Source of the DNA: Chiloscyllium plagiosum | Taxonomy: Eukaryota | Direction of reading: 5' to 3' | Length of the DNA: 53,276 nt | NCBI RefSeq assembly: GCF_004010195.1 | Contig: NC_057752.1 | Coordinates: 4,782,504-4,835,779 of the forward strand | Shown: piece after piece, positions 1 to 53,276 of the stretch | Layout: each line of letters starts with the position of its first letter | Numbering within the stretch: the stretch's first letter is position 1 | Program-made: the position numbers and the translations under genes | Notes under the pieces: generated by a model | Databases searched by the model: none | What the model was told of the DNA's origin: nothing | The model's input: the letters and a program-made list of their open reading frames with translations, nothing else

Positions 1-280
1 CCTCCCTCAGCACAGCTGTAATGCTATCCCTTATCAAAAATGCCACTCCCCCTCCTCTCTTGCCTCCCTTTCTGTCCTTCCTGTAGCATTTGTATCCTGG
101 AACATTAAGCTGCCAGTCCTGTCCATCCCTGAGCCATGTTTCTGTAATTGCTATGATATCCCAGTCCCATGTTCCTAACCATGCCCTGAGTTCATCTGCC
201 TTCCCTGTTAGGCCCCTTGCATTGAAATAAATGCAGTTTAATGTATCAGTCCTATCTTATTCTCTGCTTTGTTCCTGCCT
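1..280 (-). mobile_element. CR1 LINE ORF2 fragment (APE endonuclease N-terminus)
   Basis: Minus strand encodes CIYFNARGLTGKADELRAWLGTWDWDIIAITETWL...; near-identical to 27950-28138. Confidence 0.85.
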
Positions 281-1072
281 TATAGAGGTTTATAAAGTCA
301 TGAGGGGTATAGATAGGGTAAATGGTAGCTGTCTTTTCCCTAGGATGGGGGATTTAAATGCAGTTTAATGTATCAGTCCTATCTTATTCTCTGCTTTGTT
401 CCTGCCTTATAGAGGTTTATAAAGTCATGAGGGGTATAGATAGGGTAAATGGTAGCTGTCTTTTCCCTAGGATGGGGGATTTCAAGACTAGTGGGCATGT
501 TTTTAAGATTAGATTCCCTACAGTATGGAAACAGACCCTTCGGCCCAACAAGGCCATACCGATCCTCCAAAGAGTAACCCACCCAGACTCATTTCCCTCC
601 CCTATATTTACCTCTAACTAATGCACCTAACACTATGGACAATTTAGCACGGCCAGTTCACCTAACCTGCACATCTTTGTGACTGTGGAAGGAAACCGGA
701 GCACCCGGAGGAAACCCACGCAAACAGGGGGAGAATGTGCAAACTCCACACAGAGAGTTGCCGGAATCAAAGCCGGGTCCCTGGCGCTGTGAGGCAGCAC
801 TGCTAACCACTGAGCCATCATACTGCCCTGAGGTAAGAGGGCAGAGATTTTTTAAAAAGACATAAGGGGCAATTTTTTTGTTTAGTGTGTGGAATGAACT
901 GCCAGAGGAAGTGGTGGATGTGGCTACAATTACTTTTAAAAGACATTTGGATAAGTACACGAATGGGCAAGGTTTGGAAGGAGTAGGCAGCTGGGACTAA
1001 TTGAGTTTGGGATTATGGTTGGCATGGACTGGTTAGACTGAAGGGTCTGTTTCCATGCTGGATGACTCCATG
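281..1072 (+). mobile_element. CR1 LINE 3' fragment (ORF2 end + 3' UTR), interrupted by a SINE
   Basis: LIEVYKVMRGIDRVN...; VWNELPEEVV; typical CR1 3' tail ggactgaagggtctgtttccatgctg. Confidence 0.8.
507..825 (-). mobile_element. HE1-type V-SINE (tRNA-derived)
   Basis: tRNA-like head tggctcagtggttagc with B-box; V-domain tgtgtggagtttgcacattctccc...gggtttcctccgggtgctccggtttcc; CR1-like tail. Confidence 0.85.
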
Positions 1073-2454
1073 TGGGTATTCATGGCAAGGCTGGTAATTT
1101 TTGTTCATCCCTAGTTTTTATGACAAAGTTGTGTGCCATCTTTTGCAGCCCCTGTGGTGATGATACTCTTTATTACTGAAGTTTACCTTACTATATCAAT
1201 GAGAGAGCTTTGAAAATTAACCAAATTATTTGGGATTGAAGTCTGATGTAGGCCCAGACCATGCAGTGTTGCTACGCTGTTGCTTGAAGGACAATGAAGC
1301 AAAAATCCAGCAGGTTTCTTTAGGTAACAGTCTAATGGCTTAATTAGTAAATTAACTTTAGTCACGATTTCTGGTGAAATCATAATTAAGTTCATTCAGA
1401 AATTGTTGGTAAAATCTAGGAGGACCTGGTCAGATCTCCCACCCCCTCCCTAAATCTTTCTTGCGCTCCGCACAAAGGCATCGATTAAGAATTCGCAGTC
1501 TCTCTTTATACTCTTCATTCTCCTGAATAACCACTCCCCTCTCCGCTCCCCCTCCTCCACCCTGCATGTGAAACCTTGTCCTCATGAAATCATCCTTCTC
1601 TGTCCTTCAAGTGCCCAGCATTTGCACCTCTTCCAGCAGTTGCCATGGCAACTCAGCGCTAACAGAGGGGCTGACGACATTGGACAAAGCCCTCCTTGTG
1701 TGGAAAAACAATTCTGAGGGCAGCTGCGGAGAATCAGATCCTTTGACACGATTGACATGATTCATGAGGTGAGGATGGGTGACGTTCAGTTCGCTACTGT
1801 GTCCCATCGTGTGTGAAGGCCCCACACAATATCCTCCTGAGGGATGAGGCCCATTTCGAATTGCTCAGAAAGAGGTTCAGACACAGGAAGGATGCAATTC
1901 AGGAGCCAGAAAAGAGTGGATCTGACTTTTTTAAAATCGCCGCCAGGGAGAGGTGGGAGAGAACAAAACCAGAGGTTGGGGGGAGGGGGCGGCAGCGGGG
2001 AGAGAGAGAGAGAGAGACAAGACAGAAACAAAGTTAAAGGCATTCTATACTAAGCTCCCCTTGCAGATGGAAAATGTCCCCTCAGAGCTCAGTGACCTGA
2101 CTGGCGTGAGGTGATCAAAGGCTGCCATATTTCTGCAGGTCCTCCCAGTTAGAGAGGGGGTTGGGGTGAGGGGGATGGAGATGAATCAACTATGATTCCC
2201 CCGAGTTGATCACAAACCAGTGAAATCTTGTGAGTGTGTCTGGACAAATGGAACAGGGTTCAGCTGTGATGCTTCCTTTGGCACAAATCCTATTGCCTGC
2301 TCACTGGTGAGGATCACAACTGAAGACTGGGTGGTGGGTGCAGAGGGCAATGTTGAACAATACTTCAGTAAGCAATCGGGGCTGGTTGCCCGGGGTGGGG
2401 AGAATGGAAAGATAACTGGAGAACAAAAAAGCTTTTCCACCAGAAGAATGAAAG

Positions 2455-2785
2455 GGGCGGCACGGTGGCTCAGTGGTTAGCACTGCTGCCCCACAGCACC
2501 AGTGACCCGGGTTCGATTCTAGCCTCGGGTGACTGTCTGTGTAGAGTTTGCACGTTCTCCCAGTGTCTGTGTGGGCTCCCTCCGGGTGCTCCGGTTTCCT
2601 CCCACAGTCCAAAGATGTGCAGGTCAGGTGAATTGGCCGTGCTAAATTGCCCCATAGTGTGCAGGGATGTGTAGATTAGGGGGATTGGCCATGGGAAATA
2701 CAGTGAGTCTGGCTGAGATGCTCTTCAGAGGGTCAGTGTGGACTTGTTGGGCCAAATGGCCTGTTTCCACACTGTAAGAATTCTA
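2455..2785 (+). mobile_element. HE1-type V-SINE
   Basis: ggcacggtggctcagtggttagcac...gggttcgattc (A/B boxes), V-domain, tail ggcctgtttccacactgta. Confidence 0.88.
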
Positions 2786-2834
2786 GGAAATGCCTGGTTC
2801 CCCTGACAGTTCAAACAGAAAGCAGCAAGAGCTG

Positions 2835-3680
2835 GACAATATCCAGTTTTGAGGTGACAGGTAACATTCACGTCACACAAACACCAGGTAATGCCCATCT
2901 CCAACAAGACAGAATTGAACCGTCACCCCTTGTCATTCAATGGCATTACCATCACTGAATCCTCCACCATCAACACCCTGGCGATTGCCATTAGCCAGAA
3001 ATTCAACTGGACCGGCCACGTAAACACAGTGGGTACAAGAGCAGGACAGAAGCTCGGAATCCTGCAAAGCGTAACTCACCTTCTGACTCCCCAAAGCCTG
3101 TCCCACCATCTATAACACACAGGTAAGGATGGGATGGAATATCTTCCACTTGCCTGAATGGGGGCAGCTCCAACAACACTCAAGGAACACATCCATCCAG
3201 GACAAAGCAGCCCGCTTGTATCCAGCGTAGATTGTAGAAAATGGACCTTCAACCCATCCAGTCTGCACAAACAACCACCTAACTATTCGCATCCCATTTC
3301 CCAGCACTTGGCCCATAGCCTTGTATTCCTTGGCCTTGACTACCTTCCACACCCACTGTCTCAACCACGTGGTAACAGCGTGTGCCATCCAACAAGATGG
3401 CCTTCAACACTTGCCAAACCTCTTCCGACGGCACCTTCCACGATCACTTCCACCTGGTAGGACAAGGGCAGCAGATACATGGGAACACCCACCTCCTGCA
3501 AACTCCCCCTCGAAACCACTCCCCATCCTGACTTGGAAAGATATCACTGTTCCTTCAGTGTCACTGGGTCAGAATCCTGGAATTCCCTCCCTCCGGGCCT
3601 TGTGGGTAAACAGGTGGGCCATGAAGGCAGCTCATCACCAACTTTGCAAGGGTAATTAACTCTGGAAAATAAATGCTGAC
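2835..3680 (+). mobile_element. Decayed CR1/L2-group LINE 3' portion, with a small inverted CR1 tail inserted at ~3230-3325
   Basis: ORF 2891-3115 ...INTLAIAISQKFNWTGHVNTVGTRAGQKLGIL... resembles the LINE post-RT domain; its 3' UTR recurs at ~16975-17220 and ~33095-33225. Confidence 0.7.
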
Positions 3681-3864
3681 TTAACTGGCAGAGAAAGGTG
3701 TTTCCATTGATGTTGGTAAGGGTCCTTCTGGATTTGCGAACATTTTACTATTGAGTCAGTCATGCTACATCATCAGTGGATTGGCTATGTTTGGCTGTGA
3801 ACTTGTGTAACAGCTTCTCCTCTGGAGAAGAACATTCAAGAATCCCTGCAGAAAATGAATTAAG

Positions 3865-4102
3865 GCTTCCAGCCCAAGTGTAGTTCTGAGGGAGTGCTAC
3901 TCTGTTGCTGTCTTTCAGATGCGATGTTAAATCCAAGCTTTATCTGCCCACTTGGTTGGTCATAAAATATCCTATGAACTGATTTGAAGATGGATGGTGG
4001 AGTTCTCCCCACTGTCCACATTGTTATTTATAACCAAAACACATCATCTGTTGGCCATGTTTTATCTGAGAGGGTTTACTGCTTGCAAATTGGCTGCAGT
4101 GT
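3865..4102 (+). mobile_element. Deu-domain SINE (SacSINE1/AmnSINE1-like), decayed
   Basis: ctgagggagtgct...tctttcagatg...gttaaa...ggagttctcccc...caaattggctgc matches the Deu-SINE consensus as I recall it. Confidence 0.65.
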
Positions 4103-4109
4103 TAGGTAG

Positions 4110-5765
4110 AGCTCGATGGGCCCCAGCTATGCCTGTCTCTTTGTCGACTATGTCAAACAGTCCCTCTTCAGTACCTACACAGGCACTGTACCCCAACTCT
4201 TCTGCCGTTATATCGATGACTGCATTGGTGCAGCGTCCTGCACCCCAGCTGAACTGGGGCAGTTTATCGACTTCACCCACAACGTCCACCCTGCCCTCAA
4301 ATTCACTTGGTCCATCTCAGACACCTCCCTCCCCTTTCTTGACCTCACCATTTCCATCTCCGGCGACAGTCTCCAGAGAGATGTTTACTACAAACCCACA
4401 GAGTCCCATAACTACCTGGACTATACCTCCTCCCACCCAATACCGTGCAAGAACTCCATCCCGTTCTCCCAATTCCTCACCTCCTCCGCATCTGCTCGGA
4501 CGAGGAGACATTCCACTCCCAAGCATCCTAGATGTTCAGCTATTTCGAACAATGTGCTTCCCCCCCCCCCACCTCTGTCATCCAGACAGCCCTCTGCCAC
4601 ATCACCTCCATTCCCTGTTCCACTGCCCTTTACCCGCCCCCTCGTGCCTCTGCCGCACCTGCTTGGACAAGGGAACATTCCACTCCCAAGCATCCCAAAT
4701 GTCCACCTATTTAGAACAATGTGCTTTTCCCTTCTCTATCAGCCAGACAGCCCTCCACTGCACTGGCTCCATTCCCCGTTCCACTGCTCTAAGCCCCCGC
4801 CCCTCTAAATGCAATAAAGACAGAGACCTCCTTTCTTCACCTACCATCACACCAGTCTCTGCATCCAACCCATCATCCTTAAACTCTTCCACTAACTCCA
4901 ACTAGACCCCACCACCAAGAACATCTTCCCCTTCCCACTCCTCTCTGCCTTCCACAAGGACCGTTCCCTCCGCCAATCCTTGGTTTGCGCCACTGTCACC
5001 ACCAATTCCCCCACCCCCCCAAACTCCCAGGTACCTTCCCCTGCAACTGGAAAAGATACAAAACCTGCCGGTACAACATCCCTCTCACCTCCATCCAAGG
5101 CCAAACAGTCCTTCCAGGTGAGACAGAGGTTCACTTGCCTCTCCTCCAACCTAGCTTACTGCATCAGGTGCTCCCGATGTGGTCTTCTGTACACCAGGGA
5201 GACCAAACATACACTAAGGAAACATTTTGCCAAGCATGTCATCCGGGCCCACAGGAGCTGACCTGACCTCCCACTCACCACCCATTTTAATTCCCTTCCC
5301 ACTCCTTTTCCGACATGACCATCCTTGGCCTCCTCCATTAACGCAACAAATCCAACCACAAGTTGGAGAAAGAACACCTCATCTTCTGCCTGGTCAACCT
5401 ACACAGTCTGGAGGACTCAACATTGAACTCTCCAATTTCAAATAGTCTCCCTTCCCATCACCCGATTCCGACCCAGTCCCTCTCCCTCCCTTCCACTCCT
5501 CTCATCGACCCTTCCATCTAGCCACCTACCAGATTCATTCCTCCCATTGACCAACCAGGTCGTACCCTCTACCTGGTTTTCCCTAACCCCACCTCACCAC
5601 CCTGCCCCCACCACCCCCTTTACCTGCAGCTCCCCCCACACCCACCCCCAGTCCTGAAGAAAGGTTACACCCAAAAACATCGACTTCTCCACCTCCCGAT
5701 GCTGCCTGGCTTGCCGTGTTCTTCCAGCCTCCTGCCTGTCTACTTTGGACTCCAACATCTGTGGT
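4110..5765 (+). mobile_element. Penelope-like retroelement (RT + GIY-YIG endonuclease), 5'-truncated and frameshifted, with 3' pLTR and hammerhead motif
   Basis: RT motifs MGPSYACLF, RYIDD, LPFLDL, VYYKPT..YLDYTSSHP; GIY-YIG region NLAYCIRCSRCGLLYTRETK and GLNIE; terminal CTGAAGA...AAAAC motif at 5654-5685. Confidence 0.92.
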
Positions 5766-6202
5766 GTCCTTCTTAAAAACAATATGAAAACACAATATAA
5801 CAAATGCGATGGGTTAGATTAAACACTAGCCAGTTGATAAAAATTTTTGTCATTGTTTGCACCATTTGAAATCCTCTTGATCTATCGAAAGATCTGATCG
5901 GCTCAGATCCCAGGTCGGAAACAAAAAAAAACACTTCTCTGCTTTTTAGTCTTTCTCCCCATGTCCTTCGGAGATTGCTACAGTGTTGGCTGATGTGTCA
6001 TAATCAGTGCTAATGATGGTGGTCCAGTATCTGATGGTCAACCTGCCAGTGAATTCCAATTGGCTCAAAAAGAATCAAATGAAACAAATGCTTTTGGAAC
6101 ACATCGAGAACTTGATCTGCCCAATTAACCAAGTAAAGCAGCATCAGAATAACTTCCATGTGTAGTATGAAGGAGAAGGAGGAGGGAAATACCACTTACT
6201 CT

Positions 6203-6620
6203 GGACACCAGTGTAAACAATCAGCACTAGTGTTAATGGCCAATTACTGTGGGCACCAGTATAAATGGTCAGTCACTGTGGGCACCAATGTAATTACCCA
6301 ATTACTGTGGGTACTGGTATAAATGGCCAGTTACTGTGGGCACCAGTATAAATGGTCAGTTACTGTGGGCACCAATGTAATTATCCAATTACTGTGGGTA
6401 CTGGTATAGATGGCCAGTTACTGTGGGCACCAGTATAAATGGTCAGTCGTTGTGGGCACCAGTATAATTATCCAGTTACCATGGGTACTGGTATAAATGG
6501 TCAGTCGTTGTGGGCACCAGTATAAATGGTCAGTCGTTGTGGGCACCAGTATAATTATCCAGTTACCATGGGTACTGGTATAAATGGCCAGTTACTGTGG
6601 GCACCAGTATAAATGGCTGG
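6203..6620. repeat. 29-bp minisatellite (~14 copies), unit CACCAGTATAAATGGYCAGTTACTGTGGG
   Basis: Direct tandem units at 29-bp spacing (6251, 6280...) with an 87-bp higher-order period (6280/6367). Confidence 0.92.
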
Positions 6621-9361
6621 TATTTCACCTCTGAGCTGCTGAGATACTTTTGAAGTCAGAAACATGTCTGTACTGTAATGTCAATGTTAAAAGTTTAATT
6701 AAAAGTTAAAAGTTAATTAAAAGTTCCTCAACCATTGGTTGTGATTGAATCACATGAAAAGAAGGTGGCCCCCTTCTCCACGCAGTCTCAAGCAGTTTGT
6801 ATATTGTGAGAGGTCAGACAGCTATTCAGTGGCTTGGCCAGAAAGGACAGCGTTGTACAATTGCCGTGTCTGCAAAGAATCCCATTCAATTACAATGTCG
6901 CCGCTTTCTCACAGCAACTGACTTGTCTCGATTGAAGTAATTCCAGTCACTCTTGTTATACCGAATGAATACACTGTTCCCCATTTCTTTGTAATGCAGT
7001 CAGTTGTGTAGCAGGAGCAGTGAATGTTGGTTTGACAAATTCCTCCCCTATCTATCAGGCCTGACTCAGTGCCTGAATTGACAAATTCTGTCGTCATCGA
7101 GTTGAAAACATTTGCAGTTCTGGATCTCTCTCTCTCTCCCTGTGTTGCTCACCCTCACCTGATTTCTTGCTTTTTGTAACAACACGTGCTCCCTCTCTCT
7201 CATCCTGCTTCATGCTTCTTAATTTCCTTCTCATTACATTTCTTGCCTCGTCTCTCGTTCGTCCAGCCTGTTTTAAGATGGTTTTTCTGGCCAACATGCT
7301 GGGGTTTGTGGAGCACACGGAGCAGGCTGGTCCTCTCCTGAAGGGGCTGTCTCTCAGCTGAGGCTGCCAGGGACACACACACACATACACACTCACAACC
7401 AATGATCTAGCAGCTCTGTTTCATCATGTTTCACAGGGGGTTGCTCTCCATGAGGCCTAGCAAGTTTTCTCACTGTCTGTTCCCAAACGCAGTTCATGAA
7501 CTATCTGGCCCACCCGGCGCACCCAATTCTACCACCTGCCGTCCCTGGTTGAAGTCACCACTCACCTGGCATCCCCGGTGCCCACATCATTGTTAAAAGG
7601 CCACTGCAGACTCATAGGCTCCACCCACTCAAAGATGTCAGTGAAGGGGAAACTGGCGCTGCCAATCTCTGAAAGGGTCGTGGAGGGCAGGGAGGTCTCC
7701 GAACACGGGACAACCCTGGCAATGACTGGCAGTGTGGTCCGAGGCTACCCCACCAGTGTAAGTGCTGCCATCTTCTCTCCGATACCTCACACTCTCACTG
7801 TCTCTCTCTGCTCCTGTACCCACCTCCCACCCAGGCTCACGCTCTCCCACTCTCACTATTGCTGCAATATCTTGCCTGAATCACTCGAAAGGATGGAATC
7901 ATTTTGTTTAAAAACATTTTGAACCACTTCATCAACCCATCCTACCACCTTTCTTACAATGGCCTTTTTGAAAATTAATTAATTGGACTTCCTACGTCTG
8001 GTTATGATCGGCACAATAGGAAGAGCTCCCATGCGCAGTGTGATGACTAACCTCTCCACAGTCTGCAGTAAAAAAAAATCCACTTAACTCCAAGTAGCAG
8101 TCAAAATCTGGAAAAGTCAACCACACAGAGACACATTCACACACAGAGACACGCACATACACACATACACACACACACAGACCACCACAAAACCACACCC
8201 CCACAAACCCACCCCCACGCACACAGATACACACACTTCCCCCGTAACCCTGCATGGTTTCTGTGCTGTGTCCTCACTACCTGAGAATCCCTCCCGCAGC
8301 AGCCTCAACAGCCCTGCCATCCACCTTCAGCTCACCCAATCCAGCCCTTTCTCTCATTCCAGGAGAAATGGGGCCGGAACAGGGAAAGCAATGGCCTGAA
8401 CAGATGCCCAACATCAGGCCCCTCAGCCCCCAGGAGAGGCCCCTCAGTCCTCACTGGAGCAGACTGGGCCTGATACCCTGGGGCGATGGACACTTCCATG
8501 TCCCAAGAACCACACACACATGTCATTCTTCATCCAGTCTATCTCAAACATTAGCCCCACTGCCAGTGCCATTCCTCGACCCCTCTCTCTAACCATCACT
8601 CATTCTCTCCCTTGTGTCCTCCATTGGGTTCAGTGAGCCTGACCCCCCTCAGACCTTCAGACTTGGCTGTCTGCTGCCTGCTGATGCAGTGAGTTTGCTG
8701 AGTGCCCTGCTGGCACATGGTGCAGGGGTGGCATTGACGGAATACACTGTCCTACAGCAAGGTGCCAGGAGGGGTGTGTGTGTGTGTGAGAGAGAGACTG
8801 GGCTAATTGGCAGAGCTGTGGGCATGCAAGTGGGTACTGAGTGAGCGAGTGCTCAGGGAACAAGTGAGGAGGCGTGAGCTGCAGCCTGGTCCGATCTGTG
8901 AGCCGGATACCTGTCCTTGGATACGCACTGTCCTAGCTGCAGCCTTTTAGTGCGAGGTATTGGTACAGCCTGTCATGCAGCTCTCTGCTTCCTCAGCAGC
9001 CTGGATCAGGGAGGTGCCATGATGGCTGACACTGACCATGGCTTATTGAGGAGTGTTGCACAGTGAGTGATGATGGAGCAGGCCCTGAGGTACTGGGTGC
9101 TGAACAACATGGAGGCCGTTTACAGCCAGCAGTGAGCGAAAATCACCAGGTCTTCCACGTCGAGAATTCTTGCTGCTCTGTTTGCTCAGGTACGTTTACG
9201 ATAGAAAGGTGCATATCGATGAAGTGAGATGTGCAGTTAATAATGTCATTGGCAGGTAAGAATCCCCTTTAGCAGGCAATGACAGTGAGACCTGCACTTC
9301 ATGAAAAGATGCAGCAATTTGTTCCTGACATAGGCCTCCCTGGAATCTGCCGTGTTTCTGG

Positions 9362-9915
9362 TTATTTGATTTGTCGTTGTTAGGTGTACCTCAGTACAGT
9401 GAAAAGTTCTGTTTTGTGAGCAGTGCAGGCAGATCATAGAGTGATTAGATAGAGTGAGACATACAAGGGATCCAGAAGTGCATAAAGCAAGTTCCACATT
9501 CAATTTGAAATTGGGGAGGTCCAGTCTGATAACAGCAGGGAAGAAGCTGTTCTTGAATCTGTTAGTCTGTGTGTTTAAGCTTTTGTATCCTCTGCCCGAG
9601 GGAAGAGGTTGGAAGAGATTGTAACCGGGGTGGGGGGGGGTCTTTGATGATGTTGCTGCCTTCCCGAGGCAGTGGGAAGTGTAGATGGAGCCAGTGGATG
9701 GGAGGTTGGTTTGGGTGATGGACTGGGCTGTGTTCACAACTCCCTGTAGTTTCTCACTGTCCTGGGCAGAGCAGTTGCCGTACCAAGCCGTGATCCATCC
9801 GGACAGAATGCTTTCCATGGTACATCTGTAAAAGTTGGGGAGAGTCTTTACGGTCATGCTGAATTTCCGTAGCCTCCTGAGGGAGTCGAGGTGTTGTTGT
9901 GCTTTATTGACCATC
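9362..9915 (-). mobile_element. Rex1/Babar-clade LINE 3' fragment
   Basis: KAQQHLDSLRRLRKF...NFYRCTMESILSGWITAWYGNCS...LPSGRGYKSL...TNRFKNSFFPAVIRL, the typical Rex-Babar C-terminal region. Confidence 0.9.
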
Positions 9916-11184
9916 ACATCCATAAGGGCTCCTCTCGGGTTCTGCCCAACATTGGGATTGGGAATATCAGCCCGGGGTTCCCACCCGATCACCCAGTTGC
10001 AAACTGCACTGGATGCCCTGAGGGGCAAGGCTTGGCCACAGCTGCGATGCCACTGCAGTCGAGCAGCTGCCGGCGCTTCTCCCCTGAATTCATTGGGAAG
10101 AAACGAGGAGGTGCAGACCTGGCAAGACCTGGCACCTGAAGGGGGTGGGGATGGGGAGTGGTGTGCACGAATGGACGTGGGGGGGGGGAAAGTGTGTGCA
10201 GACTGACCATTAGAATCTGAGAGAACATTTCGCTGTGAATTCGACTCGTGGGAAACTTATTCCGCCTGCATTCTGGGCAACAGATCTGTCCTGGAAAACC
10301 CCATTTGCTGGATGACCGTGGTCCTTGGGCAGTCAGTCAATCGCTCCCCTCCCCTCCCCCCACACGGTCTGACGGAGGAGCTGGGTTAGGTCACTGCTGG
10401 GAAATGCTGATGAATAGACCTGCAGGGAGTGACAGCTTTACTTTGTGGTGCTGATTCAGGGACGTTTCTTTTCATATATGTGGGAAGGCGACCTCAGTTT
10501 GAGCTAGCAGACAGTGTCAACTTGCAAATGTCTCCTTTCCCATGGGGCTGGAGCTGAGGAAGGTGGGGGGGAGGGAGGAAGGTGGAGTTGAGGTGGGGGG
10601 GCAGTGGTCTGACAATGTGTGAGGAGCGAATTGAGGAGCACAGAAGCCTTTGACCTTAAACAGCATCAGGAGAGACAGAAGGGGCTTCCACAGTGCTGAG
10701 GACAAAGACCACAAATTCAGCATTAATGCAAACACTGCTGGCAGCTTGAGGGAGATGCGTTCACATCTGTTTGCCTCTTATCTAGGTGAGGACTATCAGT
10801 GTGAGGAGAATTTATTTTTGTTATGGGGAAGGGACTGAACTGGGTTACATCAGCTCAGAATGAAGTGCATTTTCATTCTTTTGCTTTCACGGTGTGTTTT
10901 TTGAGATCGAGAACGCTATCTGAAAGGCTGGGGGAATATTAACTTTCTAAAGAGCAATTAAATCAGTACTTGAAGGGGACAGAAAGTATGGAAGATCAGA
11001 CCTGTGACATCGGTAAGACCATTTCTCTCCACCTTGGTAACATCAGCCAACTGTCTCAGCTTACCAACTGCTGACACTCCACATTCATGGTTCAGTAACC
11101 TCCACTTTCAACCATTCCATTGCACCCCCTGGCATGTCCCATCCACAGCGTACTCTCTGGTAATATCTTATCCAAGGTAAGAGA

Positions 11185-11935
11185 TGTAGATTTGTACAGC
11201 AAGGAAACGGACCCTTCAGTCCAACTCATCCATGCTGACCAGATATCCTAAACTAATCTCGTCCCATTCGCCAGCACCCGGCCCATATCCCTCCAAACCC
11301 TCCCTATTCATATACCCATCCAGGTGCCTTTTAAATGCTGTAATTGTACCAGCCTCCACCACTTCCTCTGGCAGCTCATTCCACACACGTACCACCCTCT
11401 GCATGAAAATGTTGCCCCTTAGGTCTCTTTTATATCTTTCCCGTCTCACCCTAAACCTATGCCCTCTAGTTNNNNNNNNNNNNNNNNNNNNNNNNNNNNN
11501 NNNNNNNNNNNNNNNNNNNNNNNNNNNNNNNNNNNNNNNNNNNNNNNNNNNNNNNNNNNNNNNNNNNNNNNNNNNNNNNNNNNNNNNNNNNNNNNNNNNN
11601 NNNNNNNNNNNNNNNNNNNNNNNNNNNNNNNNNNNNNNNNNNNNNNNNNNNNNNNNNNNNNNNNNNNNNNNNNNNNNNNNNNNNNNNNNNNNNNNNNNNN
11701 NNNNNNNNNNNNNNNNNNNNNNNNNNNTAAGATTTGCTTTCCCAAAATGCAGCACCTCGCATTTATCTGAATTAAACTCCATCTGCCACTTCTCAGCCCA
11801 TTGGCCCATCTGGTCAAGATCCTGTTGTAATCTGAGGTAACCCTCTTCGCTGTCCACTACACCTCCAATTTTGGTGTCATCTGCAAACTTACTAACTATA
11901 TTTCCTATGTTCACATCCAAACCATTTCTATAAAT
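11185..11935 (-). mobile_element. CR1 LINE RT C-terminus + 3' UTR (spans an assembly gap)
   Basis: SKFADDTKIGG...WAEKWQMEFNSDKCEVLHFG...VWNELPEEVVEA. Confidence 0.92.
11472..11727. other. Assembly gap (256 N)
   Basis: Run of N. Confidence 1.
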
Positions 11936-12287
11936 GACCAAATCTCTGCCTTCTGCCTCCCAGAGCATCACTTTGCCTTCACCATTGGTGGCCATGCCTT
12001 CCGCTGCTTCGGCTCTGGAATTTCATCCCAAAACATGGTCACTACTCCGCCTCACTCTTCCTTTCTGTCACATTATGCCATATTGGTTTCAGTGCATCAT
12101 GAAATTATATTGCAGTAGTGTGCATCTGTAAGATATGTAGATTAATAACATTTCTAGAGTTTGGGTTTTTCAAAATATTGTCACATGGGTGCCGGTTATT
12201 TTCATGAAAATAATTTTTTTTAAAAAAAGTGGTCAGATAGTCCTTCTCGAACAGTGACCTAGTCTCATTTATGCTGATGAACAGCTG

Positions 12288-12860
12288 GAGTCAGAGAGTT
12301 CTACAGCACGGAAACAGACCCTTCAGTTCAACCAGCCCAGGCCAACCCTAATCCCAAACTAACCTTGTCCCTCCTGCCTGCTCTGACATAACATAAAAAA
12401 ACAGGAGCTGGAAGGGCCTATCTGGCCCCTCAAGTCCACTCTGCCATTCACTAAGAACATGGCTGATCCATTCGAGGACTCAGCTCCACTTACCCGCCCT
12501 CTCACCATAACCCTTAATTCCTTTACTGCTCAAATATCTATCTGTGCCTTAAAAACATTCAGTGAGGCAGCCTGAACTGCTTCACTGGGCAGGGGACTCC
12601 ACAGATTCACAACCCTTTGGGTAAACAGGTTCCTCCCTAACTCAGTCCTCCTTATTTTGAGGCCATGCCCCCTAGTTCTAGCTGGCTGGCCCACATCCCT
12701 CCAAAACTTTCCTGTTCATATACTTATTTAAGTGATTTTTAAATGTTGTAACTGTGTCCACATCCACCACTTCCTCAGGAAGTACATTCCACCGCAAACC
12801 ACCCGCTGTGGAAACAATTTGCTCCTCATATCTTTCTTTCAATCCCTCTCCTCTCACCTT
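12288..12860 (-). mobile_element. Cluster of short CR1 3'-end fragments from different subfamilies
   Basis: Three successive CR1 tail/ORF2-end pieces (WNVLPEEVVDVDTVTTFK). Confidence 0.7.
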
Positions 12861-13070
12861 AGTGGAAATGGAGAAGTCCTTGTCCGGTGGTGGCTTGCAT
12901 TTCTCTCCTAGCAAGGAGCTTTTCAGAAGAAACAAAGCTGAGTTCTGGTTTTCTCTCTCCACAAATGCTGCCAGACCTGCAGAGCTTCTTCAGCATTTTC
13001 TGTTTGAATTTCAGATTGTCAGCATTTGCAGTAAGTTACTTTTATTAAAAAGAGTAAAGGGAATATGTTA

Positions 13071-13375
13071 GTTGAAACTTTATTGCTGGAACAGCACAGC
13101 AGGTCAGGCAGCATCCAGGGAACAGGAGATTCGACGTTTCGGGCACAGGCCCTTCTTCAGGAATCAAAACTTTCCTGTTCATATACTTATTTAAGTGATT
13201 TTTAAATGTTGTAACTGTGTCCACATCCACCACTTCCTCAGGAAGTACATTCCACCGCAAGCCTGTGCCCGAAACGTCGAATCTCCTGTTCCCTGGATGC
13301 TGCCTGACCTGCTGTGCTGTTCCAGCAATAAAGTTTCAACTTTGATCTCCAGCATCTGCAGACCTCACTTTCTCC
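13071..13375. mobile_element. Young non-autonomous Penelope-derived insertion: inverted termini + captured 96-bp local DNA, 14-bp TSD
   Basis: Perfect inverted repeat 13071-13150 / 13261-13340; 35-nt tail 13341-13375; TSD AAGGGAATATGTTA at 13057-13070 and 13376-13389. Confidence 0.9.
13128..13165 (-). ncRNA. Minimal type I hammerhead ribozyme motif
   Basis: GAUUC-CUGAAGA-A-GGGC(CUGU)GCCC-GAAA-C-GUC^GAAUC: complete catalytic core, 4-bp stem II, 5-bp stem I, palindromic ACGU mini-stem III. Confidence 0.8.
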
Positions 13376-13632
13376 AAGGGAATATGTTACCTTTGTTTAA
13401 AAAAAAGGTCTCGCTCGTGCAACTATCAGATCAGGAGAGTTTGGTCAGGAATCTGCAGGTTATTAAAAGCTGAAAACGTCTAAGCTCTCAGTTTAAGTCA
13501 GAAATAAAACTTTGATATAGAGACGTAATTTATCTGCATTTGAAAATCAACTCTCAGACAGTACTGGGAAATAATTGAAAATTTTGTTTTGTTTTATGTT
13601 TTAAGATATTTTTAAACAGTCTTCTACATCTA

Positions 13633-13912
13633 GGTCACAGAGATGTACAGCACAGAAACAGACCCTTCGGTCCAACCCGTCCATGCCGACCAGATATCCC
13701 AACCCAATCTAGTCCCACCTGCCAGCACCTGGCCCATATCCTTCCAGACCCTTCCTATTCATATACCCATCCAGATGCCTTCTAAATGTTGCAATTGTAC
13801 CAGCCTCCACCACTTCCGCTGGCAGCTCATTCTATACCCGTACCACCCTCTGTGTGAAAACGTTGCCCCTTAGGTCTCTGTTATATCTTTCCCCTCTCAC
13901 CCTAAACCTATG
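13633..13912 (-). mobile_element. CR1 LINE 3' end
   Basis: HRFRVRGERYNRDLRGNVFTQRVVRV plus the standard CR1 3' UTR. Confidence 0.88.
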
Positions 13913-14191
13913 TTTAGTTTGTTGGTTTTTCTTTACCAGTTGTGGAATAAACTTCAGTTTTGTTGTCAGTGAAACCCCACGGCTTCTTATTACCTGTGTT
14001 TCAGTGACAGACTGCCATGTTAGAACAAAAAGAGTTATGCCGGACCTCATTATGGGATCTGACTTAGTACCATTGTTAACTGGTATCATTACATTCGTAT
14101 ATGTACCAATCCCAATCTTTTCTTTATTATTGCTGCATGCACTTTGCTGATTCATTGTGTTGACTTCCCTCAACGACTAACTCGCCATCAA

Positions 14192-16258
14192 GAACCCAGC
14201 ACCAGAGGCTGGGATACAGAGACAGCTGGAACCCAGTACCTGAGGGCGGGGTACAGAGAGAGCTCGAATCCAGCACCTGAGGGTGGGGTACAGAGAGAGC
14301 GAGAACCCAGCATCTGAGGGCGGGGTAGAGAGAGCAAGAACCCAGCACCTGAGGGTGGGGACAGAGAGAGCAAGAACCCAGCATCTGAGGGTGCGGTACA
14401 GAGAGAGCTAGAACACAGCACCTGAGGGCGGGATACAGAGAGAGCTAGAACCCAGCACCTGAGGCTGGGATACAGAGAGAGCTAGAACCCAATACCTGAG
14501 GGTGGGGTACAGAGAGAGCTAGAACCCAGTACCTGAGGGTGGGGTACAGAGAGAGCTAGAACCCAGCACCTGAGGGCAGGGTACAGAGAGAGCTAGAACC
14601 CAGCACCTGAGGGCGGGGTACAGAGAGAGTGAGAACCCAGTACCTGAGGGCGGGGTACAGAGAGAGCTAGAACCCAGCACCTGAGGGCAGGGTACAGAGA
14701 GAGCGAGAACCCAGTACCTGAGGGTGGGGTACAGAGAGTGCTAGAACCCAGCACCTGAGGGTTGGGTACAGAGAGAGCTAGAACCCAGTACCTGAGGGTG
14801 GGGTACAGAGAGAGCTAGAACCCAGTACCTGAGGGTGGGGTACAGAGAGTGCTAGAACCCAGCACCTGAGAGTTGGGTACAGAGAGAGCTAGAACCCAGC
14901 ACCTAAGGATGGGGTACAGAGAGAGCTAGAACCCAGCTCCTGAGAGTGTGGTACAGAGAGTGCTAGAACCCAGCACCTGAGGCTGGAGTACAGAGAGAGC
15001 TAGAACCCAGCACCTGAGGGTGGGGTACAGAGAGAGCTAGAACCCAGCACCTGAGAGTTGGGTACAGAGAGAGCTAGAACCCAGCACCTGAGAGTGGGGT
15101 ACAGAGAGAACTAGAACCCAGCACCTGAGGCTGGAGTACAGAGAGTGCTAGAACCCAGCACCTGAGAGTGGGATACAGAGAGAGCTAGAACCCAGCACCT
15201 GAGGGCGGGGTACATAGAGAGCTAGAACCCAGCACCTGAGGGTGGGGTACAGAGAGAGCTAGAACCCAGCGCCTGTGGGCAGGGTACAGAGAGAGCTAGA
15301 ACCCAGCACCTGAGGCTGGGGTACAAAGAGAGCTAGAACCCAGCACCTGAGGCTGGGTACAAAGAGTGCTAGAACCCAGCACCTGTGGGCAGGGTACAGA
15401 GAGATCTAGAACCCAGCACCTGAGGCTGGCGTACAGAGAGAGCTAGAACCCAGCACCTGAGGGTGGGGCATCGAGAGAGCTAGAACCCAGCACCTGAGGG
15501 TGGGGTACTGAGAGAGCTAGAACCCAGTACCTGAGGGTGGGGTACAGAGAGAGCGAGAACCCAGCACCAGAGGCTGGGATACAGAGAGAGCTAGAACCCA
15601 GTACCTGAGGGTGGGGTACAGAGAGAGCTAGAACCCAGTACCTGAGGGTGGGGTACAGAGAGAGCTAGAACCCAGCACCTGAGAGTTGGGTACAGCGAGA
15701 GCTAGAACCCAGTACCTGAGGGTGGGGTACAGAGAGAGCTAGAACCCAGCACCTGAGGGTGGGGTACAGAGAGAGCTAGAACCCAGCACCTGAGGGTGGG
15801 GTACAGAGAGAGCTAGAACCCAGCACCTGAGGGTGGGGTACAGAGAGAGCTAGAACCCAGCACCTGAGGGTGGGGTACAGAGAGAGCTAGAACCCAGCAC
15901 CTGAGGGTGGGGTACAGAGAGAGCTAGAACCCAGCACCTGAGGGTGGGGTACAGAGAGAGCTAGAACCCAGCACCTGAGGGTGGGGTACAGAGAGAGCTA
16001 GAACCCAGCACCTGAGGGTGGGGTACAGAGAGAGCTAGAACCCAGCACCTGAGGGTGGGGTACAGAGAGAGCTAGAACCCAGCACCTGAGGGTGGGGCAT
16101 AGCGAGAGCTAGAACCCAGCACCTGAGGGTGGGGCATAGCGAGAGCTAGAACCCAGCACCTGAGGGTGGGGTACAGAGAGAGCTAGAACCCAGCGCCTGT
16201 GGGCAGGGTACAGAGAGAGCTAGAACCCAGCACCTGAGGGTGGGGTACAGAGAGAGCT
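14192..16258. repeat. 37-bp G-rich minisatellite (~56 copies), unit AGAACCCAGCACCTGAGGGTGGGGTACAGAGAGAGCT
   Basis: Head-to-tail repeats with 37-bp period (e.g. 15781, 15818), no unique spacers. Confidence 0.98.
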
Positions 16259-17454
16259 GGGTGGGCTCGAGCTCTGTATAATTTTAACGCCACCTTTGTC
16301 ACAACGTTAATAGATTCCGAGGTTGGCTCTGATCAACCTGCACAATATCACTTGCGAGTGTATGCTATGATCTGTCTGCATTTTTCCTGGCCTTTGTGTT
16401 CCCAGCATCTTCCATTAGTTCCAGCACTTCCTCTCTCTATTCATGCACTACCTCCCCCGCCCCCACCCCACCCCAGCGTCTATCTCCATTACACGGCACT
16501 AATAATGGGAATTACAGCAAATCTAATACTGCTTCTGCCCACATAATGACTAAGTGGAGCCGGATGTAGAACCTATTAAAGTCCGATCACATTCCGTAAT
16601 CTCACTGGTGAAGTTAAGCTGTTGTTCTACACAGTAACAAGTGATTACAGTGACCAGAATACAATCTATCTCTTTTAATTATCCCACTGGGGATGCTGTT
16701 ATACTGCTCCATTTTTCCCCTCTGTGAACGATCCAGTCAATACGTTTTGGGGAGAGGGAGATATTTTAGTGTTTCTTTCACCTTTACAAAGTAGTGCAAG
16801 AGATTTCTTCCCCAAGAGCTGTTGCTGGATCCTGAATCATTGACTGGCCGTGGATTTCACAAAAATGGTGAACGAGGATGTGAAACGGACCCAGATAAGA
16901 AAGATCTTGCATTTGCATGGTGCCTTTCCCAACCTCTGAACGTCCCCGAGAGTTTCATAGCTATTCTTTCAACAGCACCCCGTGCAAGTTCCCCCCCAAG
17001 CCACTTCCCATCCTGAATTGGAAGTCTATCGCCGTTCCTTCACTGTCACTGGGTTAGAATCCTGGAACTCTCTCCCTCAGAGCATTATGGGTCATATCAC
17101 AGCAGGTGGACTGCAGCGGTTCAAGATGGCAGCTCACTCCTATCTTTTCAAGAGGCAACTAGGGACAGGGCAAGAAATACTGGGCCCAGCCAGTGACGCC
17201 CACATCCCAAGAATGGATTAACAAACCCGGTGCAGGGATTGAAACACAGAACCCAATTTCTCAGACTATCTCCCATAAGCAGTAAGGAGATGCATTTCCA
17301 CGACATTTGATTTTAATGTTACAGATTCAGGGCTAGGACACTGAGAGAATAGCGCAATGGAATTTTTCTGTCCACCTGAACCGATGGACAGGCCTAAGTT
17401 TAAAGTCTCCTCCAAAAGATGTCCCCTTTAAAGCAAACTCCTGTCAATTCCCTT

Positions 17455-17900
17455 GAGCATAGTGGCTCAGTGGTTAGCCCTGCTGCCTCACAGCACCAGG
17501 GACCCGGGTTTGATCCCAGCCTCAGGCGACTGTCTGTATGGAGTTTGCATTTTCTCCCCGTGACTGTGTGGGTTCCCTCCGGCTGCTCCGGTTTCCTCCT
17601 ACACTCCAAAGATGTGCAGGTTAGCATGGATCGGCCATGCTAAATTGCTCCACAGTGTCCATGGATGTGCAGGTTAGGTGTATTAGTCAGGGGTAAATAT
17701 AGGGTAGGGGAATGGGCCTGGGTGGGATACTCTTCGGAGGGTCGGTGTGGACTTGTTGGGCCAAAGGGCCTGTTTCCACACTGTAGGGATTCTATGAGTC
17801 CAAAGATGCTTGGGCTAGATGGATTGACATTGGGAGATATGGGATATGGGACGTGGGTCTGGGTGATGCTTTTCAGAGAGTTAGTGTGGGCTGAATGACC
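17455..17900 (+). mobile_element. HE1-type V-SINE followed by a second partial copy
   Basis: tRNA-like head gtggctcagtggttagc, V-domain and tail; gtccaaagatg restarts at ~17798. Confidence 0.85.
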
Positions 17901-17924
17901 TGAAATATGACACCTTCCAGTGAT

Positions 17925-18530
17925 ATTAGGGCAGAAGCTTGATCAAATCAGATGGGCCAATGGGCTGAGGAGCGGCAGATGAAGTTTAATTTAGATTAAT
18001 GTGAGGTGCTGTATTTTGGGAAAGTAAATCTTAGCAGGACTTATACACTTAATGGTAAGGTCCTAGGGAGTGTTGCTGAACAAAGAGACCTTAGGTTGGA
18101 GGGTTTGAGCTACAGGGAGAGGCTGAACAGGCTGGGGCTGTTTTCCCTGGAGGGTCGGAGGTTGAGGGGGTGACCTTATAGAGGTTTATAAAATCATGAG
18201 GGGCATTGGTAGGATAAATAGACAAAGTCTTTTCCCTGGAATACGGGAGTCCTGAACTAGAGGGCATAGGTTTAGGGTGAGAGGGGAAAGATATAAAAGG
18301 GGCAACTTTTTCACTGAGGATGGTACGTGTATGGAATGAGCTGCCAGAGGAAGTGGTGGAGGCTAGTATAATTGCAACATTTAAAAGGCATCTGGATGGG
18401 TATATGAATAGGAAGGGTTTGGAGGAATATGGGCCAAGTGCTGGCAGGTGGGACTAGCTTGGGATATCTGGTCAGCATGGACGAGTTGGACTGAAGGGTC
18501 TGTTTTCGTGCTGTACATCTCTATGACTGT
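17925..18530 (+). mobile_element. CR1 LINE 3' fragment with internal deletion
   Basis: cagatgggccaatgggctgag...tggaatgagctgccagaggaagtgg...ctgtacatctctatgact. Confidence 0.88.
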
Positions 18531-20464
18531 ATCTCAAAAGGAAGAAGTGGACAGGTTGTTGGGGGGAGTGGAATTCCAGAGTTTGGGACAAAGGCAGCTG
18601 AAGGCTATGGCTGCTGATGGAAACTGGGGATAAACACAAGGTGGATTGTAGGGTTGGAGCAGATGATAGAGATAGGGAGGAGTGAGACTCTTGTGGGATT
18701 TGAAAACAGAATTCATAGATATGCTGACTGGGCAACTGCAGTATTAGCCTTTCGCCAGAGGTGTCTCTAGTGTACAGCAATAGCAGTTTGCAGGGTCAGG
18801 TTATCCTGGAGAAGAGGCGCACAGTCTCTGCCAAGGTAGCAACACGGCTGGTTGAAGTTTTAAAAGCTTCCTTTGATTTTCTGATTAAGTCCTTTTTCAT
18901 TTCGCCTCTTTATGAGGGGGCAGGGCTTTTGTTTGATTTTCACATGATAACAATAAGGCAACCCAGTTCCGCCTCGTGAATTATTTGAGCAAAGGATACA
19001 GATTAGGAAACCCATTCAGTCAATGATTCCAGAAAAAAAAACTAACAACTGATGCCTTTATTTCTTCAGAAATTCCACATTGGCGGCTCTACCCATCAAT
19101 CCCTTCTGTGTATTTGTCACTCTGAGCATCAAGAATGGGTTGTGTCAATGCTACATGTCCCCCTCATTAAATTTGAGCCTGTTCCCTAATCCCATTCAAT
19201 TTAATTTGAGTTATATTTCAATTTGAATTTTCCACACAGGTTACAAGATGGAGGCAGTTATTTTCTGATCAATGTTTGACCAGGAGGAGCAACCAGTCCA
19301 AGTTTTGGTTTAGCGGCGTTTTTAATATAATTCATCATCACTCAGAATCTTCTGTTGTGATTTATTCCAGCCAATCATTTGCAGGTTATCACTCTCTCCT
19401 TTTAAACACGATGAGAGCATGTCAGAAAAAAAAACCATCTCAAAAAAAATAAGCAGGAGATTAGAATCTCCTCAGTTGAGGACTGACTCCGTGCTGACTG
19501 GCCACAGTCAGCGTACTGTGAACGAGTAAATAAAGAGTGACTTGATGACAGAACCTATCCTCTGAAAACAAAACAATCTCAGGAACAGGCCTGCATTTTC
19601 TTCCAGAGAGAATGCAGCTCCTGCACAATTTACCAATAGTTAATACAGGTCCCTCTAATTAGTCAATTCTACCTTGGCTACAGTTGAAGTGTACTTCATG
19701 CAGAAAACTATAGAACTAAGACATTATATGCAAGTGACATTAAAATACAACATAATGCACATTCTGTGCTACTGGAATCAAGGGGAGGGAGCTGACTGCT
19801 GCTATTCACTAGCTTGGGCATTGACCCTGAAGTTAACTTGTATATTGCTTCCACGAAAACTTTTAATGGCTGTGTCTTGAGCTGTCTAAAGCCTAATCTC
19901 TGGAATTCCCTCCCTAACTCTCTGTTTCACTCCAGCTCTCTCTCTCCTTCTTTAAGAAGACCCTTTCAAATCTACCGAGATAGCATTGAGCTGGGTACAG
20001 CCAGATAACCAGCTGACATGCCCATCCAACTGTGGGTACAGATTCTATCAAAGGTGGCCAATCTATAATGCCTAGATCACTTGGCAGGTTCAAAAGATTG
20101 GGCATGTGGGCATTGTACTGGGAGAAGCTGCCAGCACTTCAACCCTGCAAGAGTGGATAGCTACAATGGAGAACAGAACAGGAAATAAAGATCATCAGCA
20201 ACAAGAAACAAATGGGTTAATTTTAATCACAATTCTCTACATTTGTTTTATCCCTTTTAAATGTTCACTTTTATCAAGAAATGCTTTAGAGGAGCAGAGT
20301 AGTGTAGACATGTTGTACTTGTTCCAAAGACCAGCCTGTATTCCTTTAAACAACATGCTATTTGTCTGTTTGGATGGGGCATTGTCACAGTAACAGTCAG
20401 TTTTGAAGTTATGTTTTGAAGTGGAAGTTGATTTTGAAGTTTTCAAGACCCCTTCAATTGTTTC

Positions 20465-21235
20465 TGACTGGAAACAACAAATATTGGAGATCACAGCGGG
20501 TCAGGCAGCATCCATGGAGAGAGAGCGAGCTTACGCTTCGAGTCTGAATGACCCTTCATCAGGGCTGGCCAGCATTCATGCTGTAGTCAGGGATTGGGGA
20601 GTGTGGGAGTTGTGGGAGAAAGGATGTTGATAGTTCAGATTAAGTGATTGGACACACCATTGTTCACAAGCAGGACCTTGCCATAGCCAGTCATTTTAAC
20701 CCAGCGTCCTGCTCACATGCCCCACATGTGTCTGTCCTTGGCATACTGCAGTGTTCCAGTGAATCACAGCGCAACCTGGAGCAACATCGTCAGACTAGGC
20801 ACTTTACAGCCTTCTGGACTTAATATTAACTCAACACCTTCAAATTGTGAAGCCGCTCCCATTCCTCCCCTCTCTTTTAGCTTTACTTGTTCCATTCTCT
20901 GTCACCATGTCCACTCTCCCCTTCCCCCACCCGTGGGATTACCTGTTCCTCCCAGTCTGCCAGTTAGACACACCATTGTTCTGCCATTCTCACAGTACCA
21001 CCACTTAATCTGAACATTGAGCATCCTTTCTCCCCCAATACTCCACACCCCACCAACCTCCTCCCAGCTACAGCATAAATGCTGCCCCCTCCACACTTCA
21101 TGTCAGCCCTGACGAAGAGTCATCTCGACCCGAAACATGAGCTTGCTCTCTCTCTGCGGATGCTGTCTGACCCACTGTGATCTCCAGTGTTTGTTATTTT
21201 CAGTGCAGATCCCAGCATCTGCAGTAATTTGCTCT
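20465..21235 (+). mobile_element. Penelope-like remnant: GIY-YIG C-terminal fragment flanked by inverted pLTRs with hammerhead motifs
   Basis: Arms ~20465-20652 and ~20997-21205 are inverted copies; the interior encodes RLGTLQPSGLNI; hammerhead cores at 20528-20566 (-) and 21105-21143 (+). Confidence 0.8.
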
Positions 21236-21573
21236 GACACTGTCTGACTGGGCTCGCCTTGTAAATTCACTAAACCACTTCTAGGGTTTATCGAGGATTG
21301 AAAAAAATGCAATGGCTGTCTCACTCGCTAGCCCCAGCACTAACGGTGAAGTGGGATGGAAGTGCAGAGACTGGATCCAACCCCAGTCTAGGCTGTGTAC
21401 TCAGATCTAGCCTGGGGTAGCAGCAATGGTAGTGCTATTGGTGAATCAGTCTGTGGAAAAAGGGGCGAGTCACACAGGAGGAGATCTCCTTTCCTGTTGA
21501 TCAATCAATGAGTCTTTTTTTGTTGTTATTCATTCATAGGATGTGGGTGTCACTGACTGGACTGCCATTTACT

Positions 21574-21750
21574 AGAAGACAGTGAGGTCTGCAGATGCTG
21601 GAGATCAGAGTTGAGAGTGTGTTGCTGGAAAAGCACAGCAGGTCAGGCAGCATCTGAGGAGCAGGGAAATCGACGTTTCAGGCCGGAGCCCTTCATTAGG
21701 AAAGAGGCCTCTATACCAAAATGTCAGTTTGCCTGCTCCTCAGAGGATCC
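21574..21750 (-). mobile_element. Penelope-derived mini-element inserted into an older SINE-like repeat (~21525-22020)
   Basis: TSD CCATTTACT at 21565-21573 and 21751-21759; full minus-strand terminus plus a short inverted partial arm. Confidence 0.78.
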
Positions 21751-22894
21751 CCATTTACTGCCCAGAGGGTAGTTAAGAATCAACCACATTGCTGTGGGTC
21801 TGGACTTACACATAGGCCAGACCAGGTAAGGATGGCAGGTTTCCTTTCTTAAAGGACATTACTAAACCAGATGGTCATCATTAAACTTGCATTGCCAGTT
21901 TGTTATTGAATTCAAATTCCATGATGGGGGTGGGGGGGGGGGGGTTGAACCCAGGTCACTGGAACATTACCCAGGCTTCCAGATTAATCGTCCAGTGATA
22001 ACCCCACCAGGCCATCTCCTCCCCTTGCGCCATTAGCTTTCATATAGACAGCACCTGGCTTAGCTGTAATGGCCCTCACAGCGGAGTCCCCAGGCTCCCT
22101 CTGTCTGTGAGTGGCCGTTTGATAAGGCAGAGGAGGGCAGCTGACACCAGTCAGGAGTGCAGGGGATACAATTTGGCTAGAACAGAGCGTGCAGTTTGGC
22201 TGGAGGGGGAGGCTGAGGTGACGGGAAAGAAACTGATTGCAAGAAAGTAAAACAAGAGGCCCCTCCACTTTCTGAAGAGCTGTCTCCCAGTTCCAAACTT
22301 ATCAATTTCAAGAGCAGTGACTGTACAATTTTGACAGGAGTAATCGGGAACTTCAGAATTCCCAACCCTGATTTATGATTACAGGCAAAGAATCATTAAC
22401 TGAGAAACAACGGCCTGGAAATTCAGCTACTTATTCATTCACTGCACCAAGGGAGTCACAGCAGGACAGCCAAGAGCAGCAAAGGCTGCCTTCAACTCAT
22501 TGGTATAATGTTAGCCATCATGAGGGATAAATGCACCATTATGTATGGCAAGGGGAACTGCAACATAAGCTTTCTCCCATCCCAGACTGGACAGGCTTCA
22601 CATAGAGAAAATGCAAAGAGACTGAAAAAGGAGCAGACAATTTGCAGATGCAGTGGAGACTTTGGCTTAAGGTATGTCACAATTCACTGTTAGCTGTTGA
22701 AATTTCAATTAACGACTTACTTATAAGTTCCTATAGCTGTTGAAATTTGGATTAACTACTTCGGGGACTGCTGTTCGAAAGGGTTACTGGGTCTAGTGAT
22801 TGAACGAAGAGTTGATCGTGCCTCTTGATTGGATCTAAATTCTAAACAAGTTGCAAGACGCACCTTAGCCTGCACAAAGTGAATCTGGTGTATA

Positions 22895-23130
22895 GCAGTG
22901 AAAGGCTTGCATTGTTACAGCGCCTTTCATGAGGTCAGACTACCTTTGCTGAGGTGTGGCCACTGTTCTAATGCTGAAAGGTACCAGCCAATGCACAGCA
23001 AGGTCCCAAAACCAGCAACATGATAGTGACCAGAGAATTTGTTTCCACTACATTGGTTGAGGGATGACAATAGGCTCAGGAATCGGGGAGAGCATGCTCT
23101 GAATTACTGGGGCCTTTTGGGATGCCCTGA
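22895..23130 (-). mobile_element. Deu-domain SINE fragment
   Basis: cagccaat..cacagcaaggtccca...gtgaccaga...ttggttgagggat is the reverse complement of the Deu-SINE 3' part. Confidence 0.55.
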
Positions 23131-23159
23131 GTCACTACAAGGTGCTATTTCCTTTCCTG

Positions 23160-23273
23160 GGAGAAAGTGAGGACTGCAGATGCTGCAGGATCAAGAGTGT
23201 GGTGCTGGAAAAGCACAGCCGGTCAGGCAGCATCCGAGGAGCAGGAGAGTCGACGTTTTGGGCATAAGCCCTT
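23160..23273 (-). mobile_element. Penelope-derived terminus (solo)
   Basis: ggagaaagtgaggactgcagatgctg...gctggaaaagcacagc..gtcaggcagcatccgaggagcagg..gtcgacgttttgggcataagccctt; same family as 13261-13375. Confidence 0.8.
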
Positions 23274-23884
23274 GGTTACAGGAATAAAGGATGAAAACGA
23301 GGGCAAATGAGGTGAATGTTAATGCGGCTTAAGAAAGGCATCCTCCTGCAATGCAGGAATGTGGATCTTTTGTAAACAGATTAATAACGCAGCCAGCAAG
23401 TGCTGTGTGTGTTTGGGGTGGGGGGGGGGGCAGTTGAGAAACATTCACGAGGGATCGCATTGAAAAGAGCTCTCTCCTCCAGCGTCAGGTTGTCAGTTGT
23501 ATTCCCTCGAGGTGTGCCGGTATGCATCTGATGTCCCATTGATGGCGCTGAGAGAGGGCCAAGGTCACGCTGATGTTTATTGAAAGGCTCATGGATATTC
23601 AGCAGGCTTCAGAGTGGGCTGCAATAAATCATCCGAATCTCTGCTGAGGGAAGGGCCAGGGGCAAATGCACTCACCTCTGTGGCTCTGCAGCTGATGCTG
23701 GTACAGGAGTGCACTGCTACCAGCTGGCAGAACTCAAAACCTTAGGGCACTTAGCAATGAAACAGTAAAGAATTCGAACAACACAGCAGCTCTCTTTCTA
23801 ATCCGAAGCGCTATTTATCTTGGGCAAATGCTTTGGTATGAGTTATCGAGAGGATCAGAATGTGGCCAGGCTGGCTATGATAGT

Positions 23885-24138
23885 ATCAGCCATGTGTCAG
23901 TTCCTGGCTACTCTTGCCTCTGAATCAGAAGGTTTGAGACCCACGTGGGGATCTTTGGGTGCAGAAATCCAAGCTGAGACTCAGTGGCGCAGTATTGAGG
24001 GGGTGCTGTACTGTCGGAGGTGTTATCTCTCGGATGAAACATGAAATCAAGATCCCAATTGCCTGCTTGTGAGCTTGTAAAACCTCCCGCTGTTTTAAAA
24101 GGTCAAGGAGTTTTCTCTGGTGCCCTGGCCGATATTTA
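23885..24138 (+). mobile_element. Deu-domain SINE, interrupted by V-SINEs (resumes ~24637-24660)
   Basis: actcttgcctctgaatcagaagg...cagtattgagggggtgctgtactgtcggaggtg...cggatga...ccctggccgatattt. Confidence 0.7.
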
Positions 24139-24636
24139 GCACCACTGCCTCACAGCACCAGGGTCCCAGTTTCGATTCCAGCCTCGGGCAACTGTCTGTG
24201 TGGAGTTTGCACATTCTCCCCGTGTCTGTGTGGGTTTCCTCCGGGTGCTCCAGTTTCCTTCCACAGTCCAAAGATGTGCAGGTTAGGGTGGATTGGCCAC
24301 GCTAAATCGCCCACGGTATTAGGTGCATTAGTCAGAGGGATTATGGGTGGTACAGTGGCTCAGTGGTCAGCATTGCTGCCTCACAGCACCAGGGACCCAG
24401 GTTCAATACCAGCCTCAGGCGACTGTCTGTGTGGAGTTTGCACATTCTCCCCGTGTCTGCATGGGTTTCCTCCCACAGTCCAAAGATGTGTAGGTCAGGT
24501 GAAGTGGCCATGCTAATTGTCCATTGTGTAGGTGCATTAGTCAGAGGGAAATGGGTCTGGGTGGGTTACTCTTCGGAGGGTCGGTGTGGACTGGTTGGGC
24601 AGAAAGGGTCTGTTTCCACACGATAGGGAATCTAAT
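24139..24636 (+). mobile_element. Two tandem HE1-type V-SINEs (~24139-24340 and ~24345-24636)
   Basis: Two successive head + V-domain units, ending in the tail agggaatctaatct. Confidence 0.85.
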
Positions 24637-24664
24637 CTAAACCAACAAAATCTGGTCATTAGCA

Positions 24665-25025
24665 TAGTCATATGGCGTACTGGCTTTTATTGGTAGAGGA
24701 ATTGAGTTCCGGAGTACTGAGGTCATGTTGCAGTTGTATAAGACTCTGGTGCGGCCGCATCTGGAGTATTGTGTGCAGTTTAGGTCGCCATAGTATAGGA
24801 AGGATGTGGAGGCACTGGAACGGGTGCAGAGGAGGTTTACCAGGATGGAGTTCATGGAATGCCCTGCCAGTTGCAGTGGTGGACTCTCCCTCTTTATGGG
24901 CATTTAAGCGGGCATTGGATAGGCATATGGAGGATAGTGGGCTAGTGTAGGTTAGGTGGGCTTGGATCGGCGCAACATCGAGGGCCAAAGGGGCTGTACT
25001 GCGCTGTATTCTTCTATGTTCTATG
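24665..25025 (+). mobile_element. CR1 LINE 3' fragment with internal deletion, (TTCTATG)n-type tail
   Basis: MLQLYKTLVRPHLEYCVQF...; WNALPVAVVDSPSLWAFKRALD. Confidence 0.88.
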
Positions 25026-27371
25026 TAGAACAGTAGGTACACCTCAGAAAAGGAATTCACTGGCAGTGGAAGAAGTGCTAGACATATATAAGCCCCCTTG
25101 TTTTTTCTTCATTCATAAACTGGAATCCATCAAGTCTGATTCATACATTGGAATGCAACATGAGCCTAATGTTTCAAGCTGCACATTCTCAGCTGGAGTT
25201 CTGGGCAGGGAGTGTTAACAGAATTCCAGCAGCAACTGGATAGAATGCCTCGCTCTCTTATTAAATGGTGCTTGAAACTTCCGTGTTTGACTTCTGAAAG
25301 ATATTTACAATTGCAACAGCACTTCAGGAATGTTGACACCAACTGGCTCACAGTTGACAGGCAACAACCATAATAACCATAATACAGCCTTACTGTACCG
25401 CCGGTTTCAACTGCTCTCCCTGTGGCACTGCCAGCTTCAACTGTGCACATGACATCATTGGCAGCTCAGACCAATCACCCTGTGGCTCCGCCAACTTCAA
25501 CCATTTATCCTACTGCATGGAAATGTAGACTTTGCCAACTTCAACTGTTGTCTCTATTGCACTCACTGCCATTCTGACTACTTGCCATGGTATAGACGAC
25601 CTGTGTAAATTAGGTTGTCGACTGCTGATGCCGCAGAAACAGTGCCAATGCTGGCGAGCACTGGCATTCCTTGCAAATTGCTGACCGCCGGTTTCAATTT
25701 CGAAGCTCCTTGGATGCTGCCTGAACTGCTGTGCTCTTCCAGCACCACTAATCCTGAATAACCTGACAGTGTATCCCGGAAATGGAAATTTTTATCATTG
25801 GAAGGTTTGACATTCTTTGCAGCCCTGGTCGAATTAATTGGACTGTCCTTTTAAATGACGATTCCCAGCAGTGGGGTGCCTCCTAATTCTGCTGGTGCTG
25901 CATAACCAGGTCATTTATTTCTGCATTCACCCTTCCAAGGATAGATCCAGTCTCCCTATATTGTGGAGGAGTCGAAAGGTCAGCCACTATTCCAATGGCC
26001 GCTTTTGTCTGTGTTCAGCTGAGTGGCGAGAATTGAAAAGAATTGGATTGAACTGAATTCCGCGAGGCTGGGCACCTCCATGCGGTCTGCAACAGAGCGG
26101 AAATAACCCTCGACTTGTCATCTCATGCTCTGACCTGCAGCTGCTTCACAAAAAAGACCAAGTGTTCAGCACGAAAGGACCTGGGCAGAGTGCATCAGTA
26201 GCAGGGAGGGGTCACCTGGGGGTCACAAAAGGTGCTTCTATCAGAGGGTGAATGTAGCTGTGGTGCTGCAGAGCACATGGGAGGTCCTGTCCACACAAAT
26301 GTCTCCCCTTGCCGCTCTCACAAACAACTTCAAACAATTCGGCAAGAGATGCAGCAAAAAAGGGCAGAGAGCAAAGATTTAACAACATGAAGAAAATAAA
26401 AGGGTGGAGTGTGGTGGAAGGACAGGGAGAGTTAGGGGAGCTTCTGGTCCTCTGCGACATGTTGAGGGGGTTGTCATGGTAACCACTTTGATGTGACACC
26501 AACTGGGAATGATAAATAGTGAAGGGGAGAGCGATCAGGGAGGAACAAGGCCAGTGGAGTGTAACATTTCAACTTGGTCTCCCAATCAGTCAGACCACCA
26601 GCTTACTGGGCGGGGGTGGGGAAGATCGACAACATGAAAGAAAAAGTTGACAAGAGGGGAATTGATATGTAAAAGCTAATAACACTTTATTAAAATCAGA
26701 GACACTTTCCCTCCAATCAACCACAAATTCAGAAACTCCGCAGTTCAGGATGAGGTAAGTGTGTAACTTAGTTTTTGTTCCCCCTACTCCTCATCTGGTG
26801 GGTTCCTCAATGTTCAGGCCTAGCTTTGGCCTGCTTGTTGTGTCTGGGGCCTTTCATCAGCAAGTTCTTTATGGCCCAGCAATTGTGGTGCTATTGAGGT
26901 TGCACCCATTGTGTGAACAGCTTCCTTACCCCCACAAGGGTGACGCTACTCCTGTGGACAATCTTCATTTTAGTTTGGAAGCAAGGTCAGTGAAGAGACT
27001 TGCTGTCAGTGTCATGGAGAAAATGTGGAGAATCACCAGGAGATGCAGAGGGTTCTTCAAGAAGTAGGTCTTTTATTTGCAACAAAAAACCTTAACACTC
27101 AGAAAGCAGATTCTTGAATGCCCCCAAACCTCAGGGTTTGTGACTTTTAATATCTTTTTTTATCATGTTTCTGTTAGCGTATCAGCATATCCAACTATAT
27201 TATTCAAAGTACCTCACGCTAGCTACACAATAAACCAGTGATGTTAGTTCCCACTATCTCTTTAATTGTGCCCCTATAGATTTTCCTACATTCTACTTAA
27301 TGTTATTCAAATGTCACGATTAGATATTTAGTGTCAGCTTTTGCAACAATGGTCTTAATATTTTCCTAATG

Positions 27372-28138
27372 TCATAGAGTCATAGAGATGTACAGCATGG
27401 AAACAAACCCTTCGATCCAACCCGTCCATGCCGACCAGATATCCCAACCTGATCTAGTCCCACCTGCCAGCACCCGGCCCATATCCCTCCAAACCCTTCC
27501 TATTCATATACCCATCCAAATGCCTCTTAAATGTTGCAGTTGTACCAGGCTCCACCACTTCCTCTAGCAGCTTATTCCATANNNNNNNNNNNNNNNNNNN
27601 NNNNNNNNNNNNNNNNNNNNNNNNNNNNNNNNNNNNNNNNNNNNNNNNNNNNNNNNNNNNNNNNNNNNNNNNNNNNNNNNNNNNNNNNNNNNNNNNNNNN
27701 NNNNNNNNNNNNNNNNNNNNNNNNNNNNNNNNNNNNNNNNNNGTCCCAGTCGATGTTTGGAAAGTTAAAATCCCCTATCATAACCACTCTATTTTTATTA
27801 CAGATAGCTGAGATCTCCTTCTAAGTTTGTTTCTCAATTTCCCTCTGACTATTAGAGGGTCTATAATACAATCTCAATAAGATGATCATCCCTTTCTTAT
27901 TTCTCAGTTCCACCCAAATAACTTCCCTGGATGTATTTCTGGGAATATCCTCCCTCAGCACAGCTGTAATGCTATCCCTTATCAAAAACGCCACTCCCCC
28001 TCCTCTCTTACCTCCCTTTCTGTCCTTCCTGTAGCATTTGTATCCTGGAACATTAAGCTGCCAGCCTGTCCATCCCTGAGCCATGTTTCTGTAATTGCTA
28101 TGATATCCCAGTCCCATGTTCCTAACCATGCCCTGAGT
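27372..28138 (-). mobile_element. CR1 LINE pieces: 3' UTR (27372-27581) and endonuclease domain (27743-28138) on either side of a gap
   Basis: GDFNFPNIDWD, YYRP, GGGVAFLI, IAITETWL motifs. Confidence 0.88.
27582..27742. other. Assembly gap (161 N)
   Basis: Run of N. Confidence 1.
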
Positions 28139-28459
28139 GCTTGCCAGTCCGCAGCAACTCTCCAGTGCGAAACGCTTGATGGAAGGGGTGTTTCTAACAC
28201 AGTTGAACAGCTTGTCAATCTGGCCGCTAATCCTTGCCACAATCCACGCCATTTTCCAAGGGCTAAAAAGAATGTGAGGAGACACAGAGCAAACAAGCCA
28301 CTGTCTCCTCATCAACCTACTGTTACCTACCTCAGCAAAGAAACTCAGGCAAATTACTACAACACCATTTGTCCTTCAGAAATCCATTTCGGCTTAATAG
28401 AGAAAAAGGAAAAGTCCCATGTTGGTTCTGTCGCTCATGCCTTCGGGACGCCATGCTTT

Positions 28460-28785
28460 TATATTGCACATCACTGGATGACTCAAACCACTTCGAGGCC
28501 AATTAAGTAATTTTGAATTGGAGTCACTGTTCTAATGTAAGCTCCTGCAACACCATTGTAATAATATTGGATAATCTCATTGATTAAAGGCTAACCAACT
28601 GGCCAGGGTACCTGGGATAACTCTCGTTCTGGTCTTCAAATAGATCTTTTGCATCCACCTGAGCAGATTCATGGGATCTTGACTTCATGGGATCTCATTC
28701 AAAAAACAGCACCTCCAACAATGCAGTATTGCACTGGAATATTTTCCGGCATTGACTTTTGCGCTGTGAGGTCTGAACTTAGAAC
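28460..28785 (-). mobile_element. Deu-domain SINE, decayed
   Basis: gatcttttgcatccacctgag...tctcattcaaaaaacagcacctccaacaatgcagtatt is the reverse complement of the Deu domain. Confidence 0.6.
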
Positions 28786-28792
28786 GGTGGAT

Positions 28793-29110
28793 AGTATGGT
28801 GGCTCAGCACTGTTGCCTCCCAGCACCAGGGACCCGTGCTCAATTCCAGCCTTGGGCAAATGTCTGCATGGGGGTTTGGGGGGGTTTCCTCTGGGTGCTC
28901 TGGTTTCCTCCCACAGTCCAAAGATGTGCAGGCTAGGTAGATTGGCCATGCTAAAGTCTCCATAGTATTCAGGGATGTGCGAACTAGGTGGGTGAGCCAT
29001 GGGAAATGTGGAGTTGTGGGATATGGTTGGGGTCTGGGTCTGGGTGGGATACTCTTTGGAGGGTCGGTGCAGACACGCTGGCCCGAATAGTCTCCTTCCA
29101 CACTGTAGGG
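28793..29110 (+). mobile_element. HE1-type V-SINE
   Basis: ggtggctcagcactg..., ggtttcctcccacagtccaaagatgtgcagg, CR1-like tail. Confidence 0.82.
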
Positions 29111-30452
29111 GTTCGATTTTCAAACAGTGTGATTCAGAGACTAAACCCCAGCTGTTACACTTTAAGCCTTTGAAGAGAATGTGAAGGTAAATTGGGTTAT
29201 CCATGCCTCCATTTTTTAAACAGGATGTGAATAATGAGCTCGCAAATGACACACCGCACCCTGGTAGGATGAAACGTTACAATGTACATTTTTATTGACC
29301 ACACGAATAGAAGAGGCAAGGTCTCAGGGATTGCTAAACAGTAAGAGTTCTGATAAAAACAACTTAATTTTTTGGTATACTTGTAGTTTTATTTTAACAT
29401 GGCAGAGTAAATTCATGGCTCCTGGATTAGCTGCGACTATCTGTGCTCAAGAGGAGCATGGCTCAGAGACAGAGGACTGTGGTGTTGCAGCACTGTGAAC
29501 CTCCCTGATGGGAGCCTGCTGTTAGTGAATTGACTTTAAAATTAATCTCTAGGCTCCCTTCCAGTTTTTCTTCTCTCCTATCAGGATCACACAGTATCAT
29601 CAAAGAGAAAAGGGAGATTATAAAGAATTAAAAAGAAGGAACACTTATCCAGCACTGTCCAGCATTGGATAGATCTGGGAATTTGCACTAAATCTAAATG
29701 CTGATTCATTTAGCACAGTGTTTCGAAATGTTATTAAATAGTTTGAGCAGGTGAGCAGACACAAAGCACTTATCCTCCAAGCAGTTGCACTAAGACAGAT
29801 TACCTGGTCACTGTCTCACTGTTGTGTCATGGGAGATGTGATCGTGAAAGGTGCCATAAAATGCATATTCCATGTTGATACTGTACACTAGCCATCATCT
29901 AATATAAAATAGTTTAAAGCTGAATTCTTAAATTCTCTCACAATGACTCAAGAGTGTGTGCAGTGAGTAACTACGTTTAAATAGACTAGGTGACCCGAGA
30001 TTTGATCCCTGTTGTTCTCAGCTATTGTAGTAGTGGATAAGTAGTAAAACTGGCCTCAGTATACTTTGGCTGTGAAAGTGGTTACAAACAGCCAAGTCCC
30101 GTTCCTGGTTTCTCTCCCGTTTGCTTTGTTGAAAGATTATGGTGAAGCCTCACACTGTCGAGTAGCACACTAACTCTCACTGTCTCGGCTCACCCGTGAG
30201 AACAGCTGCTTGCCTGAAGCACCAAAGGGCTGGTGGATAGCAATCAGAAACAGGAGCCTGTCTGATCTTCTCCAGGAGTGCAGAAGGTGAATAGTCACAC
30301 TGCCCTGGATGAGATCAGTGCAGACAGGGGAAGGGGTTTGCGGGGGGAGGTGGGGGGTGGGTGAGGTGTCGGCTGGAAGTGCAGTGACTTATCAAGAAGG
30401 GAGAGCTCAACGATGCAACTGATGGTAGTTGCAATAGAAGTGCCATTGTCAT

Positions 30453-30711
30453 TTAGATTAGATTAGATTAGATTAGATTAGATTACTTACAGTGTGGAAG
30501 CAAGCCCTTCGGCCCAACAAATCCACACCGGCCCGCCGATGCGCACCCACCCAGACCCATTCCCCTACATTTACCCCTTCACCTAACACTGCGGACAATT
30601 TAGTGTAGCCAATTCACCTGACCTGCACATTTTTGGACTGTGGGAGGAAACCGGAGCACCTGGAGGAAACCCACGCAGACACGGGGCGAATGTGCAAACT
30701 CCACACAGTCA
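30453..30711 (-). mobile_element. 5'-truncated HE1-type V-SINE with (TCTAA)n tail
   Basis: (TTAGA)n at 30453-30485, V-domain, possible TSD GTCAT (30448-30452 / 30712-30716). Confidence 0.88.
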
Positions 30712-30909
30712 GTCATGTTGCAGTTGCAATCGTCGATTGGTACGTCTATAAAGAGTCTGACCACTGTAATCATTTATTGATTATAGATAATGCTACCAAT
30801 CTGATGAAGCACTGCGAACTTGGATTTCTGTAGCAACCTGCACCAACTCAAGATGTTCCAAAATGCTCCCAGCCAATTAAGCATTTTTGAATCAGAGTCA
30901 TTATTGTAG

Positions 30910-31002
30910 AGCTGAAAATGTGTTGCTGGAAAAGCACAGCAGATCAGGCAGCATCCAAGGAGCAGGAGAAACGACGTTTCGTGCATGAGCCCTTCTTCAG
31001 GA
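30910..31002 (-). mobile_element. Penelope-derived terminus with hammerhead core
   Basis: Reverse complement reads CTGAAGAAGGGCTCATGCACGAAACGTC...GGATGCTGCCTGATCTGCTGTGCTTTTCCAGCAAC. Confidence 0.8.
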
Positions 31003-31314
31003 GCATTCAGTATGAAAAATCAGTTAACAAGGTGAAAAGTATTCATTTTGTTAAGCAAGTTATTCATTCTATAGCGCCAGATGGCTTAATCTCTACCATT
31101 GACACTCACTGATTGTAATGGTCACCTGATCAATCTGTATGCTGCCGTATTTGGATGCTCCTCCCTGTAAAATGCCTACATAATTCATTAAGAAACTGAT
31201 TTTCCAGAGAAGACCATGATCTCATGTCCCTGTGCACATGGGCAATCATTCTCTCTCCCTCCGAGGCCCGGAATAAAGATGAAGGAGGCAAAACTATACA
31301 GTGTCTCTGAGTAT

Positions 31315-32290
31315 GTGTGTATACTGTATCAGTGTGTATGTGCATCTGTATAGTGTATCAGTGTGTATGTGTATTGGTATGGTGTATCAGTGTGTACGTG
31401 TATCGGTATGGTGTATCAGTGTGTATGTGTATCGGTATGGTGTATCAGTGTGTATGTGTATCAGTATGGTGTATCAGTGTGTATGTGCATTGGTATGGTG
31501 TCTCAATGTGTACGTGTATCGGTATGGAGTATCTGTGTACGTGTATCGGTATGGTGTATCAGTGTGTACGTGTATCTGTATGGTGTATCAGTGTGTATGT
31601 GTATTGGTATGTTGTCTCTGTGCATGTGTATGTGTATCAGTGTGTACGTGTATCGGTATGGTGTATCAGTGTGTATGTGTATTAGTATGGTGTATCGGTG
31701 TGTATGTGTATCTGTATGGTGTATCAGTGTGTACATGTATCTGTATGGTGTATCAGTGTGTATGTGTATCGATATGGTGTATCAGTGTGCATGTGTATCA
31801 GTATGGTATATCAGTGTGTATGTGTATTAGTATGGTGTATCGGTGTGTACGTGTATCTGTATGGTGTATCAGTGTGTATGTGTATCGATATGGTGTATCA
31901 GTGTGCATGTGTATCAATATGGTGTATCAGTGTGCATGTGTATCAGTATGGTATATCAGTGTGTGTACGTGTATCGGTATGGTGTATCTGTGCGTACGTG
32001 TATCGGTATGGTGTATCAGTGTGTACATGTATCTGTATGGTGTATCAGAGTGTATGTGTATCGGTATGGTGTATCAGTGTGCATGTGTATCAGTGTAGTG
32101 TATCTGTGTGTATGTGTATCGGTATTGTGTATCAGTGTGTACGTGTATCGGTATGGTGTATCAGTGTGCATGTGTATCAGTGTAGTGTATCTGTGTGTAT
32201 GTGTATCGGTATGGTGTATCAGTGTGCATGTGTATCAATGTAGTGTATGGTGTATGTGTATGGTGTAGTGTATGGTGTGTATGTGTTACA
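31315..32290. repeat. 29-bp (TG-rich) minisatellite, unit GTGTATCAGTGTGTATGTGTATCRGTATG (~33 copies)
   Basis: Direct tandem repeat; the overlapping ORFs here are repeat translations. Confidence 0.95.
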
Positions 32291-33640
32291 TCTGTATGTG
32301 TGTGGGCTATGCCTGTGTGAGTGTATGTAATTTAATTAATAATAAACCTACATCACTTCCAATCATGACATTTAAGTAATTCAAAAAGTCAAGTACAAAC
32401 TTGAAAGAATTCTTATTTCAAGAAGACAAAATAAGAATCATTGAGTATTAGTATTAGTTTACAGTGCTCTGGATGCGTTAAATTGATTGAGTTTTGCATT
32501 CAGTTTGGGATGGGAAAGAGTGGGTCCAAAACTTATGTTTTGAAGTTACAGTCAAGCAATTAAGAGAGTATGAAGACAGGGCTGGTTAAACTGAAATTCG
32601 GTTAAGGAATAGGTCAGTAGAGATACCGTACGGATAGCAGATTAGAGATAGTGAGGGAGATAGTTCGTGACACTCAGGTAAGCTATATTCCAGTGGGAAA
32701 CAAAACTCTAAGGAAACGATGCACCATTTGTGGCTAACTAGGGAAATTCAAAAGTGTATCCAATTGAAAAAGCGAAGGTACAAGTCTGCAAAGATTAGTG
32801 ACAGGTCAAAAGATTGGATAGAATATCAGAAACGCACAAAATTTAGTAAAAATGGAGAGAGAAATTTGAGTATGAGAGAAAGCTAGCTAGAGGTAGAAAA
32901 GCAAATAATAAGAATTCCTACAGGTATTTAAAAATGAAAAGAATAAGTAAAGCCTTGTGGGGAGAGAGAGAGAGAGGCTCGGGAATTAATAATGGAAAGT
33001 AAGGAAATGGTGGATGAATTGAACAAATATTTCACATTCATCTTCAGTATTGAGGATACAAACAACAGCCCAGAAATAATTGTGAATTAGGTTAAAATCC
33101 TTGAATTCCCTCCCCTAGGGCATTGTGGGTCTTCTATAGTAACTGGACTGCAGCAGTTCAAGAAAGCAGCTCACCATCACCTTCTCAAGGACAACTAGGG
33201 ACGAGCAACAAGACGCTGGCCCAATCTCAAGCAAATATATATAAAAAGGTTGCGATAGATAGAGGATGCATTGGCTTTAATTTTCCAAGATTATGGAAAT
33301 GTTCCATCAGATTAGAAAATAGTGAATATAACTCCTCTATTCAAGAGAATACAAAGACAAAAACCAGGTAACTACAGGCCAGTTAGCTTAACATCTGTCG
33401 CATGGAAAATGCTGCTATGTTTTATGAAGGGCATCACTATAAAAATCTCACTGCATTCAGGCAGAATCATCATGGTTTTGTGAAAAGGAAATCATATTTG
33501 ACTACTTATTACAATTTTTTGAGGAAGTAACAACGTTGATAAAGCGAAACCCATGGATGTGGTGTACTTGGATTTTCAGAGACATTTAGGTTCTTTTCCC
33601 AAAGTTTCGCACGCGAGATGCAATTCGCACACACCAACTT

Positions 33641-34492
33641 ACATAGAACATAGAACATAGAAGAATACAGCGCAGTACAGGCCCTTCGGCCCTCGATGTT
33701 GCGCCGATCCAAGCCCACCTAACCTACACTAGCCCACTATCCTCCATATGCCTATCCAATGCCCGCTTAAATGCCCATAATGAGGGAGAGTCCACCACTG
33801 CTACTGGCAGGGCATTCCACGAACTCACGACTCACTGAGTAAAGAACCTACCCCTAACATCTCTCCTATACCTACCCCCCCNNNNNNNNNNNNNNNNNNN
33901 NNNNNNNNNNNNNNNNNNNNNNNNNNNNNNNNNNNNNNNNNNNNNNNNNNNNNNNNNNNNNNNNNNNNNNNNNNNNNNNNNNNNNNNNNNNNNNNNNNNN
34001 NNNNNNNNNNNNNNNNNNNNNNNNNNNNNNNNNNNNNNNNNNNNNNNNNNNNNNNNNNNNNNNNNNNNNNNNNNNNNNNNNNNNNNNNNNNNNNNNNNNN
34101 NNNNNNNNNNNNNNNNNNNNNNNNNNNNNNGAATCACCTCACATTTATCTGCATTGAACTCCATTTGCCACCTCTCAGCCCAATTCTGCAGTTTATTCAA
34201 GTCCCCCTGCAACGTGCAACATTCTTCCACACTATCCACCACTCCACCGACTTTAGTGTCAACTCCAAACTTGCTAACCCATCCACCTCTGCCTGTGTCC
34301 AAATCATATATAAAAATGACAAACAGCAATGGTCCCAAAACAGATCCTTGCGGAACACCGCTAGTGACGGCACTCCAAGATGAACCTTTGCCATCAACTA
34401 CTACCCTCTGTCTTCTTCCGGCCAGCCAACTCCTAATCCAAACCTCCAACTCACCCTCAATGCCATACCTCCGTATTTTTTGCAGTAGTTTG
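33641..34492 (-). mobile_element. Younger CR1 LINE (RT C-terminus + 3' tail), spans a gap
   Basis: VTSGVPQGSVLGPLLFVIFIYDLD...WAERWQMEFNADKCEV; (TTCTATG)n tail; TSD CAACTT at 33635-33640 / 34493-34498. Confidence 0.92.
33882..34130. other. Assembly gap (249 N)
   Basis: Run of N. Confidence 1.
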
Positions 34493-37156
34493 CAACTTCT
34501 GCAAACAGTTAAAGTTTATTAAAGCTTGTACTAGCTAGGTGACCCCCTTTGACTCTCTTTTCAGGCATGCGAAGTTGGGTCAAAATGAGGCCCCGAACAA
34601 AGAAACCACATCCCCTTTATACAGGTCAGTTGGTAATGCTTACAGATACTCTGGCCACTCCCCCATAGTCACATGCCATTCAAGACAATCCCCAGATACT
34701 CACAGTCACTTGTTACCCCAGGTACAATGGTAGGATGAGATCATCCTCGGAGATAATGCAAATGCTAATGCACTAACCCTGGGGAATCGTTATGCAGATG
34801 ATTTCCTGACTCAGTGATTCCCCAAGACAATGTAGGTGTGACATAATTCTGGCCAGAAAGCATTCCTGAATGGAAGAGTTTGAATGATAGTTTAACTTGA
34901 CAATAGCAGGAGAGTAATAGTGAATGACTGTCTAGATGAAGTGTAAATTACAATGGATGGTCATCCGCATTCTTTCATGGCTGTCGTCCACACCCAAAGG
35001 CAGTGCAGTTTAACCCTTTAATATTACATTAATGTCCAGAGAGATATTACCATTTAATCTTTTAACATGACAAGCTGCCATGTTAAAGGTTATTATGGAA
35101 AATAAAAACTCATATTGTACAGGGTAACATGGTGGCATGGGCAAGGATTGATTAACTAACTAACAGGAAACAAAGAGTGGAGGTAAGTAGGTAATTTGCA
35201 CATTGGAACATTGCCATGAGGGAAGTGCCACAGGTATTGGTGTTCAGGCTTGATTTATTTACAATCTGTATAAATGACATGGATGATGAAACCAAATATG
35301 TAATTGATAAATTTTTTGATGACACAAAGGTAGAAAGGATAGTGAGTTCTGAAGTGGATGCATGAAGAAGACTACAAATGGATATGGATAGGTTAAATGA
35401 GTGGAAATACCCTTAGACCAGAGAGGGGGATGAATTAGGTGGTTAGGGAATAGAGGTTGTGATAAAGACCAAAGTTTAAGAATGGCTTCAATCTTCCCAG
35501 TCCTTGGGGCCTCCAGAAGTAAGAAAGAATGAGAAGGACAGCCATTACAGGCAAGTTTCTGGCTAGGAAAGGAGCCAGACAAGGATATTCCTGTTCATTC
35601 TGCACGACCGAGGCAAATGTTGAAGGAGGATGATGTGATCAAGCCTGCACAAATCTCCACAAGGACACAGGGAGATAATTTACCATGGTCAGAGTCTCAT
35701 AGGAGCGGAGTGAAGGAAGAAGGACAGTAAGAGAAGAAGTGAGACAGAGAGAGACAACTCAGGTCAAAAGCTAAAGCATTAATTTTTAATGTACAACTGT
35801 AAATCTATTTCAAAGAATCATTTTCGACTTATTTTAGGATTTAGAACATTCAGGGATTTCCTTCTTATTCCATCTTTCCTTCTTTAGTCCTACCCAGAAT
35901 ACACATCATTGTAATTGCCTAGTATCCTTCCAGTCCCACCATTATGTTGATTATTGGGAAAGTGGGATAGGGATGTGAGGCAGGAGTGGACTTGTTCAAG
36001 GAGAGAAGTCACATCATTTCCTATTACCCAAGTGAACTGGGTGGACATCTATGTTTAAGAAGTTGGACATGATAATGAGTCCATGAGAAAGAACAGAACA
36101 GAACAGTGGAACACTCCTCTTCCACGGCTACACCAGCACCATTTCCCACCTTTTCCTTTGCTACATCGAAGACTGTATCAGCGCTGCCTCATGCTCCCAC
36201 GAGGAACTTGAACAGTTCATTCATCACACCCACACCTTCCACCCTGACCTCAAGTTCACTGGAACCATCTCCGACACCCTCCTCCCCTTCCTGGACCTCT
36301 CCGTCTCCACCAACTGACATAACCCTGACATCTACTTCAAACCTACCGACTCCCACAGCTATCTTGACTACACCTGCTCCCAACCTCCCTCCTGTAAAGA
36401 CGTGATCCCTTACTCCCAGTTCCTCCGCCATATCTGCTCCCACATGAGCAATTCCACTCCCGGACATCCCAGATGTCCTCCTACTTCCAGGACCATAATT
36501 TCCCCTCCCTTGTAATCTGCGTTGTCCTCAATCGCACTTCCTCCGTTTCCCACACTCCTGCCCTTGAATCCCACCCCTCCCCAAACCCAACAGGTACAGA
36601 ATGCCCCGGTCCTCACATTCCACCCCACTATTCCCCAAACCCAGTGTATCATCCTCTGCCATTTTCACTGCCTACAGTCAGACCCCACCACCAAATATGT
36701 ATTTCCCTCCCCACCCTTTGCCTTCCCATACCCCCCATGATTCCCTTGTTAGGTCCAGACTCCCCACTCCACACCCGGCACCTTCCCCGCCATCATAAGA
36801 AGTGCACATCCTGCGCACATACCTCCCCCCTCACCTCCATCCAAGGCCCCAAAGGATCCTTCCATATCTGGCAGAGATTTAGTTGCACATCCTCGAACCT
36901 CATTTACTACATCCATTACTCTCGATGTGGTCTCCTCTACATTGAAGACACCGAGCACAAATTCGTGGAACAGTTCAGGGAACATCCCTGGTCCGTATGC
37001 ACCAACCAACCCCACCTTCCTGTGGCCATCCATTTCAACTCCCTTTCCCACTACCCCCTATGACATGTCCATTCTGGGCCTACTCCACCACCTAAACAAG
37101 GCCACCTGCAAACTGGAAAAGGAACACCTCAGCTTCCACATCAGGTGCCTACAACC

Positions 37157-38695
37157 ATAGAACATAGAACGACGGTACAGTACAGTACAGGCTTTTTGGC
37201 CCTCGATGTCGCGCCGACCTGTGGAATTAATCTGATGCCCATCTAACCTACACCGTTCCATGATTATCCATATGTATGTCCAATGCCCATTTAAATGCCC
37301 TTAACGTCAATGAGTCTACTACTGTTGCAGGCAGGCCGTTCCATGCCCCTACTACTCTCTGAGTGAAGAAACTACCCCTGATATCTGTCCTAAATCTATC
37401 ACCCCTCAATTTAAAGCTATGTCCCCTCGTGTTAGCCTTCACCATCTGAGGAAAAAGGCTCTCACTGTCCACCCTATCTAATCCTCTGATTATCTTATAC
37501 ATCTCAATAAGTTACCTCTCAAAATCTTCTCGCCTCCGTTCCCTCAGCCTTTCCTTGTAAGACCTTCCCTCCATGCCGGGCAACATTCTAGTAAATCTCC
37601 TCTGAACCCTTTCCAATGTTTCCACATCCTTCCTATAATGCGGTGTCTGTCTTTTTTCAGCTAGCCAATTTCTGATCCAATTCGCTAAATCACCTTCAAT
37701 CCTGAAATTCCGTATTTGAGCAATAGCTTACTGTGTGGAACATTATCAAACACCTTACTGAAGTCCATATACACCACATCAACCAACTTACCTTCATCCA
37801 CCTGTTTTGTCACCTTCTCGAAGAACTCAATAAGATTAGTGAGGCACAACCTACCCTTCACAAAAACGTGTTGACTATCCCTAATCAAATTATTCCTTTC
37901 CAGATATTTATAAATCCTACTTCTTATAACCTTTTCCAACACCTTACCCACAACTGAAGTGAGGCTCACTGGTCTATAATTACCCAGGTTGTCCTGACTC
38001 CCCTTCTTAAACAAGGGAACAACATTTGCTACCTTCAGTCTTCTGGCACTTCTCCTGTTGATGATGATGACATAAAGATCGAAGCCAAAGGCTCTGCAAT
38101 CTCTTCCCTGGCTTCCCAGAGAATCTGAGGATAAATCCCATCTGGCCGAGGGGTCTTATCTATTTTCAGATCTTCCAAAATGGCTAAAACCTCCTCTTTG
38201 TCAACCTCAATCCCACCTAATCTAGTAGCCTGTATCTCCGTATTCTCACAAACATTGCCCTTTTCCAACGTGAATACTGACGAAAAGTGCTTCCCCAATG
38301 TCCTCAGATTCTACACACAACTTCCCACTGCTACCTTTGATTGGCCCTAATCTTAATCTTACTCTAGTCATTCTTTTATTCCTGATATACCTATAGAAGG
38401 TAAAAACAATGACTGCAGATGCTGGAAACCAGATTTTGGATTGGTGGTGCTAGAAGAGCACAGCAGTTCAAGCAGCATCCGAGGAGCAGCAAAATCGACG
38501 TTTCGGGCAAAAGCCCTTCATAGAAGGCTTGAGGGTTTTCCTTGATCCTATTCGCCAACAACTTCTCATTTCCCCTCCAGGCTCTTCTCAGCCCTCTCTT
38601 TTGTTCTTTTCTGGCTAACTAATAACTCTTAAGGCCCCTAATTGACCCTTCACGCCTCATCCTCACATAAGACTTCCTCTTCCTCTTGACAAGAG
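37157..38695 (-). mobile_element. CR1 LINE (5'-truncated, internally deleted) nested in the Penelope element
   Basis: NYRPVSLTSVVGKVLE...CLTNLIEFFE...VYMDFSKVFD; YKIIRGLDRVD...WNGLPATVV; (TTCTATG)n tail at 37157. Confidence 0.92.
38401..38519 (-). mobile_element. Penelope-derived mini-insertion inside the CR1
   Basis: TSD ATAGAAGG at 38393-38400 / 38520-38527; contains TGAAGGGCTTTTGCCCGAAACGTC on the minus strand. Confidence 0.82.
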
Positions 38696-40717
38696 CATAT
38701 GGCTTCAACATTGAATTCACCAGTTTCCAAATCTTTCCAAGTCAGATGCAACCCTCTGACTTGTCTCTGCCCTTTTGACCTGACCTATCTATCTATTTTC
38801 CTTCCCACCTCCTACCTTTTCCCACCTATTGCCATCCAAACCACCCTTCCTCCTCCCCAGATCTGATGAAGGGTTAGGCCCGAAACATCAAGTCTCTTGC
38901 TCCTCAGATGCTGCCTGACCTGCTGTGTTTTTTCCAGCACCACACGTTATTGGCTCTGACTTCTCTAGCATCTGCAGTCCTCACTATCTCCTAGTTCATG
39001 AGAAGCACTAGCATTGTGTCTGTGAAATACAGCAAACACAGCCCATTAATATTTTGTTGAAGGTGCCACTTAAGACAGTCCTCCATTACACATTCGCCTC
39101 ATCAGACAGCATCGTTTCCAGGGCGATAAAGGCACTTAACTTCAGTTGCTAAATCAGTCATTGTTTATATGCAAAGTCAAGAGGAATGATGCTGGAACTG
39201 CTCACTCAGTGATTGATTATCTCCATGTGCAAAAACCTGAGCTTCATAGTGTCAAGGCCTTAAATTAATAGCTTGCTACCAAATGTGGGTCCTTCACAAG
39301 GTTAGGTTACCCAAGAATACAAAAACAGCTGCTGCTCTATACAAACTGTGACTACAAAGTCAAGCACAAATAGTGTCATTTCTCCAGCAAACCTGTGGTT
39401 GCAAGTAATGTAATAGTCAGCAAAAGAACTGAGTCATTCAATTAATTTTCTATCGGAAATCATCAGTTTTCAGCATGGAGTTCCATACCCTGCTAAGCAC
39501 ACCCTTCCTTCAGTAATCACAGTGACTCCTTCGGCAGAGATTTAGGAAGAAAAGCCCTTGATTACAGGCTGAACACAGTTACAGCTCCTTCGCCCTTCTA
39601 ACCCCCTCATAAAAAGGATTGGCTGCTATTGTGCTCACATCATAATCAGTCACTGTGAGGAGATTATTTGGCTCAGTGTACATCAGCCAAGAAATGCATT
39701 CAGGATAATTAGCTGCACAGCAAACATTAACATTGCTCGTTAATTATTGAACAAGTCTGACTTGCTAAACTAAAAGAACTAACCCTCAAATAAAACTACA
39801 CGCTTGATCATGACGATTTATTTTGCATTGTCAGAGTGGAAGTGGTAATAAATAGTCAGATTCCTAATCAGCGGAATGAGATTCCATTCATTTTCATTTT
39901 GTCGTCCACCAGTCACCAACTATTGTTTATTCAAGAAAACAGTGCCTTTTCACTGACATCCAGTGCAGACAATCTCCATGCCCCGATTTGCATGCGTCAT
40001 TGGGATAGTAGAAGGTATTAGGGTTGATTCTGCTCTCATTTATATTCTTTCCAATAGGGGTCACAATAGCAATCAAGAGGAAGAACTACGATTGATTTTT
40101 CGGTCAGGCAGTTTAGGCCAATTGAGCACTTGAACTGCTGCCGTGGCTATGTATAGCTAACATGTTAAAGATCAGAAAGTAAATAAATTTGGCACCTTCA
40201 TCTGTATATTCCTACACAACAACAGTAGTCACACTTCAAAAATACTTAATTGGCTGAAAAATGTTTTGGGGTTTCCCAGGGTCATGAAGGGGAGGCGGGG
40301 AGGGGAAGGGTGCAGGTGCAGGAGCTGCCTGTTAAAAATGATTACCATTCAAAAATGACGATTCATTGTTTAATAGCCTTCGTCACTTTTGTATGCATTG
40401 TTCTGGTGCAGCCATGCACAAGGTCAGGTCTCATCTCCTTGATCACCGCTAGGGCCTTCTAAATTAATCAATTTATGCAGTCTTCAGTCAGATCTTTGTG
40501 AACAAAAGAAATCATAATCCAAACTGCCACTGTGCAGAATTATTCACGAAATCTTGCTGATTCATTGATCTAAGAAATGAAAATATAGGAGGCAATTTTA
40601 ACACAACTCAGTAATTGAAATCCGCAGGAGCAGTTGGAATCTTGGTTTCACACTTCATGCAGTATCTTCAAGTGGACGGTCAAATTGGACCAGTTATAAA
40701 ACCAGCATTTCAACTGA

Positions 40718-41960
40718 TGGCTTTGTGCGTGGGAAATCATGTCTCACAAACTTGATTGAATTTTTTGAAGAAGTAACAAAGAGGATTGATGAGGGCAGAG
40801 CGGGAGACATGATCTATATGAACCAGTGTAAGGCATCAACAAGGTTCCCCATGGGAGACTGGTTACCAAGGTTAGATCTCATGGAATACAGGGAGAACTA
40901 GCCATTTGAATACAGAACTGGCTCAAAGGTAGAAGACAGGGTGTTGGTGGAGGGTTGTTTTTCAGACTGGAGGCCTGTGACCAGTGGAGTGCCACAAGGA
41001 TCGGTGCTGGGTCCACTACTTTTCATCATTTATATAAATGACTTGGATGTGAACAGAGGAGGTATAGTTAGTAAGTTTGTAGATTACATCAAAATTGGAG
41101 GTGTAGTGGACAGCGAAGAAGGTTACCTCAGATTACAACAGGATCTTGACCAGATGGGCCAATGGGCTGAGAAGATGCAGATGGAGTTTAATTTGGATAA
41201 ATATGAGGTGTTGCATTTTGAGAAGGCAAACCAGGGTAGGACTTAAATAGTTAATGTTAAGGCCTTGGGGAGTTGCTGAACAAAGAGACCTAGGGGTACA
41301 TGTTCATAGTTCCTTGAAAGTGGAGTCGCAGGTAGACAGGTTGGGGAAGGAGGTGTTTGGCCTTCATTGGTTAGTGCATTGAATACAGGGGTTGGTAGGT
41401 TATGTTGCAGCTGTACAGGACATTGGTTAGGCCACTGTTGGAATATTGCATGCAATCCTGGTCTCCCTGCCACAGGAAAGATGTTGTGAAACTTGAAAGG
41501 GTTCAGAAAAGATTTACAAGGACATTGCCAGGGTTGGAGGATTTGAGCTATCGGGAGAGGTTAAATAGGCTGGAGCTGTTTTCCCTGGACCATCAGAGGC
41601 CAAGGGGTGACCTTGTAGAGGTTTATAAAATCATGAGTGGCACGGATAGGGTAAATAGACAAAGTCTTTTCCCTGCGGTGGAGAAGTCCTGAACTAGGAG
41701 GCATAGGTTTAGGGTGAGATTTAAATGAGACCTAAGGGGCAACCTTTTCACGCAAAGGGTGGTACGTGTATGGAGGCTGGTACAATTGCAACATTTAAAA
41801 GGTGTCTGGTTGGGTTTATGAATAGAAAGGGTTTAGAGGGATCTGGGTTAAATGCTGGCAAATGGGACTAGATTAGTTTAGGATATCTGGTCAGCATGGA
41901 GGAGTTGGATCGAAGGATCTATTTCCATGCTGTACATCTCTATGACTGTATGATTCTATG
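40718..41960 (+). mobile_element. CR1 LINE RT + 3' UTR
   Basis: VTSGVPQGSVLGPLLFIIYINDLD; LYRTLVRPLLEYC; tail ctctatgactgtatgattctatga. Confidence 0.93.
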
Positions 41961-42191
41961 ATCCAGTCAGTTTCCCAATGAGCATGTCAGCTTAAAATTA
42001 CTCCTATTATCCCAATTCTCTTCAGAAATTGAAGTTGAAGGGAGGTGTACGGGAAACTGCATCTGATTAAACCAAGTCTTGAGAGGGTATTACTCTTAAT
42101 AACTCACTATTTTTTTTCTAAACTTGAATTGTTATTGAAATGTATATTTTGATCACTCTGATAAAGTGCTTGGCTAAGGCTTCCTTGGCAC

Positions 42192-42822
42192 TGTGATGAC
42201 ACTATGGCTTTAAGAGATGCATTTTGTCCCTTTTTTTAATGAAGAAAGGTTGAGACAGAGGTAGCGAGCAGTCTGCTCAATGCCAATACAGAAAACAGCT
42301 TGTGAGGTCTTGGAGGCTTTTATTAACTTGGAACAATGGAAGCAGCTTGAATGGGTGGGGTCAAGCTCCCACAGAACCACAATTTTTAGTTTTCTGTAGA
42401 TGCTAGAGTCTTGAAGCTGAATGTGGAAGCTCTTATTCCTCTCTCCGTTACAGTTAAAGGCTGGAGTTCTCTTTCTGCTGCGAGAAATGCATGTGGGTGA
42501 ATCTGTTTTACTGAACTTGCCTTTGCCAACGGCGTGTTTCTGGGATGCTACTATATTCATACCGTCAATTATTAGTCGTGGCTAATATATCTAGTATTTC
42601 ACTAAGCATTTTGATAGAGTTACAGTGAAGCCAATTCTTTATTTTGTCTGTATCTTAACTGTAGAGTAAAAATAAAGTGTGTTTTCCTTAATGTCAAGTA
42701 GTTTGACCAATCAAAGTGCACGTGGAACGCAACATCTTACACTTTCCCTAAAATAAGCAAACTTTAAAGTCCAGACTATCTTCTGAATATAATTTGAGGG
42801 GGGTTTGGTCTGGTCCATAATA
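42192..42822 (+). mobile_element. Solo LTR (Gypsy-like), 631 bp with 4-bp TSD
   Basis: Starts TGTGATG and ends CATAATA (decayed ...CA); flanked by GCAC at 42188-42191 and 42823-42826; AATAAA at ~42671. Confidence 0.72.
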
Positions 42823-43264
42823 GCACTAATGGCAATTTTGGAACTTTCTCCCTGTACACCTGGCTTATAGATCCTTGTGTGTCACCCACCTCAAGTAGCT
42901 AATTCCAATGAGCCATTAAGTGGCAGCAAGTTGTTTGACTTAGAGACCAGAGACTGCTGGCTGCTCCTTCAAATCAAGATCCTGAATTCAGTCTCTTCTT
43001 TGGACAATGCAGTAATTTCTTCCTGTCAAGATCTGATATATCTTAGATGGGCCAAAGTACACTTTAAAGGAGATTGCTAGGAATAAGCATATTTGTGGAT
43101 GGAAAGGCCCATATTTGGTTTGCTTCCAATTGAAAATTTCCATATGTTTAAGAATGGGATAAATCAATAATCTCCCGGACATTTTGAGATAGCGGCTGTT
43201 TCTGCCTTGTCTCTATGCAGAGTTTTATCTTTTCTGAACTTGCATTTCTAATATAACTGCATGG

Positions 43265-44220
43265 TAAAATAGGACTGAGTCAGCATGGCTTCATTGAGAG
43301 GAGGTCATTCTCTGAAGAAATAAAGAGCAAGTTCAACATAAAATAACAGCCCACAGTGTTAGGGGTAAGGTACTGGCATGGATAGAGGACTGACAGACTG
43401 GTAGAAGGCAGACAGTAGGGTTAAAGGGGTCTTTTTCAGGATTGCAGCTAGTGATTAGTGCAGTTCCGCAGGGATCCATATGGGACCACAACTATTCACG
43501 TTCTATATTAACAATCTGGACAAAGGAACTGAGGGCATCGTTACTAAGTTTGTAGCTGACACAAAGATAGGTGGAGAGACAGGAAGTGTTGAGTAAGAGG
43601 GGAGGCTATGGAAGGCCTTGGACAGGCTAGAAGAATGGGCAAAGAAGTGGGAAGATGGAATACAATGTGGGAAAGTGTGAGGTTATGCACTTGGGTAGAA
43701 AGAAGAGGTTTAAAATATTTTCTGAAAAGTGCAAGGCTTTGGAAATCTGAAGCACAAAGGGACTTGGGAGTCCTAGCTCAGGATTCTCTTAAAATTAACA
43801 TGCAAGTTCAGTTGGCAGTTTGGAAGGCAAATGCAATGTTAGCATTCATTTTCAAGAGGGCTAGAATACAAAAGCAGAGCTGCACTGCTGAGGCTATTTA
43901 AGGTTCTGGTCAGACTTCATTTGGAATACTGTGGGCAGTTGAGAGGCCTGGATAGAGTGAAAGTGGATAAGATGTTTGTACTAGTAGGAGACTAGGACCC
44001 GAGGGCACAGCTTCAGAGTGGTTAATCTGTGGAACTCATTGCCATAGATGGCTGTGGAGACCAAGTCATTGAGTGCATTTGAGACAGATAGGTTCTTGAT
44101 GGGTATGGGGATCAAGGTTTTTAAGAAGGCAGGAGAATGGGGTTGAGAAACAGATCAGCCATAATTGAATGGTGGAGCAGACTCGATGGGCTGAAGGGCC
44201 TAATTCTGCTCCTACATCTT
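43265..44220 (+). mobile_element. Decayed CR1 LINE RT/3' fragment
   Basis: gttccgcagggatcc (VPQGS), aagtttgtagctgacacaaagatagg, aatctgtggaactcattgcca, CR1 tail. Confidence 0.85.
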
Positions 44221-45299
44221 ATATCTAAGTACCATCATCTCCTTTGCATCACAGTTTTTGTCAAGAGATGTTTGACCTCTGGGTCAGATTTCCAGATTCT
44301 GCAGGCTTGCTCTTCTGTCAGTTTGAGAAGAGCTTGCATTATCTCACAGCTGCTGCTATCATTTTTGTGATTTGCAGCTTATATTTGTCAGTTCGGTTGC
44401 ATAGTCACAAAAGTGATCACCAGCGGTTGTGTCTCTCTCCAGAAGTCCATGTCTCACCCAACCTGCACCATCAGTGAGGAACAAGGGATAATCAATGCAA
44501 TATAAATAGACCTTGGTGCAGATCATCCAAGGTTCTGCCAAAGAATACAAAACTTCCTTACTAAAACCATCACAAAGGTGAGTGTACTCACAGAGATAGG
44601 CTTCTCTTGTAGGGGGAGAATAGAGTGGAGCAGCCAAGGTAAAACTTTGACCTCTTTGTAAACTTGTGATATACCATTAAAATAAATGGGTAGAAAAACC
44701 ATGATTGGTGAGCGTAGAAGCAGAAAGCCCTAGCCCATGTTTCATCTAACCCAAAAATGTGTAATGCAGAAAATCCCCTGCTGACATCATAAATGCTGCC
44801 CTTCAAAACAGTTCATTATACATGAAGTGCTCTGGACATTTCTGGAATACATTAAGGCATGTTGCAAAAGATCATGGTCCTGAACTTCCTCAGGGAAGGT
44901 GCACACAGTTCCTGTGTAAAATGCAAACGAGAACAGTGGAGGGAATGAGAAATTGGGTGGATCCAAAAATGTTAAGTCTTTTCCTGAAAACTGGCACAAG
45001 AGACTTCCTGCTGCAACAACAGACATTCTGCTCTCACCATAATGATCTAAGAAAAGGCAGGAGTCATGACAGGCAGAGTGATTTCACCTGCCAGATTTAT
45101 TACAACTCCTGCCACTTACATCATGTGCCAGTGACAGGAAAGCTAGAGAATATTTAGACCAGAACTCAGAAGTGATGGAACTGCGTCTCTCAAAGGAAGC
45201 CCACAATCAATTATTGCTCCTATTTCCTTTGGCTATCTCAATTGCTTATTAGTATTTTGGGATCATGTTCCACAATTCAGCTTGTCTCTGAAAACAAGC

Positions 45300-47370
45300 C
45301 TCTTTTGCAGCAGAGAGTGGTGGGGCCTGGGCGGAAGTGAGGTCGGACCACAGAGGCTGTTGGGAAGGTTAGTGAGTGCTATTTAAGTAGTTACTTCGAA
45401 GCCAGTGGTCTTTTTTGCAGCAGAGAGCAGCGGGAGCTGGGTTGAAGTGAGGTCAGTGCGCAGAGGCTGTTGGGAAGGTTAGTGAGTGCTATTTAAGTAG
45501 GTCTGGTCTGAGCCCCTTAAGAGTCCACAGACTCACAGCAAATAAAAAGGGGGTCGAGGGAAGTGTCTGGTGAGAAAAGTGAGAGTCTTTGGCTTATGCC
45601 ACAGACTCATGAAATTACACTACAGTTTGAAGAGGGTGAAGACATGACTGCCAACCTGATTCAGTGTACTGTGTGCATGATGTGGGAGGTCAGGGACACT
45701 GATGATGTCTCTGGCTCTCATAGCTGTGGAAAGTATGTACACATTCAGCTTCTGCAGGAGCATGTTGCAGCTGAAGAAAGAACTAGATGACCTCAGGCTC
45801 ATCCAAGAGAATGAGAATTTTCTGGACAGAACCTTCAGCGAGGTCATTACACCGAGCATATCAGGAGAGAGAAGGGAGATGACAATGAGGAAGGATGAGA
45901 TGATTCAAGTAAAAGAGATCCCAGGGGAAGTACCTCGCGTGAATAGGTTGACTCTCTTCTCACTGCCAGTCTGAGAGGCGGACAGGTCTGCCAACTGAAA
46001 ATAGGTGCGAAGGCAGAGCCGAGGAGTCAGACATCATGCAAAGCCGTGGTAATAGGGGACTTCATAGTGAGAGGGACTGAAAGGGGTTTCTGCAGCAACA
46101 GGCGGGAGCAACAGGCGGGATTTGAGGATGGTGTGTTGCCTTCCTGGTACCAGGATCCAGGACATCAACAGAGTGCAGGGAATCCTCAAGGGTGAAGGTG
46201 AAGAGCCAGAGGTGGTGGTTCATGTCGGCACAAATTACATTCAATCCCTTGCGAGGGGGGACATAGAATCAGGAGATATAGAGTCAGTATGGATAGAGCT
46301 GAGAAATTCTAAGGGTAGAAAGACCCTAATGAGAGTTATCTACAGGCCCCCAAACAGTAGTCTGGATGTAGGGTGTAAGTTTAAAAAGGAGTTGAAATTG
46401 GCCTGTTGCAAAGGTATTACTACAGTTATGGTGGATTTCAACATGCAGGTAGACTGGGAGAATCAGGATGGTACTGGACTCCAAGAGAGTTTGTGGAATG
46501 CCTCGGAGATGGATCCTTAGAACAGCTTGTACTGGAGCCTACCTGGGAGAAGGCAATTCTGGATCTGGTGTTGCGCAACAAACCGGATTTGATCAGGGAC
46601 CTCAAAGTAAAGGAACCATTAGGAGGTAGTGACCATTATATGATCAGTTTTAATCTGCAATTTGAGAGGGAGAATTGTAAGTGTCAGTATTGCAGTTGAA
46701 CAAATGGAACTATAGAGCTATGAGGGAGAAGCTGGCCAAAGTTCAATACCCTAGCAGGGATGGCAGTGGAACAACAATGGCAGGTATTTCTGGATATAAT
46801 GCATAAGGTGCAGGATCAGTTCATTCCAAAGAGGAAGATCGATCCTGATGGAAGGCAGGGGCAGCCGTGGCTGATGTTAAGGACTGTATAAAGATTAAAA
46901 AGTATAACATAGAAAAGATGAGCTGGAAGCCGAAGGACTGGGAAACTTTTAGAGCAACAGAGGATAACTAAAAAGGCAATACGCGGAGAACAAATGGAGG
47001 TGTAAAGGCAAATTGGCCAAAAAGATGAAGGATAGTAAAAGCTTTTTTAGGCATGGGAAAAGACAGACTAAAATTGGGCCCTTGAAGACAGAAACGGGTG
47101 AATTTATTATGGGGAACAAGGAAATGGCAGAAGAATTGAATAGATACTTTGGATCTATCTTCACTGGGGAAGATAGAAGCAATCTCCCAGCTGTAATAGT
47201 GGCTGAAGGACCTAGGGTAATGGATGAACAGAAGGGAATTTATATTAGGCAGGAAATTTTGTTGGACAGACTGTTAGGTGTGAAGGTTGATAAATCCCCA
47301 GGACTTGATGGTCTGCATCCCAGGATACAGGAGGTGGCTGTAGAAATTGTGAACGCATTGGTAATCATTT
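45300..47370 (+). mobile_element. CR1 LINE 5' half: duplicated 5' UTR unit, ORF1 (Zn-finger/coiled-coil, SGNH esterase) and ORF2 endonuclease; 3'-truncated
   Basis: IQCTVCMMWEV..CGK..LQ; LKKELDDLRLIQENE; VVIGD.IVRG; CCLPGTRIQD; VVHVGTN; IYRPPNSS; ILDLVL; GGSDH; KSPGLDGLHPR. Confidence 0.88.
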
Positions 47371-47631
47371 TGGTACGCATTGGTAACCAAAGTGCATGGT
47401 TACAAAGTTCAATCAGGTCATAAGTGGAAATGAGATTGCAAGGAAACAAGCAGCTATCTGCCACCAACAAGCCTGGAACTGTCAAGTACCTCAGCAAATT
47501 CAGTTAGCAAGAAATACTGAAACAAGACTGATCTTACTGGGCTAGGTGCTTTATCTCAAATTAACCCCTATATATTGTCCCTACTCACATTACAAGTGTC
47601 TGGATGTTCAAGGTTTTAAAAAAAAAAATAT

Positions 47632-47902
47632 AAAAACCACACCAGGTATAGTCCAACAGGTTTATTTGAAAGCACGAGCTTTCAGAATGCTGCACCTTCA
47701 AGTAGCTATGGAACAATATATAGGCAAGAATTATTTTTTTTCTATAAAGCTAGATGTTGTACCTTAGTGATCTTTTCCACAGCTAGCTGCTTTAAAAAAA
47801 GTGCTCAAAAAAAACACTAAATAAACCTGTTGGTCTATAACCTGGTTGTGATTTTTTTTTAAAGCTTTGCCCACCTGAATCCAATACCAGCTCTTCCACA
47901 TT
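47632..47902. mobile_element. Second Penelope-derived family: inverted termini (47632-47705 / 47815-47902); further fragment at ~48238-48292
   Basis: ccaggtatagtccaacaggtttattt is inverted relative to aaataaacctgttggtctataacctgg; degenerate GAAAGCT hammerhead half. Confidence 0.65.
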
Positions 47903-48524
47903 TGGTACACATGGAAACATGACTGCAATAGGTATCATTTACCTACCATCTCACCCTTCTGAAACTGAGCAATATTGGAAAGGTGAGGTACTTCCAAAGT
48001 TAAGGCACTGGGGATTCTGGGTGATGTAGTAGCAATTGCCCCAACCTCTGGGTTTGAGTCCCACTCATGACAAACTTGATTAAATAAAAAGCACCAACTC
48101 ATGGTAGACATTAAACTGCTTTAAAAGAAAAGTGATCAAGCTGTTACAACCTTGCTGTTGTATGACACCCCTTCCCAACTGTGTTTTTTTTAAAAAAGCC
48201 TGGATCTTTTATTCAAATACTTGGGCAAGGAGTTTAAAAAAAATCACAACACTAGGTTATAGTCCAACAGGTTTAACTGGATGCACACTAGTATGGGCAA
48301 TGAGGTGATGCTAAGATACCAGTCAATTAATTATGAAGAAACCCTTTCAACACCACCTTTGTCACAAGGGTCAACAAACAAAACAGTTTGAAGGCACAAG
48401 ACATTTTAACCTTAAAACCTTTTACATCTACCTCAGTAGTAGATGCAGTATTTGCTATTGAGCAAATTATCCTGCAAATGAAACCATGTTTTACATCTTC
48501 ACCAGCTCCCTACAGGAGTTCAGG

Positions 48525-48760
48525 TTAGATTCCCTAGTGTGTAAACGGCCTTTCAGCCCAACAAGGCCGAGCCAACCCTCTGAAGAGTAACCCATTGCAC
48601 CCCCCACCATGGACAATTTTAGCTAGCCAATTCACCTGAGCACTCAGGAAACTGACAGACATGGGTAGAATGTGCAAACTCCACACAGAGCTGCCAGAGG
48701 CTGGAATTGAACCAAAATCCTGATGCTGCGAGGAATCAGTGCTAACCACTAAGCCACCCA
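48525..48760 (-). mobile_element. Decayed HE1-type V-SINE just downstream of the tubulin 3' end
   Basis: agaatgtgcaaactccacacag...gtgctaaccactaagccacc. Confidence 0.8.
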
Positions 48761-48908
48761 ATATAAGTGTAGCTACACAGTGTAAGGATAGGTAGTAAAG
48801 CCTGCTTTCAGCTAGTTAAGATATATTGCACTACATCTGTTTCAGATGAACCCCACCACTGTCAGGAGACATTGAGACAGTCACATACAGTAATCACTTC
48901 AGGAAAGT

Positions 48909-48914
48909 TTTATT
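48909..48914 (-). terminator. Polyadenylation signal AATAAA of the alpha-tubulin gene
   Basis: tttatt on the plus strand, ~80 nt downstream of the stop codon. Confidence 0.75.
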
Positions 48915-48994
48915 AACAGGTTTCACAGGAGAAAAGTAAGGCACAGAATCAGAATACAAATAAAAGCAGAACAAGACAACATTTAAGTCTGAAC

Positions 48995-51948
<2,954 letters not shown>

Positions 51949-52059
51949 TTTTTTAAAGTTTTGCTGTCTCAAACTTTTCTCTAGGTGAGAAAAACGATCT
52001 CGACTCGTCAACGCTTAAGCTCTTACAAGCTGACAACAAGGAGTCGCTGTAAGAGATCT

Positions 52060-52210
52060 CTAGCACCTCTCTGCGGGCGCGGCTGCTTTAATAGCCGCGC
52101 TGGCGTCATAATGGGGCGGGCCGCGTCGGTGACGCGTGACATCTGCGCTGTGGGGGTGGGGTGACTGCTTGGCTGGCGGCAGGCCGAGAGGCGTGATTGG
52201 TCCATTGCAC
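52060..52210 (-). promoter_or_regulatory. Alpha-tubulin core promoter in a CpG-rich region
   Basis: Minus strand TATTAAA at 52093-52087, CRE-like TGACGCCA ~52101-52108, GC box GGGGCGGG ~52113-52120 (plus strand), CCAAT at 52200-52196. CpG density is high from ~51150 to 52300 compared with the rest of the window. Confidence 0.75.
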
Positions 52211-52734
52211 ACAATTCAAACAAAAATGCCTGAAAAAGGAAATGTGGCAGCAGGCGCGGGCCAACTTTGGGAGGGCGCAGTTCCGTTTCCGTTTCAAGGG
52301 TATTGTTAGCGTTGTTTTGACAAATGATTGAGAGCCAAAAAGTATTTTTTGGGGAGAGGGAACTGTTTAGCCGAAAATTTCTAACACAACTCTTAATCTT
52401 TTACGTCGTTCACAATTGAATAATTAGGAACAAAAACAGTCATTTCTTGAGAAACTCAGCAGCATCTTTGTAGAGAAAACTGCTAACGTTTCGGGTCCAG
52501 TGACGGTTCTCCACCAATTTCTGTTTTTGTTTCGGATTTGCAGCACCCGCAGTTCTTTGTAGGGTTTTATTTGGCTTGGCATTAAATAGTTACGATTGTA
52601 TAAAGAACGTAACAGGAGTTGGCCATTTAGTTTATTTAGCTGCTCCCATTCAGTTAATTCATCACTGATCTAACTTCAACTCCACTCCCAACTAATTCCA
52701 GTATTCCTTGATTTTCTTAGAGTCCACGTTAATG

Positions 52735-53276
52735 TCATGTTAAAATTGTACAAGGCATTGGTTCGGCCGCATTTAGAATACTGTGTACTGTTCTGGTCGC
52801 CACATTACCAAAAGGATATAGACGCTTTGGAGAGGGTGCAGAGAAAGTTTACGAGGATGTTGCCTGGTATGGAAGGTGCTAACTATGAAGAGAGGTTGAG
52901 TAGTTTAGGATTGTTTTCATTAGAAAAAAGAAGATTGAGGGGGGACCTGATTGAGGTTTACAAAATCATGAAGGGTATAGACAGGGTAGATAGAGATAAG
53001 CTTTTTCCCAGGGTGAAGGATTCAATAACGAGAGGTGACGCTTTCAAGGTGAGAGGTGAAAAGTTTAAGGGGGATACACGCGGCAAGTACTTTACACAGA
53101 GGGTGGTAGGTGCCTGGAACGTGTTGCCACCCGAGGTAGTAGAGGCAGGCATGGTAGATTCATTTAAGATACATCTGGACAGGTGCATGAGTAGGCGGGG
53201 AGCAGAGGGATACAGATGCTTGGGAATTGGGCGACAGGTTTAGACAGTAGATTTGGATTGGCTCAGGCTTGGAGGG
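52735..53276 (+). mobile_element. CR1 LINE ORF2 C-terminus (open 168-aa frame), runs off the window
   Basis: MLKLYKALVRPHLEYCVLFWSP...RRLRGDLIEVYKIMKG...WNVLPPEVVEA. Confidence 0.93.

What the first reader, a model, noticed from the sequence alone, without database searches (positions are those of the whole stretch)
5650..47902. Dispersed family of hammerhead-ribozyme-bearing Penelope termini with compensatory stem changes
Seen: the motif stemI-CUGANGA-A-stemII-GAAA-C-NUH-stemI' recurs at 5650-5685(+), 13128-13165(-), 20528-20566(-), 21105-21143(+), ~21668-21700(-), ~30970-31002(-) and 38860-38895(+), with partial copies at 13261, ~23250, ~38495 and ~47680. Stems differ but stay paired: stem I GAUUC/GAAUC vs AGUC/GACU; stem II GGGC/GCCC with loops CUGU, UUAU, UUUU vs G(A/G)GUC/GAC(U/C)C. 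Established: Penelope-like elements encode minimal hammerheads with a vestigial palindromic stem III thought to act as dimers. Inference: most copies here are 100-300 bp, lack ORFs and have their own TSDs, so they look like an abundant non-autonomous ribozyme-carrying retroelement system mobilised by the Penelope RT/GIY-YIG, about one per 5 kb in this window.
Basis: partly seen in the sequence, partly recalled or inferred. Interest (0 to 1): 0.8.

Follow-up and report, generated by a model that had tools for sequence, protein, structure and literature searches.

The report
Hammerhead-capped Penelope retroelement stubs
These repeats are 90-130-base end pieces of a Penelope-type jumping gene that carry a small hammerhead-ribozyme motif and occur about once per 5 kb across the genome; they are not a separate mobile family and are likely made when the element's reverse transcriptase starts inside the RNA and runs off its capped front end.

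Summary
The motif family is real: 189 copies in 977 kb of unselected DNA (about 680,000 genome-wide), with compensatory changes between lineages in stem I, stem II and the core (C3-G8 to U3-A8). Only 1 of the 7 listed window copies (13128-13165) passes a hammerhead descriptor, and its fifth stem I pair uses filler DNA. The copies are the terminal repeat (pLTR) of ORF-bearing Neptune-type Penelope elements; short and long copies mix on a tree, so the 'independent non-autonomous family' reading fails. Copy starts pile up at the first base of stem I, not at the ribozyme cut site. That base lies 31 nt behind a TATA-like box and is often preceded by an extra G. 41 of 43 head-to-head pairs have one tailed and one tailless arm. 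Best reading: internal priming on both target strands, run-off at a capped 5' end, ribozyme uncut during mobilisation. PLE hammerheads, solo copies and one-sided tails are published. The scan found this family before in other windows of this genome; the TATA/extra-G evidence was not in those notes as shown to me.

The parts
4077..5294 (+). Broken Penelope-like ORF remnant: RT/thumb (4077-4478) and linker plus GIY-YIG region (4827-5294)
   Evidence: tblastn with an intact relative P0020, E 3e-39 and 1e-11
5619..5625 (+). AT-rich TATA-like box 31 nt before the unit start (inferred promoter element)
   Evidence: position profile over 87 long copies
5650..5777 (+). 3' pLTR unit of the ORF remnant; decayed hammerhead 5650-5689 (AGUC/GACU lineage)
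13056..13070 (.). Left copy of 15-bp target-site duplication (right copy 13375-13389)
13070..13164 (-). Tailless arm of a head-to-head insertion, starting at the unit's first base (13164); intact minimal hammerhead 13129-13164, predicted cut 13133/13132; youngest sampled lineage (AUUC/GAAU)
13165..13260 (+). 96-nt filler between the arms, identical to window 12702-12797
   Evidence: blastn 100%
13261..13375 (+). Tailed arm of the same insertion, 5'-truncated inside stem II; 81 nt identical to the other arm
   Evidence: (I15)
20463..20640 (-). Older lineage copy (AGCU/AGCU stem I, 5-bp stem II), decayed hammerhead 20528-20566
21008..21237 (+). Same older lineage, decayed hammerhead 21105-21143, CATAAA box about 31 nt upstream
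21574..21708 (-). Short tailed copy, core mutated (CUAAUGA)
23160..23285 (-). Short tailed copy starting at the unit's first base, core disrupted
25705..25749 (+). Internal fragment of the unit (+40 to +84), no hammerhead
30908..31002 (-). Short tailless copy, core letters intact, stem II mismatch
36129..37051 (+). Second broken Penelope-like ORF remnant
   Evidence: tblastn with P0020, E 1e-19 and 4e-14
38411..38519 (-). Short copy lacking the first core letters (+7 to +115)
38859..38997 (+). Tailed copy with decayed hammerhead 38860-38895; upstream extent not fixed (it served as its own reference)
47636..47700 (-). Decayed fragment of a second hammerhead-bearing family (palindromic AGCU stem III); another piece at 48239-48286

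Best explanation
The repeats are the terminal-repeat (pLTR) module of a Neptune-type Penelope-like retrotransposon, and the short copies are likely run-off products made when the element's reverse transcriptase starts about 95 or 130 bases inside the RNA and copies to a capped 5' end that is predicted to be the first base of the hammerhead. Shown: the unit sits at both ends of ORF-bearing copies; copies end at two sites about 35 nt apart (the 'tail'); starts pile up at one A; an AT-rich box lies 31 nt before it; an extra G often precedes it; head-to-head pairs carry one tailed and one tailless arm inside one 12-18 bp TSD. Inferred: Pol II starts at that A; the G is the copied cap; a dimeric RT-endonuclease nicks both target strands and primes one cDNA at each start site, and the two cDNA ends are joined by microhomology or filler; a cDNA that reaches the cap sometimes jumps onto another ~200-nt RNA and gives small tandems. 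The hammerhead is under selection in source elements but is not cut in the RNA that gets copied.
For: Numbering: +1 = the C before CUGA; the start A is -2. Unit at the 3' end of ORF copies (L087) and running on into the ORF 5' region (L112, L121, L153). 73 of 189 unselected copies start at -8..+5 against 17 expected from the rate inside the unit; 59 of the 105 copies holding the core start at -8..+2. 3' ends are bimodal at +85-95 and +115-130. Genome-wide exact counts: 5,359 with a non-templated base before the A, 14,275 with the templated C, 9,837 reaching three bases further. G is the base in 67 of the first 100 listed (counted by eye); in 63 distinct loci read in full, 17 of 33 solos (background 26%, p=0.0016) and 23 of 30 pairs. 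AT content 89-92% at -31..-29 relative to the A in 87 long copies; a plain TATAAATA at about -31 in the 5 long copies of the U3-A8 lineage. A second family repeats the plan: TATAAA about 40 nt before the core, starts at -11..+3, two 3' ends. 41 of 43 unselected head-to-head pairs are tailed+tailless (p=1e-10); 26 of 30 in a second, pattern-selected set. 24 of 30 loci with the ORF-side continuation are small tandems, donor at +191..+208 in 19, acceptor at -14..+7 in 16. Published support: two internal RT start sites define the tail, both strands are cut and extended, the RNA must reach 172 nt into the ORF, and hammerhead mutants still insert (PMC11167929); an extra G marks full-length L1 insertions (PMC11702581).
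Against: No direct map of the RNA start: the one RNA run that laid (3,023 reads, single-cell polyA, both strands, 94% running on into unlike sequence) showed no place where many molecules begin or end. The G excess did not repeat in the U3-A8 lineage (5 G of 30 loci, 5 of 18 non-T). In several solos the G is also the last part of the TSD, so it is visible only as a bias. The box in the commonest lineage is TTTTATCT, not a canonical TATA, and the 87 rows are related, not independent. 45 of 189 copies reach upstream of the A and need read-through or 3'-pLTR templates; 70 start inside the unit. Arms of a pair are only moderately more alike than arms of different pairs (0.91 against 0.86; 11 of 36 in the top 5%), so one shared RNA template is not shown. 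No intact full-length element was recovered.
Confidence: 0.62

Rival explanations
1. The short copies are 5'-truncated products from the 3' pLTR of long RNAs; the pile-up at the A comes from an RT stall at the hammerhead fold or from the element's endonuclease cutting its own ATT motif.
For: The anole PLE endonuclease prefers 5'-ATT-3' near the ORF-pLTR junction (PMC11167929), and the commonest lineage has ATT exactly there. 45 of 189 copies do come from templates reaching upstream. Short and long copies share lineages.
Against: Lineages with AGT or AGC at this place stop at the same position (only 5 of about 28 U3-A8 loci share upstream sequence). An RT stall is expected on entering a stem from its 3' side, not after leaving it (general knowledge). 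Neither variant explains the G excess or the box at -31.
Confidence: 0.25
2. The short copies are an independent non-autonomous family (SINE- or retrozyme-like) with its own master copies, mobilised in trans by the Penelope proteins.
For: Very high copy number, no ORF, own TSDs. Short copies have a short copy as nearest neighbour in 59 of 90 cases. Truncated copies that keep the upstream box could be transcribed and act as sources in trans. Retrozymes derived from pLTRs are described in vertebrates (bioRxiv 10.64898/2026.07.22.740005).
Against: No lineage of short copies apart from long ones; short copies lack the upstream box; tandem junctions and pair centres differ from insertion to insertion, so they are made anew each time.
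Confidence: 0.09
3. Hammerhead self-cleavage and ligation make unit-length or circular RNAs that are the templates, as proposed for retrozymes.
For: Core and stems are under compensatory selection; the dimer helix ACGU/ACGU is possible; the model is proposed in PMC4209133.
Against: 9 of 189 copies start at +28..+34 against 8.4 expected; 267 genome matches begin at the cut site against 218 at a control position three bases upstream; only 1 of 24 tandem junctions has its acceptor near the cut (+33) and no donor lies there; the commonest lineages carry a U.U or U.C mismatch in a 4-bp stem I.
Confidence: 0.04

Closest known systems
Minimal hammerheads (min-HHR) in pLTRs of metazoan Penelope-like elements (Cervera and De la Pena 2014, PMC4209133)
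   Same: Type I fold, 4-bp helix I, extra base before stem II, palindromic vestigial helix III, U3-A8 core variant, mostly solo motifs, opposite-strand pairs, many compensated families per genome.
   Different: About 680,000 unit copies here (an estimated 200,000 passing a descriptor, from 60 per 977 kb) against about 4,000 in coelacanth and 9,000 in Xenopus; that paper proposes cleavage and circles, which the copy ends here do not support.
Poseidon element of Anolis (PAc), internal initiation of reverse transcription (Frangieh et al. 2024, PMC11167929)
   Same: Two RT start sites about one tail apart downstream of the hammerhead; insertion ends fall on them; hammerhead cleavage not needed for insertion.
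   Different: PAc is Penelope/Poseidon clade; this element has the CX4CxxC linker of Neptune/Nematis. In vitro no strand difference between start sites was seen, whereas 41 of 43 genomic pairs here use one of each. The paper does not address where copies stop at the 5' end.
PLE insertion architecture: inverted pLTR with one-sided tail (Arkhipova et al. 2013, PMC3846280; Craig et al. 2021, PMC8557442)
   Same: Head-to-head inverted 5'-truncated copy, 30-40 bp tail at one end, TSD, palindromic junctions, TATA and Inr-like motifs noted in a rotifer pLTR.
   Different: There read as self-priming on an antisense template or endonuclease resolution; here counted on many copies and better fitted by double priming with run-off at a fixed start.
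Non-LTR retrozymes (Li, Clavereau, Pollet, bioRxiv 10.64898/2026.07.22.740005)
   Same: ORF-less, hammerhead-bearing, pLTR-related; a few small tandems exist here.
   Different: Retrozymes are defined there as tandem repeats with a hammerhead in each unit; here 7 direct neighbours against 46 head-to-head pairs, and tandem junctions are private to each insertion.

Membership tests
EN+ Penelope-like element | Single ORF with RT and C-terminal GIY-YIG endonuclease (CCHH motif) | tested here: met
   Pfam RVT_1 on L087, L092 (at cut-off) and L096; GIY-YIG E 2e-4 on L096, just under the cut-off; Cys pair between GIY and YIG visible; 920 long relatives with RT, many with PF01541. No single intact ORF recovered.
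EN+ Penelope-like element | pLTR: same sequence at the 3' end and upstream of the ORF | tested here: met
EN+ Penelope-like element | 30-40 bp optional tail, inverted 5'-truncated partner, TSD | tested here: met
Neptune/Nematis clade | CX2-5CxxC zinc-finger-like linker between RT and EN | tested here: met
   CX4CxxC in L096; definition from PMC8557442
Neptune/Nematis clade | RT phylogeny with reference clades | not tested
   No named reference set was fetched
Minimal type I hammerhead (PLE min-HHR) | Conserved core CUGANGA..GAAA..NUH with helices I and II | tested here: met
   60 descriptor hits per 977 kb against 1.0 shuffled; 1 of 7 listed window copies
Minimal type I hammerhead (PLE min-HHR) | Compensatory base changes | tested here: met
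   51 hand-picked copies: 5 of 8 pairs change on both sides, score 0.309 against 0.224 in shuffles (0/500) and at most 0.126 when slid; pair-count measures not above shuffles (420/500, 492/500). U3-A8 92, C3-G8 7, C3-A8 1, U3-G8 0 of 100. Not corrected for phylogeny.
Minimal type I hammerhead (PLE min-HHR) | Self-cleavage as a dimer | not testable with these tools
   Needs an in vitro assay; cofolding did not return the ACGU dimer helix as the minimum-energy form
Independent non-autonomous family (SINE-like) | Own subfamilies apart from the autonomous partner | tested here: not met
Non-LTR retrozyme | Tandem units, each with a hammerhead, propagated as a family | tested here: not met
   7 direct neighbours among 200 copies; tandem junctions vary per locus
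Non-LTR retrozyme | Circular RNA or ends at the cleavage site | tested here: inconclusive
   No excess of copy starts at the cut; the RNA run was unsuitable for ends

The most novel reading that the evidence does not exclude
Hundreds of thousands of fossil insertions record the Penelope transposition cycle: transcription starts on the first base of the hammerhead, a dimeric RT-endonuclease primes both target strands with one start site each, cDNAs run off the cap (leaving an extra G) and either join head to head or jump to a second RNA. This would explain the one-sided tail, the inverted repeats and the birth of tandems and retrozyme-like arrays without any ribozyme cleavage, leaving the hammerhead as a 5'-leader switch that can cut only when tandem copies bring two together.
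Probability: 0.5. Interest if true: 0.7.

Novelty: new member of a known kind. Interest (0 to 1): 0.45.

Why it matters
Hammerheads in Penelope terminal repeats are known, so the finding as written is not new in kind. What adds value is scale (about 1.9% of a 3.6-Gb vertebrate genome, two orders of magnitude above published counts) and that so many young copies allow mechanism to be read from junctions. How PLEs make their inverted and tandem ends, and what the ribozyme is for, are stated open questions (PMC8557442, PMC2377424, PMC11167929); the start-site, extra-G and tail-asymmetry patterns turn them into specific predictions for the existing in vitro system. It also warns against annotating these stubs as SINEs or retrozymes.

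Tried and rejected
Rfam scan: no hammerhead model hit. Pfam on five window frames: nothing. PDB sequence search with the RT: nothing. Looking for an intact full-length element: long 'open frames' were mostly N gaps, and a suspected 3.5-kb tandem was two separate small insertions. Apparent 5' pLTRs in L090, L092 and L093 were unrelated neighbouring insertions. RNA: no listed holder is on record as RNA; of two raw runs one laid nothing and the other showed no start or end peak, which says nothing on expression or cleavage. Cofolding of dimers was uninformative. A spike of starts at +47 (10 of 189) was judged an alignment artefact of diverged lineages and not followed. Three window 'pairs' were left out of the 41 of 43 count; two of them (20463/21237, 38411/38997) are probably separate insertions. 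Six loci with repeated junction letters were dropped before the count of 63; L184 and L185 are one insertion counted twice. Luense et al. 2017 on dimer cleavage was not held; it is known here only through a review (PMC6765202).
Full report
Setting. The window lies in a 3.56-Gb assembly. It holds mir-153, an alpha-tubulin exon and LINE-type RT frames. I take it for a shark-like vertebrate from recall of the repeat types and from earlier scan notes; I did not test this. Numbering below: +1 is the C just before CUGA, so the A that opens stem I is -2 and the predicted cut lies between +29 and +30.

Observation. All listed places hold copies of one 95-130-nt unit. Only 13128-13165 passes a minimal hammerhead descriptor; in 977 kb of unselected genome the descriptor finds 60 sites against 1.0 in shuffles. 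The fifth stem I pair of that copy uses base 13165, which belongs to a 96-nt filler identical to window 12702-12797. The partial copy near 47680 is from a second hammerhead-bearing family. One window insertion of 10 tested has a clear TSD.

Abundance. One exact 31-letter core pattern has 30,043 matches, its reversed control 0. In 1 Mb of stretches chosen by round coordinates I found 189 copies, one per 5.2 kb, which scales to about 670,000-690,000 copies and 1.9% of the DNA. The second family adds 59 copies in the same sample.

What the unit is. It is the 3' end of ORF-bearing copies (L087: 598-codon frame, then the unit, with an inverted tailed partner) and it also runs on into the 5' part of the ORF (L112, L121, L153). 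An RT fragment from the window has 50,500 first-look candidates in the genome. The protein has RT, a CX4CxxC linker and a GIY-YIG domain; the linker marks Neptune/Nematis elements (PMC8557442, passages). So the unit is a pLTR.

The ribozyme. Column majorities per cluster of 186 copies give stem I as AGUC/GACU, AGCU/AGCU, AUUC/GAAU (youngest, 1.6% divergence, includes the window copy), and with one mismatch AUUC/GAUU or AUUC/GACU in the four most numerous clusters (146 of 186). Stem II is GGGC/GCCC, GGGU/ACCC or a 5-bp form. On 51 copies that I picked across lineages, 5 of 8 pairs change on both sides; the score beats all 500 shuffles and all slid controls, but the two pair-count measures do not beat shuffles, and relatedness is not corrected. 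The core pair 3-8 is U-A in 92, C-G in 7, C-A in 1 and U-G in 0 of the first 100 of 1,015 matches (counted by eye). This matches the min-HHR class, including the U3-A8 variant (PMC4209133, parts 1-2 of 4 read). Cleavage itself was not testable.

No separate short family. On a tree of 110 copies from the unselected stretches and the window (66 short, 44 long) the label changes 32 times against 34.7 +/- 2.7 in shuffles. The only column with p<0.01 reflects decay in long copies, not a fixed difference. Short copies have a short nearest neighbour in 59 of 90 cases, a mild excess.

Where copies start. 73 of 189 start at -8..+5 (17 expected), 45 reach upstream of -10, 70 start further inside; 9 start at +28..+34 (8.4 expected). 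Genome-wide, 267 matches begin at the cut site and 218 at a control base three places upstream, against 5,359 with a non-templated base before the A. Thus cut RNA is not a notable template, in line with the anole data (PMC11167929, parts 1-2 of 4 read). That base is G in 67 of the first 100 listed; in 63 distinct loci read in full, 17 of 33 solos (background 26%) and 23 of 30 pairs, including 16 of 21 pairs with unmatched letters at the joint. An extra G marks cap copying in full-length L1 insertions (PMC11702581, passages). The excess did not show in the U3-A8 lineage (5 of 30). Long copies have an AT-rich box at -32..-27 from the A, TATAAATA in the U3-A8 lineage and TTTTATCT in the commonest; the letters around the A fit the initiator consensus (recalled). 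The second family has TATAAA about 40 nt before its core and starts at -11..+3. I infer a Pol II start at the A, which also explains why stem I covaries over exactly four pairs.

How copies end and pair. 3' ends fall at +85-95 or +115-130. There are 46 head-to-head neighbours, 4 tail-to-tail and 7 direct; 41 of the 43 pairs outside the window have one tailed and one tailless arm, as do 26 of 30 in a second set. TSDs are mostly 12-18 bp and flank the whole pair; controls gave 0 of 154. In the AGCU lineage arms can meet in a perfect palindrome on that self-complementary word. A tail 'often at only one end' is published (PMC8557442, PMC3846280, passages); the near-strict rule suggests one start site per primed strand. 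Arms within a pair are somewhat more alike than arms between pairs, which does not settle whether one RNA serves both.

Small tandems. Only 143 exact matches join the tail to the ORF-side continuation. Of 30 such loci, 24 run to about +191..+208 (19 of 24; range +155 to +393) and then return to the unit, near the A in 16. Contigs of another coded run show joints returning to the same A. I read these as template jumps from the RNA 5' end to a short RNA; about 200 nt fits the anole finding that the template must reach 172 nt into the ORF.

RNA. The single usable raw run shows the unit on both strands inside other transcripts, with loose ends at the genomic boundaries and no peak of starts or ends. 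It is not informative on start site or cleavage.

Prior knowledge. Six literature searches returned no paper on shark PLE hammerheads or on a start site at the hammerhead with cap-derived G; the library lacks most subscription journals and Repbase. Also seen: bioRxiv 10.64898/2026.07.22.740005 (parts 1-3 of 5; supplements not seen), PMC2377424, PMC6765202 and PMC6155905 (passages). In D. virilis the start lies upstream of an intron that ends at helix I (PMC2377424, PMC4209133), so a start directly at stem I would differ. Earlier scan notes on this genome reached the same family and the same 5' clustering; a word search of the notes for TATA, cap and transcription start found none.

Verdict. 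Real, very abundant, a new member of a known kind. The non-autonomous-family reading fails; the junction record gives a testable model of Penelope insertion.

Noticed in passing
window 44352-44424 (+): mir-153 precursor, Rfam RF00650, 69.7 bits
   Followed up: no
window 48995-50020 (-): 341-codon open frame that reads as the last exon of an alpha-tubulin gene (identification recalled)
   Followed up: no
window 14240-16100 and 31190-32360: Minisatellite arrays with 37-nt and 29-nt units
   Followed up: no
window 13165-13260 and 12702-12797: 96-nt templated filler between the two arms, copied from about 370 bp beside the insertion site
   Followed up: partly
window 47636-47700, 48239-48286; 59 copies in the genome sample: Second hammerhead-bearing family with AGCU stem III palindrome, TATAAA box and the same two-ended, head-to-head plan; its ORF was not sought
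   Followed up: partly
unselected blocks: A further descriptor class with a long stem II (about 7 hits of one 18-nt type) that may be a third hammerhead family
   Followed up: no
L153 2134-2708; L171-L200: Small tandem pLTR dimers with two hammerheads 200-340 nt apart; natural candidates for dimer cleavage tests
   Followed up: partly
L080 882-1250: Array of 46-nt repeats derived from the Penelope ORF
   Followed up: no
L112, L121: The ORF has a long Pro/Thr/Ala-rich low-complexity stretch between its N-terminal domain and the RT
   Followed up: no
window 12950-12995 (+): Fragment resembling the AGCU/U3-A8 lineage unit, without the hammerhead
   Followed up: no

What the first reader, a model, noticed from the sequence alone, without database searches (positions are those of the whole stretch)
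13057..13389. Very young palindromic Penelope mini-insertion that captured 96 bp of neighbouring DNA
Seen: the order is 14-bp TSD (13057-13070), left arm 13071-13164 with an intact hammerhead, 13165-13260, right arm 13261-13340 (perfect 80-bp inverted copy of 13071-13150), 35-nt tail, TSD (13376-13389). The spacer 13165-13260 is identical to 12702-12797, a decayed CR1 scrap ~270 bp upstream of the insertion site, including its private mutations. Established: Penelope insertions can show inverted pLTRs with a short tail on one arm. Inference: during integration the polymerase jumped onto nearby genomic DNA (or its transcript) and back, giving a snapshot of templated local capture. The product could form a long hairpin RNA or cruciform with host DNA in the loop.
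Basis: partly seen in the sequence, partly recalled or inferred. Interest (0 to 1): 0.8.

Follow-up and report, generated by a model that had tools for sequence, protein, structure and literature searches.

The report
Penelope fold-back insertion copying nearby DNA
A small jumping-gene insertion, absent from three related shark-like samples, holds between its two mirror-image arms an exact 96-base copy of DNA lying 260 bases away, likely borrowed by a polymerase while the insertion was being sealed, a slip known from human L1 elements but little documented for this element class.

Summary
Every coordinate checks out: 14-bp TSD, perfect 80(81)-bp inverted arms, 35-nt one-sided tail, and a 96/96 copy of 12702-12797 carrying all 26 of the donor's departures from other CR1-like copies. 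Contigs of 3 of 3 public runs (two of the window's species, one sister species) carry the empty site with a single 14-mer, so the TSD is real, the donor is older and the insertion is young. The spacer is not part of the element: raw-read depth falls from about 17,600 on the arm to about 50 on the spacer, and spacer-less head-to-head joints at nearly the same points recur. The arms are the hammerhead-bearing end of a Penelope-like element with tens of thousands of copies. Best reading: two cDNAs primed from the two nicks, bridged by a locally templated DNA patch with no microhomology. No listed read or contig confirms the filled allele, so an assembly error is not fully excluded (about 0.08). 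L1 makes similar templated insertions; unchecked scan notes list five more such Penelope cases in this genome. New variant of a known kind.

The parts
12702..12797 (-). Donor: part of an old, decayed CR1-like LINE 3' end (coding strand minus), present in place in insertion-free samples
   Evidence: 96/96 identity to spacer; colinear with other copies across both edges, 18/30 and 28/38 to majority; minus-strand frame resembles the ORF2 C-terminal stretch seen at 18281-18454 and 52674-53240; the label CR1 is recalled, Pfam and the Atlas gave no family; contigs 12560-12765 (X1, 0 differences), 12569-12765 and 12773-12861 (X15)
13057..13070 (+). Left target-site duplication copy (14 bp; 13 bp if the last A is taken from the element)
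   Evidence: single copy in empty-allele contigs of X1, X15, X5
13071..13164 (-). Left arm: tail-less Penelope-like end unit, 94 bp, ending inside at the 5' edge of hammerhead helix I
   Evidence: family continues with other letters behind 13164 in 13,346 raw reads
13129..13164 (-). Minimal type-I hammerhead motif: helix I 13164-13161/13132-13129, core 13160-13154, bulged A 13153, helix II 13152-13149/13144-13141, G12-A14 13140-13138, palindromic 15.2/16.2 CG, predicted cut after 13133
   Evidence: compared with the descriptor in PMC4209133; activity untested
13165..13260 (+). Captured 96-bp spacer, direct-orientation copy of 12702-12797, no exact microhomology at either junction
13261..13340 (+). 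Right arm: 5'-truncated end unit starting inside hammerhead helix II (lacks the catalytic core), perfect inverse of 13071-13150
13341..13375 (+). 35-nt tail; its last base is the family's common 3' terminus
   Evidence: loose ends behind 13375 in 259 (X1), 230 (X15), 265 (X5) contigs and 16,723 raw reads; tail present in 5 of 7 other window copies
13376..13389 (+). Right target-site duplication copy

Best explanation
The 319-bp insert is a young, dead-on-arrival insertion of a Penelope-like element's hammerhead-bearing end, in which two head-to-head arms enclose an exact copy of 12702-12797 that was likely copied from local DNA during the same integration event. Inferred sequence of steps: the element's endonuclease nicks both strands 13-14 bp apart; each 3' end primes a cDNA from one of the two adjacent reverse-transcription start sites (tail-less left arm, tailed right arm); both cDNAs stop near the hammerhead's 5' edge, where this family usually stops; instead of joining each other directly, as many sister copies do, one cDNA end is extended on single-stranded DNA made available by resection left of the break (either the left cDNA jumping end-to-end onto a released bottom-strand fragment, or the right cDNA copying the exposed top strand), and the ends are then joined. 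Shown: anatomy, TSD, empty allele, donor priority, locus specificity. Inferred: two-nick priming, timing, the DNA nature of the template and the polymerase (element RT slightly favoured over Pol theta because no microhomology is seen).
For: Empty allele with one 14-mer in 3 of 3 contig runs, so the whole 319 bp lies inside one TSD. Both outer ends fall on family termini: 13375 is the common tail end, and 2 of 7 other window copies stop tail-less within about 5 nt of 13071. A purified Penelope-like protein nicks and extends both strands and starts at two sites that define the tail, without homology to the target (PMC11167929). 4 of 7 other window copies begin within about 8 nt of the left arm's inner end (read by eye). 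Spacer-less joints at the same place recur: 13164->13261 with one G at contig depth 178 against about 3 for single-copy contigs in X1; 13164->13266 in 17 raw reads with 14 starts in X19, and in X15 and X5. Spacer shares 26 of 26 donor-specific letters. L1 precedent: 22 templated insertions among 3,598, and 3 with genomic DNA from near the site.
Against: No listed contig or read bridges 13164/13165 or 13260/13261 (91,614 pieces were not shown, and X19 depth on unique bins was 0 to about 1). Zero exact microhomology at both inner junctions means no annealing step can be pointed to. The spacer replaces, to within one base, the single G of a recurrent spacer-less joint, which a later loop break would also give. 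L1 templates lie mostly within 15 bp of the site, this one 259-355 bp away. One locus only was examined.
Confidence: 0.62

Rival explanations
1. Two steps: a spacer-less palindrome inserted first; later its 80-bp hairpin was cut at the loop and the break was patched with a locally templated insertion by host repair (Pol theta or strand invasion).
For: The spacer sits where sister copies have a single G between the same two arm ends (table 5c). Perfect inverted repeats are break-prone (recalled knowledge).
Against: Arms, TSD and spacer show 0 differences in 190 paired bases (upper 95% bound 1.6%) and the site is empty in 3 of 3 runs, leaving little time for a second rare event. Arm ends cluster at the hammerhead edge anyway (unchecked notes e1-7858061, e1-7858714), which removes much of the coincidence. 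No intermediate allele among listed pieces.
Confidence: 0.14
2. Same event, but the 96 nt were copied from an RNA (a nascent host or read-through transcript of the locus) by the element's reverse transcriptase.
For: No microhomology at either junction fits end-to-end RT template jumping; RT switches between RNAs are described for L1. mir-153 on the + strand 31 kb downstream hints at a long + strand transcript.
Against: No exon of a host gene was found around the site (motif scan); no RNA run was examined; orientation does not discriminate because either cDNA could be the one extended.
Confidence: 0.13
3. Assembly artefact: the middle (or all) of the insert was mis-filled with neighbouring sequence.
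For: The window is scaffolded (3 N gaps) and has an unexplained 131-bp 99% tandem duplication at 228-485; inverted Penelope insertions trouble short-read assemblies (PMC8557442); no independent read shows the filled allele.
Against: A 14-bp TSD validated by the empty allele, outer ends on biological termini and inner ends on a recurrent biological joint are hard to fabricate; the longest word spanning an inner junction that occurs elsewhere in the window has only 4 bases each side, so a graph walk within the window cannot make the joins. Unchecked notes report old, diverged cases of the same pattern in this genome (e1-7789279, e1-9983008).
Confidence: 0.08
4. The 96 bp are part of a dispersed chimeric element (or were later homogenised with the neighbour by gene conversion).
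For: The donor belongs to a high-copy family; an unchecked note describes one such multi-copy Penelope-borne host segment in this genome (e1-7858329).
Against: Raw-read depth about 17,600 on 13136-13171 against 49 on 13172-13207; contigs of X1 and X15 run unbroken across the donor's left edge, which a second left context should split; reads of the family mostly carry other letters at the donor-specific positions (for example 13247: 166 of 177 and 149 of 165).
Confidence: 0.03

Closest known systems
Insertion units of endonuclease-positive Penelope-like elements with an inverted 5'-truncated copy and a one-sided 30-40-bp tail (PMC8557442, PMC3846280, PMC11167929)
   Same: Inverted arms, 35-nt tail on one arm, TSD, heavy 5' truncation, minimal hammerhead, AT-rich target.
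   Different: No ORF at all between the arms; the arms are separated by an exact copy of neighbouring DNA rather than abutting or overlapping.
Host DNA captured between Penelope pLTRs in Adineta vaga (PMC3846280, passages)
   Same: Unrelated host sequence between pLTRs inside one TSD, empty site shown.
   Different: There the cargo is long (0.9-1.5 kb spacers, a whole NRPS gene), mostly between direct pLTRs and moved to a new place; a donor next to the insertion site is not described in the passages read.
L1 templated insertions (10.1101/2024.08.27.596794, passages; PMC11702581, passages and section 7)
   Same: Short (<250 bp) genomic segment duplicated into the insert within the TSD; two oppositely oriented cDNAs joined with extra sequence at their junction.
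   Different: Different element class, no poly(A); both arms copy the same RNA stretch (not adjacent stretches as in twin priming); donor 259-355 bp away against typically 15 bp or less; germline rather than somatic or engineered.
Minimal hammerheads of metazoan Penelope-like elements (PMC4209133, parts 1-2 of 4)
   Same: Core, bulged base between 9 and 10.1, G10.1-C11.1 pair, short helix I, palindromic helix III remnant; pairs on opposite strands 100-700 bp apart are noted there.
   Different: Helix II is 4 bp; only one of the two arms keeps the core.

Membership tests
Penelope-like element insertion unit | Minimal hammerhead motif in the terminal repeat | tested here: met
   Position-by-position match on the minus strand 13164-13129 to the descriptor in PMC4209133; Rfam models give no hammerhead hit at gathering or E<=10
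Penelope-like element insertion unit | Inverted 5'-truncated copy and 30-40-bp tail on one end | tested here: met
   81-nt 100% inverted arms, 35-nt tail; tail end is the family terminus
Penelope-like element insertion unit | Target-site duplication with an empty allele | tested here: met
   Single 14-mer in contigs of X1, X15, X5
Penelope-like element insertion unit | Repeat is the end of an element encoding RT plus C-terminal GIY-YIG | tested here: inconclusive
   No ORF in this insert. A 72%-identical unit at 5652-5761 follows a frameshifted RT ORF whose relatives carry PF00078/PF26215, one of 16 also PF01541; Pfam itself did not hit the 4 window pieces; the autonomous partner of this subfamily was not seen
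Penelope-like element insertion unit | Mobilised by the element's RT/EN; hammerhead self-cleaves | not testable with these tools
   Needs biochemistry
Locally templated insertion (L1-type) | Inserted segment duplicates older DNA near the site and lies inside the TSD | tested here: met
   96/96, 26 of 26 donor-specific letters, donor in place in empty-site samples
Locally templated insertion (L1-type) | Template within about 15 bp of the site | tested here: not met
   259-355 bp against the typical value
Locally templated insertion (L1-type) | Arises in the same event as the insertion | tested here: inconclusive
   No intermediate allele among listed pieces of 4 runs; filled allele not seen either
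Pol theta templated insertion (TMEJ) | Microhomology of about 2-6 nt at the junctions (recalled) | tested here: not met
   0 exact bases at both inner junctions; at most 1 base left and an imperfect 2-3 bases right
L1 twin priming | Inverted and direct parts come from adjacent, largely non-overlapping stretches of one RNA; poly(A) tail | tested here: not met
   Both arms cover the same 80 nt; no poly(A); definition
MITE / fold-back DNA transposon | Symmetric terminal inverted repeats at both ends and a fixed internal sequence across copies | tested here: not met
   35-nt asymmetry; solo units in the window; spacer not shared
Non-LTR retrozyme | Head-to-tail tandem units each with a hammerhead | tested here: not met
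   Head-to-head, one core only; definition from search listing and passages

The most novel reading that the evidence does not exclude
Penelope-like integration routinely passes through a double-strand break with two cDNA-extended ends, and the element's own reverse transcriptase, running off the RNA's 5' end at the hammerhead, jumps without homology onto single-stranded fragments released by resection hundreds of bases to kilobases away. Fold-back insertions of this shark family (tens of thousands of copies, a young subfamily specific to one species) would then be a genome-wide record of germline resection tracts and a steady source of local dispersed duplications.
Probability: 0.3. Interest if true: 0.68.

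Novelty: new variant of a known kind. Interest (0 to 1): 0.42.

Why it matters
How Penelope-like elements finish integration is open: the in vitro work stops at nicking and first-strand extension (PMC11167929). A young insertion with a validated empty site, both RT start sites on the two nicks and a locally copied patch at the join says the intermediate stays open long enough for DNA 260-355 bp away to serve as template. One case is a footnote; but the family is huge here and still spreading, so spacer origin, distance, orientation and junction homology can be counted genome-wide, which would test the two-nick model and separate RT jumping from host repair. The insertion itself has no evident function.

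Tried and rejected
No whole genome is held, so the 96-mer could not be searched genome-wide. Metagenome scans: a 30-letter arm pattern found 0 loci; a 20-mer found 17 loci, none aligning over more than 26 bases to the insert, so all 17 were dropped as chance. The oppositely oriented units at 38413-38519 and 38863-38994 looked like a second arm pair but are separate insertions; the 343 bp between them have no second copy in the window. Rfam: no hammerhead family; MIR841/MIR831 hits are far below gathering scores and reflect only the hairpin. A self-priming fold-back of the left cDNA end is weak by energy (only helix II forms, -4.1 kcal/mol), so I do not claim it. A PTPRN-like host gene was sought with 20 short recalled motifs in six frames and not found. 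Pfam gave no hit on 4 Penelope-like and 2 CR1-like ORF pieces; 2 tubulin pieces hit; the Atlas gave no family for the CR1-like piece. Look-ups of earlier findings by sequence and by words returned nothing. X19 raw reads (about 4 in 100 of the run) were too thin on unique DNA to genotype the site. Only 4 of 22 listed runs could be laid. PMC9977147, PMC13174262 and 10.64898/2026.07.22.740005 (passages) had nothing on local capture by Penelope elements.

Full report
1. Observation. The 14-mer at 13057-13070 recurs at 13376-13389 and nowhere else in the window. Arms 13070-13150 and 13261-13341 are 81 nt and 100% complementary; one base belongs to the TSD. The right arm continues with a 35-nt tail to 13375. 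The spacer 13165-13260 equals 12702-12797 at 96 of 96 bases, and the identity extends by 0 bases on either side. In an alignment with 7 other copies of the same old repeat from this window, the donor departs from the majority at 26 of 96 columns; the spacer shares all 26, and 12 occur in none of the 7; those copies are 51-79% identical to the donor. The donor stays colinear with the family across both of its edges (18/30 and 28/38 to the majority), so it is the original. Of 7,461 sampled 96-mers in the window, 53 have an exact second copy, all within two tandem arrays: a dispersed exact 96-mer is not background.

2. Public reads. 22 runs were listed; 4 were laid on 12560-13630 at 90% likeness. 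In all 3 contig runs one record goes straight from 13056 to 13376: X1 (organism A; 12966-13056 plus 13376-13630), X15 (organism A, another study) and X5 (organism B, 9 differences in 352 bases, 2.6%). That is the empty site with one 14-mer. X1 and X15 match the window almost exactly in the flanks (X1: 1 difference in 552 bases), so organism A is the window's species or very close. The donor is in place in both (12560-12765, 0 differences; 12569-12765, 1 difference; 12773-12861, 0 differences), and these contigs cross the donor's left edge unbroken, which argues against a second left context for the spacer in those samples (inference from how such contigs are built). No listed piece bridges the inner junctions; 91,614 pieces were not shown, contigs show presence and not absence, and the raw run X19 had depth 0 to about 1 on unique bins. 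So the filled allele rests on the assembly alone.

3. The family. In X19, depth is about 17,600 on 13136-13171 and 49 on 13172-13207; 13,346 reads leave the window's sequence behind 13164 and mostly continue with the element's own upstream letters, and 16,723 leave it behind 13375, the common 3' end. With an assumed genome of 2.5-4.5 Gb this is roughly 35,000-90,000 copies at 90% likeness, about 8,000-14,000 of them with this insert's diagnostic letter at 13329 (genome size assumed, not measured). Summed contig depth at that position is 617,000 in X1, 882,000 in X15 and 2,155 in X5; the tool warns that such sums are not copy numbers, but the contrast suggests a subfamily that expanded after the A/B split. 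Spacer-less head-to-head joints at nearly the same points recur: 13164->13261 with one G between (X1, depth 178 against about 3 for single-copy contigs), 13164->13266 (17 raw reads, 14 starts, in X19; also contigs in X1, X15, X5); 410 further joints were not shown. Among 7 other units in the window, 5 carry a tail, 2 stop tail-less within about 5 nt of the left arm's outer end, and 4 begin within about 8 nt of its inner end (read by eye). One unit (5652-5761, 72% identical) follows a frameshifted RT ORF whose best relatives are shark and ray proteins with PF00078/PF26215, one of 16 also with GIY-YIG PF01541. The host is thus a cartilaginous fish (inference).

4. Hammerhead. On the minus strand 13164-13129 reads helix I (4 bp), core, one bulged A, helix II (4 bp, with the G10.1-C11.1 pair), GAAA-C, G-U-C and the partner strand of helix I; folding gives helices I and II (z about -1, not significant alone). 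This fits the minimal hammerheads of Penelope-like elements, which lack helix III, are thought to work as dimers and cleave poorly in vitro (PMC4209133, parts 1-2 of 4 read). Rfam has no hit. Both arms run through the predicted cut site, in line with uncleaved RNA being the template (PMC11167929). The right arm lacks the core.

5. Mechanism. PMC11167929 (parts 1-2 of 4 read) shows that a Penelope-like protein nicks and extends both strands and starts reverse transcription at two adjacent sites whose distance is the tail, without homology to the target. The insert maps onto this: the top-strand nick primes the tail-less left arm, the bottom-strand nick primes the tailed right arm, and their 3' ends meet in the middle (inference). 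Here 96 nt of upstream DNA stand between them in direct orientation. Resection left of the break would remove the bottom strand and expose the top strand; either a released bottom-strand fragment copied end-to-end by the left cDNA, or the exposed top strand copied by the right cDNA, gives this product (inference). Exact microhomology is 0 at both junctions (at most 1 base left if the source copy had a C, which some family contigs do; an imperfect 2-3 bases right), which suits RT template jumping better than Pol theta repair (recalled knowledge). I put this one-event, DNA-templated reading at 0.62; a later break at the hairpin loop at 0.14; an RNA template at 0.13 (no host exon found; no RNA run examined); misassembly at 0.08; spacer as part of the element at 0.03. 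Age: 0 differences in 190 paired bases (95% bound 1.6%) and absence from 2 of 2 organism-A contig runs and from organism B. The whole insert folds at -119.6 kcal/mol as single-stranded DNA, which only restates the perfect inverted repeat; no function is indicated.

6. Known relatives. Inverted truncated copies and one-sided tails are standard for Penelope-like elements (PMC8557442 and PMC3846280, passages). Capture of host DNA between pLTRs within a TSD is described in Adineta vaga, without a local donor in the passages read. For L1, 22 templated insertions among 3,598 had templates under 250 bp, typically within 15 bp of the site (10.1101/2024.08.27.596794, passages), and 3 engineered insertions held genomic DNA from near the site (PMC11702581, passages and section 7); their supplements were not seen. 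Six literature searches listed no paper on locally templated spacers in Penelope fold-back insertions or on this shark family; the library lacks most subscription papers.

7. Earlier scan notes (unchecked AI notes, leads only). Five describe local DNA between inverted Penelope arms elsewhere in this genome (137 bp from about 0.4 kb, 143 bp from 1.3 kb, 236 bp from 1 kb, 205 bp from 1.35 kb, 1.7 kb from 3 kb), and three describe 5' ends piling at the hammerhead edge. I could test only the last, in this window. If those notes hold, the pattern is recurrent and reaches much farther than for L1.

8. Verdict. Real in the assembly, flanked by a validated TSD, young, and locally templated; a new variant of a known kind. 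Interest 0.42 as a single clean case pointing to a countable class; 0.68 if the RT-on-resected-DNA reading (probability about 0.3) holds genome-wide.

Noticed in passing
window 12917-13050 +: An older, decayed Penelope-type end unit ends about 7 bp left of the TSD (74-81% over 31-54 nt to other units; high read depth): the new insertion landed next to an old relative.
   Followed up: partly
window 3988-5761 +: Frameshifted Penelope-like RT ORF (relatives with PF00078/PF26215, best E 8e-53), a degenerate GIY-YIG-like stretch at 4896-5258 (by eye; no Pfam hit) and a hammerhead end unit at 5652-5761; a second RT relic lies near 36079-37157.
   Followed up: partly
window 44352-44424 + and 48998-50690 -: mir-153 lies 4.6 kb from an alpha-tubulin gene, yet no exon of its usual PTPRN/PTPRN2-type host (recalled) was found by a motif scan of the window; it may be an orphan copy.
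   Followed up: partly
window 13054-13072 and 13374-13392: If the TSD is read as 13 bp, both putative nicks fall at TT|AC (one on each strand), as a dimeric endonuclease might give; post hoc, and the 8-bp TSD of the unit at 38397-38519 does not show it.
   Followed up: no
tables 5 and 5c: Spacer-less fold-back joints at 13164->13260/13261 occur in two species with different loop letters, suggesting an independently recurring joint at the hammerhead's helix I / helix II edge.
   Followed up: partly
window 228-485; 1-191 and 27949-28138; 24848-25026 and 33648-33826: A 131-bp 99% tandem duplication and two 97-98% dispersed pairs; the latter look like young LINE pieces, the former is unexplained.
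   Followed up: no
window 14191-16200: 37-bp minisatellite array with many identical units.
   Followed up: no
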